From IMG/VR virus record IMGVR_UViG_3300037423_001065, positions 34,103 to 98,102 of that record: a stretch of DNA of 64,000 bases; one strand, written 5' to 3'. Shown here piece after piece: positions 1 through 64,000 of the stretch. Origin of the DNA: a virus. Positions within the stretch are counted from its first letter, which is position 1. Every line of letters starts with the position of its first letter. The position numbers were made by a program, and so were the translations under genes. A model generated the notes under the pieces. The model saw nothing but the letters and a program-made list of their open reading frames with translations, made no database searches and was not told where the DNA came from.

Positions 1-1
1 A

Positions 2-757
2 ACCAACACCTTCACCGACCAGGACGACCCGGGCGCCCTCCTCGCCTTCGAGGGGCGCGATACCGTCGTCACCGACGCCGAGCCCGGCCTGGTCAACGAG
101 ACGCCGATCTACTACAAGCCGTTCTACCAGGACGACGCCGGCGCCTGGTCGACCGCGCCGGCCGTGTCCGGCACGCCGCTGGCGACGTACGAGGAGCACA
201 GCACCGACGTGCTGCGCCTGGTGCGCAACCGCCTCGAGGACGGCCTCAAGGTCGAAGTGCAGCGCGGCACGTTCGTGCTCGAGGGCGGCCGCGACGTGAT
301 TGCCGTCTACTCGGCGCCGCCGGCCGCAGGCGCCGTGGACCTGCCCGTCGTCACCGTGCACCTGGCGAGCGAGCGCGCCGAGGCGAGCGCGATGGGCGAG
401 CTGATCGTGCCCGACACCCTGCTGCCTGGCGGCGACTGGCTCGAGCACGAGGGCCGCGAGGCCGACGTGCAGCTCGAGATTGTCGGCTGGTGCCTGAACC
501 CGGACGAGCGCATTGCGATGCGCCAGGCCATCCGGCGCCTGCTCATGGCGAACCTGGGCGTGTTCGCGGCCGCCGGCATGAACGAGGTCGCCTTCCAATT
601 CCAGGACCTGGACGCCATCAACGGCGAGTACGCGGCCAACGTCTACCAGGCGATGTGCACGCTCACCTGCAAGGCGCCCGTCGTTGTCATCAACCGTGTC
701 ACCCCGATCGCGGACGTGCAAATCACGTTCTCCGCGGAAGAAATCCCCACCCATTAA
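2..757 (+). CDS. Neck/tail-completion (terminator-like) protein, 5' truncated
   Basis: Frame open from window start; lies just upstream of the sheath; function inferred from position. Confidence 0.6.
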   Translation, partial: TNTFTDQDDPGALLAFEGRDTVVTDAEPGLVNETPIYYKPFYQDDAGAWSTAPAVSGTPLATYEEHSTDVLRLVRNRLEDGLKVEVQRGTFVLEGGRDVIAVYSAPPAAGAVDLPVVTVHLASERAEASAMGELIVPDTLLPGGDWLEHEGREADVQLEIVGWCLNPDERIAMRQAIRRLLMANLGVFAAAGMNEVAFQFQDLDAINGEYAANVYQAMCTLTCKAPVVVINRVTPIADVQITFSAEEIPTH

Positions 758-769
758 CCGGAGCCCACC

Positions 770-1018
770 ATGGGAAAGACCAACCAACAAACCGAGACGA
801 CGACCAACGAGACCGCGGCCGCCGCGCCTGCTGCTGCCGCCGCCGCGCCGTCCGAGGAGGTCACGCTCGAGGAGTTCTGCATCCGCCTGTCCAAGTCGGA
901 CAAGCGCGTGGAGATGATCGGCGGTTTCAACGCCTCCGAGACGGCCGCCGGCCACGTGAAGGACACCGAGGCGAGTTTCCGCGCCCGGTACGACCAGTTC
1001 TGCAACAAACCCGCTTAA
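770..1018 (+). CDS. Small hypothetical protein upstream of sheath (82 aa)
   Basis: GGAG RBS, ATG start, phage-like codon usage. Confidence 0.75.
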   Translation: MGKTNQQTETTTNETAAAAPAAAAAAPSEEVTLEEFCIRLSKSDKRVEMIGGFNASETAAGHVKDTEASFRARYDQFCNKPA

Positions 1019-1033
1019 CCAGAGGAGTCCACC

Positions 1034-2749
1034 ATGGGCGTTTTCTTCGGGGGCCGACTCATCACCTCGCCGGCGGTCGCGTCGGTGGTGGATGACTCCG
1101 GTCTCGCCAACAAGAACCTGACCGTCGGCAACGTCGTTGCCTTGATCGGTCGCTCCGCGGGCGGCCAGCCCAAAACGGCGCTGCGATTCGGCACGCCCGA
1201 CCAGGCGAAAGCTGCGCTCATCTCGGGCGAGCTGCTGGACGCCGTGCTCAAGGCATTCGACCCGAGCGCGCAGACCGGCTCGCCGTCGGAAGTCGTCGCC
1301 GTGCGCGTCAACCCGGCGCTGCAATCGGCGCTCACCCTGGTGGACGGCTCGAGCGCGAACGCGATCGACCTCAAGTCCACCGACTACGGCCTGGTCGCCA
1401 ACTCGATCAAGGTCAAGGTCGAGGCCGCGACGAACCTGGGCAAGAAGCTGACGGTGCAGCGCGGCAACGCGTACTACACCGCCGACGACGTGTATCGCAA
1501 GGCCATGTCCGTGCGCTACACCGGCGCCCAGGCGACGGCGACCATGACCATCACGGGCAACGCGATCACGCTGCAGGCGCCGGCCGGCAACACCGTGGCG
1601 ACCGTGGACATGACGGTGTACGACAGCATCCAGGAGGTGGTGGATTACATCAACTCCGTGACCGGCTTCACCGCCGCGGTGCTCGACGGAAACGGCGAAA
1701 AGACCGCCCTGGCCGGCCTGGACTTCGTCACCAACGTGGACGTGAAGTCGGCGCTCTACACGGTGCGCGCGGACCTCCAGGCGTGCATCGACTGGATCAA
1801 CGGCAGTGCCGAGGGCTTCCTGGACGCGACGCGCGCCACGGGCGCCGGCGCACCGCCCGCGAACATCGGGTTCACGTACCTGTCCGGCGGCACCGACGGC
1901 AACGTCACGAACAACGACTGGTCGGACTGCTACACGGCCCTCCAGCAGGAGGACGTGCAGTGGGTCGTGCCGATCAGCGGCGACCCGTCCATCCACGCGA
2001 TGAACGACTCGCACTGCTCGTTCATGTCGACGGTGGGCCAGATGGAGCGCCGCGGCATCGTGGGCACGGCGATCGGCACCAGCGACGCGGCCGCGATCAC
2101 CGCGGCCCTGGCGCTGAACAGCGACCGCACGTCGCTCGTGCACATCGGCTACTACGACTACAACAGCGACGGCAAGCTGACGCTGTACGCGCCGTACATG
2201 ACGGCCGCCCTGCTCGCCGGCGCCTTCGCCAGCGTGAACCCGGGCACGCCGCTGACGAACAAGACGATCAAGGTCCGCGGCCTGGAGCGCTACCTGCGCA
2301 ACCCGACCGACACCGACCAGCTCATCAAGGGCGGCGTCCTGTGCGTCGAGCGCACCAAGAAGGGCTACAAGGTCGTCCAGTCGATCACGACCTGGCTGGC
2401 GAACGACAACTACAACCGCGTCGAGGTCAGCACCGGCGTGGCGGTGGACTTCGTTGCGCGCAACGTGCGCGACGTGCTGGACGACCTGCGCGGCATGAAG
2501 GGCACGCCCATCCTGCTCACGCAAGCGGTCAGCCGCGTCGACTCGACCCTCGCCGAGCTCGCGCGCGCCGAGCCCCAGGGCCCGGGCGTGATCACCGGGG
2601 ACAAGGCCAACCCGGCGTACAAGAACATCCAGGCGACGCTGGACGGCGACGTGCTGCGCGTGCAGTTCGAATGCCACCCGGTCATCGGCGTGAACTACGT
2701 CCTGGTCTCCATCTTCGCGACTGCCTTCTCGGGCAGCGCGTCCGCCTAA
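1034..2749 (+). CDS. Contractile tail sheath protein (571 aa)
   Basis: GAGGAG RBS; size; LSGGTDG motif; C-terminal GGVLCVE...VVQSITT...YNRVEVS; precedes tube gene. Confidence 0.92.
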   Translation: MGVFFGGRLITSPAVASVVDDSGLANKNLTVGNVVALIGRSAGGQPKTALRFGTPDQAKAALISGELLDAVLKAFDPSAQTGSPSEVVAVRVNPALQSALTLVDGSSANAIDLKSTDYGLVANSIKVKVEAATNLGKKLTVQRGNAYYTADDVYRKAMSVRYTGAQATATMTITGNAITLQAPAGNTVATVDMTVYDSIQEVVDYINSVTGFTAAVLDGNGEKTALAGLDFVTNVDVKSALYTVRADLQACIDWINGSAEGFLDATRATGAGAPPANIGFTYLSGGTDGNVTNNDWSDCYTALQQEDVQWVVPISGDPSIHAMNDSHCSFMSTVGQMERRGIVGTAIGTSDAAAITAALALNSDRTSLVHIGYYDYNSDGKLTLYAPYMTAALLAGAFASVNPGTPLTNKTIKVRGLERYLRNPTDTDQLIKGGVLCVERTKKGYKVVQSITTWLANDNYNRVEVSTGVAVDFVARNVRDVLDDLRGMKGTPILLTQAVSRVDSTLAELARAEPQGPGVITGDKANPAYKNIQATLDGDVLRVQFECHPVIGVNYVLVSIFATAFSGSASA

Positions 2750-2765
2750 CCGGAGGTAGTTCAAC

Positions 2766-3191
2766 ATGGCGACGCAGAACCTCAAGACCCGCTCGGGTAA
2801 CCGCATCATCGTGACGTTCGACGGCAAGCAAATCGGGCTTGTCCAGAACGTGCGCATGAACGACGACTACGCTCCGGAGCCAGCCTCCGGCGTGGGCGAC
2901 ATTCACGTGCAGGAGTACGTCCCGACGATGGCCCGCCACAGCATCACGGTGCAGACCATGGTGCTGAACAAGGGCAACATGCGCGACGTGGGCATCGCGA
3001 CCGAGAACGGCGACGGCATGCTCCAGGGCATGGTTTTCGACATCGAGGTGTACTCGAAGGACGACAACACGCTCCTGCGCAAGTACAAGGGCTGCTCGTA
3101 CGCGAGCGGCGACGTGGAAGTGCAGAAGCACGCCATCGTGATGGCCTCGGCGCAGTTCAATGCGCTGGACGTGGTCAACACGAGCATCTAA
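2766..3191 (+). CDS. Tail tube protein (141 aa)
   Basis: GGAGG RBS; follows sheath; beta-rich IGLVQNV...GVGDIHVQEYVP...YKGC pattern. Confidence 0.85.
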   Translation: MATQNLKTRSGNRIIVTFDGKQIGLVQNVRMNDDYAPEPASGVGDIHVQEYVPTMARHSITVQTMVLNKGNMRDVGIATENGDGMLQGMVFDIEVYSKDDNTLLRKYKGCSYASGDVEVQKHAIVMASAQFNALDVVNTSI

Positions 3192-3209
3192 GCCTGGCGC
3201 GACCAGACC

Positions 3210-3238
3210 AGGGCCGCCCTTCCCCGGCGGCCCTTTTT
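3210..3238 (+). terminator. Intrinsic terminator/attenuator after tube gene
   Basis: AGGGCCGCC-loop-GGCGGCCCT stem followed by T-run. Confidence 0.75.
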
Positions 3239-3258
3239 CCTTAAACCCCGGAGTTCCC

Positions 3259-3612
3259 ATGCACGCAGCAAGCCCTACCGACTTTCCCGTCGAAGTGCCC
3301 GGCGTCGGCGCCTTCATGTTCGCCAAGCGAATGATGGCCGACCATCTCAAGATCAACGTCGAGTACTCGCGCCTCACCGAAGGCGTCGAGCCGACGCCCT
3401 GGCTCGACACGATCGCGACGTGCATCGCCGTGATCAAGACCCTGGCCGTCCGCGTCCCCGACGACTGGGACATTGACGCCATGGACCCGCTGGACGAGGA
3501 GACCTACAACAAGCTGCTCAAGGTGCACGGTGCGCTGCGAGCGAAGGAGGACTCCTTTCGAGGCAAACCGAAAGCGCCTGTCGAAGGAGGCGGGCAAGCG
3601 CCGAGCGTCTAG
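3259..3612 (+). CDS. Tail assembly chaperone (gpG-like, 117 aa)
   Basis: GGAG RBS before ATG 3259; between tube and tape measure. Confidence 0.8.
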   Translation: MHAASPTDFPVEVPGVGAFMFAKRMMADHLKINVEYSRLTEGVEPTPWLDTIATCIAVIKTLAVRVPDDWDIDAMDPLDEETYNKLLKVHGALRAKEDSFRGKPKAPVEGGGQAPSV

Positions 3613-3826
3613 CCTGGAGTTCTGGTACCGCGCCAAGTACAACCTCACCGCGACCGACCCGCGGTTCCTGGCGGCCACGATCGAGGAGATGGCCGCCGAC
3701 TACTGGGCGTGGTTCTTCAAGGAGAACCCCAAGGCGACGATCGAGGACGAGGACGAGGACTTTAACCTTGACGAGGTCCTGAAACAGATGGAGGAGAACC
3801 CGGAGGACTGGGTGACCCTCACGTAG
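3560..3826 (+). CDS. Tail assembly chaperone frameshift extension (gpGT-like, +1 frame)
   Basis: Protein-like +1 frame (LEFWYRAKY...DEDFNLDEVL) without a well-spaced own start; TCC TTT CGA at 3553-3561. Confidence 0.7.
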   Translation, partial: EANRKRLSKEAGKRRASSLEFWYRAKYNLTATDPRFLAATIEEMAADYWAWFFKENPKATIEDEDEDFNLDEVLKQMEENPEDWVTLT

Positions 3827-3841
3827 ACGGGACAACATAAT
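3826..3841 (+). promoter_or_regulatory. Variant late-promoter motif before tape measure gene
   Basis: GACGGGAC-aa-CATAAT (6/8 match plus strong -10). Confidence 0.5.
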
Positions 3842-3850
3842 CGAGCGACC

Positions 3851-6739
3851 ATGGCCGGTATCAAAATCCCAGTAGAGGCAGCGTTCGACAAGGGCGATGC
3901 CGACCGTGTCGTAAACGACTTCGCCGAGCAATTCAACAAGCTCGGCGCCGCGATCGCCCAGGCGAACAAGCAGCGCTTCAACCCGATCGACCGCGCGTCG
4001 ATCGAGGACTTGAAGCGGCTCCAGGCCGGGTTCGAAAGCCTCAAGCGCGTGTCGGGCGACATGCGCAAGCGCCTCAAGGCCACCGGCCAGGCCGACAAGC
4101 CGTTCTTCGATGTGGACTGGCGCCAGATGTACCCGGACGAGCACTCTCGCAACCGGCAGATGCAGAAGGCGTTCGACTACGTCACCGGTGGCGGCCGCTT
4201 CCAGGCGCCGGCGCCTCCCCCGACCCCCGCGCCTGGCGGCCGGCCCGCGTCGCCCCCTCCTGGCCCGCCCGCGCCTCCTGCGCCCGGTGGTGGTGGCGGC
4301 GGCGGCGGCGGCGGTGGTGGTGGTGGTGGCGGCCAAATGCGCAACATCCTGGGCGCCGGCCTCAACGCCATGGGGCCAGTCGGCCAGGTCGCGAACGCCG
4401 GCCTCTCCGCCGGCATGTCCGCGGGCCTGGGCGCCGGCATCGGTGCCGCCGTCGGCATGGCGGCGATCAAGGTCATCGGCGCGATCGCGAACAAGATCGC
4501 CGCCGCGCAGCAAGAGTTCATCGGCTATGACACCCTCAAGCGCCAGCTCGGCGACGTGGGGGTCAGCTTCGAGACGTTGAAGGAGTCGCTGCGCGAGGCG
4601 TCGCGCGGCCTCGACATGACGTTCGAGGAGGGCCAGAAGCTCGGCTCGCAATTCGCGAAGCTGTCGGGCATGACCGCGGACCAGTACAAGACCCTGGCCG
4701 AGGAGGTCAACACGGCCGGCGGCTTCGGTCGCTCGTTCGGCATGGACCCGGCGCAGAGCACGCAGTTCTTCGCCCAGATGCGGCTTTTCCAGGTCACGCA
4801 GTCCCAGGAGGACAGCCGGCGCCTGGCGCTCGTGATCGGCGAAAGCCTCGCCAAGTCGAAGTCCTTCGCGAAGGCCGACGAGGTGCTGGAGGCGATCGCC
4901 GGATTCACCGCGCAGCAAACCCGCATCGGCATGAACGCGGCGAACGCCGAGGGCTATACGAGCTTCTACACCGGCATGGTGGGCTCGCGCATCCCGGGCA
5001 TGGACCCCGCGAGCGCCGCGGCGCTGCTCGGGCGCGCCAACTCGACGTTCGCCAGCGGCGGCGGCGCCGGCGAAGCGGGCCAGAACTTCATCTACCAGGC
5101 GATCGGCGGCCAGCTTGGCCTGGACCCCATCCAGACTGCGCTGCTGCGCGAGCAGGGCCTGTTCGGCACCGGCCGCGGCACCTTCGGCGACAAGTCCACC
5201 TTCGGCCAGTTCGCCAAGAAAAACGGCCTTGATACGCCTGGCGCCGCGGGCTCCGACGCGACCAACCTCGAGCTGATCATGCAGCAACTGAATCGGGTCT
5301 ACAGCCGACCCGACCAGGCGATGCTCAGGGTCAACGCCATGTCGAACCTGTTCGGCGTGAACAACAGCCAGGCCATGGCCCTGTCGATGGTGGAGCCGGC
5401 GCAGCTTGGCGGCATCGGGAAGCGGCTGAAAAAGCTCGGCATCAACCTGAACGACGTAGACGCGACCGGCATTTCTCGCCTCTCGCAAATCGAAGCCGAC
5501 GGCTCGCTATCCGACAAGGAGAAGGACGCCCAGACGCGCGAGGCGGCGAAGCAGCACCAGGAGCAAACCGAGGGCTCGCGCACGCGCGCGACGATCAACG
5601 GCGTGGAGCGCGCCGTGCAGGACCTGGCCGGCAAGTCGGTACCTCTGCTCAACGACATGCGCGCCGGCATTATGTTCCTGGCCGGCGAGCGCAACGGGAT
5701 GAGCTCGCGCCAAATCAAGGAGCGGGTCGCCGAGCTCGACGCGAACGACCGCATCGGGCAAATCAACAAGGACTTCGAGGCCAAGCTGCCGGCCGCGCGC
5801 ACCGACATTGAAAAGGCCGAGGCCGAGTACAACAAGGCGTTCGAGGAGCATCGCACCAAGGGCCCGAAGATGACGCCCGAGGAGCGCGCGGCGTCCGAGA
5901 AGCACCTGGGCGAGCTGCGCGACAAGCGCGATCGCGCGAAGCAGCGCATCCCGCAGATGCGCGCCGAGGCCGACGCGAAGATCGAGGACGAGCGCCGCGC
6001 GCTCAAACAGGAAATCGCCGCCATCCGCACGCCGGTGTCCGACAACCGCGTGAACATGGAGGACTATGACAAGGGCGGCGTCGGCGGCGGCCGCGGCTCC
6101 GTCAACCCGCCTCTGCTCGGCGACACCGAGAAGCGCTCCAGCGACTCCACGACGCCCTACAAGGTCAGCGCCGCGGACCTGGCGGAGTTCGAGAAAACCG
6201 ACAGCATGATCGGCGCGCCGAAGGGCTTCTCGCGCGCGCAAATCGAGCAGGAGAGCGGATTCGACCCGAACGCGGTCAGCAAGAAGGGCGCGATGGGCTT
6301 CGCCCAGGTCATCCCGTCAACGCTGGCGGCGCTCGAGAAGCGCCTGGGCCGCAAGCTGGACCCTTCGAACATGCAGGACGCCATCATCATCCAGCGCGAG
6401 CTGATGGTCGAGAACACCCGGCATTTCGGCGGCGACTGGCGCAAGGGCGCCATGGCGTACAACTCCGGCTGGGACCCTTCGAAGTGGGGTAACGCCGAGA
6501 CCGCGACGTACCTGCCGTCGATCGAGGCGCGCATGGGCAAGGCCGGCACGACGACCGACTCCATCACGCCGCTGCCGCGGTCGGCGTCGGAGACCGAGCA
6601 GGCTCGTGCGCGCGACGAGTTCCGCCGCTTCGAAATCAGCGGAACCTTCCAGTTGAACGGCCCGAACGGCATGCCTGCAGCGCCGCCCGTGCAGGCGATC
6701 GCCACGGCGCGCGGCGCGGCGCGTCCGACGGGGACCTGA
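3851..6739 (+). CDS. Tape measure protein with C-terminal lytic transglycosylase (SLT) domain (962 aa)
   Basis: Position after chaperones; Ala/Gly-rich helical sequence; IEQESGFDPNAVSKKGAMGFAQV...AYNSG SLT motifs. Confidence 0.88.
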   Translation: MAGIKIPVEAAFDKGDADRVVNDFAEQFNKLGAAIAQANKQRFNPIDRASIEDLKRLQAGFESLKRVSGDMRKRLKATGQADKPFFDVDWRQMYPDEHSRNRQMQKAFDYVTGGGRFQAPAPPPTPAPGGRPASPPPGPPAPPAPGGGGGGGGGGGGGGGGQMRNILGAGLNAMGPVGQVANAGLSAGMSAGLGAGIGAAVGMAAIKVIGAIANKIAAAQQEFIGYDTLKRQLGDVGVSFETLKESLREASRGLDMTFEEGQKLGSQFAKLSGMTADQYKTLAEEVNTAGGFGRSFGMDPAQSTQFFAQMRLFQVTQSQEDSRRLALVIGESLAKSKSFAKADEVLEAIAGFTAQQTRIGMNAANAEGYTSFYTGMVGSRIPGMDPASAAALLGRANSTFASGGGAGEAGQNFIYQAIGGQLGLDPIQTALLREQGLFGTGRGTFGDKSTFGQFAKKNGLDTPGAAGSDATNLELIMQQLNRVYSRPDQAMLRVNAMSNLFGVNNSQAMALSMVEPAQLGGIGKRLKKLGINLNDVDATGISRLSQIEADGSLSDKEKDAQTREAAKQHQEQTEGSRTRATINGVERAVQDLAGKSVPLLNDMRAGIMFLAGERNGMSSRQIKERVAELDANDRIGQINKDFEAKLPAARTDIEKAEAEYNKAFEEHRTKGPKMTPEERAASEKHLGELRDKRDRAKQRIPQMRAEADAKIEDERRALKQEIAAIRTPVSDNRVNMEDYDKGGVGGGRGSVNPPLLGDTEKRSSDSTTPYKVSAADLAEFEKTDSMIGAPKGFSRAQIEQESGFDPNAVSKKGAMGFAQVIPSTLAALEKRLGRKLDPSNMQDAIIIQRELMVENTRHFGGDWRKGAMAYNSGWDPSKWGNAETATYLPSIEARMGKAGTTTDSITPLPRSASETEQARARDEFRRFEISGTFQLNGPNGMPAAPPVQAIATARGAARPTGT
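4286..4333 (+). repeat. GGT/GGC trinucleotide tract encoding Gly16 after a Pro-rich linker
   Basis: Read directly from sequence. Confidence 0.9.
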
Positions 6740-6740
6740 G

Positions 6741-8231
6741 ATGCGCGTCCCCGTCTATCAGCCTGGCATCCAGGTGAAGCTGTTCAAGACCATCAAGCGC
6801 ACGCTCCTGGACGATGGCACGACGCCCACCTCGAGCCGCTTCCAGAACATGGGCGACTCGATCGACCTGGTGCCATACCTGGGCGAAGGCGGCAGCGTGC
6901 GCACGACGAAATCCGTGCGCGACGCCGCCGGCGGCTTCTCGATCACGATGACGGACCGGCCGTTTCACGACGGCTCGAACACCCTGGCGGGCTCCAACTT
7001 CGAGACCATGTACGGCCTCATCGAGCCCATGGACTTCATTGAAATCCGGATGCGCCATGACCCGGTAGCGGCCGGATCGAAGCCGCCGATCGTGATGCGC
7101 GGATTCGTCTCGGACGTGCAGCGCAACGAGGCGATGGGAGCTGACGGGCGCCCCATGCGAACGGTCGTCATCAACGGCCAGGACTACGGCAAGCTGTGGC
7201 AGCAAATGCGCATCATCTACTGGCCCGGCTACGTGCTCGGCCAGGACGTGCTGTCCAACTTCAAGCTGTTCACCCGGTTCGGCGTCGGCTTCAAGACCGT
7301 GCAGAAGGGTACCGACTTCGTGCGCGAGGTCATCTCCAAGGTGTTCAATCCGTACCTGACCGAGCTCATGCCGGCGAGCTCGCCGAACCCCAAGGAAATC
7401 CTGGTCGACACCGTCGCCGACGTGCCCGGCGTCGCGTCCGTGACCGGGCCGCAGAACCAGGACGGCACGATTTACGAGCTGCTGCGCCAGTACCTGGACG
7501 TTGGCGTGTGGAACGAGCTGTTCCTCGAGGACCGCGAGGACGGCGTGCACGTCGTCTATCGCACCAACCCGTTCAAGGCGGTCTCCGGCGAGCCGATTCA
7601 GGACGGCTCGACCATCCCGGACCTGATCGACGTTCCGGCATCCGACGTGATCAGCCTGTCGGTCTCGCGCAGCGACGCCAACGTGGCGAACTACTACTGG
7701 GTGCGCGCGCCGCGCTTCGACCTCAATAGCGAGGTGTTCCGCAAACAGTACGCGCTGGGCGCCGACAAGAAAACGCTGATTCTCGACACCTATGACAACG
7801 CCAAGGACTCGCTGTACGGCGTGCGCCTGATGGACACCGAAACCCAGATGGGCGGCGAGGACGTGACCAGCTTCAACAGCGGCCAGGACAAGGACACGAT
7901 CGCGACGCGCGACGTGAGCATGTCCAACTGGGTGAACGATCGCCGGCGCATCCTGGTGGAGCAGAACCGCGACAACGTCGTGCTCGAGCAGGGCTCCATG
8001 CGCATCCGCGGCCGCCCCGACATTCGCGCCGGCAGCTACGTGAACCTCAAGCGGGGCACCTTCTCGGCCGAGTACTACGTGCCCCAGGTCTCGCACGAGT
8101 ACATGCCGATGCAGGGATTCTTTTCGACCGTCTCCCTCGAGCGCGGCACCGGGTTCGTGGAGCGCGCCAAGCGCGACGGCGGAGCATCGACGCCGTACCT
8201 GGCCGAGATGGCGAGCGGAGACACTAAATGA
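6741..8231 (+). CDS. Baseplate hub-like protein (496 aa)
   Basis: Between tape measure and spike; C-terminal GSMRIRGRPDIRAG...YYVPQVSH pattern typical of hub proteins. Confidence 0.7.
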   Translation: MRVPVYQPGIQVKLFKTIKRTLLDDGTTPTSSRFQNMGDSIDLVPYLGEGGSVRTTKSVRDAAGGFSITMTDRPFHDGSNTLAGSNFETMYGLIEPMDFIEIRMRHDPVAAGSKPPIVMRGFVSDVQRNEAMGADGRPMRTVVINGQDYGKLWQQMRIIYWPGYVLGQDVLSNFKLFTRFGVGFKTVQKGTDFVREVISKVFNPYLTELMPASSPNPKEILVDTVADVPGVASVTGPQNQDGTIYELLRQYLDVGVWNELFLEDREDGVHVVYRTNPFKAVSGEPIQDGSTIPDLIDVPASDVISLSVSRSDANVANYYWVRAPRFDLNSEVFRKQYALGADKKTLILDTYDNAKDSLYGVRLMDTETQMGGEDVTSFNSGQDKDTIATRDVSMSNWVNDRRRILVEQNRDNVVLEQGSMRIRGRPDIRAGSYVNLKRGTFSAEYYVPQVSHEYMPMQGFFSTVSLERGTGFVERAKRDGGASTPYLAEMASGDTK

Positions 8232-9094
8232 GCCTGCGTCTGGGCCGCGTCGCGGCAGTTCACCCCGAAGATCACAGCGTCGACCTGGTCATGACGGACG
8301 ACGGCTCGCGCCTGGCCGGCGTGCAGGTCATGTCCGGCGCGGCGACGACGAACACCGGCAGCAACGACCTGGCGGACATTTCGATTCCATCGAGCGGCGA
8401 CCCGTGGGACCTCACGACGCAAACCGACCGCGACGCGATGGCCGTCGTCGGTTTCTTCGGCCGGCACCCGATCGTGCTGGGCTTCCTGTTCCCGCAGGTG
8501 TGCCAGATGACGTTCGATCGCAAGAACTTCTCCGTCCACCGTCACCCGTCCGACGTGTACGTGGCGATCGACAACGACGGCAACACCGAGGTCTACCACC
8601 CCAGCGGCACCTTCCTGCGCATCGGCGCGTCGCCGGCGCACGAGGACCTGACCGGCAAGGACGTGGACGGCGAGTGGAAGATCGCCAAGAACACCGACTC
8701 GGCACCCTATGTGCACCTGGTCACGGCCGCCGCCGGCGCCGTCAAGGCGGACCTCCAGATTGACCCTGCCGGCAACATCAGCCTGGACCACGTCGGCAAC
8801 CTCACGTCGCACACCGCCGGCAACGCCGCCGTGACCGTCGACGGGACCACGACCGTGACCTCCGGCGGCAATGCGCACGTCACGGCGCCCCAGCTCCTGG
8901 TCACGTGTCCGGATACCACGTTCACAGGGCACGTCGCCATCCAGGGCGGCCTGGCCGTCTCCGGCGGCGAAGGCGCGGCCGTCTCCGGCAACCTGGCGGC
9001 GACCGGCGGCAGCTTCACGCACAACAGCGTGAACGTCGGCTCGACGCACCATCACTCTGACCCGCAAGGCGGAAACACCGGCGGCCCGTCGTGA
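8228..9094 (+). CDS. Baseplate spike (gpV-like, 288 aa)
   Basis: N-terminal OB-like GRVAAVHP; beta-helix repeats; C-terminal THHHS...TGGP metal-binding tip. Confidence 0.88.
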   Translation: MSLRLGRVAAVHPEDHSVDLVMTDDGSRLAGVQVMSGAATTNTGSNDLADISIPSSGDPWDLTTQTDRDAMAVVGFFGRHPIVLGFLFPQVCQMTFDRKNFSVHRHPSDVYVAIDNDGNTEVYHPSGTFLRIGASPAHEDLTGKDVDGEWKIAKNTDSAPYVHLVTAAAGAVKADLQIDPAGNISLDHVGNLTSHTAGNAAVTVDGTTTVTSGGNAHVTAPQLLVTCPDTTFTGHVAIQGGLAVSGGEGAAVSGNLAATGGSFTHNSVNVGSTHHHSDPQGGNTGGPS

Positions 9095-9103
9095 CCTTAC
9101 GCT
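9088..9103 (+). promoter_or_regulatory. Late-promoter motif; leaderless start at 9110
   Basis: GTCGTGAC-ct-TACGCT-6 nt-ATG. Confidence 0.75.
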
Positions 9104-9109
9104 GAGGGC

Positions 9110-10432
9110 ATGCCCTTCTTTCCGCCGTCCGGCGGCATCGAGCTGCCCACGTCGCTGCCGTCGCTGCCCAGCCTATCCGGCCTCACGAGCTCGCTCGCGT
9201 CGGCCGTCGGCTCGCTGACGGGCGCGCTGCCTGGCGCGCTGTCGGGAGCGTCGGGCACCCAGGCCGCCAGCTCGGCGCCTGACAGCCAGAAGGCCGGCGA
9301 GCGGCCCATTTCCTTCCTGCTGGACGACCAGTCGCTGGGCGTCGCCGAGCCGACGCCGTTCCTGGACTTGGTCATCCGGCCGGAGGAGCTGACGCGCACC
9401 GACCCGTCGCGCATCAATGTGCAGCAAACCCTGGGCGGCGCCTGGGCGGACAGCTTCGGCGCGGGCCTGCCGCAAATCACCATCAGCGGGCATACCGGCT
9501 GGCGCCGGCGCCCGTCGAGCGACCAGGACGGCGTCGACCGGTTCCTCGAGCTCAAGGACCAGGTCTTCGACCAGTGGCACCAGCGCCGCGACGCCGCAAC
9601 GCTGCGCGGCACGGACCCGAACAACGTGCGCCTGGTGTTCTCCGATGCCCTGGACGACTTCACCGTCGTCGTGGCGCCCATGAGCTTCGTCCTGCGCCGC
9701 TCGAAGTCGCGCCCGCTTCTGTGCCAGTACCAAATCGTCATGGTCGTGATCGACGGCGACCCCGGCATCGAGCGCGAGGACGACGCGGTCATGGACTCCG
9801 CGGCCGACCCCGCCATGCTCCAGGGCCTGGGCCTCACGAGCCTGACGGCATCGGTCGCCTCGATCACGGCGCAAATCGGCAACGTGCAGAAGATGGTCAA
9901 CGGCTCACTGGTCGCTCCGGTGCAGGCGTTCATGGGCCAGACCGCGCAGCTTTACGGCCAGGTGCGCGCCGCGATCACGGCCGGGAGCCAGCTCGCCGGA
10001 TCGTTGATCAGCGTCGCCCAGATGACCGCCCAGGCTGGCGTCAACATCTTTCGCAGCATCGCCGCGGTGGCGAGCATCCCGCAGATTGCGAAGGCGCAGC
10101 TCATGTCCGTGGCGAGCGCCTACTCCAACATCTCGTGCGTGCTGAATAACGCGCTGCACCAGCAAATCTACTTCCAGGACTATTCCGCCGTGTACGGGGC
10201 GAGCAACTGCTCGAGCACGTCGGGCGGCCGCCCCATCAGCTCGCTCGCCGGCGTGAACCCGTTCTACAGCGCGGTTCCGACGCCGATCGCGTTGCCGATC
10301 AACCTCACCCAGGACGCGCAGACCGCGTTCCGCACCTTCGCCAGCGCCGACAACGTCCTGGCGCCCATCTCGCCCGCCGCCTTGACCTCGGGCCTGTCCT
10401 CCATCGCCAGCGGCTTCTCGATCAGCGTATGA
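9110..10432 (+). CDS. Baseplate/tube-initiator-like structural protein (440 aa)
   Basis: Within baseplate cluster; QTLGGAWADSFG..ITISGHTG motif; function inferred. Confidence 0.55.
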   Translation: MPFFPPSGGIELPTSLPSLPSLSGLTSSLASAVGSLTGALPGALSGASGTQAASSAPDSQKAGERPISFLLDDQSLGVAEPTPFLDLVIRPEELTRTDPSRINVQQTLGGAWADSFGAGLPQITISGHTGWRRRPSSDQDGVDRFLELKDQVFDQWHQRRDAATLRGTDPNNVRLVFSDALDDFTVVVAPMSFVLRRSKSRPLLCQYQIVMVVIDGDPGIEREDDAVMDSAADPAMLQGLGLTSLTASVASITAQIGNVQKMVNGSLVAPVQAFMGQTAQLYGQVRAAITAGSQLAGSLISVAQMTAQAGVNIFRSIAAVASIPQIAKAQLMSVASAYSNISCVLNNALHQQIYFQDYSAVYGASNCSSTSGGRPISSLAGVNPFYSAVPTPIALPINLTQDAQTAFRTFASADNVLAPISPAALTSGLSSIASGFSISV

Positions 10433-11046
10433 GCCAATTCGACCGCCCGATGATCGGCTTCCGGTTCGTGACCACGGACGTGGGGGACACGCTGCAGGAA
10501 ATCGCCGCGCGCGAGCTCGGCGACGCGTCGCGCTGGACCGAAATCGTCGCGTACAACAACCTGGTGCCGCCGTTCATCACGGACGACGCCGACGAGGCCG
10601 GACCTGGCGTCATCCTGACCGGCTCGCGGATTCGCTTGCCGGCGCCGTCGACGCAGGTGTCCGCGCGCCTTTCCGCCGACCAGGCGTTCGGCACCGACAT
10701 GCGCCTCGATCGCGGCGCGCTCGCCGTGACGGACGCCGGCGACTTCGACGTGGTGTCCGGCTCCGCCAATCTCGTACAGGCGCTGAGCAACCGAGTCGTC
10801 ACCGAGCGCGGCGAGCTCGTTTTCCATCCGCGCTACGGCTGCGAGACGCGTCGCCTGGTCGGCCTGGCGAACGGCCCCACCAAGCGGCTCCTGGCCGCGC
10901 AGTCCGCGAAGGCGGCCGTGCGCCAGGACCCGCGGGTGACGCGCGTCACCAAGGCGATCGGCAGCGTCAACGGCGATGTGATTGCCGTCGGCGTCGTGGC
11001 GGAGACCGTGCTCGGCTCCGGGGTTCAAGTCGTGGCGAAACCGTAA
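10429..11046 (+). CDS. LysM-like plus gp25/W-like baseplate wedge protein (205 aa)
   Basis: GDTLQEIAARELGDASRW (LysM-like); NLVQAL...GELVFHPRYG...QDPRV (gp25-like). Confidence 0.8.
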   Translation: MSQFDRPMIGFRFVTTDVGDTLQEIAARELGDASRWTEIVAYNNLVPPFITDDADEAGPGVILTGSRIRLPAPSTQVSARLSADQAFGTDMRLDRGALAVTDAGDFDVVSGSANLVQALSNRVVTERGELVFHPRYGCETRRLVGLANGPTKRLLAAQSAKAAVRQDPRVTRVTKAIGSVNGDVIAVGVVAETVLGSGVQVVAKP

Positions 11047-11055
11047 GGGCCCAGC

Positions 11056-12237
11056 ATGGCATTCCAAATCAAGGACTTCACGTCGATCGCCGCATCCATG
11101 GTCAACTGGATGCGCACGGTCACGACCAGAATCACCGACTTCAACATCGGCAGCGTGGCGCGCACCCTGGTCGAGGCCGCGGCCGCGGAGATTGACGAGC
11201 TCTACCAGCAAATGTTCATCGGGCTGCGCGAGGCCATCCCGGTGAGCGTCTACAACTCGTTCAACTTCCAGGCGCTCGATGCCCTGTCGGCGAGCGGCCT
11301 GGTGACGGTCAACATCGCCGCCCAGGCCAGTGACGTGCTGATCGTGGCCGGAACCCAGTTCAAGGTCGAGGGCAAGTCGGCGCCGTACACGTCCACCGCG
11401 GACGTGACGATCGTCGCCGGGCACACCTTCGGCAACGTGCCGGTGAGCTGCGACGTGCCTGGCGTCGCCGGCAACGTCGTGGCCGGTACCGCGTTCGTGC
11501 CGAACCCGAAACCGGACGGCTTCGTAGGCGCCAGCAACCAGGCCGGGCTCGTCAGCGGCCGCGACGCCGAGACCGACGAGGAGCGCAAGATTCGCTTCGC
11601 CGCCTTCATCGCCTCGCTGAACCGCGGAACCCTGGTGGCGATCGACTACGGCCTCAAGACGACCACGATCAAGGACTCCGTCGGCAACGAGGTGGAGCGC
11701 GTCGTCTACACGCAACTCGTGGAGCCCTACCTCACCGACGCGACGAAACCGATCGCCTGGGTGCAGTGCTACGTGCACAACGGCACCGGCGGCACCTCCG
11801 ATGCGCTGGTGGCGCAGGGCAGCGCGGTGCTGCACGGCTACTACGATGCCGCCGGCAACGCCGTGCCGGGCTGGAAGGCCGCGGGCGTCAAGGTGGACGT
11901 GATCAAGGCCGCGGAGCAGCGCGTGACCGTCGCCGGCGCCATCACGCCGGCGCCAGGCTTCGCGCACGACGCCCTGGCGACGACGGCGGCGGCCGCGGTC
12001 TCGGACTACCTGGCCGGCCTGAACATCGGCGTGCCGGCGATCCGCTCGGAAATCATCGCCCTGGTCATGGGCATCCCGGGCGTTTACAACTTCGCCCCGC
12101 TCCTGCCGGCCGGCGACGTGACGCCGGCGATCGGCACCAAGCTGATGCCCGGCACCGTCGGATTCAACACCCTGGTGCTCACGCCGCCGGCGGCCGCCGT
12201 GACCCTGGGCGGCAACCTCGCGACGCGCACGCCCTAA
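11056..12237 (+). CDS. Baseplate J-like protein (393 aa)
   Basis: TDFNIGSVARTLVEA; GVAGNV; GRDAETDEERKIR motifs. Confidence 0.9.
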   Translation: MAFQIKDFTSIAASMVNWMRTVTTRITDFNIGSVARTLVEAAAAEIDELYQQMFIGLREAIPVSVYNSFNFQALDALSASGLVTVNIAAQASDVLIVAGTQFKVEGKSAPYTSTADVTIVAGHTFGNVPVSCDVPGVAGNVVAGTAFVPNPKPDGFVGASNQAGLVSGRDAETDEERKIRFAAFIASLNRGTLVAIDYGLKTTTIKDSVGNEVERVVYTQLVEPYLTDATKPIAWVQCYVHNGTGGTSDALVAQGSAVLHGYYDAAGNAVPGWKAAGVKVDVIKAAEQRVTVAGAITPAPGFAHDALATTAAAAVSDYLAGLNIGVPAIRSEIIALVMGIPGVYNFAPLLPAGDVTPAIGTKLMPGTVGFNTLVLTPPAAAVTLGGNLATRTP

Positions 12238-12240
12238 GCC

Positions 12241-13344
12241 ATGCGCCTGACCCAGAAGCTCCTCAACTACCTGAACCGGGTATTCGACAAGGACCCGGTG
12301 CAGTTCCTGGCGCTGCGCCTGTCTTATGACGGCGCCATGAGCTGGCGCGTGAACGACGCCGTCCTCACGACGACCGTGACGGGTGGCAGCGGCCAGGCGC
12401 TGCAGGTGGACCTATCCGGGTACAGCGTCTCGGACCTGGCGACGTTCCTCGCCGCGCAACCTGGCTACTCGGTGCCGTACGTGGACTCCAGCGAGCTCTC
12501 GCGCCTGTCCGCGCGCGTGCTCCTGGATGGCGGCGCCGACATTGGCACGTCCAACGGCGACCACCTGTACGGTTACACCAGCGTGCTCTGGTCGTACCTC
12601 GAGGCGGTCGCGAACGAGCTCACTATCGCGAAGCAGCAAATCGCCCAGGCGCTGCGCCAAATGAGCACGCGCACCGCCGAGGGCGCATGGCTGGACGAGC
12701 TGGGCAGCTATTACGGCGTTCCGCGCCTGGACGGCGAACTGGACGCCAGCTACGGCCCGCGCATCATCGCCGAGGTGCTGCGGCCGCGCGAGAACAATGT
12801 CGCCATCGAGGAGGCGATCCGGGTGTTCACCGGCCAGGACACCACGGTTACCGACGTGACGGCCTTCGCCGGGTCGTTCCCGTCGCATAACGGGCTCATC
12901 ACTCATAACGGAACGTACAACTACAGCTCGGTGGACGTGCCGGCGTACGGCCTGTTCGATGTGGCCTACGGCTACGATCTGATCAACGGCGGCAGCTTCG
13001 CCGAGTTTCAGCAGGTCATCACGGACCTGATCGGGCGGCTTCGCTCGGCCGGCACGCACCTGCGCGCCCTGAGCCTGGTCGGCAGCAAGATCGGCGACGA
13101 CTTCCAGTTCGCGCCAGCCGACGCCACGTCCATGAGCGTGCACGCCGCCCTGGCGGACGCCGCGGACGCGCCGGTCGAGGCCACGACCATGGCCGTGCGC
13201 CTGGCGCCGCTCGAGGACCTGGGCGTGCAGGGCTGGGACGAGGCCGGCGTCGCGATCGCCTACGCGACGACGTACAACGGGCTGCGCAAGCACGACGGCG
13301 TCGCCCGGTACAACAGCGGCTCCGTGGAGCTCGAGGCGCTATAG
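12241..13344 (+). CDS. Baseplate wedge (gpI-like) protein (367 aa)
   Basis: TAEGAWLDELGSYYGVPRLDGELDASY motif; follows J. Confidence 0.75.
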   Translation: MRLTQKLLNYLNRVFDKDPVQFLALRLSYDGAMSWRVNDAVLTTTVTGGSGQALQVDLSGYSVSDLATFLAAQPGYSVPYVDSSELSRLSARVLLDGGADIGTSNGDHLYGYTSVLWSYLEAVANELTIAKQQIAQALRQMSTRTAEGAWLDELGSYYGVPRLDGELDASYGPRIIAEVLRPRENNVAIEEAIRVFTGQDTTVTDVTAFAGSFPSHNGLITHNGTYNYSSVDVPAYGLFDVAYGYDLINGGSFAEFQQVITDLIGRLRSAGTHLRALSLVGSKIGDDFQFAPADATSMSVHAALADAADAPVEATTMAVRLAPLEDLGVQGWDEAGVAIAYATTYNGLRKHDGVARYNSGSVELEAL

Positions 13345-13345
13345 G

Positions 13346-13361
13346 GTCGTGACACCAGAAT
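13346..13361 (+). promoter_or_regulatory. Late-promoter motif before fibre genes
   Basis: GTCGTGAC-ac-CAGAAT, intergenic. Confidence 0.7.
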
Positions 13362-13385
13362 GCCCTGGCAGACAGGAGCACCCTG

Positions 13386-13880
13386 GTGAAATTCTTCGAC
13401 CGCTTCAAGAAGGGCCCCGAGGGCCATCTCGTGCTGAACGTGTTCCGGCACGGAAAGCTGATCGACCAGATGGACGAGCGCGATCGCATCATCGTCCCGC
13501 CGACCCTCATCGAGCGATTCAAGGGCAAGAACCTGATCGTGGACAGCTCCAAGCTGATTCACGCCAAGCTCCTCGGCGGCGACGTGGCGAACCGCAGCGT
13601 CTCCAAGTTCGGCGTGGGCACCAACGGCGCGGCGCCCGCCGGCGGCAACACTGCGCTGACGGCCGCCTACACCAAGGCCGTCGACGCCGTGAGCTACCCG
13701 GCCGTCAACCAGGTCGCGTTCGACTTCTCGCTCGCGACCGGCGAGGCCAACGGCAAGGCCATCCTCGAGTTCGGCCTGTTCACCACGGGTGACGTGCTGT
13801 ACGCGCGCAAGATTCGCGCGACCCCGCTGAACAAGGAAGCCGACATTTCGTTCGCCGGCACCTGGACCATCAGCTTCTAG
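13386..13880 (+). CDS. Tail fibre attachment/baseplate-associated protein (164 aa)
   Basis: AGGAG RBS plus GTG; KNLIV...FGVGT...EANGKAILEFGL pattern. Confidence 0.7.
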   Translation: MKFFDRFKKGPEGHLVLNVFRHGKLIDQMDERDRIIVPPTLIERFKGKNLIVDSSKLIHAKLLGGDVANRSVSKFGVGTNGAAPAGGNTALTAAYTKAVDAVSYPAVNQVAFDFSLATGEANGKAILEFGLFTTGDVLYARKIRATPLNKEADISFAGTWTISF

Positions 13881-13891
13881 GAACCCCACTC

Positions 13892-16105
13892 ATGGCCTAC
13901 CAACCGGAATCCGCCGTCTACGATGCGGGCGTCATCCAGCTCGAGACGAATACGCCCGTGCAGGGCGGTGTGGGCGGCGCATCGAACGCGCCCCTCCTGA
14001 ACCTGGCGAACCGCACCGCCTACCTCAAGGCCCACCTGGATGCCCTCGAGGTCGGCGCCGCTGGCCTGGCGCCGATCAACAGCCCGGCCTTCACCGGCAA
14101 CGCGACCACGGTCGACGTGGCGATGGGCAACCGCTCGCAGAAGATCGCCAACACGAATTTCGTGCAGGACACCGTCAGCGGCATCGCCAACATCAACTGC
14201 GCCGGCAATTCGAACATCGTCCTCACGGCGGTGCAGGCCGGCGTCGGCATCCTGAACCTGACCGGCGCGCTCACCGGCAACATCGCCGTCATCGTGCCCG
14301 GCGCCATCCCCAAGTCGTGGATCGTCGTCAACGGCACGACCGGCTCGACGGGCGGCAACCCGTACACCGTCACCGTCAAGACCGCCGGCGGCGCCGGCGT
14401 CGCCGTGACCCAGGGCAAGAGCAGCCTGGTGTGGTCTGACACCGTCAACGTCTACGATTCGAAAACCGACTTCGCGGCGATCGACCTCAAGAACGCCACG
14501 GCCAACACCCAGGCCCCGGGCGACGCCACGGCCAAGCTGGCGACCGACGCCTTCGTGCAGGCCGCCATCTCGGGCATCGCCACGGTCAACGTGGCCGGCA
14601 ACACGAACGTCGCGCTCAACCAGTCGCAGTGGGGCGCCGGCATCATCGTGCTCACCGGCGCGCTGACGGGCAACATCGCCGTCACCGTGCCTGCGGCCGC
14701 CGATCGCTGGATCGTCTCGAACCAGACCAGCGGCAACTTCACGCTGACGTTCAAGACCACCGCCGGCGCCGGCATCGTGGTGCCGGCCGGCTCGTCGTAC
14801 GAGCTGTGGTGCGACACGGTCGACGTGAAGCCGATCACGGCGCCGACGGATGCCACCTACCCCGTGGTGCGCAAGCCTGTCATCCAGTCGCCGACGGCCG
14901 CGCAGGTGCTCGCGACGCAGTCGCCGCAGGTTCTCGGCAACAGCTACTTCTCGCTGTACGGCGTTCCGCAGCTCGCCGCGCAATTCCAGGTCTCGAGCTC
15001 GCCGACGTTCGTCGTCACGGACGTGGACGTGACTGTGGGTCCCCAGAACTACGCCCAGGTCCCCGCCGGCGCGCTGCTGTCGAACACGGTCTACTACACG
15101 CGCTGCCGCTACCAGGACCTCGAGCAGTCCTGGTCGCCGTGGTCCGACACGGTGTCCTTCACCACGGGCAGCAACACGATCACGCAACCGGCGATCACGG
15201 CGCCGGCGAACGGCGCGACGAACATCGGCGATGGCGTTACGCTGACGGCGAACGCGTTCGCGATGACCAGCGGCGTCGACACGCACGCGAGTTCCGACTG
15301 GGAAATCTGGACCGGCGCCGGCGGCACCGGCTCCCTGGTGTACTCGTCGTACGCCGACTCGGTCAACAAGCTCTCCATCGCGGTGCCGGCCGGCACCTTC
15401 GCGGTCAGCACGGTGTACCACCCGCGCGTGCGCTACAACAGCAACGGCGGCGGCACCTCGGCCTGGTCGAACGACGTGCAGTTCACGACGGCGAACAGCT
15501 TCGGCACCGTCCTGGCGCCAGGCGGCGCGTACGGCGGAGGCTACTTCGCCGGCTACATCACGCTGAGCGGCCAGCGCTACGCGCTCATCGTTTCGGACGT
15601 GTCCGGCTCCATTCGCAACGGCGACCTGGTCGGGAACAACGGCATCGCGACCTCGACCTCCGACGGCAAAGCCAACACCGCGGCCTACATCGCGGCCGGG
15701 CACTACAGCGGCGGCAACGACGCCGTCAACTTCGTCAAGAACTACCGCGGCGGCGGCTACAGCGACTGGTACCTGCCGTCGCTGTACGAGGCGGAAATCC
15801 TGTATCGCAACCTCAAGCCGACCACGGACGCGAACAACACCGCGTTCGGCGCCAACGCCTTCGCATCGCCGGCGCCCACCGGCAACTACCTGGCGAACAA
15901 CCCAGCCCAGACGACGGCCGCCAACTTCCAGTACCCGGCGGGGGCCGACAACCTCTGGGACAACAACGACAGCATGGGGTGCCTCACCTACGTGGGTGGC
16001 GGCAACAACTCGGCGTACCTGATCAAGCGTCGCGACGGCACCCAGCAGACGCACGGCCCCGGCAACAACATGAACTACCGGGCCATCCGCCGCATTCCGG
16101 CCTAA
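13892..16105 (+). CDS. Tail fibre/receptor-binding protein (737 aa): duplicated shaft module, two FN3-like repeats, C-terminal DUF1566/lectin-like domain
   Basis: LANRTAYLK N-terminus; repeated LTGALTGNIAV; W-S-x-x-V-x-FTT twice; GGYSDWYLPSLYE...RAIRRI. Confidence 0.85.
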   Translation: MAYQPESAVYDAGVIQLETNTPVQGGVGGASNAPLLNLANRTAYLKAHLDALEVGAAGLAPINSPAFTGNATTVDVAMGNRSQKIANTNFVQDTVSGIANINCAGNSNIVLTAVQAGVGILNLTGALTGNIAVIVPGAIPKSWIVVNGTTGSTGGNPYTVTVKTAGGAGVAVTQGKSSLVWSDTVNVYDSKTDFAAIDLKNATANTQAPGDATAKLATDAFVQAAISGIATVNVAGNTNVALNQSQWGAGIIVLTGALTGNIAVTVPAAADRWIVSNQTSGNFTLTFKTTAGAGIVVPAGSSYELWCDTVDVKPITAPTDATYPVVRKPVIQSPTAAQVLATQSPQVLGNSYFSLYGVPQLAAQFQVSSSPTFVVTDVDVTVGPQNYAQVPAGALLSNTVYYTRCRYQDLEQSWSPWSDTVSFTTGSNTITQPAITAPANGATNIGDGVTLTANAFAMTSGVDTHASSDWEIWTGAGGTGSLVYSSYADSVNKLSIAVPAGTFAVSTVYHPRVRYNSNGGGTSAWSNDVQFTTANSFGTVLAPGGAYGGGYFAGYITLSGQRYALIVSDVSGSIRNGDLVGNNGIATSTSDGKANTAAYIAAGHYSGGNDAVNFVKNYRGGGYSDWYLPSLYEAEILYRNLKPTTDANNTAFGANAFASPAPTGNYLANNPAQTTAANFQYPAGADNLWDNNDSMGCLTYVGGGNNSAYLIKRRDGTQQTHGPGNNMNYRAIRRIPA

Positions 16106-16123
16106 GCCTGACAACCTGACACG

Positions 16124-16148
16124 AAACCCGGCCGCGGCCGGGTTTTTT
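16124..16148 (+). terminator. Intrinsic terminator ending the tail operon
   Basis: AAACCCGGC-cgcg-GCCGGGTTTTTT. Confidence 0.85.
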
Positions 16149-16151
16149 CAT

Positions 16152-16167
16152 GTCGTGACCGAACAAT
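16152..16167 (+). promoter_or_regulatory. Late-promoter motif for lysis cassette
   Basis: GTCGTGAC-cg-AACAAT immediately after terminator. Confidence 0.75.
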
Positions 16168-16196
16168 GCTGACACCGTCACGCGTCGGAGTCCTAC

Positions 16197-16517
16197 ATGA
16201 AGCACCTCGAATCCTGGTTGAAGCGCGTCAAGGTCTTTTCCGACCTCTCGGCGTGGTTCCTCATCGCGCCGGCGTTCGCCGCGCTGTGGTTCATGGACCC
16301 GCCCACCGCGAAGGCCCTGCTCCAGTGGAGCCTGTTCGGCATCGTCATGGCCGGCGTGGCCGTCATGGTGAGCCGCCTGGTGTTCCCCGACCTGCACCTG
16401 AACGACTTCATCAAGCGCGCCTATAACGGTGGCATCGCCTCGGCGATCGTCTCGGCCGCGGTGATCCTGTTCGTCGGCCTGGTGTTCTTCGGCCTGGTGT
16501 ACTGGGCGAAACCGTGA
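16197..16517 (+). CDS. Putative holin (106 aa, about 3 TM segments)
   Basis: Hydrophobic segments; first gene of lysis cassette. Confidence 0.7.
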   Translation: MKHLESWLKRVKVFSDLSAWFLIAPAFAALWFMDPPTAKALLQWSLFGIVMAGVAVMVSRLVFPDLHLNDFIKRAYNGGIASAIVSAAVILFVGLVFFGLVYWAKP

Positions 16518-17215
16518 CGCGAGTCGTCGCGCTGCTGCTCGCGCTCGCCAGCCTGGCCGCCTTCGGCCAGGTCGTTCCGCCGCGCGCGCTCGAGCTCATG
16601 CCGACGATCATCAACACGCAGCGCTCGGTGTGGCCGGACGCGCCCATGCCGTCGTTCCTGCCGGCGCAAATCGAGCAAGAGACGTGCCCCTCGCTCAAGA
16701 GCCCGAAGTGCTTCAACCCGCGCGCCGAGCTCAAGACCTCGCGCGAGTACGGCTTCGGCCTGGGCCAGACGACGATCGCGTATCGCCAGGACGGCAGCGT
16801 GCGCTTCAACAAGTGGGCCGAGCTGCGCACGCGATACCCGAGCCTGCGAGGCTGGACCTGGGAGGACCGCTACAACCCCGGATTCCAGCTCGCCGCGCTC
16901 ATGGAAATGGACAAGGCGAGCTACCGGCTCTACCCCTTCGCTGCGACGCCGCGTGACCGCCTGGCGTTCACCCTGGGCGGCTACAACGGCGGCGATCGCG
17001 GCAACATGCAGGACCGTCTCCTGTGCCAGAGCACACCTGGCTGCGACTCCAATCGCTGGTTCGACAACGTCGAGCGCTACAGCCTCAAGTCAAAGATCGC
17101 GAACCCCGGCTATGGCAAGTCGGCGTTCGAAATCAATCGTGAGTACCCGAGGAATGTTCTGGGAATCCGGCGTCCGAAGTACGACCCTTTTTTCCGGACA
17201 GAAGGACCTCAGTGA
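16514..17215 (+). CDS. Endolysin, lytic transglycosylase type with N-terminal signal sequence (233 aa)
   Basis: AQIEQET, GFGLGQ and GGYNGG motifs; hydrophobic N-terminus. Confidence 0.85.
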   Translation: MTRVVALLLALASLAAFGQVVPPRALELMPTIINTQRSVWPDAPMPSFLPAQIEQETCPSLKSPKCFNPRAELKTSREYGFGLGQTTIAYRQDGSVRFNKWAELRTRYPSLRGWTWEDRYNPGFQLAALMEMDKASYRLYPFAATPRDRLAFTLGGYNGGDRGNMQDRLLCQSTPGCDSNRWFDNVERYSLKSKIANPGYGKSAFEINREYPRNVLGIRRPKYDPFFRTEGPQ

Positions 17216-17216
17216 A

Positions 17217-17516
17217 ATGGACCAACCCATCAGCCCCTGGGTGCTCATCGGCTTCAACGTACTGCTCGGCGTAGCATCGTTTTTCGGGGCGATGTGGCTG
17301 CGCAAGATGGAGAGCGACATGAACGACTTGCGGAAGGCGCACACCGATTCACTCGCGCAGCAGAACCAGCGCGAGGTCCAGCTCCTGGAGAAGCTACAGA
17401 ACTACGTCGCGAAGGACGACTTTCGCGAGTTTCGCGACGAGAACCGGCGCAACTTCGAGGCGGTGTTCAACCGCATCGACGCGCTGGCCGATCGGCTACC
17501 CGTCAAGAGCACCTGA
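17217..17516 (+). CDS. Single-TM coiled-coil lysis-cassette protein (99 aa)
   Basis: ATG 17217; one TM then coiled coil; between endolysin and spanins. Confidence 0.7.
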   Translation: MDQPISPWVLIGFNVLLGVASFFGAMWLRKMESDMNDLRKAHTDSLAQQNQREVQLLEKLQNYVAKDDFREFRDENRRNFEAVFNRIDALADRLPVKST

Positions 17517-17518
17517 TC

Positions 17519-17884
17519 ATGCTCCCCATCCCCGGAACCTTCACTCTCCAGGCGACGCTAATCGCCGGCGCCGTCGCTCTCGTGGTCGGCCTGGCGGGCG
17601 GCGGCTATGCCATGCACGCCTGGTACGCGCCCCAGCTCGAGGCCGAGAAGTCGAAGGTCCAGAGCCTGGGCGAGAAGATCAAGGACCAGAACGACGCGAT
17701 CGCCGCGCTGCAGGACGCCGACAAGAAGCGCGCCGCCGATGCGGCCGCGAAGATCAAGGCGGCGCGCAACGCCCAGGCCGCGGCCGAGGCCGACGCGCAG
17801 AACCTTCTGATGGCGCAACCGCTCGCCGGCGAGGACCGCTGCACGGCCGCCAGCCGCTTGATCCGCGAGGAGCTGCCCAAATGA
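17519..17884 (+). CDS. Inner-membrane spanin (Rz-like, 121 aa)
   Basis: N-terminal TM, Ala-rich coiled coil, C-terminal Cys. Confidence 0.8.
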   Translation: MLPIPGTFTLQATLIAGAVALVVGLAGGGYAMHAWYAPQLEAEKSKVQSLGEKIKDQNDAIAALQDADKKRAADAAAKIKAARNAQAAAEADAQNLLMAQPLAGEDRCTAASRLIREELPK

Positions 17885-18144
17885 TGCGTGCGCTGTCGAT
17901 CGCCTGCCTGGCGGCCTTCCTGGCCGCCTGCAACACCCTGCCGCGCGAGGTGAAAGTCCCCGTGACGGTCTACTGCAAGGTCGAGAAGCCGGCCGAGCCC
18001 GCCTGGGCGACGAAATCGCTCAAGCCGGACGCCGACATATTCGACCAGGTCAAGGCCCTGCTGGCCGAGCGCAAGCAGCGCATCGGGTACGAGCGCCTGC
18101 TCGAGGCCGCGGTCGACGGGTGCCAGCCGCCGGCCGGCCGCTAG
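17881..18144 (+). CDS. Outer-membrane spanin lipoprotein (Rz1-like, 87 aa)
   Basis: Lipobox LAAC; Pro-rich; follows i-spanin. Confidence 0.85.
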   Translation: MMRALSIACLAAFLAACNTLPREVKVPVTVYCKVEKPAEPAWATKSLKPDADIFDQVKALLAERKQRIGYERLLEAAVDGCQPPAGR

Positions 18145-18290
18145 GCGAAAATCCGCTGCGCCTTGTCGGCGAGCTCTTGCTGGCGCAGCATGATGCGCGG
18201 CACGTCCGGGTGTAGCGGGTCGATTTCCGACATGGCCCAGCGGTAGAACGCCTGGGCGACCATGACGTGGATGAGGCTGAGAATCTTCAC
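18141..18290 (-). CDS. 49-aa hypothetical protein absent from the ORF track (MKILSLIHV...AQRIFA)
   Basis: GTG 18290 to TAG 18141; fills the gap exactly; preceded by late-promoter motif at leaderless spacing. Confidence 0.7.
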   Translation of the reverse strand: MKILSLIHVMVAQAFYRWAMSEIDPLHPDVPRIMLRQQELADKAQRIFA

Positions 18291-18296
18291 GTTACA

Positions 18297-18312
18297 ACCT
18301 TAGCGTCACGAG
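18297..18312 (-). promoter_or_regulatory. Late-promoter motif variant; leaderless start at 18290
   Basis: CTCGTGAC-gc-TAAGGT-6 nt-GTG on minus strand. Confidence 0.65.
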
Positions 18313-18944
18313 CCGACCAGGTCCATCTGGCCGTCCGTGGCGCCCCTATCCGCCTTCCGGCGCTTCGCCGGCTTCGGCTCGAGCTTGTGCTCGATCGACA
18401 GGATGGTTCGGTCTGGCGCGCCCTCCAGGCGCTGACGCCAGGTGTCCTCGAACACCGGCTTGAAGCGCTCGGACAGGGCGGCGTACGTGAGCGGGCGCAG
18501 ACTTCGCAGCAGGTCCGGATTGGTCACGAACAGCCGGAACATCTCAGCGAACCACTCGGCGTCATCGGGGCAGTAGGACGTGAGCGGGTCCTCGCCGACG
18601 CGCTTGCGCATCTCGATGCTGAAATCGCTGTAGTACGGCCCGCGGCGCGCGATCGCGTTCACCAGGTCGGCGTGGTGCCCCAGCTCGTGCGCCAGGACGC
18701 CGTAGGGCGTGCGATCGACCGAGTGCCCGGGGAACGACCACTGCATGCCGGCGAAGCCGATCGAGGCGCACGCCTGCACGTTGATCGTGATGAGGCCGCG
18801 GCGGTAGTAGGCGCAGACGCCGAAGGGCCAGCCCTTCGGGTCAGCTTCCTCGACGGCCGGCAGCTCGAGCCCGTTCGCGGCGCAGAACCTGGCGATCAGG
18901 TCCTTGCCGCGCGCGAGCATCGACGGCTTGGTCTCGTACGTCAC
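18306..18944 (-). CDS. Zincin-like metallopeptidase (212 aa)
   Basis: LAHELGHH (HExxH) plus downstream EWFAE; GTGA overlap with thyX. Confidence 0.7.
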   Translation of the reverse strand: MTYETKPSMLARGKDLIARFCAANGLELPAVEEADPKGWPFGVCAYYRRGLITINVQACASIGFAGMQWSFPGHSVDRTPYGVLAHELGHHADLVNAIARRGPYYSDFSIEMRKRVGEDPLTSYCPDDAEWFAEMFRLFVTNPDLLRSLRPLTYAALSERFKPVFEDTWRQRLEGAPDRTILSIEHKLEPKPAKRRKADRGATDGQMDLVGS

Positions 18945-19591
18945 AGCGTCAGAACCTCGGCCAGCGCCGGGAACTGCTCGAGCAGGATGCGCTTGGCATC
19001 GAGCGCGATCGCGCGGTGCTCCTTCTGCGTTCCCTGTTCGGTGCGCAGCTCGACGTAGTGAATCCACGATCGGATCGTGCCGGCCATGTAGAGCACGCTC
19101 TCCGTCGTGCCCTCGGGCAGCACGGCGCGCGCGACCTCCTTCGCGATGCCCTTCGCGAGCGCCGCCTGGTAGACCTCCGCGGCGCGCTTGGCGTGTAGCG
19201 CCTGCATCGACGCCCACCAGCCCTGCAACTCCATGTCGTCGGTCTCGTTGCTGGCCTGGCGGTTCTTGGCGTCCTGCAGCCGGGCCTCGCGCAGCACGGG
19301 CGGCGCCACGACGGCCGCGTAGCGCTGGCTGAACTCCTGGAAGCTGAAACTGCGATGCCGCAGGATTTGCCGGGCAATGTCGCGCGTCGTCGTGATTTCG
19401 AGCGTCATGCTCGCCATCTCGAAGGGGGACCAATGCGCGTTGCCGGCCAGGTAGCGAAGCAGGCGCGTCGACGTGGCGGTGTTGGCCTGGTTCGCCGGGT
19501 TGCTCACGCGCGCGCAGTACGCGATGAGGTCGCCGGCCTCCTGGCAATCAGGGATGACCGGCTTGCTGATGGCGATGAGGCGGGCCGTCAT
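18941..19591 (-). CDS. thyX: FAD-dependent thymidylate synthase (216 aa)
   Basis: YCARVS, HWSPFE and RHRSFSFQEFSQRY signature. Confidence 0.96.
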   Translation of the reverse strand: MTARLIAISKPVIPDCQEAGDLIAYCARVSNPANQANTATSTRLLRYLAGNAHWSPFEMASMTLEITTTRDIARQILRHRSFSFQEFSQRYAAVVAPPVLREARLQDAKNRQASNETDDMELQGWWASMQALHAKRAAEVYQAALAKGIAKEVARAVLPEGTTESVLYMAGTIRSWIHYVELRTEQGTQKEHRAIALDAKRILLEQFPALAEVLTL

Positions 19592-20163
19592 GCTGCACCC
19601 GCGGTCTGCGTCTGGGGGAGCTCGTGCGACAGCAGCGGGAACATCGGCTCCCGGTAGCTGGCCGACTTCAAGAACTTGCCCTTGGGCGCGTCCGGCTGGT
19701 CGCTGGCCGACTTCATGATCATGGTCGGGTAGTCGCCCTCGAAATACACGTCCGTGACGCCGGCGGCCGCGTGTTTGGCGATCGTCGCCTCCTTGTCGGC
19801 CGGGTCCTTGATGAACCTGGTCATCACGCCGTCGATGACCGCGCGCATGTCCGCATCGGCGTCGATGCCCATGAGGTGGTGCGCGCCGTAGCTGAACACG
19901 TTTATGTCGCACAGCGAGTCGCGGACCTGGTGCAGGTCCGGCGCGTTGGGCATCTGGGCGACGGCCGCCTTCAACGCGGCGACGGCGGCCTTCGTGGCGG
20001 CCGGATCGGCGCCCAGAGCGATGAACAGCTCGCCGACCTCGTCGGGGATGTTCATGCACTGCTTGCCGATGCGTGCCCAGTTGATGCTGCTCGAGAAGCC
20101 CTTGGGGTTCCCGAACGCGTTGTTCATGTAGCTCACGAGCATGAAGTTAGTCGGTCCGTTCAT
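19588..20163 (-). CDS. MazG/PRA-PH-like nucleotide pyrophosphohydrolase (191 aa)
   Basis: DEVGEL...DSLCDINVFSYG...GKFLKS pattern; adjacent to thyX. Confidence 0.7.
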   Translation of the reverse strand: MNGPTNFMLVSYMNNAFGNPKGFSSSINWARIGKQCMNIPDEVGELFIALGADPAATKAAVAALKAAVAQMPNAPDLHQVRDSLCDINVFSYGAHHLMGIDADADMRAVIDGVMTRFIKDPADKEATIAKHAAAGVTDVYFEGDYPTMIMKSASDQPDAPKGKFLKSASYREPMFPLLSHELPQTQTAGAA

Positions 20164-20512
20164 CGTCCTCTTTCGTTGGTGGCCTTCCGGCCGGGGTGGA
20201 AATTCGGGCCTGGTGCAGGCGCTTCGCGTCCTCCAGGATTCGGTCGGCCGCCTCGAGTCCGCGGGCCTTGTAGATCGACGCCGGCACCGCGCTCGAGCGC
20301 CGGTTCTGGAACTCCTCCACGATCACGTCGCGGCCGGTCTTGCTGTCGTACGTCACGAGCTGCGATCGGTCCGGCACGCCGTAGAGGTACAGGTGCTTCG
20401 CCGCTCGGTTCGGCTTGTTGGCGAGCAACCAGGCGCACTCGCACTCGTGGCGCCAGGCTTCCGAGCTGGTGTCGACGGGCTCGCCGGTGAGCTCGCTGAT
20501 GACGGTCGGCAT
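20147..20512 (-). CDS. Hypothetical protein (121 aa)
   Basis: In operon; SEAWRHECE motif. Confidence 0.7.
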   Translation of the reverse strand: MPTVISELTGEPVDTSSEAWRHECECAWLLANKPNRAAKHLYLYGVPDRSQLVTYDSKTGRDVIVEEFQNRRSSAVPASIYKARGLEAADRILEDAKRLHQARISTPAGRPPTKEDDERTD

Positions 20513-20908
20513 TCAATGCGCCGCCATCCGCTGGTGGGTCGTGGGCGGCTTCTTCGGTACCGGCCAGAGCCGGCCGTCGCGGCGTCGCCAGTCGCGCGAC
20601 ATGCCGATCGCGAGCTTCTTCACGTCGAACCCGTAATGGCCCTCGCTGGCGTGCTCGTGAATGTCCTCCTCGACCATGCCGTAGATGTACCCGCCGCACT
20701 CGCCGGCCAGCCACGACTTGACGACCTCGCAATGCGCGCAGGTCTTGTACTGGCAGAACCGGCCGTCGAACACGCCGCTTTCGTAGCTGTACTTCTCGCC
20801 CGGCAGGATGGCCCGCCGGCACTCGTGGCACCGATGCTCCTTGCGCGCGGTGCGCATCTCGTCGGTGAGCAGGTTTACGCGCTCGTCGGCGCCGTCGATC
20901 ATGCACAT
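20513..20908 (-). CDS. Cys-rich putative Zn-binding protein (131 aa)
   Basis: ARKEHRCHEC...CAHC. Confidence 0.7.
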   Translation of the reverse strand: MCMIDGADERVNLLTDEMRTARKEHRCHECRRAILPGEKYSYESGVFDGRFCQYKTCAHCEVVKSWLAGECGGYIYGMVEEDIHEHASEGHYGFDVKKLAIGMSRDWRRRDGRLWPVPKKPPTTHQRMAAH

Positions 20909-20910
20909 GG

Positions 20911-22017
20911 TCAGGTCTTGACGATGGTCACGCGCTCGGCCGCGCGCGTGAGGGCGGTATAGAGCCAGCGCGCGGCGTTCTCGCGGAACACGGCCGACTC
21001 ATCGAAAACGAAAACATAGTCCCACTGCGAGCCCTGGGCCTTGTGCCCGGTGAGCGCCCAACCGAACGTGAACTGGTCGGCGTGCTTCTTCTCGAACCAC
21101 TCGAGGTCGGCCTCGGTGCCGCGGAAAAACTCGATCGGCGTCTCCACGTCGACCGGCAGGAACACCTTCGGGTCGTCCAGGGACTTGACCGTCATCTTCA
21201 CGCGCTTGGGGTTGCCGTCCTCCTTGAATCGCAGCGGCTCCCAAAGCGACCCGTTGAGCAGGCCCTTCGTACGGTTGTTCTTCAAGCACACCAGGCGATC
21301 GCCGAACACCGGCCGCTCGCCCTCGTACCCTTTGAGCTGGCGGATGCGAGCATTGAACGCCTGGCGCGTGCGATTGCGGCCGACGAGCACCTGGTCGGCC
21401 GCCAGGACCTCCTCGCGCTCGAGCTGGTCGCGCGTGATCACCTTGCTGTCGCCCCAGGTGCCGAGCTCGAGCGCGCGGCCCTCGCGCACGTCCATGGACA
21501 TGCGGATGATCGGGCTCTCGGCCGCCTGGCGGTGAATCTCGGTGAGCATCACGTCCGGCTCGCAGTCGGTGAAGTAGCCGGCCCCGTCGATCGGGGGGAG
21601 CTGCGCGGGGTCGCCCAGCACCAGGATGCGCGTGCCGTAGCTCACCAGGTCCTTGCCCAGCTCCTCGCCGACCATGCCGACCTCGTCCACGATGACCAGG
21701 CGGGCATACGCCACGTCGCTGTCCGGGTTGAGTTTGAAGATTGTCTCGCCGGTGATAATGTCCTCGTCGGGCTTGTAGATCGCGCTGTGAATCGTGCTCG
21801 AGGGCGAGCATCCCTTGCGACTGAGCACAAGGGCGGCCTTGCCCGTGAAGCACATAAACAGGACCCGGCCGTCAACGTCTGCCGCGATCTGCTTCGCCAG
21901 CGTCGTCTTGCCGGTACCGGCGAAGCCGAACACGCGGAAGATTTGCGGGCCGTGAGGGTCCGCAAGCCAACGCTTTATGGCGAGCAGGGCGCGGTCCTGC
22001 TGTGGAGACCACTGCAT
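20911..22017 (-). CDS. SF1B RecD/Dda-like helicase (368 aa)
   Basis: GFAGTGKT, IVDE, GDPAQLPP, HKAQGSQW, YTALTRA. Confidence 0.93.
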   Translation of the reverse strand: MQWSPQQDRALLAIKRWLADPHGPQIFRVFGFAGTGKTTLAKQIAADVDGRVLFMCFTGKAALVLSRKGCSPSSTIHSAIYKPDEDIITGETIFKLNPDSDVAYARLVIVDEVGMVGEELGKDLVSYGTRILVLGDPAQLPPIDGAGYFTDCEPDVMLTEIHRQAAESPIIRMSMDVREGRALELGTWGDSKVITRDQLEREEVLAADQVLVGRNRTRQAFNARIRQLKGYEGERPVFGDRLVCLKNNRTKGLLNGSLWEPLRFKEDGNPKRVKMTVKSLDDPKVFLPVDVETPIEFFRGTEADLEWFEKKHADQFTFGWALTGHKAQGSQWDYVFVFDESAVFRENAARWLYTALTRAAERVTIVKT

Positions 22018-22029
22018 CCGCGCCCCTGG

Positions 22030-23178
22030 TTAGAACACGTCGTCGTCGCTGCGCGGGCCGCCCGCCTGGCCGTTGCCCTGGGGCTCCTCCGGCGGAATGT
22101 CGTCCGGCGGGCCGCCTTCCTCCTGCGGCGGGGGCGGAGCGGGCGTCGGCGCCGGCGTGGGCTTGGGAGTGGGCTTCGGCGTCGCGGCGGGCTTCGCGGC
22201 GGCCGCGGCGGGCTTCGAGGCAGCGGCCGGCGCCGGCGTAGCGGCGGGCGCGGCAGGCTTCGAAGCCGCGGCAGGCGCGGGTGTCGCGGCAGCTCCGGCG
22301 GCGGCCGCCTGGGTGATTGCGGCCGCTTGGCTGGCGGCGCCGGTGGGCGCGGAGCCCGACACGTCGAAGTACTCGGCCGGCTTGCGGCCGTCGTTCTTGA
22401 TGGCGTTGTAGACGCCCGTGAGGTTGATCAGCTCGTCCAGCGTGCACGTGTCGATCGAGTGGCCCAGGTAGCTCTCGAGGTGCGCGATGGTCACGCCGTA
22501 CGTCTGGAACGCTGTCGCCATGTTGCGCACGCGTTCGGAGATGGGCTTGTCGACGGCGCCGGCGATCGTCGCGCGACACTTCGCGATGCCGGCCTCGACC
22601 ATCTGCTTCGGCACGAGCGCCAGGATGCGGCCGCGGATTTGCTTGCTGGCGACATTCGCGATGCGGTCGTCAATGTCGCGCTGGTCGCGCAACTTGCGCG
22701 GGCCGCTCTGCGTGTCGAGCGTGTGCATGACCGTGATCTGGCGCACGCTGCGATTGTTGTTCTCCATGTCCCAGGCGAACACCTCCACCTCGGACTTGCC
22801 CTCGGTGCGGCCCAGCTCGCGGTGGCCGTACTGGAAGTTGCCGAAGCAGCGCGCGACCTCCTCGGCGAAGCGGATGCTGGGGCCCGTCACCTTGCCGCCG
22901 GCGCGCGGCACGCTGTAGAACGCGGCCTGGGCGAACGCGGCCTGGGAGCACGCCTCCATGAAGTCGGCATGCGCCTTCGTCAAGCTGCGCGGGAAGCGCT
23001 TGGCGAGCACGAGCTGGCCCTGGGCCTCGGCGATCGCGCGCTCCTGCTCGATGGCGACGGCGCCGACGTTCATCGCGCCGTGGTCGCGCATGCGCGCGAA
23101 CGGGTCAACGCCGCCAGGCTGGCGCTGGCCCTGGGTTGCGGGCAGGTTCTCGCTGCCGGTTTCTTCGTGTTCGTTCAT
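22030..23178 (-). CDS. Putative single-strand annealing/recombination protein (382 aa)
   Basis: GAGG RBS before ATG 23178; AKRFPR...GPSIRFAEE domain; Ala/Pro linker; acidic DDDVF tail; in exonuclease module. Confidence 0.55.
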   Translation of the reverse strand: MNEHEETGSENLPATQGQRQPGGVDPFARMRDHGAMNVGAVAIEQERAIAEAQGQLVLAKRFPRSLTKAHADFMEACSQAAFAQAAFYSVPRAGGKVTGPSIRFAEEVARCFGNFQYGHRELGRTEGKSEVEVFAWDMENNNRSVRQITVMHTLDTQSGPRKLRDQRDIDDRIANVASKQIRGRILALVPKQMVEAGIAKCRATIAGAVDKPISERVRNMATAFQTYGVTIAHLESYLGHSIDTCTLDELINLTGVYNAIKNDGRKPAEYFDVSGSAPTGAASQAAAITQAAAAGAAATPAPAAASKPAAPAATPAPAAASKPAAAAAKPAATPKPTPKPTPAPTPAPPPPQEEGGPPDDIPPEEPQGNGQAGGPRSDDDVF

Positions 23179-23191
23179 GTTGTCCTCGGGG

Positions 23192-23797
23192 TCAGTGCAC
23201 TTGCGGGGTGTCGCCGGCGGGGGTGTCGCCGGCGGGCTGGGTGTCGTTGGCGGCCGCATCGGCCGCGGGCTGCTGGGGCTGCGCCGCGCGCACGACGGCG
23301 TCGGTGAGCTCCTGGATGCCGCCCTGGTAGAACTGGATGACCGGCGGGCCGCCCTGAATGAACACGAGCGCGACGTTCGGCTGGCCCTTGTCGTCGTTGA
23401 GGACCGCCATCTGGCAGAGGCGGTTGTGCACGGCCATGGCCGACAGCACCATCTCCACGGGCAGGTCCAGCACCGTGGCCTCGTCAAGCTGGCCGATGAG
23501 GGCCTGCGCGTCGTGGTAGGTGATTTCCGCGTCGTTCGGGTCCAGGCCGGGCCGCGTGAAGCGCACCAGGCGCGCGTGCGGCATGTACTCGTCCGGGTTC
23601 ATGTTGCCCATGAGCCAGTCCGTAATTTCGCGGCTGTCCTCGAACAGACCGGTCGTGTCCTGGAGGGCGGCCTCCATGGTGGGGAACTCGTCGTTGCGCT
23701 CGTTGTGATAGAAGGCGGCGCGGTTGTTTGCGACGATCGCAGTTGCCAATTCGTAGGTGTGCCCGGTGGGGAAAGCGAGCTGGATGAAGGGTTTCAC
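23192..23797 (-). CDS. Hypothetical protein (201 aa)
   Basis: GGAG RBS plus GTG; own promoter upstream. Confidence 0.75.
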   Translation of the reverse strand: MKPFIQLAFPTGHTYELATAIVANNRAAFYHNERNDEFPTMEAALQDTTGLFEDSREITDWLMGNMNPDEYMPHARLVRFTRPGLDPNDAEITYHDAQALIGQLDEATVLDLPVEMVLSAMAVHNRLCQMAVLNDDKGQPNVALVFIQGGPPVIQFYQGGIQELTDAVVRAAQPQQPAADAAANDTQPAGDTPAGDTPQVH

Positions 23798-23822
23798 GGG
23801 TGCTCCAAAAATGATGAGGTTG

Positions 23823-23852
23823 ATTCTATTTGATCAAGTCAGCAGGGGTCCA
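23823..23852 (-). promoter_or_regulatory. Sigma70-like promoter with TTGATCAA box in spacer
   Basis: TGGACC-18-TAGAAT; TTGATCAA at 23830-23837. Confidence 0.6.
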
Positions 23853-23859
23853 GATTTTT

Positions 23860-25155
23860 CTAGTGCTCGATCGCGAAGTCGTCGCCGGTGACGCGCGTAA
23901 CGAACATCTGGAGCCCGCTGTCGGTGGCGCGCGCGCGGAACGCCTCGAGCGCTTCCGGGTCCAGGGCCTCGATGCGGTCGACGCAGATGACGCCCAGGTC
24001 GCCGGCGCGCACCTGGGCGAGCTCGACAGCCGCCTCCACCTGGCGGGCGGTGTTCACGCGATCGAACGGCACGCCGTCGATATAGAGCTCGCCGTCCTTG
24101 ACCTCGGCGCCGGTGATCGGTAGCGACTCGAGCAATTCCAGCTTGTACGCGTCGATCGCCGCGAGCTGTTCGGTCTCGCTGGCCGCCTGGGTCTCCAGCG
24201 ACTCGAGCTCGGTCTCCAGGTTCGCGATGGTCTCCAGCGTCTGCTGGCGCCGGCCGTGGGCCTCGCGATCGCCGGCGATGCGGTCCAGGGCCATGCGCAC
24301 CGGCTGCGAGTCGGCGTTGTACTTCTCCTGGTTCTTCTGGCGCTGCGCGTTTGCCTTGCCCTCGGCCGTCGTGTATCCCTCGCGCAGGCCCGAGATTTCC
24401 AGTTGCAGCGCGGCGATCTTGTCCATGCGCTCCTGGATACCCTTGTCGCGATCGGCGCGCATGCCTTCGAGCTTCGTGTCGATGCGCTGCTTCTCGCCGA
24501 GGAGCCAGGCGTCGAGCTCCGCCAGCTTGGCGCGCAGCTCCTGCTCGTCGCCGTCGGCCTGGCCCTGCGGTACCGGCGGCAGCGCCTGGCGAAGCTGGGC
24601 GATCGTCGCCGACTTCTCCTTGACGGCGCGGTTGGTGCCCGTGCGGCCGTCGTAGACCTGCTGGCGCACGTCGTCAATCACGGTGAGCGCGTGCACGCCC
24701 TGGCGCTGGCGCGGCTCCATGCCGGTGATCTTCGCCAGGCGCTCGTAGTCGGCCTCGATCGGCAGCGACTCGAGCAGCACGCGCACGCGGTCCTTCGAGT
24801 CGGCGAGCAGGAACTGGACCGGGTTCACGCTGAGCGCGTCGGTGATTTGGCGCAGCGCGTCGACGGGCTTGTTCACCCTCTTGCCCTCGCGCTTCACGAC
24901 GGTGTCGGAGCCCGACTCCGTCACCTTGCGCGTCACCTCGGTGCCGTCGTCCAGGAGCAGGACGATTTCGCCCTTCTTCTGGCCGGCGCGCAGGAGCGTG
25001 GCGTCGTGCCCGCCCTTGAGCGCCGCCTTGATGGCCTCGAGGATGCTGGTCTTGCCGGTGCCGTTCTTGCCGCTGATCTGGTTGAAACCGTCGGGCGTGA
25101 ACTCGAACTCCTCGATGCCGAGGATGTTCTGGATGCGGACGTGTGTGATGCGCAT
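23860..25155 (-). CDS. SMC/SbcC-like AAA ATPase (431 aa)
   Basis: GKNGTGKTS Walker A; long coiled coil; ICVD Walker B. Confidence 0.88.
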   Translation of the reverse strand: MRITHVRIQNILGIEEFEFTPDGFNQISGKNGTGKTSILEAIKAALKGGHDATLLRAGQKKGEIVLLLDDGTEVTRKVTESGSDTVVKREGKRVNKPVDALRQITDALSVNPVQFLLADSKDRVRVLLESLPIEADYERLAKITGMEPRQRQGVHALTVIDDVRQQVYDGRTGTNRAVKEKSATIAQLRQALPPVPQGQADGDEQELRAKLAELDAWLLGEKQRIDTKLEGMRADRDKGIQERMDKIAALQLEISGLREGYTTAEGKANAQRQKNQEKYNADSQPVRMALDRIAGDREAHGRRQQTLETIANLETELESLETQAASETEQLAAIDAYKLELLESLPITGAEVKDGELYIDGVPFDRVNTARQVEAAVELAQVRAGDLGVICVDRIEALDPEALEAFRARATDSGLQMFVTRVTGDDFAIEH

Positions 25156-25158
25156 GGC

Positions 25159-25749
25159 TCAGGCCCCCAGCTCGCGAAGGCGGTTGGAGAGAAGGCCGTA
25201 CGCGCGGCCGACGTGCAGCTCGGCGAGCTCGGTCCAGTCGGCGACGATCGCGCCCCAGGTGGGCGACAGCTCGCCCATGCGCTCGAGGTGAGGCGCCAGG
25301 CGCGGGACGGTGCGCACGAGCTCGAAGCAGCGCGAGAAGTCATCGGCGTCGCGCGGGTGCGCGGTCGGGTCGCGCAGCTCTCCTGCTTCGAACTGGTACC
25401 CGGTGAGGTGCTGGAACATCGCCATGGAGCTGTTGCCACGGTCGCCGGCGCCGAGCCACTTCGCCGAGCCCTCCGGCAGTCCGAGCTGTCGCTCGATGGC
25501 CTCGTACTTGGCGATCGCCGCCGGCGCCAGCACTTCGCGCAGCTCCTTGCAGTCGTCGGGCTCGCCGAACGCGAAGTTGGCGCCGGCCAGGCGCGCGAGC
25601 GTCGGGTCCATGATGGCCTTCTTCGGCTCGTGCGTGAGCTGCGCGAGCGCGCCGAACACGCGCATGGGGACCATGCCGAAAATCAGGACGCACCGCCGAC
25701 GGTGCTCGATCGTGTAGCGGGCGTCGCCGCTGATGAGGGTCGTGTTCAT
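25159..25749 (-). CDS. Hypothetical protein (196 aa)
   Basis: ATGA overlap with exonuclease stop; HPRDADDFSRC motif. Confidence 0.7.
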   Translation of the reverse strand: MNTTLISGDARYTIEHRRRCVLIFGMVPMRVFGALAQLTHEPKKAIMDPTLARLAGANFAFGEPDDCKELREVLAPAAIAKYEAIERQLGLPEGSAKWLGAGDRGNSSMAMFQHLTGYQFEAGELRDPTAHPRDADDFSRCFELVRTVPRLAPHLERMGELSPTWGAIVADWTELAELHVGRAYGLLSNRLRELGA

Positions 25750-26585
25750 CGCTTCATCCACTTCGGAAGTTCAAGGGGCAGCGCCTCGATGCCGTAGTCG
25801 GGCCAGGCCGTCGCGGTGCCGTACGTCTGTTTCAGTTGCACGATGCGACCGAAGTCGCGCCGCGCGGTATCGCGCGCCACGGCGATCTGCTCCGGCGTCG
25901 CGAAGTAGATGCCGATGGCATAGGGCGGCTTCTTTTCCACCGCCAGGTACACGAACGACTGGGGCGTCTGTCCGTACAGAATGTCCATCACGTCGAAGTA
26001 CCAGGGCGGCTGCAGGTCATAGCGGAAATTCGCCACGGACCGGCCGAAGCCTTCGGGGCTCGCGTCCTCGGTGGACTTCACGTCGATCGCCATGTCGCCG
26101 GCATCGCGCAGGTAGTCGAAGCGGCACTTCACGAGCTCGTTGTGCTCCGGGTCCAGCGCGAAAAACGTCTGCTCCGGCTTGCCGTCGGTGAGAAGGCCGC
26201 GCGCCACGGGATGGCGGTAGACGGCGTCGCGCACCAGGAGCACGGCCTGGTAGTCCTCATCGGCCAGGATGATCTTGCCGGCGTGCTCCGCGCAGAACGC
26301 CGCGTATTCGGCCTTGCCGGCGTTCGAGCGACGGTCGATGCCGGGATTCGGCACGCACACCGCGCTGAGGGTGTCGGGCTCGAGGATGGCCGAGTGGATG
26401 CACGTGCCGAGCTGCATCGCCGGCGTGGGCTCCGATCGCTCGCGCTCCGGATTGAGGTACTTGTGCCAGTAGTGCAGGGGCGCCTGGTTGGCGATCACGT
26501 CCAGGTGCGACTTACTCACGCCAGGCCCGGCGTGGTATTCGTCGTTCGTCATCTCGACGTGCCCCATGGGGGTGTTCTCGTGCAT
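25746..26585 (-). CDS. Exonuclease VIII/RecE-like PD-(D/E)XK nuclease (DUF3799-type, 279 aa)
   Basis: YHA..VSKSHLD; LGTCIHSAILEP; KCRFD..IDVKST; YDLQ; GAGGAG RBS. Confidence 0.9.
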   Translation of the reverse strand: MHENTPMGHVEMTNDEYHAGPGVSKSHLDVIANQAPLHYWHKYLNPERERSEPTPAMQLGTCIHSAILEPDTLSAVCVPNPGIDRRSNAGKAEYAAFCAEHAGKIILADEDYQAVLLVRDAVYRHPVARGLLTDGKPEQTFFALDPEHNELVKCRFDYLRDAGDMAIDVKSTEDASPEGFGRSVANFRYDLQPPWYFDVMDILYGQTPQSFVYLAVEKKPPYAIGIYFATPEQIAVARDTARRDFGRIVQLKQTYGTATAWPDYGIEALPLELPKWMKR

Positions 26586-26595
26586 CGGGCTCCTC

Positions 26596-26698
26596 TTGAT
26601 CAAAAATGGGTGAGCGGATTCTCAATCAAATTTGATCAAGTGGCAACGGCTTTTTGTTCGCGTCGCAAATTTGCGACACGATAACCATTGATCAAAAT
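26596..26698. promoter_or_regulatory. Divergent control region with three TTGATCAA boxes and a 16-bp palindrome
   Basis: TTGATCAA at 26596, 26632, 26688; GTCGCAAATTTGCGAC at 26662-26677; leftward TTGCCA-17-GAGAAT; rightward TTGCGA-16-CAAAAT. Confidence 0.75.
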
Positions 26699-26747
26699 TG
26701 AGCGCCTGGGCTAAACTCGCGGCACTTGCACCTTTTGAGGACCATCA

Positions 26748-26999
26748 GTGCCCGCCGCCGAGACGAAACCGTACGACGAGGAGTTCCGCGATCGACTACA
26801 GAAGATCGAGGCGGACGTGCTCGAGCTCGGTCTGAACTTCACCGTGATCTGTAGCCGCGCCGGCATCAGCCGCGCGACACCCGACCGCTGGAAGCGGCAC
26901 ACGCCCAAGACCATCGCGCTGGTCGCGAAGGTGGAAAGCATCATCGCCGAGGAGCGCGCCAAGCTGCCGCGCCGTCGCCCGGCACGCAAGAGGGCATAG
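26748..26999 (+). CDS. Cro-like HTH regulator (83 aa)
   Basis: FTVICSRAGISRATPDRWK HTH; first gene after divergent promoters. Confidence 0.7.
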   Translation: MPAAETKPYDEEFRDRLQKIEADVLELGLNFTVICSRAGISRATPDRWKRHTPKTIALVAKVESIIAEERAKLPRRRPARKRA

Positions 27000-27056
27000 C
27001 CAACGAAACACCCGCGGGGCCCGGACCCTTCAAGTTCGCACTGGGCCCTTCACGAC

Positions 27057-28757
27057 ATGAGCAACATCCAGCTTCGGGACTACCAGGCGAAAGCCTTCGA
27101 TGAAATCCGCGTCAAGTTCCGTGACGCCGAGCAGCATCCCGTGCTGTTCGTGCTGCCCACCGGCGGCGGCAAGACCTACACGTTCTCGGCGATCGCCGAC
27201 TCCGCGGCCAGGCGCGGGCGCGAGGTCATCATCATCGTGCACCGCAAGGAGCTCCTGACCCAGGCGAGCCAGTCGCTCACGAACCTGGGCATCGAGCACG
27301 GCCTCATCAGCCCGTTCTTCACGCCGAACCCGCACGTGCTCGTGCAGGTGGCGAGCGTGGACACCCTCCTGATCCGCCTCAAGAAAAAGCCGCACAAGCC
27401 GAAGCCTGGCGGCCTGCTCGTGATCTTCGATGAGGCGCACCACGTCGTAGACAGCAACAAGTGGGGCCGCGCGTTCGAGGCCCTGGGCCGCCCGCACATG
27501 CTGGGCGTGACGGCGACGCCCGTGCGCACCGATGGCAAGGGCCTGGGCGCGCACGCCGGCGGCGTGTTCAAGTCGATGGTGCTAGGCCCGTCGGTCGCCG
27601 AGCTGATCGAGCGCGGCATGCTCGTGAACCCGATCGTCTACACGTCGTACGAGACGCCGGACTTCTCGGACCTCAAGACCAACAAGGACGGCGACTACAA
27701 CCTCCAGGACCTGGCGGCCAAGGTCGATAAGCCGAAGATCACCGGCGACGCCGTCGAGCACTACTCGCGCATCTGCCCTGGCGCCAAGGCCATCGTGTTC
27801 TGCGCGTCGATCGCGCACGCCAAGCACGTTGCCGAGGCGTTCAACGCCGCCGGCTTCAAGTTCGAGCTGCTGGTCGGCGCGCCGGAGATGAGCGACGCCG
27901 AGCGCACGTCGGTGAATCGCCGGCTGCGCCGCGGCGAGATTGACGGCGCCTGCACCGTGGACCTGGTGAGCGAGGGCTACGATTTGCCCGACCTCGAGTG
28001 CTGCATCATGCTGCGCCACACCGCGAGCGAGGGCCTGTTCCTGCAGCAGGTCGGCCGCATCATGCGCCCGTCGGACGCCAAGCGCGGATGCTGGCTCCTG
28101 GACCACGTCGGCAACGTCGGCCGCCTGGTCGACGGCGAGTTCAAGCGCAAGCACGGCCTGCCCAACGAGGTGCGCGAGTGGACCCTGGACGGCCGGCGCA
28201 AAAAGAAGCGCAAGAAGGACCAGGACGACGAGCCGACCATTCCGATGAAGCAGTGCCCGCAGTGCTTCGCCGTGCACGCGCCGGCGACGCATTGCCCGGC
28301 GTGCGGGTTCGAATACCCGGCCGCGGCGCGCCAGCTCGAGCAGGTCGACGGCGAGCTCGTGCCGCTGGACCAGGCTGCGATCGCCGAGCAGCGCAAGCAG
28401 CAAATCCGCATCCAGGCGACCTCGAGGACCGTCGAGGAGATGATGCAGAACCTGGGCTACACGCGCGGCCGCGCGGAGGCGATCGTCAAGGCCCGCGAGG
28501 AGAAGGACGCCCTGCGCAAGGCGCTCGAGGACGACCTAGCCGCCTGGCGATCGGAGACCGGCATCCCGCCCCAGGAGCTGATCGGCATGTTCCTGGCCGA
28601 CCTCAAGCGGCTGAAACCCAAAGAGCTCAAGGCGAAGCACGAGCACGTGCAGCGCGCCAGGGCGACGTACTTCAAGGCGCAGCAGGCCGGCGACGACCCG
28701 GTCCTGGCGCTGCGCCTCGAGCAGATTCTCAACCCGGCGGACTCGCCGCTCCTCTGA
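27057..28757 (+). CDS. SF2 DEAH-box helicase with Zn ribbon (566 aa)
   Basis: [33 protein letters not shown]. Confidence 0.95.
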
Positions 28758-28767
28758 AAGGCCCACC

Positions 28768-29223
28768 ATGGCATCCGTAAACAAGGTCATCCTGATCGGC
28801 AACGCCGGCCGAGACCCCGAGACGCGCACCTTCCCCAGCGGGGACAAGGTGTGCAACGTCACCATCGCGACCACCGAGAAGTGGAAGGACAAGAGCTCCG
28901 GCGAACAGAAGGAGGCGACCGAATGGCACCGCCTGGTGTTCAACGGCCGCCTGGCTGAAATCGCCGGCGAGTACATCAAGAAGGGCTCCCAGATTTACGT
29001 CGAGGGCTCGATCAAGTCGCGCAAGTACACCGACAAGGACCAGGTCGAGCGCACGGCCGTCGAGATTCGCGTCGACAAGCTGACGCTGCTCGGCTCGAAG
29101 CCGGCCGGCGAAGGCGGCGGCCAGCAGTCGCGCGCGCCGGCGCCCGCTCAGCGCCCCGCGGCGCCGGCGGCCGGCGGCCGCAAGGCCGGGTTCGATGACA
29201 TGGACGACGACATTCCGTTCTGA
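28768..29223 (+). CDS. ssb: Single-stranded DNA-binding protein (151 aa)
   Basis: [10 protein letters not shown]...TEWHR...DDDIPF. Confidence 0.97.
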
Positions 29224-30131
29224 TGGCCTGGTCCAAGGGTTACGCCGAGTGGATTGATGGGGACACCGCGTTCCTGTCGATCGCGTTCACCTGGCTGCTC
29301 GATCACGCGTACATGCGCGCCCTGTCGCTTCGCGCGACGGGGCTCAAGGTGCGCGCGGGCGGCCCAGCGCTGTTCCTGGTGCAGATGCGGCACGAGCTCG
29401 CGGACCTCGATGGCGTCGAGCTGGGCGGCGATGTGCCGGAGGCTGTCACCAGGCACAACCCGGACGCCACGTTTTTCAGCCGTGGGTGCCCGGTGGGGTG
29501 CGGCTTCTGCATCGTGCCGGCGATGGAGGGGCGCGAGTTCACGCTCATCCCGAACGCCGTGCCGCGGCCGGTGCTGTGCGACAACAACCTCTCGGCGCTG
29601 CCGGCCGACTACCAGGACTTCATCATCGCCAGGTACCAGGGCGCCGGCGTGAAGCTCACCGATGCGAACAGCGGGTTCGAGCCGATCACGTTCACGCCCG
29701 ACGTGTACGAGCGCTGGCGGCCGCTGATCAACGAGGGCGGCGGGCCCTGGCGCTTCGCGTACGACGAGCTCAAGGAGCGCGACGACGTGCTGCGCGTCAT
29801 GCGCATGCTCGAGGCCGAGCCGGCGAAGCGCAAGCGCGTGTACGTGCTGATCGGCAACGAGCCTTTCGCCGAGTGCATGCGGCGCCTCCAGGAGGTCCTG
29901 GACCACGGCTGCGAGCCGCACGTCCAGCCGGTCATGAAGCTGAACGCCCTCGAGCGCAAGCCCTGGGTGCGCCACGACTGGACCGAGGAGCGCCTGGCCG
30001 ACGTGGCGCGCTGGGCGAACCGGCGGGCCTGGCGCTACGCGCCGTTCACCGAGTACGACCGGCAGGTGCGATCGCGCCCGCGCGGCATGTCCAAGGCCGT
30101 CTATGACGCCCAGCAGGGGCTTTTCCTGTGA
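29223..30131 (+). CDS. Radical SAM protein (302 aa)
   Basis: SRGCPVGCGFCIVP (CxxxCxxC); DNN motif. Confidence 0.85.
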   Translation: MAWSKGYAEWIDGDTAFLSIAFTWLLDHAYMRALSLRATGLKVRAGGPALFLVQMRHELADLDGVELGGDVPEAVTRHNPDATFFSRGCPVGCGFCIVPAMEGREFTLIPNAVPRPVLCDNNLSALPADYQDFIIARYQGAGVKLTDANSGFEPITFTPDVYERWRPLINEGGGPWRFAYDELKERDDVLRVMRMLEAEPAKRKRVYVLIGNEPFAECMRRLQEVLDHGCEPHVQPVMKLNALERKPWVRHDWTEERLADVARWANRRAWRYAPFTEYDRQVRSRPRGMSKAVYDAQQGLFL

Positions 30132-30134
30132 CGG

Positions 30135-30150
30135 GTCGTGACATGAGCAT
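30135..30150 (+). promoter_or_regulatory. Late-promoter motif inside replication block
   Basis: GTCGTGAC-at-GAGCAT, intergenic. Confidence 0.65.
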
Positions 30151-30204
30151 GAGACTTTCCGAGCCGGCGCGGTCCGCCGGCGCTTTCCACCCCGAGGCAC
30201 ACCC

Positions 30205-30459
30205 ATGCCACACCCCGAGGCCATTCCTCCGTCTCCAGACGCCGTCGTGGAGGCCAACGTCACGGCCCTGCGCCAGCGATCGCATCACGGCATCGCCAAG
30301 TACGGCGTCATGCTCACCCGCACCGACCTCGATCGCCGCGCCTGGATACAGCACGCGCTCGAGGAGGCCCTGGACCTGGCGAACTACCTCCAGGCCGAGC
30401 TCCATCGCCTCGATCGCGAAGCCGCCGAGACGCCGAAGGCCGGGCCCGCCGGTGCGTGA
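30205..30459 (+). CDS. Small all-alpha phage protein, possibly NTP-pyrophosphatase-like (84 aa)
   Basis: GIAKYG...HALEEALDLANYL. Confidence 0.6.
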   Translation: MPHPEAIPPSPDAVVEANVTALRQRSHHGIAKYGVMLTRTDLDRRAWIQHALEEALDLANYLQAELHRLDREAAETPKAGPAGA

Positions 30460-30901
30460 AGGCAGCGTACAGCGGCGCGTCTGGCTCGCGCTGGGCCGCA
30501 TCTGCGCCCTGTTCCGGCTCAACACCGGCCAGGCGTGGGTGAGCGGCGGCGGGCCCGTGCAGCGCCTGGCGGACGGCTCCGTGCTCGTGCCGGCGGCGCG
30601 CCCGGTCGCGCTCGGCCTGGGCAAGCCTGACGGCAAGCCCCTGGTCGGTGCCGCGGACCTGATCGGCTGGACCTCCATGACCATCACGCCCGACATGGTC
30701 GGGTGCCGCGTCGCCGTGTTCACGGCGCTCGAGGTCAAGGAGACCGCCGGCGGCCGCAAGCGCGACGAGCAGCGCAATTTCATCGACCAGGTGCGCCTGG
30801 CCGGCGGGATTGCATCCTTTGTTTCCAGCCCCGAGGAGGCCGAGCACGTCGTCTGTGGCTTCCGCGCGCCGTTGATCAAAAAAGATGTAGGAGCGGGCTG
30901 A
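30452..30901 (+). CDS. VRR-NUC-like nuclease / putative junction resolvase (149 aa)
   Basis: FRLNTG, GAADLIG, ALEVK, EQRNF..GGIA. Confidence 0.85.
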   Translation: MREGSVQRRVWLALGRICALFRLNTGQAWVSGGGPVQRLADGSVLVPAARPVALGLGKPDGKPLVGAADLIGWTSMTITPDMVGCRVAVFTALEVKETAGGRKRDEQRNFIDQVRLAGGIASFVSSPEEAEHVVCGFRAPLIKKDVGAG

Positions 30902-30929
30902 CAAGCTCTACAATCCGTTTCCCCAATTC

Positions 30930-31046
30930 CGCGCGGCGAGCTCAGCTCGATGCGCGACCCCGAAAGACGCCGGCAAGGGGGGCACCCCGTCGTAACTGCT
31001 GCGACACGCCGGCGTCCTCTTTCAGCAGGTTCTGAGGCAGTCAGAA
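30930..31046 (+). ncRNA. Putative structured RNA leader of primase-helicase
   Basis: Several nested stems read by eye, including a three-way junction with a GGCA tetraloop. Confidence 0.4.
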
Positions 31047-31083
31047 GGTATGGCAAAAACAACAAGCGCGGCAAGGACAGCCT

Positions 31084-33879
31084 ATGTCGCGTGAGCAGGA
31101 GGCAGTCGAGGATTTCCGCCGCGCGATGGCCGCTGAGGGCATCGTCTACAGTGGGGAAATCATCGCCGACGGCAAGCTGCACCGGTGCCACGTCGACGGC
31201 GACAAGAAGGGCGCGATCAACGGCTGGTATGTGCTGCACCTGGACGAGAAGCCCGCGGGCGCGTTCGGCTGCAACAAGCGCTACGGCAAGGACGGCCGGT
31301 TCACGTGGACCATGAAGGGCGCCAAGCCGCTGACGCCCCAGGAGCGCCGCGCGTTCCGCGAGAAGATGGACGCCCAGCGCCAGCAGCGCGAGATGGCGGA
31401 GACCGCCAGGCGCGAGACGGCCGCGCAGCGCGCACAAGCCATCTGGGACGCGTCAAAGGAGTGCACCGGGCACCCATACCTTCGCCGCAAGGGCGTCGCC
31501 TCTCACGGCCTGCGCTGGGGCCGCTGGGAGAAAACCGACCAGGAGACCGGCGAGGTTCGCCTGGTCAGCGACAAGGCGCTGCTCGTGCCGATTCGCGATC
31601 GCAAAAAGCGCATCTGGTCCCTCCAGGCGATCTTTCCGACCGCCCTCTACGGCGGCCGCGACAAGGACTACCTCAAGGACGGCGCGAAGGAGGGCCTGTT
31701 CTTCACGATCGGCAAGCCGCTGTCGATCGAGCTGGGCGGCAACCTGGTGCAGGTCATCGTGATCTGCGAGGGCTACGCGACCGGCGCCAGCATCCACGAG
31801 GCGACCGGGCACGCCTGCATCATCGCCTTCGACGCCGGCAACCTCGAGCCCGTCGGCAAGACCATCCGCGACGCGTTCCCGCACGCGACCATCCTCTACG
31901 CGGCCGACAACGACCAGTGGACCCTCGAGCCGATGGCGAACCCTGGCGTGCACTACGCGCGCAAGGCGGCCGCTGCAACGGCCGGCCTGGTCGCCATCCC
32001 GCAGTTCGCCGCCGATGCCGAGGACCGGCCGACCGACTTCAACGACCTGGCGCAGCGCGACGGGCCCGACGCCGTCAAGCTGGCGATCGCCGAAGCGCTC
32101 GAGCCGCCGGCCGCGCCGATCGAGGAGCCCGCCGACGAGGAGCCGCCGCCCTGGGAAGATGAGCCAGGCGAGCCTCCGGCCGAGTCGGAGACGCGCCCGG
32201 GCGTCGGCAAGGCCCCACCTCCGGCCGCGCCCGACGAGGACGCGATGCCGGAGAACAACGCGCACTTCACCGTGCTCGGCTATGACCACGAGACCTACTA
32301 CATCTTCAACCACGGCGCCCGGCAAATCTTCCCCATCGGCAAGGGCGCCTTCACTGAAAACGGCCTGATCGAGCTCGCCCCGCTCAACTGGTGGGAGATG
32401 CACTTCCCCGGCGAGAAAAAGCGGATCGACACCGGCCTGGCCGCGAACTTCATCATCCGCACGGCCCACAAGCGCGGCATCTACGATAAGTCGCGCATCC
32501 GCGGCCGCGGCGCCTGGGTTGACGCCGGCCGCATGGTGTTTCACCACGGCTCGCACCTCAGCGTCGACGGCGCCCACACCGACGTGACCAAGATCGCGTC
32601 GCGCTTCGTGTACGAGCTCGCGGCGAGCCTGCCGGAGCCGCACGCCGAGCGCCTGGGCTCCGACGAGGGCGAGGAGCTGCTGGAGCTCGCGACGCAATTC
32701 CGCTGGACCAAACCGGGCAGCGCGGCCCTCCTGGCCGGCTGGGTAGCCCTGGCGCCAGTGTGCGGCGCGCTGCGCTGGCGGCCGCATATCTGGCTCACCG
32801 GCGGCCCGGGCTGCGGCAAGTCCACCGTGCTCAACGAGTACGTGCACTACCTCCTGGGCGACGGTCTGGACCTGTTCGCCCAGGGCAACAGCTCGGAGGC
32901 CGGCATCCGCCAGGAGCTCGGCGCCGACGCCCGGCCCGTGCTGTTCGATGAGAGCGAGCAGAACACCGAGCGCGAGCAGTCGCGCATCCAGGGCGTGCTG
33001 GCCCTGATCCGCCAGGCGTCAACGGAGTCCGAGGCGCGCACCTTCAAGGGCTCCGCCGGCGGCGACGCCATGAGCTTCCACATTCGCAGCATGTTCTGCC
33101 TGGCCTCGATCCAGGTCGGCATCAAGCAGCAGGCCGACGTGGAGCGCCTGGCCGTGCTGGCGCTGCGGCCGAAGCGCGAGGAGGTGAACGCGGCCGAGTC
33201 CTGGCGCAAGTTGAGCGCCGCCCTGGGCCGGCTGCACGCCGACGCTACGATCCGCGGGCGCCTGCTGCGCCGCTCGATCGACATGCTGCCCGTGACCCTC
33301 AAGAACGTGTCCGTGTTCACCCAGGCGGCGTCGGAACGCTTCAACAGCGTGCGCGACGGCGACCAGTACGGGACGCTGCTCGCCGGCGCCTGGTCGCTCA
33401 TCTCGACCGAGGTCGCGACGAAAGAGCAGGCGCTCGAGCTGATCGACCGCTACGATTGGTCCGAGCACCGCGAGAACAACGACAGCGACGACGGAAGCCG
33501 CGCCCTGGCGTCCCTGCTCGAGGCCCATATCCGCACGGCCGGCGGCATCGAGGCGACGGTCTACGAGATGATCTGCGCGGCGTGCGGGCTCCAAACCGAA
33601 CTCGCCGGCATCGACCAGGCCAAGGCCGAGGCGTTCCTCCAGCGCTACGGCATGCGCATCGTGAAGGACCGCCTGGTGCTATCAAACAACAGCAACGAGC
33701 TCAAGTCCTTGATGCAGGGGACGCAGTTCGAGGCCGACCTGCGCGGCGTGCTGCTGCGGGTAGACGGCGCCGATCGCAACGACGGCAAGCCGATGCGTTT
33801 CAGCGGGTCACTGTCGAAGTGCATCACGCTGCCCCTGGGCCCGATCATCGAGGGCGCAGGGGGCTCGACGCCGTTCTAG
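31084..33879 (+). CDS. Toprim primase-helicase replication protein (931 aa)
   Basis: CEGYATG, AFDAGNL, AADND, DFND Toprim motifs; GGPGCGKST Walker A; LFDE Walker B. Confidence 0.92.
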   Translation: MSREQEAVEDFRRAMAAEGIVYSGEIIADGKLHRCHVDGDKKGAINGWYVLHLDEKPAGAFGCNKRYGKDGRFTWTMKGAKPLTPQERRAFREKMDAQRQQREMAETARRETAAQRAQAIWDASKECTGHPYLRRKGVASHGLRWGRWEKTDQETGEVRLVSDKALLVPIRDRKKRIWSLQAIFPTALYGGRDKDYLKDGAKEGLFFTIGKPLSIELGGNLVQVIVICEGYATGASIHEATGHACIIAFDAGNLEPVGKTIRDAFPHATILYAADNDQWTLEPMANPGVHYARKAAAATAGLVAIPQFAADAEDRPTDFNDLAQRDGPDAVKLAIAEALEPPAAPIEEPADEEPPPWEDEPGEPPAESETRPGVGKAPPPAAPDEDAMPENNAHFTVLGYDHETYYIFNHGARQIFPIGKGAFTENGLIELAPLNWWEMHFPGEKKRIDTGLAANFIIRTAHKRGIYDKSRIRGRGAWVDAGRMVFHHGSHLSVDGAHTDVTKIASRFVYELAASLPEPHAERLGSDEGEELLELATQFRWTKPGSAALLAGWVALAPVCGALRWRPHIWLTGGPGCGKSTVLNEYVHYLLGDGLDLFAQGNSSEAGIRQELGADARPVLFDESEQNTEREQSRIQGVLALIRQASTESEARTFKGSAGGDAMSFHIRSMFCLASIQVGIKQQADVERLAVLALRPKREEVNAAESWRKLSAALGRLHADATIRGRLLRRSIDMLPVTLKNVSVFTQAASERFNSVRDGDQYGTLLAGAWSLISTEVATKEQALELIDRYDWSEHRENNDSDDGSRALASLLEAHIRTAGGIEATVYEMICAACGLQTELAGIDQAKAEAFLQRYGMRIVKDRLVLSNNSNELKSLMQGTQFEADLRGVLLRVDGADRNDGKPMRFSGSLSKCITLPLGPIIEGAGGSTPF

Positions 33880-34382
33880 GCGCGCTTCAACCTGCGCGAC
33901 CAGCGCAGCTTGGGTCCTGTCGGGTGCCGGTCGACGCGCGGCCGCGACGGCTTGTCCCAGGAACCGCCAGCGCTCGCCCCATCCAACGCGAAGCCGGCCG
34001 CGCGCAGGCTGACGCCCGACTCGCTGGCGAGCGTGTACGTGATCAAACGCTCATACCCGCGTGCGCGCGCCTCGCGGGCCGCGGCGGCCAGGAGCATGCT
34101 TGCGACGTTGATCGTGCCGCTCGTCGCCAGGCGCGTGACCTCGAGCGTACGGCCGTCGTCCAGGTGGCGCGAGACCGGCCGGCCGACGATCGCGACGCCC
34201 TCCTCGCTCGAGCGGATGGCATTGAGCGCGTAGGCCATGAGGCTGAACTTGTGGCCGGCGACGCGGCCGTGGTGGCGGTGGAACGCCTCGACCAGGCGCT
34301 GCGCATCGGCGAGCGTGCAGGGGCAAACACACAGCCGCTCGTCGCCGAACAGCCCGCCCTTGAGCTCGCGATGGCGCGTCAC
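33876..34382 (-). CDS. Mom-like GNAT-fold protein (XF1762-type, 168 aa)
   Basis: HRHH, GVAIVGRPVSR, LEVTRL, ITYTLASESGVSLRAAG, KLRW. Confidence 0.75.
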   Translation of the reverse strand: MTRHRELKGGLFGDERLCVCPCTLADAQRLVEAFHRHHGRVAGHKFSLMAYALNAIRSSEEGVAIVGRPVSRHLDDGRTLEVTRLATSGTINVASMLLAAAAREARARGYERLITYTLASESGVSLRAAGFALDGASAGGSWDKPSRPRVDRHPTGPKLRWSRRLKRA

Positions 34383-34573
34383 GCCAGCTTCTCGAGCTGC
34401 CGGCGCTTCGGGTTCGCCTTCGTCACCTTGAAGTTCTCCGGCACCAGCCAGGTACCGTTATCGAGCTGTTCCGCGCCGCGGATACGGCCGGCGCCGCACA
34501 GCACCTGCAGCCGGCGCTTGCTGACCTGGCGCGCCTCCGCTGCCGCCTTGAGGGTGATCTTGTTCGTTGCCAT
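34379..34573 (-). CDS. Small HTH DNA-binding protein (64 aa)
   Basis: AAAEARQVSKRRLQVLC..GRIRGA..WLVP. Confidence 0.75.
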   Translation of the reverse strand: MATNKITLKAAAEARQVSKRRLQVLCGAGRIRGAEQLDNGTWLVPENFKVTKANPKRRQLEKLA

Positions 34574-34577
34574 GGTG

Positions 34578-34847
34578 TTACTTCCCTGCGTGTTGTTTGC
34601 CCAGCTCGGTGAGCTCGGCGATTTTGATGGTGCGACCAGGCGAGTGCGGGTCCGGTTCCTCGCGCCAGGCGATGAGGCCGGCGTCCTCCATCCGGCCGAC
34701 CATCGGATAGTTCGGTGGCGCGATGCTGCTATAGCCGCGCGTCGAGTAGTACAGCCGGCTCGTGTTCACCAGGGTGCAGCGCTCCGGTTTCACCAGGCGC
34801 CGGCACCACTCGCGCATGGCGGGCGTGATCTTGACAGCGGCCGTCAC
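34578..34847 (-). CDS. Hypothetical protein, possible winged helix (89 aa)
   Basis: GTGA overlap; AGLI...LTELGK pattern. Confidence 0.6.
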   Translation of the reverse strand: MTAAVKITPAMREWCRRLVKPERCTLVNTSRLYYSTRGYSSIAPPNYPMVGRMEDAGLIAWREEPDPHSPGRTIKIAELTELGKQHAGK

Positions 34848-35005
34848 CGCTTCGCCCTCCGTGCATCGCGTTGCGCCTGGGCGATGGCGTCCGCCTTCGC
34901 CGCCTGGGTGTCGCGATCGGCCTGCACGTCGTCGGGCCCGGTGAGCGCCAGGGCCAGGACGGCCGCCGCGGCGATCGCCCAGAGCACCAGGTTGAATCGC
35001 TTCAT
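34844..35005 (-). CDS. Small membrane/secreted protein (53 aa)
   Basis: MKRFNLVLWAIAAAAVLALAL; ATGA overlap. Confidence 0.65.
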   Translation of the reverse strand: MKRFNLVLWAIAAAAVLALALTGPDDVQADRDTQAAKADAIAQAQRDARRAKR

Positions 35006-35730
35006 GCCGGCCTCTCCCCGCGCTCCCAGGCTTCCGCGGCCTCGATCGACTCCGGCGTCGACGCGCGCACGCTGGGCGCATCGACCAGGATGACGCGCGC
35101 CCACTCCCAGCCGTTCTCGAGCGGCCAGGGGCCAACGTCGCCCTGGTGCAGCGAGTCCCAGTCCGCGCCGTCCTTGGCGTGCACCGGCACCAGGCAGTAG
35201 CGCAGCGTCGAGTCGGGCTTGCGATCGCCGACCACGGGCACGATGCGCACGTCCTCCGGGTCGTCGGCCGCGTAGGCATCGGCGTGCGCGCGCAGCGAGA
35301 CGCACAGCGCGTCCTCGATCTTGTCCGTCCAGTCGGGCATGCCGATCGAGTCGAGCGTGCGCCACTTGCCGCCGCCGGCGAGCTCGATCACGTAGCCGGT
35401 GGGCGGGCAGTGGCGCAGGCGCACGAGCTCGTGTACGAACGCCTGCTCGTCGCCGGCGACCGTGGCCCAGGTGTCGAACCACTCGCGCGCGTCGGGCGCG
35501 CGGTCCGTGCCGGCGATCGCCAGCGTGTCCCGGCTCAGGCGGATGCAGGTATTCCAGGAGTTCACCATGCGCTCGAGCATCGGGTAGAACGGCGACGTTG
35601 TCGGCACGGCCAGGACCGGGCCGCCCTGGACGACTATCTCGGCGTACGAGTCGACGCCGTCGGGCTTGCGGTACTCGATGCGATCGGCGTACGGCTTGGT
35701 GCCGGGCGGGGTGTGCGACGGCATGTTCAT
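35002..35730 (-). CDS. Hypothetical protein (242 aa)
   Basis: GGAGG RBS; overlaps both neighbours by 4 nt. Confidence 0.7.
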   Translation of the reverse strand: MNMPSHTPPGTKPYADRIEYRKPDGVDSYAEIVVQGGPVLAVPTTSPFYPMLERMVNSWNTCIRLSRDTLAIAGTDRAPDAREWFDTWATVAGDEQAFVHELVRLRHCPPTGYVIELAGGGKWRTLDSIGMPDWTDKIEDALCVSLRAHADAYAADDPEDVRIVPVVGDRKPDSTLRYCLVPVHAKDGADWDSLHQGDVGPWPLENGWEWARVILVDAPSVRASTPESIEAAEAWERGERPA

Positions 35731-36506
35731 GCGGGGTTTTCCTCCAGGGCAACATCGGCCCATGCAAAGTTACGCCCCAGGCCCTTCGCCGCCTTCTTGC
35801 CGGCGTCGCGTCGTTCCTGGAGCTTCGGTTGCGCGCCGGCTTCGATCGCCAGCGCGCGCTGGTGCAGCTCGGGCACGTTACGCGCCAGCCACACAATCTC
35901 GGACTTCTTGCTGGCCGGGCAGTGGAAGCACGCCGACTTGACGGGCACCGGCAGGCCGGCCGCCTCGATCTGGCGCTTGCACTCCTCGCGGTCCCAGCCC
36001 CACTCGATGAGCGGGAAACGGTTCTTGAAGCCGGGGCTTTCCTTGCCCTCGGCCTTGTACTGGCGGCACGAGTCGCGAGGGCCGGCGTCGTACCCGATGC
36101 AGTTGATCACCTCGAGGCCGGCCGCCCAGGCGGCGATCGCCGGTGCCCACTGCTTCACGTAGGCATGCTGCGGGTCGCGCTTCCACACCAGGCTGCATTG
36201 GTGGGCGCCGTACGCCAGCGCCGGCAGCACGCCCAGGCGCAGGAGCGATTCGCTCAGCGACTTGTCGCCGGAGATGGGCCGCGGGTTCTTGACGACGGTG
36301 ACCTGGGGGAATCCGACCTTCGCGAGCCAGGCGTTGATGATCGGCAGGTACGCGTAGGTCTGGGGCTTTTCGTCGCCGGTGTCGGCGAACAGGATGAGGT
36401 CGGGCCGCTCGCCGCGCGCGTGCATGCCGACCAGCATCGCCGTGGAGTCCACGCCGACGCCATAGGCAACGATCACGGGGGCGCGGGGGAACAGCTCGAG
36501 GTTCAT
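35727..36506 (-). CDS. PAPS-reductase-family (PP-loop) protein (259 aa)
   Basis: AYGVGVDST PP-loop; FADTGDE; FPLIEWG; KSACFHCP. Confidence 0.85.
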   Translation of the reverse strand: MNLELFPRAPVIVAYGVGVDSTAMLVGMHARGERPDLILFADTGDEKPQTYAYLPIINAWLAKVGFPQVTVVKNPRPISGDKSLSESLLRLGVLPALAYGAHQCSLVWKRDPQHAYVKQWAPAIAAWAAGLEVINCIGYDAGPRDSCRQYKAEGKESPGFKNRFPLIEWGWDREECKRQIEAAGLPVPVKSACFHCPASKKSEIVWLARNVPELHQRALAIEAGAQPKLQERRDAGKKAAKGLGRNFAWADVALEENPA

Positions 36507-36724
36507 CACTTGCCTTCCAGCTCTCTCTCGACCAGGTCGAGGCACGGGTTCTCGATGTAGCGCTTGCCCAGGTACGCGTAGTACACGGGCTTGCCCTTGC
36601 GCATCAGGATGCCGATGCGCGGGTCCTTCGGTTTCAGCGGCGCCGGCGGCGCGGCCTTCTCGTGCTTCGCGTCGAGCCTGGCCTTCGCCAGGTATCGCGC
36701 GTCGCGGGCTTCGGACAGCATCAT
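36506..36724 (-). CDS. Hypothetical protein (72 aa)
   Basis: Coupled ORF in leftward early operon. Confidence 0.6.
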   Translation of the reverse strand: MMLSEARDARYLAKARLDAKHEKAAPPAPLKPKDPRIGILMRKGKPVYYAYLGKRYIENPCLDLVERELEGK

Positions 36725-36972
36725 CACGCGGCTCCTTTCAGCAGCAGCTTCATGTGGCGGGCATAGACCGCGTTCGCTTTCCAGTACGCGGCCATTGGGG
36801 CTTTGTGTTTGCGCCAGGCTTCGTTCGCCCGGCCGCGGCAGTCCTTGGAGATTTCGCCCAGCAGCTCCTCGAGCGCGGCGCGGGCCTCGGCCGGCAGCGC
36901 GGCGAGTTTGGCGGCCGCGGGCAGCGCGACCAGGGGGTTGCGCACGTCGGCGCGGCTCGAGCGGGCGCTCAC
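36724..36972 (-). CDS. Hypothetical protein (82 aa)
   Basis: Coupled ORF; KAPMAAYWKA. Confidence 0.65.
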   Translation of the reverse strand: MSARSSRADVRNPLVALPAAAKLAALPAEARAALEELLGEISKDCRGRANEAWRKHKAPMAAYWKANAVYARHMKLLLKGAA

Positions 36973-37133
36973 GCGAGCACCCGCATGGGAGCCAGGAACA
37001 CCTCGCGGCCGGCGCGACGCAGCGCGCGCACCAGGCGAGCGGCGCGAGCGCGCGGCCGCAGCTTCGCGCCCAGGCGCTGGCTGTATTCGGCGCCGACAAA
37101 CTCGCGCACCTCGTACCGGAGAACCATCTTCAT
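36969..37133 (-). CDS. Small basic protein (54 aa)
   Basis: AAGGAG RBS right after promoter. Confidence 0.65.
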   Translation of the reverse strand: MKMVLRYEVREFVGAEYSQRLGAKLRPRARAARLVRALRRAGREVFLAPMRVLA

Positions 37134-37157
37134 CGCAAGCTCCTTTTCCATACGAGT

Positions 37158-37200
37158 ATTGTGCACGAGTGCGAACAATAGAGCAAGCGTTTTTGTTCGC
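37158..37200 (-). promoter_or_regulatory. Sigma70-like early promoter with inverted GCGAACAA/TTGTTCGC sites
   Basis: TTGCTC-17-CACAAT; GCGAACAA-N14-TTGTTCGC at 37171-37200. Confidence 0.75.
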
Positions 37201-37209
37201 GGTGTTGCG

Positions 37210-37794
37210 TTATTTCCTCGCCGCCTGGACGCTGCCGTCGTACGCGTGCACCAGGACCATCACCTCCGCGGCGGCCGTCGTCGCGCCCTTGATGGCCTCG
37301 AAGGAGAACCGGCCGTAGCTGGCGCCGTGCACGAGCTCGAGCTCGCGGAACGCGTCGCCGACCTTCTTGTGCAGGTCCTTCGGCAAGTCGCTGCGGCCGT
37401 GCGCCTGGGCGAGCTCGCGCAGCAGCGCCTGGCGGTTCGCCGCGGGGCCGGACGCCGCCTCGCGATACGCCTGGGCGTTGCCGGCCGCCTGGGCCAGGAC
37501 GCGATCGCGCGCCGGGCCCGCCATCGACTCGCCGAAGCCCTCGGCCGTCGGGAACACGGTCGCGTCCGGGTTCGAAGCCTTGACGTACGCGTACATCGCC
37601 GACTCGAGGTCGTGCGCGCGATCGCAGTTGTCCACCTTGAAGCCCAGGGCGCGCAGCTCGTTCTGGAACGCCGTCATGGTGTCGCCGATCGCCTGGCGCA
37701 GGTCCTTCGCGTCCTGGTACGTGCCGGCCGGCGCGTCGTCGCAGCACCGGCGGAAGTTGGCGAACGCGTCGTTGCGGGCTTTGGATTCGGTCAT
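37210..37794 (-). CDS. Hypothetical protein (194 aa)
   Basis: AGGAG RBS before ATG 37794. Confidence 0.75.
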   Translation of the reverse strand: MTESKARNDAFANFRRCCDDAPAGTYQDAKDLRQAIGDTMTAFQNELRALGFKVDNCDRAHDLESAMYAYVKASNPDATVFPTAEGFGESMAGPARDRVLAQAAGNAQAYREAASGPAANRQALLRELAQAHGRSDLPKDLHKKVGDAFRELELVHGASYGRFSFEAIKGATTAAAEVMVLVHAYDGSVQAARK

Positions 37795-37823
37795 CGGGTT
37801 TTCTCCTAGAGTTGATCGTCTCG

Positions 37824-38057
37824 TTACTTGCGGCGCGCCTTGCGCGCGGCCTTCTTCTCCGCTCTCTCCTTGGCGACGTGCTGGCGCACCGCCTGGTAGT
37901 AGAGGGAACCAATGTCCAGGGCGTAGCTCGAGCGCAGGCCCTTGGCCCGCAGCTCGATCAGCCCGTGGTGCGTCGTGACCAGGACGGCCCGCAGGCCCTT
38001 GTCTCGGACGTACGCGCTGGTCTCGCGCGTCGTCGGCTTCGCTGAACTCGTCGCCAT
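37824..38057 (-). CDS. Small basic protein (77 aa)
   Basis: TAATG coupling to upstream gene. Confidence 0.65.
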   Translation of the reverse strand: MATSSAKPTTRETSAYVRDKGLRAVLVTTHHGLIELRAKGLRSSYALDIGSLYYQAVRQHVAKERAEKKAARKARRK

Positions 38058-38815
38058 TACCAACCAAACCTTTCTGCACAGATGGGGCCGATGCCACGTT
38101 CAACACTCTCCGGGTCGCTCAGCTCTCGGCCACACACCGAGCACACCCCGTACTGCTTGCCGTAGGCGATCGCGGCCGCCTTCGGGTCCTTGGCAATCTC
38201 GAGCACCTTCGCCTCGAGCTCGCCGCTGCAATCGCGCGATCGCCGGAACGCGCCCGCCATGATCTTGCCCAGGTACACGCCGTCGTCGCTCTTGACGTAG
38301 ATCGCACCCGCGTTCTGTCCCGTGGCCGGCGCCGGCGACACCGTGAAGCCGCCCAGGCGCATCTTCGGGCGCTTGATGCCCGCGGCCATCGCCTTCGCGA
38401 ACGCGGCCTCCACGGCCGGCATGCTCGCTGCAGGTGCTCCTGCCGCGGCCGGCGCCTGGCCCTTGCCCAGGTTGCGCTGCACGGCCGCGAGCTGGTTGTC
38501 CGTGAGGGCGCCGTAGCGCTCCAGGCCGCAGCTCAAGCTGAGCGCGAACCCGTTGCCCTTGCCGCCCTCGGCCTCGAGCCAGGCGTGCTCGGCGGGGTGC
38601 GCCGCCTTCCAGGCTTTGATCTTCTCGGCCAGGGCGTTGCCCTTGGCGACCTGGGCGCTGCGCTTCGCCTCGAGCTCGGCCGCCGGCACCTCGATGACCT
38701 TGCGGCCCTTGCACCGGTTGCAGCTCCCGACGTACCCGCCGTACGTGGCGCGGTACAAGCCGGAGCCGCGGCACTTCGGGCATTCGATCTTCACGGGCGC
38801 CTCCGGCTTGTTCAT
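38057..38815 (-). CDS. Zn-finger protein with DUF6011-like C-terminus (252 aa)
   Basis: CPKCRGSG..CNRCKG; CSVCGRELSDPESVERGIGPIC. Confidence 0.8.
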   Translation of the reverse strand: MNKPEAPVKIECPKCRGSGLYRATYGGYVGSCNRCKGRKVIEVPAAELEAKRSAQVAKGNALAEKIKAWKAAHPAEHAWLEAEGGKGNGFALSLSCGLERYGALTDNQLAAVQRNLGKGQAPAAAGAPAASMPAVEAAFAKAMAAGIKRPKMRLGGFTVSPAPATGQNAGAIYVKSDDGVYLGKIMAGAFRRSRDCSGELEAKVLEIAKDPKAAAIAYGKQYGVCSVCGRELSDPESVERGIGPICAERFGW

Positions 38816-38826
38816 CACGAGCTCGA

Positions 38827-39165
38827 TCACTTCTTGACCCGCCCGTCGTGGCGGCCGCAGATGCTCACGACCTGGCTGACGTGCACGTAGTACACGTCGC
38901 TCCACTTCGCCTCGAGACCGAAGTCCTGGAACTGGTACACCTCGAGCACCGCGCCCTCCCAGCTCTCCGGCTTCATCACGTTGCGGCCGTCCTCGATCAC
39001 CGGGCCCGCGGCCTTCACGCCGCCATAGCCCAGGAGCTTGCCCTCGATCACGTGACCGCCCTCGAGGAGCAGCTTCACGGGGGCGCCGAGCTCCATCGCG
39101 CGCACGACGGCGCCGATCATCGCGGCGCGCGAGACGCCGTCCTTGCTGAATTTCGCATCCTTCAT
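38827..39165 (-). CDS. Hypothetical protein (112 aa)
   Basis: AGGAG RBS. Confidence 0.7.
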   Translation of the reverse strand: MKDAKFSKDGVSRAAMIGAVVRAMELGAPVKLLLEGGHVIEGKLLGYGGVKAAGPVIEDGRNVMKPESWEGAVLEVYQFQDFGLEAKWSDVYYVHVSQVVSICGRHDGRVKK

Positions 39166-39184
39166 CGTTTCTCCTGGTGGTTGA

Positions 39185-39523
39185 TCAATCGTCGTGGCTG
39201 GCGAGGAGGTGACCGAAGCGCTTCCGGCACAGCTCGCTCTCGAACTGGTACACGCGCACGCGGCGCTTGAGAATGTCGTCCAGGCGGTACGCGTCGCGCA
39301 CCAGGCCAATGTCGATCGGGTCGTTCGCCTCGGGCATCCCGCCGCGGCTGTTGATGCGGCGATCGAGGGCGATGCGGAAGTCGCGGCGCACCTGGGAGAC
39401 GGGCCGCGGGCCCATCCAATCCACGCTCACCTGACCGTCGGCCGGCATCGCGTTGAGCCGCTTCCAGGCGGCGACGTACGCGCCCTTGCTGGGCAGCGCG
39501 GCAATCGAAGCTCTCATGTTCAT
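39185..39523 (-). CDS. First gene of leftward early operon (112 aa)
   Basis: AGGAG RBS just after promoter. Confidence 0.75.
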   Translation of the reverse strand: MNMRASIAALPSKGAYVAAWKRLNAMPADGQVSVDWMGPRPVSQVRRDFRIALDRRINSRGGMPEANDPIDIGLVRDAYRLDDILKRRVRVYQFESELCRKRFGHLLASHDD

Positions 39524-39547
39524 CGCTTTATCTCCTAGTACACCCCG

Positions 39548-39638
39548 ATACTATACGCGACCGCGAACATTTGCAAGTGCTTTTTTGAGACACGTTGCTC
39601 AAAAAAGACTTGCGCTATTGTTCGCAGTCACCTACATT
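39548..39638. promoter_or_regulatory. Back-to-back sigma70-like early promoters in a long imperfect palindrome
   Basis: Leftward TTGCAA-17-TAGTAT; rightward TTGCGC-17-TACATT; central TTTTTTGAG-N8-CTCAAAAAA. Confidence 0.85.
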
Positions 39639-39665
39639 AGAGGGGTAGATTAAAGGAGCGAAACG

Positions 39666-40334
39666 ATGGCAAGACAGGTACCAGGGATTCAGCTTCGCGG
39701 GCACTGCCAGTGCTGCGGGCGTCTCCAGGCCGTCCCCGACGGCTACATGAGCAAGCACGGCTACGAGGTCAAGAACCGCGGGCATGGTGGATGGTTCAGC
39801 GGCGTCTGCTCCGGCAACCGGTACGCGCCGATCGAGCGCGAGCGGGCCCAGGCCGACATGATCATCGCCAGCGTGCGCGAGGAGTGCGTCAGCCTGCGGC
39901 AGCGCGCCGCCGACTTCCGCGCCGGCGTGATCAAGCCGAAGGAGGCCAAGAAGGACGGCCGCCAGCGCCGCGTCGAAGTCAACGGCCGCTACGACTGGGT
40001 CTACGAGATGGTGCCGTTCGCCGAGGCGGACCCCTACTACCAGGACGAGGCGGTGAAGTCGGAAGCCTTCAAAGCCGAGCGCCGCGCCGAGATGGGTGAG
40101 GGATTCGCGCGTGACCTGGAGAAGATCGTCAACGAATACCACGGCAAGCCGCTGCAAAAGGTGAAGGCGGACGCCGGCCCGGCGCCGATCGTGTCGGGCG
40201 AGCGGCGCAAGAACCAGAGCGGCCGCGTGCTGATCGCGCAGTACGTCGATCGCGGCATGGTGCACTGGAAGGACGAGCGCGGCTTCGGCAGCAAGATGCA
40301 CTCGCGGTCGTGGCGCCTGATGGAACGAGCGTGA
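39666..40334 (+). CDS. First gene of rightward early operon, Zn-binding motif (222 aa)
   Basis: AAGGAG RBS; GHCQCCGR..HGY..CSG. Confidence 0.8.
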   Translation: MARQVPGIQLRGHCQCCGRLQAVPDGYMSKHGYEVKNRGHGGWFSGVCSGNRYAPIERERAQADMIIASVREECVSLRQRAADFRAGVIKPKEAKKDGRQRRVEVNGRYDWVYEMVPFAEADPYYQDEAVKSEAFKAERRAEMGEGFARDLEKIVNEYHGKPLQKVKADAGPAPIVSGERRKNQSGRVLIAQYVDRGMVHWKDERGFGSKMHSRSWRLMERA

Positions 40335-40386
40335 ATGCAGCGACCAGGGCCCGCCCTGGTCAGTGTGTTTACCCCAAGGAGAAACG

Positions 40387-40719
40387 ATGAAAGGTTTGAT
40401 CGTCAACGTGTACCGCGCCGTCGACGGCCGCGACTGCACCAACGGCGGCGTGAGCTCGAAGCATTCGACGCTCACCGCCATCAGCCACGACCCGGGCACT
40501 GCGGTGTTCGAAGCCTCGAGCCAGGCGCCGGCCGTGTACCTGGGCAAGTGGATGGGGCGCGTCGTCGCTATCCCCGAGGACCTGCCGCTGCGCCCCTCGA
40601 GCAGCAACTTCGCCGGCCTGGAGGGCTGGATGTTCGGCGGCAACTTCATCTACTCGAGCGACAGCCGGTTCCCTGGCGACGGCCATCCGGTGCCCGTGTT
40701 CGATCGGAGGGAGTTCTGA
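40387..40719 (+). CDS. Hypothetical protein (110 aa)
   Basis: AAGGAG RBS; DCTNGGVSS...MFGGNFIYSSDSRF. Confidence 0.8.
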   Translation: MKGLIVNVYRAVDGRDCTNGGVSSKHSTLTAISHDPGTAVFEASSQAPAVYLGKWMGRVVAIPEDLPLRPSSSNFAGLEGWMFGGNFIYSSDSRFPGDGHPVPVFDRREF

Positions 40720-40991
40720 TGGGACGCGTCGTCAATCGCCGCGCCCGTGCGGCCGCACTGCGCAAGCTGCTGCTTACCGGCCCGTCGTCGCTCAACGCGC
40801 CCGACAACGCATTCCACCCTGGCGACGCGAAGCGCGAGGAGGTTCGCGCCGAGCTCTGGCACGGCTACCAGCTCTGGCTCAACTCCTGGGTGATCCCGGA
40901 GCTGGACGACCTGGTGCCCGAGCTCAAGAAGGAGGCCGAGAATCGCCGCCTCGAGGAGCGGCGCCTGGCCCTGGAGGGCAAGGCGAAGTGA
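40719..40991 (+). CDS. Hypothetical protein (90 aa)
   Basis: TGATG coupling. Confidence 0.65.
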   Translation: MGRVVNRRARAAALRKLLLTGPSSLNAPDNAFHPGDAKREEVRAELWHGYQLWLNSWVIPELDDLVPELKKEAENRRLEERRLALEGKAK

Positions 40992-41683
40992 TTCACGCCC
41001 TGGTGCACGACAACAAGTCACGCCTGTGGTGCGGGCCCGCGGCGATCGCGCTCATCACGGGGCAACCCACGAGCGTGATCCACCGCATGATCCTGGAGGG
41101 CCGCCGCGGCCGCTGCACGCGTGACTCGCGCGCCGTCACCGGCACGACTCACGCCGAGGTCTACCAGGTGCTGCGCGAGCTGGGATACAAGGACCAGCGC
41201 GTCGCGCCGATCGCCGGCGTGTTCCCGGCCGCTCACCTGGTCGAGTGCATCGCGTTCGAGACGCACCTCCCCGTCCTGGCGGCCACGGCGGACCACTGGT
41301 TCATCGTGTTCCGCGGGCAGTACTTCGACAACCGGCACCCCGAGGGCGTCGAGATGCCAGAGGAGATGCGCGGCCAGCTCGTGGACACCGTCATGGCCTG
41401 GCGCCAGGTCGCGGCTCCGAAGCTGCCGGCACCGAAGCCACCGCCGGCATCGCGTCACCCGGACATGCGCAAGGCGCTGCGCCTGGCGAAGGAGTACTCG
41501 ATCGAGGTCGAGCGCGAGGGCGACATTGACGCCTGGTATGTGCACTGCCCGGCCGAGGTGGACGAGGTAGACGATATTTTCGAGGGCGACCACTACGCCC
41601 ATTCACCCACCGAGGTCCTGGACAAGGTGACTCGGTACATCGAGCTTGTGCATCACGTGCGCGAGCATGGAGCGCTGACATGA
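40988..41683 (+). CDS. Possible papain-fold (C39-like) protein (231 aa)
   Basis: WCGPAAIAL...DHWFIV...YFDN resembles a Cys-His-Asp triad. Confidence 0.5.
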   Translation: MIHALVHDNKSRLWCGPAAIALITGQPTSVIHRMILEGRRGRCTRDSRAVTGTTHAEVYQVLRELGYKDQRVAPIAGVFPAAHLVECIAFETHLPVLAATADHWFIVFRGQYFDNRHPEGVEMPEEMRGQLVDTVMAWRQVAAPKLPAPKPPPASRHPDMRKALRLAKEYSIEVEREGDIDAWYVHCPAEVDEVDDIFEGDHYAHSPTEVLDKVTRYIELVHHVREHGALT

Positions 41684-42027
41684 AGATCATGAAGTACGCC
41701 TACTCGCCGCTCAGCGTGCGCCGCATCCTGGGCGAGCTGGCGAACGACTGCGGCATCACGAACCTGCGCCGGTACAACAATGCCGAGCTGCACTCCCGGC
41801 GCGGCGCCCAGGACTATCGCGACCCGGTCCTGGTCACGATCACCGTCGAGCGCCTGCCGCGCGTCAAGCGCCCGAAGCCGAAGCGGCCCAGCGTGCCGGC
41901 GCGCGCTGCAGGTGGTCACGCGACCGCGGCAATCATGAGCCCGGCGCAGCGTCAGGAGCGCGCCCGCCTGGGTGGCATCGCCCGCCGCGCGAAGGCGGTC
42001 TCGAAGTTCACTGGGAGCACGTCATGA
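41680..42027 (+). CDS. Basic hypothetical protein (115 aa)
   Basis: Coupled ORF; MSPAQRQERARLGG. Confidence 0.65.
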   Translation: MKIMKYAYSPLSVRRILGELANDCGITNLRRYNNAELHSRRGAQDYRDPVLVTITVERLPRVKRPKPKRPSVPARAAGGHATAAIMSPAQRQERARLGGIARRAKAVSKFTGSTS

Positions 42028-42374
42028 AGCCGGCCGACTACACCCCGCTGCCGATCGCCCTGGAGAAGTGGCCGACCTGGCGCGAGCGATCGCGAAACGA
42101 CCAAATCGCGACGATCGAGTGCGTGCCGGCCCAGGGCTGGGAGTCGCCGATCGTCGCCGAGGTAAACCTCCTGGACGATCGCGTCGGCGACAACCTGGTG
42201 CCGCTCGTGGCAGCGGCGCCGGAGCTCGCGATCGAGCTGCGCGCGGCGCTGCACTACATCAAGGTCGAGGCCGCGAAGGCGCCGACCGAGCCGGCCCGCG
42301 TCGCGCGTCAGCGCAAGGCCCTCAAGGATGTGGAGCGGGTCACTGCGCTGCTGGCGCGCCTGGGGCTGACATGA
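42024..42374 (+). CDS. Hypothetical protein (116 aa)
   Basis: LVAAAPEL phage motif; ATGA overlaps. Confidence 0.7.
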   Translation: MKPADYTPLPIALEKWPTWRERSRNDQIATIECVPAQGWESPIVAEVNLLDDRVGDNLVPLVAAAPELAIELRAALHYIKVEAAKAPTEPARVARQRKALKDVERVTALLARLGLT

Positions 42375-42580
42375 GCGAAATCGAACGCCTCAAGGCCCAG
42401 GCGAAGCGGGCGCGCCTCGAGTTCGACAGCATGATGGACGGCGTCGATTGCGGCGCTGCCATGCTCAAGACCATCAAGCCCGAAGCCCAGGCGGCCGCCG
42501 ATCGCTACAACGCGGCGATGGCCGGCCTGGAGAAGATCGACCCGAATTTCCCGAAGGGCAAGCCATGGCTTCCGCTGTGA
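42371..42580 (+). CDS. Hypothetical protein (69 aa)
   Basis: ATGA overlap. Confidence 0.6.
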   Translation: MSEIERLKAQAKRARLEFDSMMDGVDCGAAMLKTIKPEAQAAADRYNAAMAGLEKIDPNFPKGKPWLPL

Positions 42581-42792
42581 CGCCGACGATGGCCGATGCG
42601 GCCGTGTCGTTCTCGAAAATCCTCGACGCGATCGACAAGATGAACCAGGCCGCCGGCGCCGTGCTGACGGCCCAGCCCGGCGAGATGACCAGGCGCGCCG
42701 AGGCGATGCGCGATGCCAGGGCGGCGCTCGAGGGCGTCGTGCAGGTGCACGGCCGTGTGGTCTACAACGTGCTGACGGAGCCCGGGCCATGA
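42565..42792 (+). CDS. Hypothetical protein (about 75 aa, start uncertain)
   Basis: Fills operon gap. Confidence 0.55.
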   Translation: MASAVTPTMADAAVSFSKILDAIDKMNQAAGAVLTAQPGEMTRRAEAMRDARAALEGVVQVHGRVVYNVLTEPGP

Positions 42793-43109
42793 GAAGCCCC
42801 AGGCACAAGCTCGAGCCCATCGCCGTGCGCATCGCGCGCGTGCTCCTGGCGCGTCGCGCGAAGGGCGAGTTCACCGTGCATTTCGTGACCCTCGAGCATG
42901 AGGTGTTCCCGGTCGAGCACTTCCCGCGCGCCGGCAACTACTCGAGCAACGGCGGCCCGCCTGGCTGTCGCATGGCGTTGTCGGCCGCGATTCGCCGGCA
43001 CGGGTTCATGGAGACCTGGGTCAAGGTGGGCGAGCGCATCGTGAGCACGAACATCCCGCCGGCCGTGCGCGCCCAGGTCAACGCGATCGACAAGGCCAGG
43101 GCGAAGTGA
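42789..43109 (+). CDS. Hypothetical protein (106 aa)
   Basis: Coupled ORF. Confidence 0.6.
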   Translation: MRSPRHKLEPIAVRIARVLLARRAKGEFTVHFVTLEHEVFPVEHFPRAGNYSSNGGPPGCRMALSAAIRRHGFMETWVKVGERIVSTNIPPAVRAQVNAIDKARAK

Positions 43110-43369
43110 GCCGGCGCACGATCTGGCCCCAGGTCACGCCGGCACGCGCTGCCTGGCTGACGCGGCTCGAGCGTGAGGGCGTGGTCGACGGGCGCCCGCG
43201 CGGCCGCACGGGATTCGATTGCATGCAACTGGGCTGGAGCACCTGGGTGTACGTAAAGGAGGGCGACGGCCCGATCGCCTGGGACAACGTGCGCAACATC
43301 GGCGAGGCCATCACGCCGGCCGGCCGGCATGCCCTGGCGGCCTGGAGACTCGAGCATGGCGAAACCTGA
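43106..43369 (+). CDS. Hypothetical protein (87 aa)
   Basis: GTGA overlap; ITPAGRHAL. Confidence 0.6.
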   Translation: MSRRTIWPQVTPARAAWLTRLEREGVVDGRPRGRTGFDCMQLGWSTWVYVKEGDGPIAWDNVRNIGEAITPAGRHALAAWRLEHGET

Positions 43370-43673
43370 CTTCATCATCACGGTGAGCACGAATTACAAC
43401 GGCTACAACCCTCAGCCCAGGTTCGAGCATCCGCCGACGTTCAAGCCTGGGCGCTGGCGCCGCGACAGCGTGTTTCGCGAGCAGGTGCATTACGGCCGCT
43501 TCGCGTGCTACGCCCTGGGCAAGTCGCCGCCGATCGAGCTCGAGCCCGAAACCATGATGGCCCAGGTGCCCGTAGAGGTCCTGGCGAAGATTCAGATGGC
43601 GCTGGCGACCGGCGTCGTGCCGCGCGGCCTCAAGTCCCAGCTCGCGGCGATCGTGGCCGAGGCGACGCGTTAG
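43356..43673 (+). CDS. Hypothetical protein (105 aa)
   Basis: GGAG RBS; last gene before convergence. Confidence 0.6.
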   Translation: MAKPDFIITVSTNYNGYNPQPRFEHPPTFKPGRWRRDSVFREQVHYGRFACYALGKSPPIELEPETMMAQVPVEVLAKIQMALATGVVPRGLKSQLAAIVAEATR

Positions 43674-44341
43674 CCAGCGCTGGCGGCCAGGATTTGGTTG
43701 AGGCCAGGGTTCACCTGGTCGGTGCCACGGAACACCTCGAGGTTGTCCAGGCGATACACGGTGATCGTGTCGCCCACGATGCGCGTGTGCAGCACCCAGT
43801 TGTGGCGGTAGGCCCACTGCGACGCTGCCGTGCGCACGGCCTGGTGCATCTCGTACCCGGTGAACGCGACGGCCTGGTGGGTGTCCAGGGCGCTCAGCGT
43901 GATCGAGTGGCGACGCGGGCGGCCGGCGCTCACCTGGGCGTCGTCGGACAGGCGCGTGACGCGGATCGCGTTGCCCTGGCGCTCGCAGCGGAATTTCTTG
44001 CCGGCCGTGGTTTTCATCTTCGCGCTGGCGGCCTGGCGCACCTTGTAGTGGTCCTCGAGCGGCACGTCGAACACGTGCGACTCGCCCACCTCGAGGTGGT
44101 CCATGGGCGCGTAGCGACTGGTCGGCGCGCCCTTCCTGGAGTCGTCGCGCGTGACGCGGACGCCGGTCTCCTCGTCGGCCAGGGCAACGCCCAGGTCACG
44201 CGAGCGGGCAAATCGGTGGACCTCAGCGCTGATTTGTTGCGCGGCAGAGGTGTCGCATCTGATAAGCACCGACTGACCGTTTTCCTTGGCCGTGAGGGCC
44301 ATGACGGCGCGGCGGACTCTTAATAGGGTGTCTGCGTCCAT
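43670..44341 (-). CDS. Three-repeat small alpha/beta-domain protein next to origin (223 aa)
   Basis: Three units ending GVRVTR, AIRVTRL and TITVYRL; own promoter motif at 44401-44416. Confidence 0.7.
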   Translation of the reverse strand: MDADTLLRVRRAVMALTAKENGQSVLIRCDTSAAQQISAEVHRFARSRDLGVALADEETGVRVTRDDSRKGAPTSRYAPMDHLEVGESHVFDVPLEDHYKVRQAASAKMKTTAGKKFRCERQGNAIRVTRLSDDAQVSAGRPRRHSITLSALDTHQAVAFTGYEMHQAVRTAASQWAYRHNWVLHTRIVGDTITVYRLDNLEVFRGTDQVNPGLNQILAASAG

Positions 44342-44361
44342 ATATTCGGGGCTGTTGAGGT

Positions 44362-44651
44362 GGTAACGGTATCAGGTGGGGCAACTGAGCCGGTAACTGG
44401 ATTATCGAGTCACGACAAGGACTTGGGCCGGATGTTACCCGGTTACCGGGGATCGGGCCGGGAAATACATCCCTCTCAGAATACACGATACATACATTCC
44501 ACACAATGATCATGAATATATGTAGAACCTCGCCCTATGTATATATCTATATCTATTCAAGGTAACATGGTAACAGTAACAGGGAAACTTGAACGGAATC
44601 AAGGACTTAGGCTGTTACCACGGACCGTTACCGGGCCGCTACCGCGTTACC
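44362..44651. other. Putative replication origin: GGTAAC/GTTACC iterons, AT-rich core, IHF site
   Basis: About 10 iterons in both orientations; TATGTATATATCTATATCTATT; AATCAAGGACTTA at 44597-44609 matches WATCAAN4TTR. Confidence 0.7.
44401..44416 (-). promoter_or_regulatory. Late-promoter motif inside origin region
   Basis: GTCGTGAC-tc-GATAAT on minus strand. Confidence 0.65.
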
Positions 44652-44809
44652 AGGCCAGGCAGTGGCGCCGGAACCACGGTTTTGTAGGACCGCGCTGATG
44701 CCTCAGCGTAGGACTAGGGAGACTGTTGGTTACAGGATGTAAAATATCAGCACTGGCTCAGCGCTTCCATAGAATCCCGCCTCAGCCGCATATATCCGGG
44801 GGGACTCTT

Positions 44810-45343
44810 ATGCAGGTTGAGTACCATTCGATCGCCCTCACGCCGGGCATCCTCTACTTCGATTGCCAGCACCTCAAGGCCAGGCTGAGCACGGGCTCGT
44901 GCGCCTCAATGTGGCGCGCCAGCAACGGCCCGGGATGCGGCGACCAGGCCCGGGAGAGCTGCAAGCGCTGCCCCCTGGGCGCCCTGCACGCCGGCGAGGC
45001 TGACGCCTCCACCTCGAGCCTGGCCGGCTCCAAGGTCTGCTCGCGCTGCCATCGGCCGGCGCCGCGCCTGATCGGCGGCATGCACTGCGTCTCGTGCAAG
45101 AACCGCGAGTACGAGTTCATGAAGGGCAAGAACGCGAAGGGCACGACGCCGGTCAAGCTCGCATGCCTGGCGCGCCGGCGCATCCGCTTCATGGCGGGCG
45201 GCGAGCTGCGCACGTCGACGGCGCCCTTCACCCTGGACGACGCCGAGCTGATCATCTCGGCGCTGCGCGACAACAAGTCGGTCGTCCGCTTCGGCCTGGC
45301 GCCATGCGTCACGCCGGCCCTGCGTCAGATGCGGCTGTTCTGA
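44810..45343 (+). CDS. Cys-rich protein ending QMRLF (177 aa)
   Basis: Multiple CxxC pairs; TAGAAT -10 upstream. Confidence 0.7.
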   Translation: MQVEYHSIALTPGILYFDCQHLKARLSTGSCASMWRASNGPGCGDQARESCKRCPLGALHAGEADASTSSLAGSKVCSRCHRPAPRLIGGMHCVSCKNREYEFMKGKNAKGTTPVKLACLARRRIRFMAGGELRTSTAPFTLDDAELIISALRDNKSVVRFGLAPCVTPALRQMRLF

Positions 45344-45344
45344 C

Positions 45345-45635
45345 GTGGCGCGCACCCTGACCGGCCTTGTCTCCCTCACGGACCACGTCTGCGCTGCCTG
45401 CTTCGGGCGGATCGTCAAGGGCGAGCGACCGCTCGACTGCACCGACGACCATGCGCACCGCTGGACCTGCACCAACTGCGGCGCCGAGACCGTGCACCGC
45501 GAGGTCTCGAGCATCTGCTCGTGCGGCATCCGCACCAAGACCGGCCGCGACGCCGGCGTGCGCTGTGAGCGAAACCCGACACCGACACCCGAGTTCCCCA
45601 GCCTGATCGTTGCCGCGCAGAGCGTGCCGGCCTAG
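45345..45635 (+). CDS. Zn-ribbon protein (96 aa)
   Basis: CAAC-x22-CTNC plus CSC. Confidence 0.65.
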   Translation: MARTLTGLVSLTDHVCAACFGRIVKGERPLDCTDDHAHRWTCTNCGAETVHREVSSICSCGIRTKTGRDAGVRCERNPTPTPEFPSLIVAAQSVPA

Positions 45636-45659
45636 AATGCTCAAATTTGAGGATGCCAA

Positions 45660-45920
45660 GTGCGCAGCGTCACCACCTACCCCTTGCCCACGTACACCGG
45701 CCGGCACCAGATTACGCTGCCGGTTGACGCCCAGGTTGTCGGCGTCGAGTGCGCCACCGGACGGCCGCCCGTTCTGGTCATTGTCGGCGACCCGTACGGC
45801 CAGGTCGCGCCGCGCAACATCCTGGTGACTGGCCCGGGCGGATTCGTGGACGAAGGCGCGCGCTACCTGGGCACGATGATGCCCATGGGCCAAGCCGTGT
45901 TCGTGTTCGAAACACCATGA
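45660..45920 (+). CDS. Hypothetical protein (86 aa)
   Basis: GAGG RBS plus GTG; YLGT...VFE. Confidence 0.7.
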   Translation: MRSVTTYPLPTYTGRHQITLPVDAQVVGVECATGRPPVLVIVGDPYGQVAPRNILVTGPGGFVDEGARYLGTMMPMGQAVFVFETP

Positions 45921-46150
45921 GCGCGACGCACCCCTTCACGTTCATCGACCCGGTCTGTGGCGGCGCCGCATTCCGCCGCGTGAGCATCCCCTGCGTCGGC
46001 GAGGCCCGACAGCTCAGCGACTACCAGCACACCGACGGCCGCCCCGTCGTGCAGAGCGACCCGTTCGCCTGCGACTCCTGCGCGCGGACGTTCGATCACC
46101 GCGACGTGGACACCATGCTCAACCCCAGGAACTGGACCCGCGATGCCTGA
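45917..46150 (+). CDS. Hypothetical protein (77 aa)
   Basis: ATGA overlap; Cys motifs. Confidence 0.6.
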   Translation: MSATHPFTFIDPVCGGAAFRRVSIPCVGEARQLSDYQHTDGRPVVQSDPFACDSCARTFDHRDVDTMLNPRNWTRDA

Positions 46151-46859
46151 GCCGACGAACCACCACAACGCGCTGAATGCCGCGCTGCGCCAAATCAGCG
46201 GCGACCAGGTCGAGCCCGCCGCGCCTGGCAGCATCCGCGACCAGCTCGCCGGCGCCTTCGATGACACCGAGCTGCTGTTCCTGGACGGCGACGGCTTCGA
46301 CAGCGCGATCGTCGGCGTTGCCAAGCGCTGCGGCGAGCCCATGATCGTGGTGTATGACCGCGGCCGCCTGCTCGACGCGCTAATGGCGATGGGCATGGAC
46401 GACGACGAGGCGCGCGAGTACCTGAGCGTCAACATCGAGGAGTCGCACGTCGGACCCGAGACGCCGGCCGTGCTGACGCCGCTCGAGTACCTGGGCATTG
46501 GCGGCCCGCACGTCTACGCCCAATGCGATCGCCGGCACGACGGCGACGCGTGCGAGGACCCGGACTGTCACCGGCGCCGCCGGCCCATGTTTGCCAACGG
46601 CGTAGCTCAGGGCAAGTGGGACAGCCTGCAAGCCGAGGGCTACCGCATGCAGCGCATCGAGTTCGCGCGGCACCAGGGCGGCACCGAGAAGCTGGGCAGC
46701 ATCGACCCGTGGGGAAAGGTTCGCTGGCACGGCACCGGCGCACCAGGCGACACCGACGCCCAGCGCGCGGCCTGGCTGGCGGACAAGATCGGCGCCATGG
46801 GCGACTACGCTCAGGAGGCCGCGGCCATGCTGCGCCGCTGGCCCGGGAGCGCGACGTGA
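46143..46859 (+). CDS. Multi-domain hypothetical protein (238 aa)
   Basis: DGFDSAIVG..VVYD..EAREY..NI phage domain. Confidence 0.7.
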   Translation: MPEPTNHHNALNAALRQISGDQVEPAAPGSIRDQLAGAFDDTELLFLDGDGFDSAIVGVAKRCGEPMIVVYDRGRLLDALMAMGMDDDEAREYLSVNIEESHVGPETPAVLTPLEYLGIGGPHVYAQCDRRHDGDACEDPDCHRRRRPMFANGVAQGKWDSLQAEGYRMQRIEFARHQGGTEKLGSIDPWGKVRWHGTGAPGDTDAQRAAWLADKIGAMGDYAQEAAAMLRRWPGSAT

Positions 46860-46969
46860 ACCCGCTCGACCAGGCCGCCGCGATCTACCTGGCCGTCATG
46901 GGCGCCGGCGCCCTGGCCTGGGGACTGTTCGAGCTCGGCCGCTGGCTGGCGCGGAGGGCGCGCCGGTGA
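46856..46969 (+). CDS. Tiny TM peptide (37 aa)
   Basis: GTGA overlaps at both ends; hydrophobic. Confidence 0.5.
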   Translation: MNPLDQAAAIYLAVMGAGALAWGLFELGRWLARRARR

Positions 46970-47193
46970 GCTGGGACCGCGACCCGTTCGGCACCAGGTT
47001 CGCGACCGCGACCACGTTCCGCATGGCCCTGGCCGCCGCCTGCGTCACCACGGGCACGTTCACCGTGACCACTGCCGACCTGCCGCGGATCAAAGTCAAC
47101 CCCACCGCCGGCGAAACCCCCGCCGAGCGTGGCGCCCGCCTGGCCGCCGATCGCCGGCGCGCCATCCAAGGACCCCGACGAGGCCGCTACTGA
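46966..47193 (+). CDS. Hypothetical protein (75 aa)
   Basis: Coupled ORF. Confidence 0.55.
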   Translation: MSWDRDPFGTRFATATTFRMALAAACVTTGTFTVTTADLPRIKVNPTAGETPAERGARLAADRRRAIQGPRRGRY

Positions 47194-48362
47194 TGACCGA
47201 CCGACACGACCTGCGCATCGGACATGCGCTCGAGCTGCTGCGCGCCATGCCGGCCGACAGCATCGACTCCATCGTCACCGACCCGCCGTACGAGCTGGGC
47301 TTCATGGACCGCGGCTGGGACAGCTCCGGCGTCGCGTTTCACGTGGAACTGTGGGCCGAGGCCCTGCGCGTCGCGAAGCCCGGCGCCCACCTGATGGCGT
47401 TCTCCGGCACCCGCACCTATCACCGCCTGGCCTGCGCCGTCGAGGACGCCGGCTGGGAGATACGCGACCAATTCGCCTGGGTCTATGGCAGCGGCATGCC
47501 GAAGTCGCGCGACCTGGGCGAGGGCCGCGGCACCCAGGCAAAGCCGAGCTGGGAGCCGATCGTCCTGGCGCGCAAGCCGTTCGCCGGCACGATCTACGCG
47601 AACGTCGAGCGCAACGGCCTGGGCGGCCTGAACATCGACGCCTGCCGCATCGAGCCCCAGGGCGACGACCTCGAGGCGTACCGGCGCAACTGCTCAGGCG
47701 ACCGCGGGCATGCCGGCACCAGGGCGGCCGACGGCGTCCGCGGCACCGACCTGCGCACCGGCGGCGCGAAGGCCAACGACCTGGGCCGCTGGCCGGCCAA
47801 CCTGCTGCACGACGGCAGCGACGAGGTCCTGGCGTGCTTCCCCGACTCGGCCGGCGCGAAGGGCGCCATCCGCGGCGACGAGCCGAGCTGCGCCAGTACG
47901 GGCGCCGTCACCAACCTGCGCCAGCGCGTGCCGTTCGAGATGCGCGACGACGGCGCCGGCAGCGCGGCCCGGTTCTTCTACTGCGGCAAGGCGACGCCCG
48001 GCGAGCGCGAGGCCGGCCTGGACGGCCTGCCGATGCGCAACGGCCGGCGCAACCATCACACCACGGTCAAGCCGATCGCCGTCGGCCGCTGGCTCCAGCG
48101 CCTGGTCACGCCCGCCGGCGGCATCACACTGGACCTGTTCGCCGGCAGCGGCACCTTCGGCGTGAGCGCCATCCTGGAGGACCTGCGGCCCGTGCTGCTC
48201 GAGCTCGATCGCGAGGACGGCGAGCCCTGCGGGTACGAGGCCATCATCCGCGCGCGCCTGGCCTGGGCCTACCAGGAGCGCGAGCGCATGCGCGAGGTCG
48301 AGGCCGAGGCGCAGCGCGCCGCCGAGTTCAAGGCGCGCCAGCTCCCCCTGATCGCGGCGTGA
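47193..48362 (+). CDS. N6-adenine/N4-cytosine DNA methyltransferase, beta class (389 aa)
   Basis: VTDPPY before HTTVKP and LDLFAGSG. Confidence 0.95.
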   Translation: MTDRHDLRIGHALELLRAMPADSIDSIVTDPPYELGFMDRGWDSSGVAFHVELWAEALRVAKPGAHLMAFSGTRTYHRLACAVEDAGWEIRDQFAWVYGSGMPKSRDLGEGRGTQAKPSWEPIVLARKPFAGTIYANVERNGLGGLNIDACRIEPQGDDLEAYRRNCSGDRGHAGTRAADGVRGTDLRTGGAKANDLGRWPANLLHDGSDEVLACFPDSAGAKGAIRGDEPSCASTGAVTNLRQRVPFEMRDDGAGSAARFFYCGKATPGEREAGLDGLPMRNGRRNHHTTVKPIAVGRWLQRLVTPAGGITLDLFAGSGTFGVSAILEDLRPVLLELDREDGEPCGYEAIIRARLAWAYQERERMREVEAEAQRAAEFKARQLPLIAA

Positions 48363-48835
48363 CCCACAAGACCTACGCGTTCCGCAAGCCCGCCGCGGTC
48401 AAGAAGCTCGAGAAGGCCCTCGAGTTCCTGGCAGCACCGCACAGCGCCCAGGAGCTCGCGGCCCACCTGCACCTGGCGAAGCGCACCACGGTGCAGTACC
48501 TGGACTTCCTGCGCGGCGTCGAGCGCGACGGCGTCCCGCCTGGCCCGCGCCGCGTGCGCATCGCCGACTGGCGCATCGGCTCCGGCCCGCCCGTCGCGCT
48601 GTTTCAGGTGATCGAGCCAGGCGGCCGCTCGAGCGATCGCCGGCGGCCGAACAAGCGCACCGTCACCCAGCGCCGGCGCGACCTGCGTGAGAAATTGCGC
48701 GTGACCGACCCCGACGAGCTCGCGCGTCGCAACGCCGAGCGCCAACGCAAGCGCCGCGGCGCCCGTCGTGACCCAATGATCGAGGCATTGTTTGGAAAGC
48801 CCAACGATGCCAGTAGGACGAAAGCCGGGACTTAA
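48359..48835 (+). CDS. Winged-HTH-like protein (158 aa)
   Basis: SAQELAAHLHLAKRTTVQYL; GTGA overlap. Confidence 0.7.
   Translation: MTHKTYAFRKPAAVKKLEKALEFLAAPHSAQELAAHLHLAKRTTVQYLDFLRGVERDGVPPGPRRVRIADWRIGSGPPVALFQVIEPGGRSSDRRRPNKRTVTQRRRDLREKLRVTDPDELARRNAERQRKRRGARRDPMIEALFGKPNDASRTKAGT
48765..48780 (+). promoter_or_regulatory. Late-promoter motif within 3' end of upstream gene
   Basis: GTCGTGAC-cc-AATGAT, 26 nt before ATG 48807. Confidence 0.55.
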
Positions 48836-49097
48836 CCGGAACGACACGCCGTACCGCGCGCTGTCGCACCTCGCGAACACCGGACCGCAGGAGGAGGCGA
48901 CGCTGCGCGCCTTCATCCGCGCGCTCGCCTCCGGCTCGAACGACCCGCAGAAGGCGGCGTACCACGTCCTGCACGGGCTCGCCAAGCGCGGCCTGGTGCG
49001 CACCAAGGTCTGGCTGACGCCCGAAGGGCTCGAGGAGCTGCGCCGCACCGGCTGGACGCCGGCCCGCCTCGAGGACGAGGAGCCCGTCGAGCCGTGA
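48807..49097 (+). CDS. Winged-helix-like protein (96 aa)
   Basis: LAKRGLV...LTPEG. Confidence 0.6.
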   Translation: MPVGRKPGLNRNDTPYRALSHLANTGPQEEATLRAFIRALASGSNDPQKAAYHVLHGLAKRGLVRTKVWLTPEGLEELRRTGWTPARLEDEEPVEP

Positions 49098-49351
49098 TCG
49101 CCTCGATGCGTCATCCCGAGTTCGCGCCCGTGTTCGACCTGGCCGACATGGACGCCCTGGACATGGACCACGTCCTGGCCGGGTACCGCGCCGGCCTGCG
49201 CGGCGACCCGCCGCCCACGGCGAGCTACTACTCGCGCGCGTACTGGCACGGCTGGCGTAACGGCGCCGTCGACGGCGGCCATGCCGAGAAGGACGCCGCC
49301 CAGGCACACCTCGCCCACCTCCACCAGTCCGTTATGTGCCGCTGGCACTGA
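49094..49351 (+). CDS. Hypothetical protein (85 aa)
   Basis: GYRAG..SRAYWHGWRNG. Confidence 0.65.
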   Translation: MIASMRHPEFAPVFDLADMDALDMDHVLAGYRAGLRGDPPPTASYYSRAYWHGWRNGAVDGGHAEKDAAQAHLAHLHQSVMCRWH

Positions 49352-49360
49352 AAGGCCCCC

Positions 49361-49783
49361 ATGCGCTACTCGCCCCGCCCCCTGCTCGCCGCCCTGGCGC
49401 TCGCCGCGGCTTTGATCCCCGCGGCCGCCCGCGCCTCCGACGTGGAGGCCGCCGTCACCGACTGCGTCGCCAGCGGATCGGTGCTCGCCGCCGGCACCGC
49501 GACGGTCGTCGCGCCGATCGCGGCGTGCGCGCTCAAGCCCGTCGCGAAGTACTGGGCCGACGGACAGCCGGAGCCGCGGCGCACCGAGGCCCTGCAAGCC
49601 GTGGACGCCATCTGGGCCGGCGCCGCCGTGAACAACGTCGTTGTGCTGATCGCCCACGGTGCCGGAGCTGTGGCGCCCGTGCTCGGCGTCGTCGTCGCCG
49701 TCGTCATGTGGATGGGCGGCGAGAAGGAACGCGAGCGCGCCGCCCAGTGCGCGGTCAAGCCGGCGCCCGAGGGTTGCCCGTGA
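49361..49783 (+). CDS. Signal-peptide membrane protein (140 aa)
   Basis: ARA-S cleavage-like site; hydrophobic segments. Confidence 0.7.
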   Translation: MRYSPRPLLAALALAAALIPAAARASDVEAAVTDCVASGSVLAAGTATVVAPIAACALKPVAKYWADGQPEPRRTEALQAVDAIWAGAAVNNVVVLIAHGAGAVAPVLGVVVAVVMWMGGEKERERAAQCAVKPAPEGCP

Positions 49784-50094
49784 GCCCCTGGTCGCCCGGC
49801 ATGCCGCTGAACCCGGCGATCGTGCGCGCGGCGCGCGAAACCCAGGCGACCGCGTACGTTCCGCCGCCGGCCGGCGCGCAACCGGCCTGGGCTGTCGCCC
49901 TGGCGCTCGGCACGCCTCTGCTGTGCATCCTGATCATCGCCGTCGGCCTGGTCCTGCGCGAGCTGCGCGCGACCCGGCGCGATCGCGGCGTGCAGCGGCC
50001 GAAGCTGTGCCCCGACTGCCGCGGCTGGGGCTGCGCGCGTGACGGAAGCCTGGCGCGCTGCCCGACCTGCGAAGGCAAGGGGTACGCGCCATGA
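49780..50094 (+). CDS. TM protein with DnaJ-type Zn finger (104 aa)
   Basis: CPDCRGWG..CPTCEGKG. Confidence 0.6.
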   Translation: MSPWSPGMPLNPAIVRAARETQATAYVPPPAGAQPAWAVALALGTPLLCILIIAVGLVLRELRATRRDRGVQRPKLCPDCRGWGCARDGSLARCPTCEGKGYAP

Positions 50095-50678
50095 CCGCGG
50101 TCCGCAAGGCGATCGACTTCGCCCAGGACGAGCCCGGCGCATTCAGCCGGCCGGACCTCAACGTCGTCGGGCCGATCTTCGCGCGCGTGTTCGCCATGCC
50201 GGAGTTCGAGGAGCTGCGCGAGGCCGAGCCCCATATCGAGTTCCTGATGCGCAACGAGCCGAAGCGCAAGCATGCGCGCTGGGAAGTCGGCACGGCGTAC
50301 TGCAAGCCGACGGCCAACGGCGAGCTGTCCGGCATGTTCGAGTGGCTGCTCGAGCAGTACTTCGGCGGATACCCGGACTTCATCATCGCCCTGGACTCGA
50401 TGTACTGGGCCGACGCGAACGACCTGCAGCGCGAAATCCTGGTGTTTCACGAGCTGTCGCATTGCGTGCACGCCCGCGACGCCCTGGGCAACCTGCGGTT
50501 CACCAAAGAGGGCGCACCCATCTTCGGCCTGCTCGGACACGACCTCGAGGAGTTCAACCAGGTCGTGCGCCGCTACGGCGCGCATGCGCCCCAGGTCGTC
50601 AACTTCATCGAGGCCGTGCAGGACGGCGAGGCCAACCCGATCAAGGGCCGGCCGCTGCGCGTGGTGACGGACCGATGA
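50091..50678 (+). CDS. Putative phage metallopeptidase (195 aa)
   Basis: PDFII..LVFHELSH..HDLEEF..VVRRYG. Confidence 0.85.
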   Translation: MTAVRKAIDFAQDEPGAFSRPDLNVVGPIFARVFAMPEFEELREAEPHIEFLMRNEPKRKHARWEVGTAYCKPTANGELSGMFEWLLEQYFGGYPDFIIALDSMYWADANDLQREILVFHELSHCVHARDALGNLRFTKEGAPIFGLLGHDLEEFNQVVRRYGAHAPQVVNFIEAVQDGEANPIKGRPLRVVTDR

Positions 50679-51328
50679 CCGAGCCCGACGACGAGCTCGA
50701 GCCCCAGGACGACGACGCCGGCCGGCGCGCCTTCGAGGTGTTCTCCTCCGGCCTGCGGCCGCCGACGCCCACCGACTGGCCCGACGAGCGCCGGCGCGTC
50801 AACATCCTGAGCGACAAGGGCGACTCGATCGCCGCACGCATCGCCCGCACCAACCTGTTCGCGCGCAGCGGCATGAAGCCGCCGCCGACACCCGCGCCCG
50901 CGCCGCCGCCTCCACCTCCCCCACCGCCGGCGCCGCCGATGCCGGCACCAAAGACCAACGCGAAGCGCTGCATCCAGGCTGGGTTCGTGTACGACGACGA
51001 CCCGGTCGAGTACGCGCTGACGCTGGCCGACGGCACCAAGGTGAGCTATCGCCTGGCGCTGCCGCGCGTGCGCCTGGTGGCGTTTGACGCGCCGCCGTCC
51101 GACGTGCCCGAGGAGCTGCACGCTGGAAGCCCGTACATCAACCGGCGCCGCCATCGCCTGGTGGACGCGCTGCGCGCCGCCAAGGAGCCGCTGACGGCGG
51201 AGAAGTTCGCGCTCGATCACGGTTGCACCGTTCGCACGATCTACCGCGACATTCTCGACATGCAGCTCGCCGGCCTGCCGATCGTCGCCGCGCACGGCCG
51301 CGGCTACGTCTGGAAGCGCGAGCCGTGA
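50675..51328 (+). CDS. Pro-linker protein with C-terminal HTH_11-like domain (217 aa)
   Basis: TAEKFA..CTVRTIYRDI..AGLPI..GRGY. Confidence 0.75.
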   Translation: MTEPDDELEPQDDDAGRRAFEVFSSGLRPPTPTDWPDERRRVNILSDKGDSIAARIARTNLFARSGMKPPPTPAPAPPPPPPPPPAPPMPAPKTNAKRCIQAGFVYDDDPVEYALTLADGTKVSYRLALPRVRLVAFDAPPSDVPEELHAGSPYINRRRHRLVDALRAAKEPLTAEKFALDHGCTVRTIYRDILDMQLAGLPIVAAHGRGYVWKREP

Positions 51329-51588
51329 CCAGCGACCGCTGCACGCGCTGCGGCCAGGAGGGCCACGTCGCGGCGAGCTGCCCCAATCCGTGGCCTGGCC
51401 CCGACATTTCATCGCGCGCGCACTATGCGCTTGATCAAAAACAGGACACAATTACTCATCCACAACCCCGAGGAGTGAGCCATGCCCCAGGCTCTTTCAT
51501 CCATCCTGGTCCTAGTCCTGTTCGCCGGCCTGGCCTTCGCGGTCTGGCGTATCGTGCGGCCGCGCGACGGCGAGTCGCAATCCACTGA
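51325..51588 (+). CDS. CCHC zinc-knuckle protein (87 aa)
   Basis: CTRCGQEGHVAASC = Cx2Cx4Hx4C; GTGA overlap; 3' part overlaps next gene. Confidence 0.5.
   Translation: MTSDRCTRCGQEGHVAASCPNPWPGPDISSRAHYALDQKQDTITHPQPRGVSHAPGSFIHPGPSPVRRPGLRGLAYRAAARRRVAIH
51425..51452 (+). promoter_or_regulatory. Putative promoter with TTGATCAA box in spacer
   Basis: ATGCGC-16-CACAAT; TTGATCAA at 51431-51438. Confidence 0.5.
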
Positions 51589-51958
51589 CGACGGCTACCC
51601 CGACGAGCACGAGACGCTGGCGCGCGACCCGGAGACGGTGTTCGGCGCGCGGCCGCCCTTCGTGGTGAACGGCAAGCCGCTGCCGCCGCCGATGATCGAG
51701 GAGCGCGCGCTGCGCCAGCTCGCGTTCACGTCGGCCGAGCCCCTGCCGCGGTTCATGGTGTTCGAGCGCTCCGCCGACGTGGCCGAGGCCGCGGAGCACA
51801 AGCTGCGCGCCGGCGACCCGACCATGCGACACACGACGCTCGTGATCCCGACGCCGGCGCTCGATCGCGTCGAGTTCCCGCGCGACGTGCTCACCGACGG
51901 CTACGACTTCCGGCCGGCGCGCGACTGCGGGCCGCCTCTGCACGCGGAGGGCCTATGA
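51482..51958 (+). CDS. Membrane-anchored protein (158 aa)
   Basis: GAGGAG RBS; N-terminal TM. Confidence 0.7.
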   Translation: MPQALSSILVLVLFAGLAFAVWRIVRPRDGESQSTDDGYPDEHETLARDPETVFGARPPFVVNGKPLPPPMIEERALRQLAFTSAEPLPRFMVFERSADVAEAAEHKLRAGDPTMRHTTLVIPTPALDRVEFPRDVLTDGYDFRPARDCGPPLHAEGL

Positions 51959-52464
51959 CGCGCCTGCACCTGCTGGGCGTCGCCGCCGTCACCGCCGTCC
52001 TGTGCGCCATCGGCACCGGGATTTTCGCCGCGCTCACCGGGTTGTCGATACCCGAGGCCATCCACCACACATGGTTTGAGTGGCTGGGCGTCGGCGCCCT
52101 GGTCGTCATGCTCTGGGGCGCCGAGCCGCAGCGCGACGAGCTCGCCGACGACGTGCCCAGCGAAGCGCTGGCGGCCGACGCGATCGCCGCGCACGTGGAC
52201 GACCCGCAAGCCGCGGTGATCGAGCCCATGAGCGACGCCGAGGCCGCGCTGCACGTGCAGTACCAGCGCGATCGCCTCAACACCGAGCTGAACCAGTCCG
52301 GCGTGTCGCCGCCGCCGCCCGCGCGCGGCCTGGTCAACGCCGGCGAGCTGCGCACGCGCCTCGAGGTGATCAAGGCCGACCGCCAGGACCTGATGGCGCG
52401 CGCTGCGATCGCCATGTGCATCGACGCGCTGGACATGCTCGCCAGCGAAGGAGACACAGCATGA
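51955..52464 (+). CDS. Two-TM membrane protein (169 aa)
   Basis: Hydrophobic N-terminus; ATGA overlaps. Confidence 0.7.
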   Translation: MTRLHLLGVAAVTAVLCAIGTGIFAALTGLSIPEAIHHTWFEWLGVGALVVMLWGAEPQRDELADDVPSEALAADAIAAHVDDPQAAVIEPMSDAEAALHVQYQRDRLNTELNQSGVSPPPPARGLVNAGELRTRLEVIKADRQDLMARAAIAMCIDALDMLASEGDTA

Positions 52465-53165
52465 CCCGCCGCTTCCGCCGCCTGTTCTTCGACATGGACG
52501 GCGTCCTGGTCGACTTCGACGCGTTCATGAAGCGCCACGGCCTGACCGGCGACCAGGTCAAGAGGCTGGCCGGCGCCTACCGCGACATGCCCGCCATCGA
52601 GGGCGCGATCGCCGGGATGCACAAGGTCATGAGCCTGGCCGGCATGTACGGCTTCGAGGTGTGGATCGCGACGAAACCGCCGACCGGCATCGCGTTCGCG
52701 TACAGCGACAAGGCCGCCTGGGTGTTCGAACACCTGCCAGCGCTGCGTCGCAACATCATCATGACGCACGACAAGGGCCTGCTCGGCGACGAGGACGACG
52801 TGCTGGTGGACGACCGCCCGCATCGCGCCAACTGCCACGAGTTCCGCGGCGCCCTGATCCACTTCGGGCCCGCCGGCACCGTGCCGCACTGGCCGGCCCT
52901 GGTCGATCGCCTGCACCGCATCATGCGGCACCCGGACGGCGTGCGCGAGGCGAACGCGATTGAGGAGGAGGCGTCGGACGACGACGTGAACGAGGCGCGC
53001 CGGCTCCTGGGCCTGGGCAATCTGCCCGTGCCGCGCATCGCGACGCGCGAGACCGCGACGCCGATCGCGCGCGTCGAGCTCGCCGACACTGCGCCGCTGG
53101 CCGCCGGCGAAACGCTCACGGTTACCATGCGGCCCGTCCTGGACACCAGGAACGACCACGACTGA
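52461..53165 (+). CDS. 5'(3')-deoxyribonucleotidase, HAD/NT5C family (234 aa)
   Basis: FFDMDGVLVDF; DKAAWV; DKGLL..LVDDRP. Confidence 0.9.
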   Translation: MTRRFRRLFFDMDGVLVDFDAFMKRHGLTGDQVKRLAGAYRDMPAIEGAIAGMHKVMSLAGMYGFEVWIATKPPTGIAFAYSDKAAWVFEHLPALRRNIIMTHDKGLLGDEDDVLVDDRPHRANCHEFRGALIHFGPAGTVPHWPALVDRLHRIMRHPDGVREANAIEEEASDDDVNEARRLLGLGNLPVPRIATRETATPIARVELADTAPLAAGETLTVTMRPVLDTRNDHD

Positions 53166-53174
53166 GGAGGGGTC

Positions 53175-53489
53175 ATGCCCAACACGAGTACGAAATTCAA
53201 ACCGCCGGCGCCCGACGATGAGCTCTGGTACTTCCCCAGCGCCGAGCTCCCGCGCGGGCCCCGCGGCACCCTGGCGATGGGCAAGCTGCGCGGCCTGCCG
53301 GCGATCGTCACCAACGTGCACACCGCGCGCGTGGTGGACATTGAAGTCACCGACGCGAAGGGCGACGCGCACCGCTTCAACGGCGTCACGCTGCTGCAAG
53401 AGGGCGACCCGCATCCGCTGCCGCTCATGGGCCACTGCCAGTGGCACCAGAGCCCGTGGCCGGAGCAATCTCCCGCCGACGGCGAGTGA
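53175..53489 (+). CDS. Hypothetical protein (104 aa)
   Basis: GAGGAGG RBS; PAIVTNV. Confidence 0.7.
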   Translation: MPNTSTKFKPPAPDDELWYFPSAELPRGPRGTLAMGKLRGLPAIVTNVHTARVVDIEVTDAKGDAHRFNGVTLLQEGDPHPLPLMGHCQWHQSPWPEQSPADGE

Positions 53490-53503
53490 CGTGACGGTAG
53501 CCT
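53488..53503 (+). promoter_or_regulatory. Late-promoter motif; leaderless start at 53510
   Basis: GACGTGAC-gg-TAGCCT-6 nt-ATG. Confidence 0.7.
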
Positions 53504-53509
53504 CGAGGG

Positions 53510-54148
53510 ATGGCTCACCCCAAAGCGACATTCACCGAGGAGCGCAAGACTGAGGTCCTGGGCCTGATCAAGGCCCACCTGGCTGAGCACGGCAGCAAGA
53601 ACTACAAGCCGCTGATGGAGGCGTGCGCCGACATTCCCCAGGCGACCATCTGGACCTGGATTCGCAAGGTCAAGAACGACCCGCCCAGCCAGGTCGAGAT
53701 TCGCCAGGCGCACGACGCCCTCATGGAGCGCGCCACGGCCGCGGCCGCCGGCGAGCTGCCGACGCCTCCGCCGGCGCTCGTCGCCAAGACCGGCGTACAG
53801 CGCGCCATCCGCAAGCTCGACTTCGCCCAGGAAATCGAAAAGCTGTACGCCGACGCCGAGATGCTGCGCGAGTTTTCCGTCGCCGTGAAAACTGGCGAGG
53901 ACGGCGAGCCGGTCGAGAAAATCAAGAACGCGCACACCTTCGAGAAGTCGATCAAGTCGCGCGCGTCGCTGATCGAGACCAGCCTCAAGGTGCTGGACGA
54001 GCTCTGGAACGCCCGCACCATCCAGCAGTTCTACGGCATCATCATCGAGGAGATTGGCCGGGCCGACCTCGATACCCAGAAGCGCATCCTCGAGCGCCTG
54101 CGCGTGGTGAACGAGCGGCACGGCATGTCGCTGTCCATGCGCCTATGA
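53510..54148 (+). CDS. Terminase small subunit (212 aa)
   Basis: N-terminal HTH (IPQATIWTW); coiled coil; overlaps large-subunit start. Confidence 0.75.
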   Translation: MAHPKATFTEERKTEVLGLIKAHLAEHGSKNYKPLMEACADIPQATIWTWIRKVKNDPPSQVEIRQAHDALMERATAAAAGELPTPPPALVAKTGVQRAIRKLDFAQEIEKLYADAEMLREFSVAVKTGEDGEPVEKIKNAHTFEKSIKSRASLIETSLKVLDELWNARTIQQFYGIIIEEIGRADLDTQKRILERLRVVNERHGMSLSMRL

Positions 54149-56268
54149 GCGGAAGATACAAGCCGCACGGCGGCGGCCGCGGCAACCCGCCGCCGCGCAA
54201 GCCCGACCTGCTCGCGTTCATGACCTCCGGCCTCGAGGAGACCATGGCCGCGATCGAGGAGGCGACCGGCGTCAACCGCGAAACCCTGGTGATCGCCGAC
54301 GGCGTGACGTTCCGCCAGTGGTGCGAGGACCTGGGCTCGAAGGGCCTCAAGGTGGACGGCAAGCCGTTCCGCCTGGACGACCGGCCGGCCATGGCGTGGG
54401 TCTATGACCAGGTGCCCGGCACGATCGACCAGGCGTACCGCTACATGCTCGTGATCATGAAGTGCGCCCAGGTCGGGTTCACGGTCATGGAGATGCTGGC
54501 GACGATCTACCTGGGCCTCAAGTTCGGCCGCAAGCTCGGACAGTGCACGATCGGCATGTTCCTGCCCGACATGAACCTGGCCGGCGTCAAGTCGACCGAG
54601 CGCTTCATGCCCGTGGTGCGCAGCGTGCCCGAGGTGCACGCGCTCATGACGCAGGACGCGCCCGACGGCAGCGGCCGCAAGCAGGGCGAGGGCAACGTCA
54701 ACCGCCGGCGCATCGACTCCGCGCTGTTCATCTTCTCGTGGACCAGCGGCCGGGCGACGACCGAGTCCATCCCGATGGACGTGCTGTCGTTCGATGAGGT
54801 CCAGGAGATGACCCTGGACCAGATTGAAAAGACGATCGAGCGCCTGTCGGCGTCGCCGCTGCGCACGCTGCAAATGGGCTCGACGGCCAACTGGCCGGAC
54901 GCCGACATTGACCACTGGTACAAGCGCGGCACGCGGTTTCGCTTCCACACCCGCTGCAGGACGTGCGGCAGCATGAAGCCGCTCGATGACTATTTCCCCG
55001 AGTGCATCCGCCTGGACAAGGAGCGCGACACCTACCGCTACGTGTGCCCGAACGGCCACTGGATAGACGACAGCCAGGACGGCGAGTGGATCGCCGAGCA
55101 CCCGGAGCGCGACCCGGGCCCGCAGCTCGACGTGCCGCTCAAGGACCGGCGCCTGCGCATCCGCTCGATTCACTTCCCCCAGTTCCTGTCGCCCACCATC
55201 AGCCCCGAGGAAATTCTGTCGGCCTACAACACGGCGACCGACATGAAAAACTTCTTCAACCGCAAGCTGGGCAAGCCGTACCTGGACCCGAGCCAGGTCC
55301 CGGTGACGCTCGAGCACCTGGCGGCGTGCGTGGAGGCCGGCAAGGCCGCCGGCGTGAAGTGGAAAACCCGCGGCAAGGGTTGCTACATGGGCATCGACCA
55401 GATGGGCAACTTCAACGTCGTCGTGATCAAGGAGCGCCTGGCCGACGGCCGCCAGGCCGTGGTGCACGTCGAGATGATCTACAGCGCCGACCCGTTCGCG
55501 CGCTGCGACGAGCTCATGGGCGCCTTCGGCGTCGCCGTGTGCGTGGTGGAAATCAACCCGAACTACAACGACGCGAAGCGCTTCGCGAACCGCTGGCGCG
55601 GCCGCGTGTTCATCTGCGACAGCTTCGGCCGCATGGCGGAGGGCATGATCGCCTGGGGCGATGCGCCGAAGCTGGACGTGAGCGAGCGGCGCACCGACGA
55701 GGCCGAGCGCGACCGCTACACGCTCAAGATGGACCAGTACAAGTGCATGCAGGTGTCCATGGCGCGGTTCACCGCGAAGGAGCCGCTGTGCGTGTTCCCG
55801 GACCCGCAGGGCCTGGTGCAGGAGGTCAAGGAGAAGGGCATCGCCCAGACCGCGGCCGTGCTGCCGATCGCGTTCACCCACTTTACGAAAACCGCCCTGG
55901 TCGCCGAGAAGGACGAGGAGACGAACCAGTTCAAGCGGTCGGTCAAGAAGATCGGCATTGACCCGCACTTTTCGTACGCCAACATGCTGTGCGACGTGGC
56001 CTGGGCGCGATCGCACGGCACCGCGACGTTCCTCATCCCCGACACGGAAGGACCTTCCATGGAACCCGCCGATCAACTCCGGCGCGCCGGCATGCCCGAG
56101 ACCGTCGCCCAGATGGTGGAGGCGCAGTCCCAGGGCCTGGCCGACACCTGCGGCAACTGCGCGGCCGCGTACAACGACGATGGCGAGTGGACCGGGCGGT
56201 GCGCCGAGCGACACTTCGTCATCCGTAAGGAGCTCGCCGCCTGCCCTCTTTTCCTGACCAAGTCGTGA
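54145..56268 (+). CDS. Terminase large subunit, GpA-like (707 aa)
   Basis: IMKCAQVGFT deviant Walker A; LSFDE Walker B; Zn motifs; FFNRKLGKPY; MGID nuclease; DPHF. Confidence 0.93.
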   Translation: MSGRYKPHGGGRGNPPPRKPDLLAFMTSGLEETMAAIEEATGVNRETLVIADGVTFRQWCEDLGSKGLKVDGKPFRLDDRPAMAWVYDQVPGTIDQAYRYMLVIMKCAQVGFTVMEMLATIYLGLKFGRKLGQCTIGMFLPDMNLAGVKSTERFMPVVRSVPEVHALMTQDAPDGSGRKQGEGNVNRRRIDSALFIFSWTSGRATTESIPMDVLSFDEVQEMTLDQIEKTIERLSASPLRTLQMGSTANWPDADIDHWYKRGTRFRFHTRCRTCGSMKPLDDYFPECIRLDKERDTYRYVCPNGHWIDDSQDGEWIAEHPERDPGPQLDVPLKDRRLRIRSIHFPQFLSPTISPEEILSAYNTATDMKNFFNRKLGKPYLDPSQVPVTLEHLAACVEAGKAAGVKWKTRGKGCYMGIDQMGNFNVVVIKERLADGRQAVVHVEMIYSADPFARCDELMGAFGVAVCVVEINPNYNDAKRFANRWRGRVFICDSFGRMAEGMIAWGDAPKLDVSERRTDEAERDRYTLKMDQYKCMQVSMARFTAKEPLCVFPDPQGLVQEVKEKGIAQTAAVLPIAFTHFTKTALVAEKDEETNQFKRSVKKIGIDPHFSYANMLCDVAWARSHGTATFLIPDTEGPSMEPADQLRRAGMPETVAQMVEAQSQGLADTCGNCAAAYNDDGEWTGRCAERHFVIRKELAACPLFLTKS

Positions 56269-56278
56269 TCCGAACCAT
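56262..56278 (+). promoter_or_regulatory. Variant late-promoter motif
   Basis: GTCGTGAT-ccg-AACCAT overlapping terminase stop. Confidence 0.5.
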
Positions 56279-56304
56279 GACGCCTTTCCAACGAAAGGAC
56301 CGCC

Positions 56305-57063
56305 ATGAACACGATGCGATGGGTGCTGATCGACCGCAGCGCCGGCGCCAAGACCTCCGACGGCTCGCAGCTATCCGCCGCCGTCCTGCAACAAATCGCT
56401 GACGCCGTCCAGGCGCAAATCAACGGCGAGTTCTCGGCCGAGTGGGGCGCGCAGTGCTCGATTCGCGTCGCCGCCGACGCCCATGACGTGCACGCCGGCG
56501 AGTGGGCCTTCGCGTTCCTGCCCAGCCTGCCGGACGCGCCCGACGCCAGCGCCTATCACGACGTAAAGGCGGGCGTGCCGTACTCGCTGTGCGCCGTCAC
56601 GACCTGCGCGAGCCTGCTCGGACCCGACGGCATCAGCGTGGACGTGTCGCACGAAATCCTCGAGACGTTCGGCGACCAGGGCGCGAACCTGTACGCCTTC
56701 GATGGGCACGGCAAGCTGCACGCCGTCGAGATGTGCGACGCCGTCGAGATGCAGACGTACGTCAAGACGGCGAAGGACGGCACCGCGGTGCACGTGTCCA
56801 ACTGGCTCACCCGGGCGTTCTTCGTGCCTGGCGCCAAGGGCCCGTTCGACTACATGACGGCCGCCGGCATGCAGCCGGCCAGCAAGGGCCCGGCCGGCCC
56901 GTTCAAGACCGCGGCCGGCCACGGCGGGAACTACCAAATCGTCGGCAAGTGGGGCGGCACCGCCGGCCAGGTCACGGCGCACGAGCTCGTCGGCGCCAGG
57001 CGCAAGGGCGTGACACCGCACTGGAGCGCCCGCATGGCGAAGCGCATCGCGCGCGCGTCGTGA
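56305..57063 (+). CDS. Putative metal-dependent hydrolase (252 aa)
   Basis: AYHD...SHEILE...EMCD motifs; AAGGA RBS. Confidence 0.6.
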   Translation: MNTMRWVLIDRSAGAKTSDGSQLSAAVLQQIADAVQAQINGEFSAEWGAQCSIRVAADAHDVHAGEWAFAFLPSLPDAPDASAYHDVKAGVPYSLCAVTTCASLLGPDGISVDVSHEILETFGDQGANLYAFDGHGKLHAVEMCDAVEMQTYVKTAKDGTAVHVSNWLTRAFFVPGAKGPFDYMTAAGMQPASKGPAGPFKTAAGHGGNYQIVGKWGGTAGQVTAHELVGARRKGVTPHWSARMAKRIARAS

Positions 57064-57072
57064 CCGCAACAT
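57057..57072 (+). promoter_or_regulatory. Late-promoter motif
   Basis: GTCGTGAC-cg-CAACAT. Confidence 0.7.
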
Positions 57073-57099
57073 GAGGTTTTCGGCAACGGGAACCGCACC

Positions 57100-57432
57100 A
57101 TGTCCTACTCCTTCACCGTCAAGGGCCGCACCGTCGCGAAGGCCCTCGAGAACGCCGCCGCGGCCTTCGACAAGATGGCCGAGACGCAGACCATCCACAA
57201 GCGCGATCGCGACGCGCACCTGGCGAACGTGTCCAACCTGGGCAACCTGCTGGGCGCCAAGCGCGACGACCAGGTCGTCGTGATCGCCATGAACGGCTCG
57301 CTCGGCTGGTCCGGCTCCTTCGATGAGAAGGCGCCCGAGAACGTGCTCATCACGAGCTCGAGCGGCAGCGCGTCGGTCTACTACACCGACGAGAACGCCA
57401 CGTTCCTCAAGGACGTGCAGGGCGAGCTGTGA
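57100..57432 (+). CDS. Hypothetical protein (110 aa)
   Basis: Good codon usage; follows motif. Confidence 0.7.
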   Translation: MSYSFTVKGRTVAKALENAAAAFDKMAETQTIHKRDRDAHLANVSNLGNLLGAKRDDQVVVIAMNGSLGWSGSFDEKAPENVLITSSSGSASVYYTDENATFLKDVQGEL

Positions 57433-57695
57433 TCAACCGCGTCCTGCTCGGCGCCATGGTGGCCCTCTGGTCACTGGCGTGCGTCGTGCTGGGCGCGGCC
57501 GCCTTCCCGCAGGCGCACGCGGCACCGGTCGAGTCCCCCGGCTCGGCCGAGCTGACAGTCGCCTTCCTGTGCGTGGACGGCAAGGCGGTGGGGATGCACC
57601 TCGCCGCCCCGACGGCAGGCTCATGGTCGATTCGCTTCGACCATGAGCTGTGCCGGCCGGCTCCCGCGCCGCGGCGTGTCACGCCGCTGTCGTGA
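57429..57695 (+). CDS. Secreted/membrane protein (88 aa)
   Basis: Signal-like N-terminus ending AHA; GTGA overlap. Confidence 0.6.
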   Translation: MINRVLLGAMVALWSLACVVLGAAAFPQAHAAPVESPGSAELTVAFLCVDGKAVGMHLAAPTAGSWSIRFDHELCRPAPAPRRVTPLS

Positions 57696-57704
57696 CAACA
57701 GGAT
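57689..57704 (+). promoter_or_regulatory. Late-promoter motif
   Basis: GTCGTGAC-aa-CAGGAT. Confidence 0.7.
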
Positions 57705-57753
57705 GCAGGTTCTCGTTGCATCGAGAACCATCCATCCTCCAAGGAGCCTCATC

Positions 57754-58074
57754 GTGAAATCACACCGCAGCATCTGGGCCGCCATCGCCGGCGCCATCAT
57801 CTTCGCCCTGTCCTGGCTGGACCCGGTCTACGATCGCGTCGCCGCCGCCTGGGAACGCGCCGTCGTCCGCACGCGCGACCTCTGGGAGGCCGCCTGCCTC
57901 AAGGTCAGCCAGGCGATCGACAAGGCCCTGAGCCTGTTCGCGCCCGGCGGCGTGTTCTCCGTGCACCTGCAGCGCCTGGCCGACGCCGTCAAGACGACCT
58001 ACCGCACCTGGCGCGACCGCAAGGCCGACCACTACCGCGCGCCGGGTTCCTGGGTGAGCTGCGCGAGCACCTGA
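57754..58074 (+). CDS. Membrane-anchored hypothetical protein (106 aa)
   Basis: AAGGAG RBS plus GTG; N-terminal hydrophobic helix. Confidence 0.65.
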   Translation: MKSHRSIWAAIAGAIIFALSWLDPVYDRVAAAWERAVVRTRDLWEAACLKVSQAIDKALSLFAPGGVFSVHLQRLADAVKTTYRTWRDRKADHYRAPGSWVSCAST

Positions 58075-58092
58075 CACCCGCCCCGCGGAAGC

Positions 58093-58121
58093 AAAAAGGC
58101 CGGCGAAACCCGGCCTTTTTT
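58093..58121. terminator. Bidirectional intrinsic terminator
   Basis: AAAAAGGCCGG-loop-CCGGCCTTTTTT. Confidence 0.85.
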
Positions 58122-58125
58122 CATG

Positions 58126-58141
58126 GTCGTGACCGCACTAT
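58126..58141 (+). promoter_or_regulatory. Late-promoter motif
   Basis: GTCGTGAC-cg-CACTAT right after terminator. Confidence 0.75.
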
Positions 58142-58177
58142 GGGGGCCTTCGATCGAACATCAATCCGGAGCGATTC

Positions 58178-58399
58178 ATGACCACTCCCACTCCCGCGAA
58201 GCAGGCCCGCCTCAATAAGACGAACAAGGTGAAGATCGGCGACGCGATGGCCGACCTGATCGCCGCGCACAACGACCTCAAGGCAAAGTTCATCGCCCTG
58301 GCGGCCAAGCTGGACGCCGACGCCGGCGTCACGGACACGAACTACTCCACGACCTGCGCGCCGACCATCGGCACCGTCAAGGACCTCGAGTCGCGCTGA
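58178..58399 (+). CDS. Small coiled-coil, possibly virion-associated protein (73 aa)
   Basis: GGAG RBS; LIAAHNDLKAKFIALAAKLD. Confidence 0.65.
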   Translation: MTTPTPAKQARLNKTNKVKIGDAMADLIAAHNDLKAKFIALAAKLDADAGVTDTNYSTTCAPTIGTVKDLESR

Positions 58400-58583
58400 T
58401 CCCCTCCTCGCGATCGCGCGGCGCCGGCGGCCAGAGCTGCACGAGCGCCGCGATGATCGCGAGCAGCAGGAGCTCGAGCACCTGCTCGAAGCCCAGGCGG
58501 TGCCCGTGCGAGTAGAGGTACGTCGTGTCGACGGCCGCGATGATCGCGCCGATGACGGCAAGGACGATGCAGAGGCTTCTCAT
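58377..58583 (-). CDS. Two-TM protein (68 aa)
   Basis: Hydrophobic; ATGA overlap. Confidence 0.6.
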   Translation of the reverse strand: MRSLCIVLAVIGAIIAAVDTTYLYSHGHRLGFEQVLELLLLAIIAALVQLWPPAPRDREEGISATRGP

Positions 58584-58978
58584 AGCCGCACTCCAGCCGT
58601 GTTCGCCACGGCATCAATGATCAACTGGTGGGCGTCCTGGCGGCGCCCGCATAGCGCCAGGAGCTGCGCTCGCTCGATCACGTCGGGCTCGATCACGCAC
58701 AGCTCGCTCCCCGGCTCGCTGGCGTCGCCGTCCATGTAGACCTTCTGGACGATCACCCGCGGCTCGCGCCGCTCGCCGTTGACGGCATATCCAAGGTCCT
58801 TCACGCGCTCGATGACCGCCTCGGCCGGGTAGGCGCTGAGCGGTATCGTGCGCGTGTCCTGGAGCGTGACCTCGAGCGCCTGGCCGTTGTCCCGCTGGCG
58901 CACCTGCACCAGCTCGTACTTGTGCGCCGGCCGCCTCACGCGCTGGCGCTCGCGGGCGCGCCTGGTGAAGATGCTCAT
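58580..58978 (-). CDS. Hypothetical protein (132 aa)
   Basis: AGGAG RBS; coupled. Confidence 0.65.
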   Translation of the reverse strand: MSIFTRRARERQRVRRPAHKYELVQVRQRDNGQALEVTLQDTRTIPLSAYPAEAVIERVKDLGYAVNGERREPRVIVQKVYMDGDASEPGSELCVIEPDVIERAQLLALCGRRQDAHQLIIDAVANTAGVRL

Positions 58979-59337
58979 GGCTTGCGCTCCTGCTCCTCGA
59001 GGAGCGTGCGCACCGGGTACCGCAGGGCCTCAGCGTTCTTGCGCTGCTGCTCCGCGTGCCTCGCATCCTGGCTCTGGCGCCAGGCCAGGTACTTGTCGAT
59101 AGCCTCGCGCGGCGTCTCGCCGATCAAGGACGGCCGGCCGGCGCTCGTCTCCAGGTCCAGGTAAAACTCGCCGTCGCCGATGACCGCCTCCGTCGCCGCT
59201 TCGATGCAGACGTAGCGCACGCCCAGGAAGTCGCCGCGCGACAGGTTGCCGGTGCGGTCGTACTGGCTGTAAGCCGCGAACGGGATGATCTGGATTCCCG
59301 CGGCCAGGGCCTCGAGGATTTCCTGGTCGGTGATCAT
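58975..59337 (-). CDS. Hypothetical protein (120 aa)
   Basis: Coupled; TPREAID. Confidence 0.65.
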   Translation of the reverse strand: MITDQEILEALAAGIQIIPFAAYSQYDRTGNLSRGDFLGVRYVCIEAATEAVIGDGEFYLDLETSAGRPSLIGETPREAIDKYLAWRQSQDARHAEQQRKNAEALRYPVRTLLEEQERKP

Positions 59338-59528
59338 GTGACCTTCTCCCAGATTTCATCCAGCCGCGCGACCTGGTTCGGCGTGAGGCTGAACCCCTTG
59401 GCGAGCCGGTCCTCGATGCTGTCGATGAACGACCGCTCCCAGTCGGACAGCTTCGACTCGCGCCGCTTGCAGTCCTCGATCATGGTCGGCCACTCGTCGG
59501 GCGTGCTGGGTTCGCCTTGCATGCTCAT
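59334..59528 (-). CDS. Hypothetical protein (64 aa)
   Basis: LSDWERSFIDSI..LTPNQ..LDEIW. Confidence 0.7.
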   Translation of the reverse strand: MSMQGEPSTPDEWPTMIEDCKRRESKLSDWERSFIDSIEDRLAKGFSLTPNQVARLDEIWEKVT

Positions 59529-59965
59529 AGGCCGGCGTCGGCGATTCGCGCCGCACTGATGGCCGACTTGCCGCCGCCCAGGGCCGTGACGGCCGCCTGG
59601 TGCTGCGCCTTCGTCAGCTTGATGCCCAGCCGGCGCGCGGAGCGCGCGAGCTCCTTCGCCGCGTACTCGCGATCGCGCCGCCGGGCGCGCTCCTCGAGCA
59701 CGGCCTGCTGGCGCTTCAACGACTCCGCGGAGATGAGGCCCAGCTTCACCAGGCCGCGGAACGTGGCGTTGTAGCTGTCCACGGCGCCGCCGAGCGACAG
59801 GTTCGAGCTCACCTCGCTGCTGTATATACGGCCGGCCGCATCGGTTCCGACGATCACGCCGCTGCGCGCGCCGACCACCTTGACCAGGGTGAACCCGGTC
59901 GATTTCTTGTGCGGGAACGGGCGAACGATCACGTCCTCGATCGCCAGCTTGTCTTTCTTCGCCAT
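59525..59965 (-). CDS. Hypothetical protein (146 aa)
   Basis: GAGGAG RBS. Confidence 0.7.
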   Translation of the reverse strand: MAKKDKLAIEDVIVRPFPHKKSTGFTLVKVVGARSGVIVGTDAAGRIYSSEVSSNLSLGGAVDSYNATFRGLVKLGLISAESLKRQQAVLEERARRRDREYAAKELARSARRLGIKLTKAQHQAAVTALGGGKSAISAARIADAGL

Positions 59966-59974
59966 GGTTCCTCC

Positions 59975-61180
59975 TCAGAATGGCAGCTCGTCGTCCTCGA
60001 GCCGGTACGCGACAATGTCGGCGCACGACTTCCACGGCCGCGACCAGGCCCAGCGCATGCACTCCGGCTGCTCGACGCGCTTCTCCTCGCCGTCGCGGAA
60101 GCGCACCGTCACCGGCGTGCGGTGCGCGACCGGGCAGCTCGGCGGGTTCTTCGGGTCGTACACCTGGCCGTCCCACCGGTACCAGACGCCGGTCTCGTGC
60201 GGCTCGTCGGCGTGCCGCTGGCGCGGGCCGATCGAATGCAGGAGCCGCTGCTTCTCGGTCATCCAGGCCGTCAGCGGGAACGCCTGGGGCTCCCACGGCG
60301 GCACCGCAATCGGGATGTGCAGGGTGTGCCCTTCGGGCGCCTTGATGGTCAGGAACAGCTTGTCATCGCTGCGGCGCAGCCCGATCGAGCTGATGTGTGC
60401 CATGACCTGTTCGGTGAAGCGCCAGGCATTCCATTCCGACTCGCGCGCGGCGAGCGCTTCGCGGGCCCAACTCTCCTCCTCGCTCATGCCGCCGGCGAGC
60501 TGCTTCGGCTCCTCGCCCTGGCGGGTCAGCCAGGTGTAGAAGCCGCGCACCTGGGCGCCGATGCGCGCGAGCTCGTCGCTGTCGATCGGCGAGTCGGTCG
60601 CGCGCACGGCCATCGCCAGGCCGTCGAGGTAGCGCTCCACGATCGGGAAGTCCGGGAAGCCCTTGAGGCAGTTGTCGATGATGCCGCGGGCGTCGGCCTC
60701 GCAGCGCGCGTCGCGCGGGTCGATCGCCGGCGCGGGACCGCGCGAGTAGATCGGCCACACCGCGAGCTCGTGCCCGGGCGTGTAGATCGCCATGTCGCGC
60801 TCGGCGTCCTTGTGGTGCTGGCGCACCGGGAATTGCATGACCCACTGCTCGCTGGCGTCCTTGCGCGCGAACACCGCGAAGCCCTCGATGCGCAGCTCCG
60901 GCTGCGGCGGTGCCGCGAAGTCCGGCGCCTTGCCCAGCGGCGGTTTCCAGAGCTGGCCGCCGTTGTACGTGTAGCGCAGTTGGTGCATCGTGCGCATCGC
61001 GGCCTGGGCGGCCTGCTTGCCGGGCTCCCCAGGCGGGAGCCAGCCGCGCGACTCGAGGTATGGCGCCAGCTTCGCGATGAGGTCGTCGGCGGGCATGCTC
61101 ACGTCCATGCGCTTGATGTTCTCGAGCGCCAGCATGACGCGGTCGCCGCTGGTGTCGGGTTCGGCTAGTTCGATCGGCAT
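59975..61180 (-). CDS. Mosaic hypothetical protein ending DDELPF (401 aa)
   Basis: YTYNGGQLWKPPLG and CPV..VRFRDG..DIVAYR modules. Confidence 0.7.
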   Translation of the reverse strand: MPIELAEPDTSGDRVMLALENIKRMDVSMPADDLIAKLAPYLESRGWLPPGEPGKQAAQAAMRTMHQLRYTYNGGQLWKPPLGKAPDFAAPPQPELRIEGFAVFARKDASEQWVMQFPVRQHHKDAERDMAIYTPGHELAVWPIYSRGPAPAIDPRDARCEADARGIIDNCLKGFPDFPIVERYLDGLAMAVRATDSPIDSDELARIGAQVRGFYTWLTRQGEEPKQLAGGMSEEESWAREALAARESEWNAWRFTEQVMAHISSIGLRRSDDKLFLTIKAPEGHTLHIPIAVPPWEPQAFPLTAWMTEKQRLLHSIGPRQRHADEPHETGVWYRWDGQVYDPKNPPSCPVAHRTPVTVRFRDGEEKRVEQPECMRWAWSRPWKSCADIVAYRLEDDELPF

Positions 61181-61181
61181 A

Positions 61182-61535
61182 TCAGCGCTCCTGGTCCCGG
61201 CGGCCGGCGCGGATGCCCATGGCCTTCGTGCTGTCGATTTCCTGCATGCGCTCGGCGCTCGCGCGGCCGAAGGCCCAGGCGCACATGGACTCGGACAGGC
61301 GCGAGTCGCCCAGGTGGCCGCTGGTCATCACGGGCGCGACTTCCGCCTCGGTGAGCAGGTCGTTCTGCACGATCACGTCGGCGCGCACGATCACGTGCAC
61401 GTCGGCGATCTTGTGCTTGATGCGGAGCTCCTGGAGTTCCTTGAAAAACGCCTGGAGGCGGTCGTCAATGACGCCGCGCGGCACCGGCTCGGAGAGCTCG
61501 CGGTACCGGCTGGGGCTGTGGTCGAGGATCGGCAT
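61182..61535 (-). CDS. Hypothetical protein (117 aa)
   Basis: In operon, ATG 61535. Confidence 0.65.
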   Translation of the reverse strand: MPILDHSPSRYRELSEPVPRGVIDDRLQAFFKELQELRIKHKIADVHVIVRADVIVQNDLLTEAEVAPVMTSGHLGDSRLSESMCAWAFGRASAERMQEIDSTKAMGIRAGRRDQER

Positions 61536-61537
61536 GC

Positions 61538-61783
61538 TCAGTCCGCCGACTTGCGCGAGGGCCAGGCCGCCATGGCGTCGCGCGTGGCGATCGCGTCCCT
61601 GATCTTCGGGTGCTCGAAGCCGAGGGTCTTGACGTTGAGGTCGATCCAGCGCTGCACGACTTCGTCGGCGCTGGCGTCCTGCGCGCGGAGCACGAAAATC
61701 GGCTCGTCGTCGCCGCACTTCGGCAGGCAGGTGTCGTTGGTCTTGGTGTGGGCCTGGGGTTGGGCCTGGTTCGAGGTGGGCAA
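61538..61783 (-). CDS. Hypothetical protein (81 aa)
   Basis: AGGAGG RBS plus TTG; DEPIFVLRAQD motif. Confidence 0.7.
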   Translation of the reverse strand: MPTSNQAQPQAHTKTNDTCLPKCGDDEPIFVLRAQDASADEVVQRWIDLNVKTLGFEHPKIRDAIATRDAMAAWPSRKSAD

Positions 61784-61812
61784 AGTCGCCTCCTGGGGTT
61801 GATGGTTCCTCA

Positions 61813-61842
61813 ATTATGGTGCACTTGATCAAAAAAGCGCAA
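61813..61842 (-). promoter_or_regulatory. Sigma70-like promoter with TTGATCAA box in spacer
   Basis: TTGCGC-18-CATAAT; TTGATCAA at 61825-61832. Confidence 0.75.
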
Positions 61843-61863
61843 GACCGGATTCCAGCCGGCGTT

Positions 61864-61879
61864 GTCGTGACACTACCCT
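61864..61879 (+). promoter_or_regulatory. Late-promoter motif; leaderless start at 61886
   Basis: GTCGTGAC-ac-TACCCT-6 nt-ATG; no SD. Confidence 0.75.
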
Positions 61880-61885
61880 GCGGCC

Positions 61886-63643
61886 ATGAAGGACTCCGCC
61901 CTCCAGGTTGCCCACGACCCGCGCGCGCCGGCCGACGAGCGCCAGGACGCGATGACGCAGCTCCAGAAGGGCGCCATGCCCCAGGTTTCCGCGGAGCTCC
62001 TGAACGCCGAGCGCCTGGTGCCGCTCCTCGAGTACATCGCCGACGGGTACGAGGACCAGGCGATGACAAAGGCGTTGCGCAAGAACAACGTCATCCAGCT
62101 CCCGTCCGCGGCCGCGCGCGAGCGCAAGCCGGGCATGCAGTCGGTCTACCTGGACGACGTGCAAATCGGCGTGATGGGCGACTACTACGAGCGCCAGGGC
62201 GTGTTCTCGTTCGAGGCGATGCGCCAGATGGTCGAGTCGACGCCGCTGCTGAACGCCGTGATCATGACGCGCATCCGCCAGGTGCAGCGCTTTTGCCGGC
62301 CGCAGACCGACGGCAAGGGCCCCGGTTTCAGCGTCCGCATGCGCGATCGCAAGGCGAAACTGGGCGACGACCAGGTCAAGTCCCTGCAGCTCCTCGAGAA
62401 GTTCTTCTCGCACGGCGGGATGGAGTTCAAGCCGCGCATGCGTCAGCGCTTGAAGCGCGACGACATGAGCACGTTCATGGCGAAGCTGGTCCGCGACTCG
62501 CTCACCATGGACGCGGCGCCGATCGAGACCGAGTTCAAGCGCGATCGCAGCCTGGGCATCGACGGCATCTACGCCGTCGACGGCGCGACCATCCGCCTGT
62601 GCACCGAGCAGGGCTACCGTGGCGACGACGAGATTTTCGCCATCCAGCTCGTGCAAGGGAACATCCGCAGCGCGTACACGTTCGATGACCTCATTTACGT
62701 GCCGCGCAATCCGCGCACCGACGTGCTGTCGGGCGGCTACGGCATGGGCGAGACCGAGCTGCTGATCCGCGTGGTGACGGGCTTCCTGAACGCGTTCACG
62801 TACAACATCAAGTTCTTCGACTCCAACGCGATGCCGCGCGGGGTGCTGAACCTGTTCGGCGCCTACAGCGACGACGACATTAAGGCGTTCAAGCGCTACT
62901 GGAACGGCATGGTCAAGGGCATCAACAATGCCCATGCGCTGCCCGTCATGGTCTCGAAGGACCAGGAGTCCGCGGCGAAGTTCGAGAGTTTCGGCGAGCC
63001 GGCGTCCGAGCTGATGTTCGGCAAGTGGATGACGTTCCTGGCGTCGATCATCTGCGCGATTTACGGCATGGCGCCGGACGAAATCAACTTCGAGTCGTTC
63101 ACCAACGGCACCTCGAGCCTGTCCGGGTCGGACACCGAGGAGAAGATCGCCAGCTCGAAGGACAAGGGCCTGCGCCCGCTGCTGTCGTACTTCCAGAACC
63201 TGTTCACCGACTACATCGTCGCCGACTTCAACGAGGACGCCGAGTTCGTGTGGACCGGCCTCGATGAGGAGGACGAGAAAACCGTCTGGGAGCGCAAGCA
63301 GGCGACCATGACCGTCAACGAGGTGCGCGCCGAGGACGGCCGCGAGCCGATCAAGGAAACCTGGGGCGACGCCCCGCTCAACCCGATCCTGGTCGCCGCC
63401 TGGCAGCAAGAGGCCATGCCGCAGGAGCAGGACTTCGGCCAGCCCGGCCAGTCCGACCCGAGCGCGATGGGCGGCAACGACTTCGGCGGCGGCGACGACG
63501 AGGAGGACTTCGGCCAGCCTGGCGGTCAGCCCGGCGCCGACGACGACCAGGACCCGGACGGCGGCAGCGTCGGGCCCACCGACGACGAGAAGGCCAACCT
63601 CCAGAAGTCGTTCGGCCTGCCGGTGCTGCGCATCGAGCCATGA
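61886..63643 (+). CDS. Portal protein (585 aa)
   Basis: GYGMGETE, FFDSNAMPRGVL, ICAIYGMAPDEI, GLRPLL, MTVNEVRA portal motifs; acidic DFGQPG tail. Confidence 0.93.
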   Translation: MKDSALQVAHDPRAPADERQDAMTQLQKGAMPQVSAELLNAERLVPLLEYIADGYEDQAMTKALRKNNVIQLPSAAARERKPGMQSVYLDDVQIGVMGDYYERQGVFSFEAMRQMVESTPLLNAVIMTRIRQVQRFCRPQTDGKGPGFSVRMRDRKAKLGDDQVKSLQLLEKFFSHGGMEFKPRMRQRLKRDDMSTFMAKLVRDSLTMDAAPIETEFKRDRSLGIDGIYAVDGATIRLCTEQGYRGDDEIFAIQLVQGNIRSAYTFDDLIYVPRNPRTDVLSGGYGMGETELLIRVVTGFLNAFTYNIKFFDSNAMPRGVLNLFGAYSDDDIKAFKRYWNGMVKGINNAHALPVMVSKDQESAAKFESFGEPASELMFGKWMTFLASIICAIYGMAPDEINFESFTNGTSSLSGSDTEEKIASSKDKGLRPLLSYFQNLFTDYIVADFNEDAEFVWTGLDEEDEKTVWERKQATMTVNEVRAEDGREPIKETWGDAPLNPILVAAWQQEAMPQEQDFGQPGQSDPSAMGGNDFGGGDDEEDFGQPGGQPGADDDQDPDGGSVGPTDDEKANLQKSFGLPVLRIEP

Positions 63644-64000
63644 CGCCGAAGTCTCCGAACAAGCCCCAGAAGGAGCCGGAGCGCCGGCCTGGCGTGGAGG
63701 TGGGGGACGAGCTGTACGTTCACCACCAGGGCCAGCCGTGCACGTGCCGCGTCGCCGCGCACGGCAAGCACGGCGTCACCGGCGAGATTGACGGCGCCCA
63801 CCACAAGATCACCTGGGACAAGGTCCTGGGCCACAAGTCGCGCGTCGCCATCCACGGCCGCATCATCGACCAGGGCGAGGATGGCATGCTCCTACAGGAC
63901 CAGGCCGGCCGGCGCCGCTACGTCGCTACCCCCAACGAGGCAAAAGAGGACCCGCTCGTGATCGCGAAAGCATTCGACCCGCGCCGCCCCGTGCTCCTGT
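63640..64000 (+). CDS. Hypothetical head-region protein, 3' truncated
   Basis: ATGA overlap with portal stop; frame open to window end. Confidence 0.65.
   Translation, partial: MTPKSPNKPQKEPERRPGVEVGDELYVHHQGQPCTCRVAAHGKHGVTGEIDGAHHKITWDKVLGHKSRVAIHGRIIDQGEDGMLLQDQAGRRRYVATPNEAKEDPLVIAKAFDPRRPVLL

Follow-up and report, generated by a model that had tools for sequence, protein, structure and literature searches.

A conserved octamer beside a -10-like hexamer marks a probable late promoter class in a clade of ~90-kb phages

The DNA analysed here (the window, 64,000 nucleotides) belongs to a 98,102-bp phage genome of 68% GC from a soil metagenome. It repeatedly carries the octamer GTCGTGAC, followed after two nucleotides by a hexamer of the form NANNNT, and this raises the question of what the composite element does and which factor reads it. 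A first-pass annotation had described it as a phage-specific late promoter. All ten exact octamers that it had reported were present, and the hexamer that it had quoted for each was verified at all ten sites, as follows.

9088..9103, plus strand: putative promoter GTCGTGAC-ct-TACGCT; g32 (virion/baseplate protein, 9110-10432) has its ATG 6 nt past the hexamer, which predicts a leaderless mRNA; TGA is the g31 stop
13346..13361, plus strand: putative promoter GTCGTGAC-ac-CAGAAT; a 24-nt leader with AGGAG, then g36 (13386-13880) and the tail fibre gene g37
16152..16167, plus strand: putative promoter GTCGTGAC-cg-AACAAT; a terminator immediately 5' and the lysis cassette 3' (holin-like g38, 16197; endolysin g39)
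30135..30150, plus strand: putative promoter GTCGTGAC-at-GAGCAT; before g59 (30205-30459, a PHROG of unknown function), within the replication module
44401..44416 (octamer 44409-44416), minus strand: putative promoter GTCGTGAC-tc-GATAAT; g87 (43670-44302) starts 114 nt on; within an intergenic region rich in GGTAAC/GTTACC
48765..48780, plus strand: putative promoter GTCGTGAC-cc-AATGAT; before g95 (48792-49097, weak winged-helix match)
57057..57072, plus strand: putative promoter GTCGTGAC-cg-CAACAT; before g108 (57100-57432); TGA is the g107 stop
57689..57704, plus strand: putative promoter GTCGTGAC-aa-CAGGAT; before g110 (57754-58074); TGA is the g109 stop
58126..58141, plus strand: putative promoter GTCGTGAC-cg-CACTAT; a terminator immediately 5' and g111 (58178-58399) 3'
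61864..61879, plus strand: putative promoter GTCGTGAC-ac-TACCCT; the portal ATG (61886) lies 6 nt past the hexamer

Counted without its hexamer, the octamer occurs 13 times in the window, compared with 4.1 +/- 2.1 in dinucleotide shuffles. The three further exact copies, at 11119(-), 37972(+) and 56596(-), lack the hexamer and are intragenic on the wrong strand, and were therefore regarded as chance copies. The composite GTCGTGAC-N2-NANNNT is present 14 times in the whole genome, ten of these in the window, whereas 300 codon-preserving shuffles, a control that the first-pass annotation had itself proposed, yielded 0.05 on average and never more than 2; the motif read backwards was found 0 times in five complete genomes. 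For 14/14 composite copies a gene starts 22-114 nt downstream in the same direction, with gene starts taken from our own simple GC3-based caller, and one motif copy, at genome position 1931, has no ORF downstream of it. Seven one-mismatch variants exhibited the same orientation and placement as the exact copies. Among the variants in the window, two that had been listed before (53488 and 18312) were judged real, one needed a wider gap, one is weaker because of its two mismatches, and one was absent from the earlier list.

53488..53503 (genome 87590), plus strand: variant GACGTGAC-gg-TAGCCT, judged real; the small terminase ATG (53510) lies 6 nt past the hexamer and 22 nt from the octamer start
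18297..18312 (genome 52414), minus strand: variant CTCGTGAC-gc-TAAGGT, judged real; the GTG of g43 (18141-18290) lies 6 nt past the hexamer
56262..56278, plus strand: variant GTCGTGAT, with a 3-nt gap before AACCAT; g107 (56305) starts 43 nt on; TGA is the large terminase stop
3826..3841, plus strand: weak variant GACGGGAC-aa-CATAAT, two mismatches; tape-measure-like g29 (3851-6739) starts 25 nt on
11029..11044, plus strand: variant GTCGTGGC-ga-AACCGT, not previously listed; the baseplate J-like gene g34 (11056) starts 27 nt on

By our gene calls the TGA of the motif doubles as the upstream stop codon in five cases (9088, 57057, 57689, 56262 and 18312(-)), and a terminator (hairpin plus T-run) lies immediately before each of the sites at 16152 and 58126, both features having been reported. 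Across the sites, position -15 holds an invariant C (or T), -14 and -13 are variable, and the hexamer is conserved at A2 and T6. Upstream of the octamer there were no conserved bases, and a -35 element is therefore absent. The early intergenic regions of the genome carry ordinary TTGnnn-N17/18-TAnnnT promoters instead.

The motif is not, as had been supposed, specific to this phage but is common to a whole clade. The same 16-mer, with the same geometry and a strand bias, recurs 7-13 times per genome in PHB04, Dolphis, ECML-606-1, ST4, fHe-Yen8-01 and Touem01, whose GC contents range from 47 to 65%, and the hosts of the motif-bearing phages are Bordetella, Pseudomonas, E. coli, Aeromonas and Yersinia. 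Four further complete IMG/VR genomes contain it 10-15 times each. In IMG/VR metagenomic relatives of 43-68% GC, the octamer was found upstream of the portal gene in 23/23 loci, even though the portal proteins are 52-91% identical and the flanking DNA is unalignable. The phages that share the motif are ~90 kb in size and infect very different bacteria. Matches to the sequence of this phage came from soil and rhizosphere DNA metagenomes only, with no RNA dataset among the matches listed. No promoter motif is described in the papers examined on Mecenats66 and Touem01, and a full-text literature search with the octamer returned just unrelated primer matches among the matches listed.

In seven genomes, 27 of the 75 composite sites have a start codon 5-7 nt past the hexamer, and this codon is ATG in 27/27. 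The genome studied here shows this geometry at 5/15 GTCGTGA[C/T]-N2-NANNNT sites, to which two one-mismatch variants add the same arrangement (genome 87590, ATG; genome 52414, GTG). In PHB04, whose starts were annotated independently, the genes for portal, protease and gp005 each begin exactly 22 nt from the first base of the octamer. Transcription would be expected to start ~7 nt past the T of the hexamer, and at about one third of the sites that base is the A of ATG; since the predicted +1 would then coincide with the start codon, leaderless late mRNAs are predicted at these sites. Efficient leaderless translation is unusual in Proteobacteria, which counts against this prediction. The longer leaders, in which up to 114 nt separate the motif from the start codon, have their own AGGAG.

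Taken together, these data suggest that GTCGTGA(C/T)-N2-NANNAT is very probably a class of promoter from which this phage and its clade transcribe their morphogenesis, packaging and lysis genes. The hexamer would serve as a sigma70-type -10 element, with A-11 and T-7 as the melting bases, and the octamer, at about -22 to -15, would take over from the missing -35 element as the specificity determinant. The octamer is probably read by a protein from the phage's own early or middle genes, which would hold or remodel the sigma70 RNA polymerase of the host. Because some sites also precede small genes of the early/middle region with no assigned function (30135, 44416, 48765 and 57057-58126), the term "late" is derived from the function of the structural genes only. 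The placement of a late specificity element at about -22 to -15, which had been put forward in the first-pass annotation, is consistent with the orientation of the sites, the terminators, the A2/T6 pattern, the placement of the start codons and the invariance of the 16-mer; the analogy with RbpA/GcrA that had been drawn is speculation, and the "-22 box" of phage P1 had been overlooked as a precedent.

The late promoters of P1 consist of a "-22 box" and a -10 element without a -35 element and depend on Lpa (PMC10695390, PMC1891329). The box is 9 bp long and is followed after 4 bp by TANNNT, activation is by Lpa (gp10) with the host protein SspA, and the promoters named include LPmat, LPpro, LPlyz, LPdar, LPs, LPsit and LPpac, among others. 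These promoters appear to be the closest precedent for the element described here. Both lack a -35 element, both place a short conserved box just upstream of the -10 hexamer (TANNNT in P1), both boxes contain GTGAC, and both systems have about a dozen copies before head, tail, lysis and packaging operons. P1 is ~94 kb in size and likewise has a contractile tail and DarB- and Ulx-like anti-restriction genes. The two nevertheless differ in form. The P1 box is a 9-bp palindrome (inverted repeat), AAGTGACTT, 4 bp from the hexamer and centred near -22, whereas GTCGTGAC is an 8-bp imperfect palindrome, 2 bp from the hexamer and centred near -18.5, and so is not a P1 box. The genomes are unrelated except for DarB, Ulx and SSB, and an ATG 5-7 nt past the hexamer was found in 0/11 of the P1 late promoters examined. 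No homologue of Lpa was found in this genome either: phmmer and tblastn searches of the whole genome with P1 Lpa gave nothing below E = 0.9 and ~50 proteins included no Lpa-like PHROG, although searches of this kind could miss a homologue that is too remote.

A second comparison is offered by the Thermus phage Lalka27a, whose late promoters form a -35-less class with a phage-specific extra base and leaderless mRNAs, with 5' ends mapped 6 nt downstream of TANNNT (bioRxiv 10.64898/2026.04.20.719267). As here, the promoters are present in many copies, lack a -35 element and combine a TANNNT-type -10 with a phage-specific upstream position, and most of the Lalka27a transcripts are leaderless. In contrast to the octamer, however, specificity in Lalka27a resides in the hexamer TAGGGT and a single C at -25, and the phage belongs to an unrelated lineage infecting Thermus, in which leaderless mRNAs are common. 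Extended -10 promoters (TGn) and the T4 late element TATAAATA (gp55/gp33/gp45) likewise act independently of -35 and hold their information at or just upstream of -10, but here positions -15 and -14 are C and N rather than TG, the hexamer keeps A5 in addition to A2 and T6 and does not read TATAAATA, the conserved block lies farther upstream (-22 to -15), and no gp55-like protein was detected. In P2/186 (Ogr/B) and Mu (Mor/C), a phage activator turns on several late promoters, as is proposed here, and Ogr is a zinc protein, as two of the candidates considered below appear to be. Ogr sites are centred at about -55 and Mor and C sites at about -30 to -55, and none abut the -10 element. Moreover, no Ogr_Delta or Mor domain was matched in Pfam at E <= 0.1 by the three candidate proteins, nor in the other scans.

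Three small proteins were considered as components of the putative reader.

44810..45343, plus strand: g88, candidate reader, a basic 177-aa protein with 8 invariant Cys (two zinc sites)
45345..45635, plus strand: g89, candidate partner, 96 aa and zinc-ribbon-like; its gene starts 2 nt past g88
26748..26999, plus strand: g55, alternative candidate reader, an 83-aa basic helix-turn-helix protein

The first of these, g88, is kept in every motif-carrying phage, and its AF2 model is confident (pLDDT 89) and beta-rich. It has no Pfam or PHROG match, and no known fold was matched by the model with Foldseek (E <= 0.001) or with VIA-align (none above Z 2.6); its profile returned noise only against PDB sequences and no match in the P1 genome, and the ESM Atlas contained only unnamed viral clusters. 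The adjacent g89 is co-conserved with g88 and weakly resembles the zinc ribbon of eL43. The alternative candidate, g55, has a nearly invariant helix, (S/A)R(A/S)TP(D/N)RW, and its BLAST matches were only to phages that keep the octamer regulon; its model is of low confidence (pLDDT 64), and the best Foldseek matches, all to Xre/HipB-type HTH proteins, had E > 0.4. The palindrome TTGATCAA was considered as a g55 operator and rejected: it is enriched here but absent from ECML-606-1, which makes an element of early promoters that contains the -35 the likelier identity. We tentatively propose, at somewhat less than even probability, that a novel phage protein (g88 with g89, or the HTH protein g55) captures sigma70 polymerase via an 8-bp element 2 bp from the -10, in a geometry unlike those of P1 Lpa, T4 MotA/AsiA and Ogr/Mor/C, and thereby controls a late regulon, one third of it leaderless, in phages of Enterobacterales, Aeromonas, Pseudomonas and Burkholderiales.

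Sigma-like subunits of phage origin are exemplified by T4 gp55 and phiEco32 gp36, and such a subunit might replace sigma70 and read the octamer and hexamer together as one extended -10 element, with a phage RNA polymerase as the extreme version. A single compact element without a -35, as in T4 late promoters, and a 16-mer invariant across hosts would suit such a subunit, and highly diverged sigma-like proteins may escape Pfam. We nevertheless consider this explanation improbable. The first-pass annotation had recognised no sigma, Ogr or Mor gene, and Pfam and PHROG scans of ~80 proteins, three giant ones included, likewise found no sigma, RNA polymerase, Lpa, Ogr or Mor, and no Sigma70 or RNA polymerase domain in any scanned protein; g88 is modelled as a beta-rich zinc protein rather than as the all-helical sigma-2 fold, and the hexamer retains only A2 and T6, as is typical of sigma70.

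That host RNA polymerase reads the motif alone or with a conserved host factor, and without a phage protein, is very improbable. An octamer 2 bp from the -10 is incompatible with the spacing of sigma region 4, even if GTGAC(A) resembles part of TTGACA and the hexamer is -10-like and of host type, and to our knowledge the octamer fits no host sigma consensus. P1 late transcription does depend on host SspA; however, phages of Enterobacterales, Aeromonas, Pseudomonas and Bordetella have all retained the 8-mer, early promoters in this same genome are of the ordinary kind, and the structural and lysis genes that the motif precedes have to be expressed with a delay. Least probable of all is that the motif is not a promoter but acts in the RNA, as a translation enhancer or processing site, or in the DNA, as a site of modification, packaging or replication: at the 22-nt spacing the hexamer does sit where a Shine-Dalgarno sequence would, and the phage has several DNA methyltransferases and a Mom-like protein, but the start codon lies anywhere between 22 and 114 nt away, the longer leaders supply their own AGGAG, sites directly follow terminators, the copy at genome 1931 precedes no ORF, and the A2/T6 pattern and strict orientation suit transcription rather than a methylation site.

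If the promoter reading that we favour holds, it provides a complete and testable map of late transcription units for a widespread, unstudied clade of ~90-kb myoviruses, and the reader of the octamer would probably represent a novel type of specificity factor for RNA polymerase. Conserved leaderless late mRNAs would, if true, represent an unusual translation strategy in Proteobacteria. The 16-mer also provides a practical marker for the annotation of start codons and operons in these phages. Some members of the clade have been cultured, on E. coli, Yersinia, Aeromonas, Pseudomonas and Bordetella.

The first-pass annotation had proposed a class of late promoters in which the octamer GTCGTGAC is followed, after 2 nt, by a hexamer NANNNT (together, the composite motif or 16-mer). 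All ten window sites behind this proposal carried the octamer with the quoted hexamer 2 nt on, whereas three additional exact octamers in the window were intragenic, on the wrong strand and without the hexamer. The whole genome contained 19 octamers, of which 14 had NANNNT 2 nt downstream. These 14 composites compare with a mean of 0.05 and a maximum of 2 in 300 shuffles that preserved every protein sequence and the codon usage, the control suggested with the annotation. At each of the 14 composite sites, a gene start lay 22-114 nt downstream in the same orientation. This placement was shared by seven further copies that had one mismatch but a good hexamer, among them those upstream of the small terminase, DarB-like and baseplate J genes. 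Hairpin-plus-T-run terminators immediately preceded the sites at window positions 16152 and 58126, bearing out the annotation's statement that two sites follow terminators, as well as those at 1931 and 2166 outside the window. Our own gene calls also bore out the claim that the motif's TGA is the upstream stop codon in five cases. Just before the window, at G000:C1:33958-33995 (whole-genome coordinates), two motif promoters overlap back to back, with GCCGTGAC on the minus strand and GTCGTGAC on the plus strand, for g23 and g24, which are divergently oriented.

The virus record is a single sequence of 98,102 bp and 68% GC (the window being bases 34103-98102), found in soil and rhizosphere DNA metagenomes only. 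It is collinear with Bordetella phage vB_BbrM_PHB04 (Phabquatrovirus), with protein identities of ~40-75%. More distant relatives are Pseudomonas phages Dolphis, Jeremy and Touem01, E. coli phage ECML-606-1, Enterobacter phiT5282EW, Aeromonas ST4, Yersinia fHe-Yen8-01 and Morganella Mecenats66. Gene calling with a simple GC3-based ORF picker gave 121 genes (g1-g121), whose functions were assigned by orthology to the PHB04 annotation and by Pfam and PHROG scans. Several further genes were noted:

G000:C1:2-1393 (outside the window): head-module gene g1, with a RelA_SpoT domain (Pfam E = 2e-6)
outside the window: g6, with an inorganic pyrophosphatase domain
outside the window: g17, with methyltransferase and MptE-like domains
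window 33876-34382, minus strand: g62, matching the PHROG for a Mom-like DNA modification protein (E = 5e-30)
window 35727-36506: a PAPS-reductase-like gene near g62

The strongest evidence for the motif, judged by sequence comparison, is its conservation across phages. The 16-mer, with C or T as the last octamer base, occurred in 7-13 copies per genome in PHB04, Dolphis, ECML-606-1, ST4, fHe-Yen8-01 and Touem01 (GC 47-65%), almost only on the structural-gene strand. Four complete IMG/VR genomes held 10-15 copies each, and a backwards-motif control gave zero copies in the complete IMG/VR genomes scanned. Using the portal protein, we recovered 23 IMG/VR loci (52-91% identity, GC 43-68%); all 23 had GTCGTGA(C/T) upstream of the portal gene amid completely different flanking bases, and in about 17 the portal ATG lay 22-23 nt from the octamer's first G. 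Because the 8-mer is letter-identical from Enterobacterales to Burkholderiales hosts, it points to a reader that would be either phage-encoded or a very conserved RNA polymerase surface. The octamer regulon is almost gone from Mecenats66, with 2-3 sites remaining. This phage carries ACTTTTTAT ahead of its portal, protease and major capsid genes (31696, 39550, 41267; three copies only), which may be a replacement signal.

The consensus of 35 exact sites, drawn from four genomes, was GTCGTGAC-(g/a)(c/g)-(C)A(c)(a)AT, with A5 of the hexamer in 26 of the 35 and the invariance of A2 and T6 being by selection of the sites. No conserved bases were found upstream of the octamer in this set, which leaves no -35 element; with the hexamer at -12 to -7, the octamer would occupy -22 to -15. 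In comparing this geometry with known systems, the first-pass annotation considered T4 MotA, P2 Ogr and Mu C and overlooked phage P1. In the P1 GenBank record, a late promoter consists of a 9-bp "-22 region" (AAGTGACTT), 4 bp and TANNNT, without a -35; there are 11, dependent on the DNA-binding activator Lpa and host SspA (PMC10695390, PMC1891329). The present motif would work like this -35-less late class. However, it falls outside the P1 class itself, since its box sequence differs, its box lies ~3 bp nearer the -10, Lpa is absent here and P1 and this genome have nothing in common beyond the DarB-like, Ulx-like and SSB genes. Papers on the relatives Mecenats66 and Touem01 describe no promoter motif, and a full-text literature search for the octamer returned nothing relevant among the matches listed. 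The observation is confirmed; enrichment, orientation, conservation and a geometry without a -35 lend in silico support to the promoter reading, and the motif is best classed as a putative activator-dependent, -35-less late promoter class. Two of its features are testable, namely its reader and the conserved predicted leaderless starts.

Start codons in this genome fall 6 nt past the hexamer for g3, g10, g32 (a virion/baseplate gene), portal and small terminase, all ATG, and for g43 (a minus-strand gene behind a variant site; GTG); the distance is 7 nt for the protease and 9 nt for g24. Over seven genomes, it was 5-7 nt at 27 of 75 sites and exactly 6 nt at 20. Leaderless translation requires a 5' AUG, with which the use of ATG at all 27 of these starts fits (GTG/TTG serve ~22% of this genome's gene starts). 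In PHB04, whose starts were annotated independently, the portal, protease and gp005 genes begin exactly 22 nt from the first base of the octamer. mRNAs from the close-start sites are predicted to be leaderless. In Thermus phage Lalka27a, mapping placed RNA 5' ends 6 nt downstream of TANNNT, and the -35-less late promoters there yield leaderless mRNAs. The remaining sites have 20-57-nt leaders that bring their own Shine-Dalgarno sequence, so the motif is not bound up with translation.

Early intergenic regions carry ordinary promoters instead of the motif (window coordinates):

39523-39666: TTGCGC-N17-TACATT with a divergent partner
26585-26748: TTGATC-N18-TAAACT and TTGCCA-N17-GAGAAT, divergent, flanked by three copies of the palindrome TTGATCAA

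The eight genome copies of TTGATCAA (0.18 expected), at window positions 23830, 26596, 26632, 26688, 30872, 39181, 51431 and 61825, all lie in the early/middle part, seven being intergenic. Enrichment of the palindrome extends to Touem01 (11 copies) and Dolphis (5) and not to ECML-606-1, which has none. The palindrome resembles either the -35 (TTGATC) of an ordinary early/middle promoter or an operator. Between two divergent canonical promoters, a large palindrome at 39555-39625 (GAACA..GCAAG..TTTTTTGAG-N9-CTCAAAAAA..CTTGC..TGTTC) may act as a bidirectional terminator or as an operator. The 510-bp intergenic region at 44300-44810, between divergent g87 and g88, holds 9 of the window's 13 GGTAAC/GTTACC hexamers, possibly as the iterons of an origin or of a partition site, or as an array of operators. 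A temperate lifestyle is predicted for relatives, which have ParA or an integrase (PMC11256456; PHB04 annotation).

As to the reader, Pfam and PHROG scans of ~80 proteins, including those of 2151, 1525 and 2069 aa, found no RNA polymerase, sigma, Lpa, Ogr_Delta or Mor domain, in agreement with the first-pass annotation, which had recognized no sigma or Ogr/Mor gene; no P1 Lpa homologue was detectable in the genome. The non-structural proteins of unassigned function common to all motif-bearing phages are g50, g55, g60 (VRR-NUC-like), g88 and g89, among them two candidate readers, g88 and g55, and a candidate partner of g88, g89:

44810-45343, plus strand: g88
45345-45635, plus strand: g89, beginning 2 nt past g88
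26748-26999, plus strand: g55

Eight cysteines are invariant in the g88 protein (177 aa, pI 9.6), among them those of a CxxC-x12-CxxC ribbon, which precedes a conserved helix, CVSCKNREYE..GKNAKG; its confident model (pLDDT 89) matched no solved fold, nor did the protein match a named family. The g89 product is zinc-ribbon-like. A four-helix HTH protein of 83 aa (pI 10.2), g55 has a putative recognition helix, (S/A)R(A/S)TP(D/N)RW, that is near-invariant across the clade, and its best fold matches were all Xre/HipB-type domains, at non-significant scores. Mecenats66 offers a phyletic hint: having almost lost the octamer regulon, it retains g88 and g89 (32-36% identity) but, for g55, a strongly diverged positional counterpart only; as a single lineage, it does not decide between the candidates. 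We consider g88/g89 and g55 about equally likely to be the reader, with about a quarter of the probability going to something else. In the fHe-Yen8-01 record, the g89 and g55 homologues are both annotated "particle associated protein"; if virion proteomics underlies that annotation, the phage may package these small DNA-binding-like proteins.

Follow-up and report, generated by a model that had tools for sequence, protein, structure and literature searches.

A promoter-like motif placed six nucleotides before start codons predicts leaderless late mRNAs in a soil phage

Leaderless and late-gene expression in described systems

Leaderless late transcripts are known from phages of Thermus, and Lalka27a and YS40 are the closest known case to the phage described here. 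In Lalka27a, transcripts are mostly leaderless, with 5' ends 6 nt past the -10 element, and the late promoters carry a class-specific -10 and no -35 box, from which the authors infer a phage-encoded specificity factor (preprint, bioRxiv 10.64898/2026.04.20.719267). The Thermus phage phiYS40 is cited in the same preprint as having leaderless middle and late transcripts (bioRxiv 10.64898/2026.04.20.719267). The window analysed here, the final 64 kb of a soil phage genome of 98,102 bp, encodes a portal protein 36% identical to that of Lalka27a, whose own portal gene is preceded by TAGGGT, 6 nt and ATG. The two phages share a -10 element without a -35 box and a start codon 6 nt past the hexamer. 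They differ in the element itself: the Lalka27a -10 is TAGGGT with a C at -25, whereas here a GTCGTGAC box abuts a degenerate nAnnAT. With these hexamers, and with nothing conserved upstream of -22, the present motif falls outside the Lalka27a late promoter class. The hosts differ as well, since Thermus commonly uses leaderless mRNAs while the hosts here are Proteobacteria (Pseudomonas, Bordetella, Aeromonas), in which such mRNAs are rare. Finally, the leaderless state of the Thermus phage transcripts rests on 5'-end data, whereas here it is predicted from sequence.

The Lpa-dependent late promoters of P1, of which we extracted the six annotated examples, are an analogue and not a match. Like the elements described here, they lack a -35 box and carry in its place a conserved box near the -10 hexamer, with GTGAC in both boxes, and, as proposed for the class in this phage, they drive morphogenesis, packaging and lysis genes. 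However, the P1 box is a 9-bp AAGT(G/T)ACTT lying 4 nt before TANNNT, while the box here is 8 bp (GTCGTGAC) and lies 2 nt before the hexamer, with GTGAC shifted by 4 bp; the leaders of P1 late genes measure 19-86 nt, whereas part of the class here sits at a spacing of 6-7 nt. Because box sequence and spacing differ, we do not place the motif among the P1 late promoters or in the Lpa regulon. A tblastn search for Lpa (gp10) homologues in 13 genomes gave nothing better than E=0.45, though a very remote homologue could escape such a search, and hhalign gave a probability of 0.1% for a match between a Cys-rich core protein and Lpa. A further resemblance is that this phage encodes a P1-like DarB-type giant protein.

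Three further systems bear comparison. The classical leaderless mRNAs of E. coli elements are those of lambda cI, transcribed from PRM, and Tn1721 tetR. The mRNAs predicted here would share with these a 5'-terminal AUG, no Shine-Dalgarno site and a strict AUG preference; cI and tetR are isolated regulatory genes, however, whereas here the arrangement involves about 40% of a promoter class and essential structural and packaging genes. T4 late promoters (TATAAATA, used with gp55/gp33/gp45) consist of a -10 element only, define a late class and are read by a phage-directed polymerase, as is proposed here, but their sequence differs from the present motif and T4 late mRNAs have leaders. Sigma70_r2 and r4_2 searches matched no sigma-like domain in this genome, though a gp55-like protein could escape such models. 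The start-associated sequences of Cluster K mycobacteriophages lie at a fixed short distance from the start and have a Shine-Dalgarno-like core; the motif described here lies 6-86 nt from the start, lacks such a core and is not a member of that group.

The motif and its two arrangements in the genome

The genome carries about 19 good copies of a 16-bp motif, GTCGTGAC-N3-A-N2-A-T. In the 19 copies, A and T are invariant at -11 and -7 of the nAnnAT hexamer and A is found at -8 in 15; T at -12 is not conserved, TG at -15/-14 is absent, and we found no conserved -35 region, nor anything else conserved upstream of -22. The hexamer agrees with sigma-70-type -10 elements in its A-11, its T-7 and a pyrimidine/purine step about 7 nt downstream. 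No sigma-70 consensus promoter was found between 52900 and 62000 of the window, and searches of the genome with Sigma70_r2 and r4_2 returned no match, gp55-like proteins being too divergent for such models. Terminator-like T runs directly precede the copies at 16152 and 58126, and a 53-bp divergent intergenic region is filled by two back-to-back copies.

We infer that the motif acts as a promoter specific to the phage, lacking a -35 box and used mostly for late genes. Its 3' half would amount to a minimal -10 element, with A at -11, T at -7 and usually A at -8. Its 5' half, from -22 to -15, would form a box, probably recognized by a factor of the phage itself or by a modified form of the host polymerase. 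Transcription would start 7 (sometimes 8) nt past the hexamer, a distance assumed from sigma-70-type behavior since no sigma-70 region 2/4 domain was detected.

At four sites in the window, the following features bring this position onto a start codon:

9088..9103, + strand: promoter-like motif GTCGTGAC-CT-TACGCT
9110..10432, + strand: 440-aa virion protein of tail tube initiator / baseplate type, ATG 6 nt past the hexamer
18297..18312, - strand: deviant motif CTCGTGAC-GC-TAAGGT, conserved in the closest relative (G006)
18141..18290, - strand: 49-aa micro-ORF, GTG start 6 nt past the hexamer
53488..53503, + strand: motif GACGTGAC-GG-TAGCCT, directly after the stop (53487-53489) of an upstream 104-aa gene
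53510..54148, + strand: 212-aa protein, encoded just before the large terminase, ATG 6 nt past the hexamer
about 54148-56268: large terminase, adjoining the 212-aa gene
61864..61879, + strand: motif GTCGTGAC-AC-TACCCT, intergenic, before the portal gene
61886..63643, + strand: portal protein, 585 aa (Phage_portal), ATG 6 nt past the hexamer

The sequence-only reading from which this work began had noted TANNNT copies exactly 6 nt before 9110, 18290, 53510 and 61886, and this geometry is confirmed. GTGAC-NN-TANNNT lies at 9091-9103 (+), 18309-18297 (-), 53491-53503 (+) and 61867-61879 (+), followed after exactly 6 nt by ATG 9110, GTG 18290 (-), ATG 53510 and ATG 61886, respectively, a distance into which a Shine-Dalgarno site cannot fit. 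The composite pattern of motif, 6 nt and start has 4 matches against 0.26 expected, a number reached in 0 of 100 shuffles. The upstream box deviates in two copies (GACGTGAC at 53488 and CTCGTGAC at 18312). No earlier start is possible in the frame of any of these start codons, since at a spacing of 6 nt the TGA inside the box lies in frame 18 nt upstream; at 9092-9094 this TGA is also the stop of an upstream 288-aa gene.

The four genes differ in how widely the arrangement is shared. Orthologues of the 440-aa protein keep a spacing of 6 nt in 10 of 12 relatives, those without it being found among E. coli, Yersinia and Aeromonas phages, and the motif upstream of the portal gene is conserved in 23 IMG/VR loci. 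For the 212-aa protein, orthologues have a spacing of 6 nt in two relatives (G006 and G001) and a 30-nt leader in PHB04. The label "small terminase" earlier given to this protein is positional only: it has no Pfam or PHROG match, nor does it resemble the N-terminal portion of the 866-876-aa terminases found in Dolphis-type relatives. Of the four candidates for leaderless expression, the micro-ORF is the weakest. In its favor, it has the 6-nt spacing and a motif conserved in G006, where the protein is 92% identical and 8 of 12 nucleotide changes fall at codon position 3; against it stand the GTG start, the deviant box and the lack of a homologue in the other 11 relatives compared.

Further copies in the window lie farther from their start codons:

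3826..3853, + strand: degenerate copy GACGGGAC-AA-CATAAT, 9 nt from ATG 3851, before a 962-aa gene
13346..13388, + strand: leader-bearing copy for contrast, 24 nt with AGGAG, then GTG 13386
16152..16199, + strand: leader-bearing copy after a terminator-like T run, 29-nt spacing with GGAG, ATG 16197
57689..57756, + strand: leader-bearing copy for contrast, 49-nt spacing with AAGGAG, GTG start
58126..58180, + strand: leader-bearing copy after a terminator-like T run, 36-nt spacing with GGAG, ATG 58178

ATG 3851 opens a tape-measure/transglycosylase-like gene, which possibly has a leader of only about 2-3 nt. Genome-wide, the distance from hexamer to first start falls into two groups, one at 6-7 nt (a few at 9-10 nt), which comprises 6-9 copies, and one at 11-59 nt, mostly with GGAG-type sites. 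For the strict motif, 5 of 15 genome copies have a start at a spacing of 6-7 nt (binomial P=1.8e-5). At the 6-9 copies of the first group, including the four window sites, the initiating nucleotide would be the first base of the start codon itself, A (or G), such that the mRNA would begin with AUG, without a 5' UTR or Shine-Dalgarno site, and would be translated by the leaderless route.

It had also been proposed that copies whose hexamer begins with a base other than T mostly have leaders. This is true of the window, where the leaders of such copies measure 11-59 nt and mostly contain GGAG-type sites, but not of the whole genome, where (in genome coordinates) GATGAT at 2166, CACCAT at 19217 and CATACT at 33970(-) have spacings of 6, 7 and 6 nt, while TACGAT at 31379, though T-first, is followed by a 24-nt leader that contains a Shine-Dalgarno site. 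In 10 genomes, T-first copies divide into 10 leaderless-type and 10 not, versus 38 and 56 for the others (Fisher p=0.46). The link between a first-position T and the leaderless type is an accident of the window.

Conservation of the arrangement and alternative explanations

Thirteen genomes of the family, which has cultured members including Bordetella PHB04, Pseudomonas Dolphis and Aeromonas ST4, contain 147 strict motif copies, nearly all on the late-gene strand; a reversed-pattern control gave 0 matches. A start at a spacing of 6-7 nt opens an ORF of at least 45 aa at 63 of the 147 copies, with per-genome binomial P values of 1e-5 to 5e-8 in most genomes. Conservation of the spacing in homologues had been suggested as a check, and it is borne out: 6-7 nt is kept in most relatives at the genes for the portal, the protease, a 284-aa adaptor-like protein, the 440-aa tail/baseplate protein, 384-aa and 1525-aa proteins and the terminase, even as the sequence of the 6-nt spacer varies freely among orthologues. 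Behind about half of the copies, the start lies 11-86 nt away with an ordinary Shine-Dalgarno site between.

Leaderless mRNAs are known, mainly from work in E. coli, to need a 5'-terminal AUG, and the requirement is strong in Gram-negative bacteria. All 63 starts at a spacing of 6-7 nt are ATG, compared to 35 ATG, 9 GTG and 3 TTG among Shine-Dalgarno-led starts behind other copies (p=1.5e-5), and this exclusive use of ATG fits that requirement. The 81 leader-bearing copies independently mark the likely transcription start, as A peaks at hexamer+7 (33/81, against a background of 20%) and a pyrimidine occupies hexamer+6 in 59/81. The base before the ATG is C at 48 of 63 leaderless-type starts and at 35 of 75 starts with leaders (p=5e-4). 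As a point against leaderless translation, the first 40 nt of leaderless-type genes show no significant reduction in structure relative to leader-bearing genes. Taken with the conservation among relatives, the positional data strongly support the earlier proposal that +1 coincides with the start codon and leaves no space for a Shine-Dalgarno site; the leaderless state itself is still a prediction. Overall, we consider it likely that a phage-specific promoter places the start codon at +1 and thereby gives rise to leaderless late mRNAs.

Alternatively, the element could be a promoter or regulatory site whose position next to the start codon is incidental, with the genes at a spacing of 6-7 nt translated mainly from read-through transcripts by termination-reinitiation coupling or Shine-Dalgarno-independent initiation. 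The dense, co-oriented packing of the late genes would suit such a scheme, as would the upstream stops that lie within the motif or beside it (9092-9094 and 53487-53489) and the G-rich spacers GAGGGC and CGAGGG, which look like misplaced Shine-Dalgarno sites. Yet coupling is impossible at the portal gene and the divergent 262/284-aa pair, which have no adjacent upstream cistron, and the protease start lies 95 nt past the nearest upstream gene. Moreover, coupling does not predict the exact 6-7-nt spacing, the exclusive ATG or the C at -1, and GAGG-like spacers are not conserved among orthologues. We therefore regard read-through as an unlikely main route of translation. Several of these genes, lying in co-oriented clusters and, for ATG 9110 and ATG 53510, 15-20 nt past an upstream stop, probably occur on longer read-through transcripts as well.

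Somewhat less probable still is that the element acts in RNA, either as a site of endonuclease processing or as a translation signal associated with starts. Its strand specificity, gene orientation and frequent position immediately before start codons would agree with this. In about half of the copies, however, the start is 11-86 nt away and an ordinary Shine-Dalgarno site intervenes, so the element does not serve as the ribosome-binding site in its own right; nor is the motif complementary to the anti-Shine-Dalgarno sequence. Further, its conserved positions match the A (-11) and T (-7) of a -10 element, copies follow terminators, and the pyrimidine/A pair keeps a constant distance to the hexamer also at copies that have no start codon there.

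That the true starts lie downstream and are Shine-Dalgarno-led is very improbable, despite GenBank annotations of relatives that place starts 20-54 codons downstream: by 30 codons for the portal of Aeromonas ST4, 22 for that of Yersinia fHe-Yen8-01, and 54 and 20 for Dolphis gp15 and gp25. Conservation of the portal, 284-aa, protease and tail/baseplate proteins begins at Met1 and includes residues upstream of the annotated starts; portal homologues align from residue 1, and the homologous Met is also where the leader-bearing orthologues of E. coli and Yersinia phages begin. In the 440-aa gene no alternative in-frame start precedes codon 87, and codon-position GC at the four sites is coding-like right after the start (GC3 of 0.85-0.95 from codon 2). 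These four annotations thus seem 20-54 codons too short, and gene callers that seek Shine-Dalgarno sites appear to misplace such starts. Lastly, with four copies in the window a chance coincidence of motif and start codon might be imagined, but the shuffles (0/100 reached 4 matches), the binomial P values (down to 5e-8 per genome) and conservation at orthologous genes in 13 genomes leave it a negligible prospect.

Predicted leaderless late genes across the family and their hosts

Natural leaderless mRNAs are scarce in Pseudomonas, Bordetella and Aeromonas, where their translation is thought to be weak, and leaderless translation is considered inefficient in gamma-proteobacteria generally. To our knowledge, the fusion of a motif to the start codon is rare in phages of Proteobacteria. 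If 5' ends map as predicted, the genes described here would constitute a large conserved leaderless set of essential late genes in Pseudomonas, Bordetella and Aeromonas phages, with one such gene also in E. coli and Yersinia phages. Since several family members are cultured, the prediction is directly testable. The family also offers a natural experiment, in which orthologous genes stand behind the same promoter with or without a leader, and the promoter-plus-start module, 22 nt long, could find use as a compact part for expression. The proteins of the leaderless-type set are low-copy or catalytic, while strong Shine-Dalgarno sites are found at the capsid, sheath and tube genes, a distribution compatible with the earlier idea that leaderless translation may set low stoichiometry; the other earlier idea was that such translation may persist late in infection.

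More tentatively, this family of ~90-kb Proteobacteria myophages may express essential morphogenesis genes (portal, terminase, prohead protease, adaptor, tail/baseplate initiator and giant head-cargo proteins) from truly leaderless mRNAs, with the promoter-start junction tuned to the host; we hold this broader proposal to be possible but doubtful. In one E. coli and one Yersinia phage, most junctions are replaced by leaders with Shine-Dalgarno sites. Under the host-tuned proposal, Pseudomonas, Bordetella and Aeromonas phages and environmental relatives would have kept the junction, while the E. coli/Yersinia clade would have converted most junctions to Shine-Dalgarno-led leaders, leaving at its protease gene what may be a relic, a two-codon ATG-TTT-TGA at +1. 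If the proposal is true, leaderless initiation would have to be efficient enough late in infection in these hosts, and the phage may favor it by remodelling ribosomes or initiation factors.

A promoter-like motif and its leaderless-type junctions

The DNA analyzed here spans positions 34103-98102 of one virus record (98,102 bp, 68% GC) and belongs to a tailed phage, as judged by protein matches that include a portal, a large terminase, a prohead protease and sheath, tube and baseplate genes; Rfam and tRNA scans of the window returned no matches. The relatives are ~90-kb myophages, namely Bordetella phage PHB04, Pseudomonas phages Dolphis, Jeremy and Touem01, Aeromonas ST4, Enterobacter phiT5282EW, Escherichia ECML-606-1, Yersinia fHe-Yen8-01 and many IMG/VR contigs, with Thermus phages as distant relatives.

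Genes assigned by protein matches
Window 61886-63643: portal
Window ~54148-56268: large terminase
2151 aa: P1 DarB-like methylase-helicase

The sequence-only reading had described four window sites at which a -10-like hexamer is followed by 6 nt and then a start codon, and all four are exactly as described. Each hexamer forms the 3' half of a 16-bp promoter-like motif whose 5' half is an 8-bp box.

The four window sites
Site 1, 9088-9103: GTCGTGAC-CT-TACGCT, 6 nt, ATG at 9110
Site 2, 18312-18297, minus strand: CTCGTGAC-GC-TAAGGT, 6 nt, GTG at 18290
Site 3, 53488-53503: GACGTGAC-GG-TAGCCT, 6 nt, ATG at 53510
Site 4, 61864-61879: GTCGTGAC-AC-TACCCT, 6 nt, ATG at 61886

The pattern GTGAC-NN-TANNNT matches four times against 0.26 expected, a count reached in no shuffle. 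Across the genome there are ~19 good copies with the consensus G-T-C-G-T-G-A-C-N3-A-N2-A-T, whose 3' part has an invariant A, an invariant T and, often, a second A just ahead of the T; these bases correspond to A-11, T-7 and A-8 of a -10 hexamer, the first base of which is free. Because no position upstream of the box is conserved, the motif lacks a -35 element, and no sigma-70 consensus promoters were found upstream of the terminase-linked and portal genes. Copies are intergenic or lie at gene ends, in the orientation of the downstream gene, and those at 16152 and 58126 directly follow terminator-like T runs. The regions around these two (window 16140-16170 and 58112-58145) share an upstream context of terminator stem, T run, CATG(G)T and box, which suggests a reused terminator-promoter cassette.

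The spacing, or distance from the end of the hexamer to the first start codon of a real ORF, falls into two groups.

Spacing in motif copies across the genome
6 nt: genome 2166 (384 aa), 14092 (1525 aa), 33970 on the minus strand (262 aa) and the four window sites
7 nt: 19217 (protease) and 24938 (uncertain 82-aa ORF)
9-10 nt: 33980 (284 aa), window 3826 (962 aa) and 13501
11-59 nt: all remaining copies, mostly with GGAG-type sites

These groups place the four sites within a set of at least nine, with spacings of 6-7 nt that we term leaderless-type junctions. The proposal that a hexamer beginning with T marks leaderless genes was rejected, as this rule fails outside the window. Just beyond the window's edge (genome 33952-34004, window -150 to -98), a 53-bp divergent intergenic region is nearly filled by two back-to-back copies, one leading to the ATG of the 262-aa gene on the minus strand at spacing 6 and the other to the ATG of the 284-aa gene on the plus strand at spacing 9; the closest relative also has spacing 6 at its 262-aa gene but uses GTG as the start codon there.

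Conservation of the junctions and their start codons

Box (in one case GTCGTGAT) and hexamer lie upstream of the portal gene in 23/23 IMG/VR loci encoding portals of 52-91% protein identity. In 19 of these the portal ATG falls 6-7 nt past the hexamer behind a spacer of differing sequence, and the other four have leaders of ~25-35 nt in which a Shine-Dalgarno site can mostly be recognised. Separately, ~20-35 nt farther upstream from the portal's box there is an A-rich element (TCAAAAAAGCGCAAG-like; window 61826-61843) that many relatives retain even though the proteins diverge by 40-50%; candidate roles for it are a divergent promoter, a factor site and a packaging-related function.

We next consider 13 complete or near-complete genomes, in which a stricter pattern (GTCGTGAY-N3-A-N3-T) yields 147 strict copies, nearly all on the late-gene strand, against none for a reversed-pattern control. 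A start codon opening an ORF of at least 45 aa stands at spacing 6 or 7 in 63 of the 147; the first ten genomes analyzed contribute 37 junctions with spacing 6 and 11 with spacing 7. Per-genome binomial P values range from 1e-5 to 5e-8 except in the E. coli and Yersinia phages. The genes at these junctions are orthologous between phages, and comprise the portal, protease, 284-aa adaptor-like, tail/baseplate initiator, 384-aa, giant head protein and terminase genes. Among orthologues the spacing drifts between 6 and 7 (6-9 for the 284-aa gene; 7 for the protease here versus 6 in the closest relative), which is the flexibility expected of start-site selection and not of a fixed RNA signal.

Several observations bear on whether these start codons are genuine. 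At spacing 6, a TGA within the box lies in frame 18 nt upstream of the ATG, so that no earlier start is possible in the frame of this ATG. From codon 2 on, GC3 stands at 0.85-0.95, and it is lower upstream in the same frame where no upstream gene enters the motif; in the 440-aa gene, no other in-frame start precedes codon 87. Portal homologues align from residue 1, and the portal N-terminus is kept across the 13 genomes as Met, Thr/Lys-Asp in most, and then a common AP-x-DE-x-x-DA stretch, with the same Met used behind a Shine-Dalgarno leader in the E. coli and Yersinia phages. The N-termini of the 284-aa protein, the protease and the tail/baseplate protein are likewise conserved, and the 440-aa protein shares its N-terminus with the closest relative's 391-aa orthologue before an insertion. 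This insertion in the tail/baseplate initiator (window 9110-9260), absent from the 391-aa orthologue, is a ~49-aa N-terminal low-complexity stretch of Leu-Pro-Ser-rich repeats.

Some GenBank annotations start downstream of the junction ATG, by 30 codons in OR261032.1 (ST4 portal), 22 in OR620963.1 (Yersinia portal), and 54 and 20 in gp15 and gp25 of MT711888.1 (Dolphis). N-terminal conservation indicates that the upstream ATG would be the real start in these genes, and the offsets are probably systematic gene-caller errors at starts without a Shine-Dalgarno site.

The motif copies also show three independent signatures. Gram-negative leaderless mRNAs require a 5' AUG, and ATG is the codon at every one of the 63 starts with spacing 6-7, versus 35 ATG, 9 GTG and 3 TTG for Shine-Dalgarno-led starts behind other copies (p=1.5e-5). 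The base before the ATG is C in 48/63 of the former versus 35/75 leadered starts (p=5e-4). Bacterial RNA polymerase classically prefers a pyrimidine at -1 and A at +1. In 81 leadered copies, A peaks exactly at hexamer+7 (33/81 versus a 20% background), pyrimidines prevail at hexamer+6 (59/81) and hexamer+1 is biased toward G. This pyrimidine/A pattern appears to mark hexamer+7 as the transcription start site where no start codon is present, and in spacing-6 copies the same position is the A of the ATG.

Differences among hosts and among genes

The leaderless-type share of strict copies ranges from 5/15 to 7/11 in this phage, its environmental relatives, Dolphis and PHB04, and is 3/8 in Aeromonas ST4, 1/9 in the E. 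coli phage and 1/7 in the Yersinia phage. GC content does not determine junction type, since a 42%-GC relative keeps 3/7. In the E. coli and Yersinia phages the sole leaderless-type junction belongs to the 284-aa orthologue, and the portal, tail/baseplate, giant-protein and protease promoters are kept with leaders bearing Shine-Dalgarno-like sites. Both phages look like one clade, so the contrast represents one evolutionary event and not a statistical trend. At their protease promoters (OL631484.1, E. coli phage ECML-606-1, ~34476-34491, minus strand; OR620963.1, Yersinia, 3726-3770), ATG-TTT-TGA stands at spacing 6, followed by AAGGG and the real protease ATG at spacing 28. This sequence looks like a two-codon relic of the relatives' leaderless start, and today it might serve as a very short upstream ORF that has no leader.

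Among the four window cases, the portal (61886) is the strongest, being intergenic with no upstream cistron, a family-wide junction and a conserved N-terminus. A strong case can be made for the tail/baseplate initiator (9110), as 10/12 relatives have spacing 6, and a good one for the 212-aa gene (53510) that precedes the large terminase, where spacing 6 recurs in both the closest relative (G006) and another (G001). The name 'small terminase' given to this gene earlier is positional only. The 212-aa ORF (53510-54148) overlaps the longest large-terminase reading (53623-56268) by 525 nt. Dolphis-type relatives instead encode a single long terminase of 866-876 aa, at spacing 6, whose first ~210 residues contain a P-loop-like GxxGGKT and are dissimilar to the 212-aa protein, so terminase N-termini come in two distinct forms within the family. 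We considered the 212-aa protein as the N-terminus of fused-type terminases and rejected this, having found no homology. The 49-aa ORF (18290) is a plausible but weak case: it looks coding, with 92% identity in the closest relative and 8/12 changes at third codon positions, but it starts with GTG behind a deviant box, its hexamer has no A at -8, and it has no homologue beyond that relative.

Possible promoter readers and known systems

Even among phages whose hosts differ greatly the box does not vary, making it likely that the factor reading it is phage-encoded. Pfam Sigma70_r2 and r4_2 searches of the genome gave no match, and no large polymerase-like protein core to the family was found. 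In the early region, the only family-core unknowns are two adjacent proteins.

Family-core proteins of the early region
Window 44810-45343, plus strand: 177-aa protein with 8 invariant Cys (CxxC pairs)
Window 45345-45635, plus strand: 96-aa protein

Pfam and PHROG gave no match for either. For the 177-aa protein, a confident AlphaFold model (pLDDT 90) gave nothing significant in Foldseek against the PDB and a best Z of 2.7 in VIA-align, and the ESM Atlas gave unnamed viral clusters only. Among GenBank phages both proteins are confined to this family. Their distribution does not discriminate on a reader role, because Morganella phage Mecenats66 has both and lacks the strict motif; the Yersinia record labels the 96-aa homologue particle-associated. 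That this pair reads the GTCGTGAC box is pure conjecture.

The late promoters of phage P1 resemble this arrangement in having a box near -22 beside a -10 element, but the P1 box is AAGT(G/T)ACTT, 4 nt from the hexamer, and P1 leaders are 19-86 nt long; the different box and spacing, together with no Lpa homologue detected in the 13 genomes, speak against a P1 Lpa-type system. Of the systems studied by experiment, Thermus phage Lalka27a comes closest; at its portal gene, TAGGGT is followed by 6 nt and the ATG. Late promoters of that phage lack a -35 box but carry TAGGGT as a distinctive -10 element, 5'-end mapping places the transcript ends 6 nt past this element, and leaderless transcripts predominate, as they do in phiYS40 (bioRxiv 10.64898/2026.04.20.719267). 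Literature searches covering the motif, the phages PHB04 and fHe-Yen8-01, and leaderless transcripts in Pseudomonas phages turned up no account of the arrangement, and no paper on the motif or on leaderless late genes in the PHB04/Dolphis group.

The four-site observation is thus confirmed and extended, and its best-supported reading, which we consider quite probable from the sequence comparisons, is that these late genes would be expressed from leaderless mRNAs. Reduced structure or lower GC at the 5' ends of the leaderless-type genes was not significant (p ~0.09). The leaderless-type set consists of low-copy or catalytic proteins, and the major capsid, sheath and tube genes lie inside operons with strong Shine-Dalgarno sites. 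This gene set is compatible with the earlier suggestion that leaderless translation may set low stoichiometry of packaging components, and is equally explained by the placement of promoters before first cistrons.
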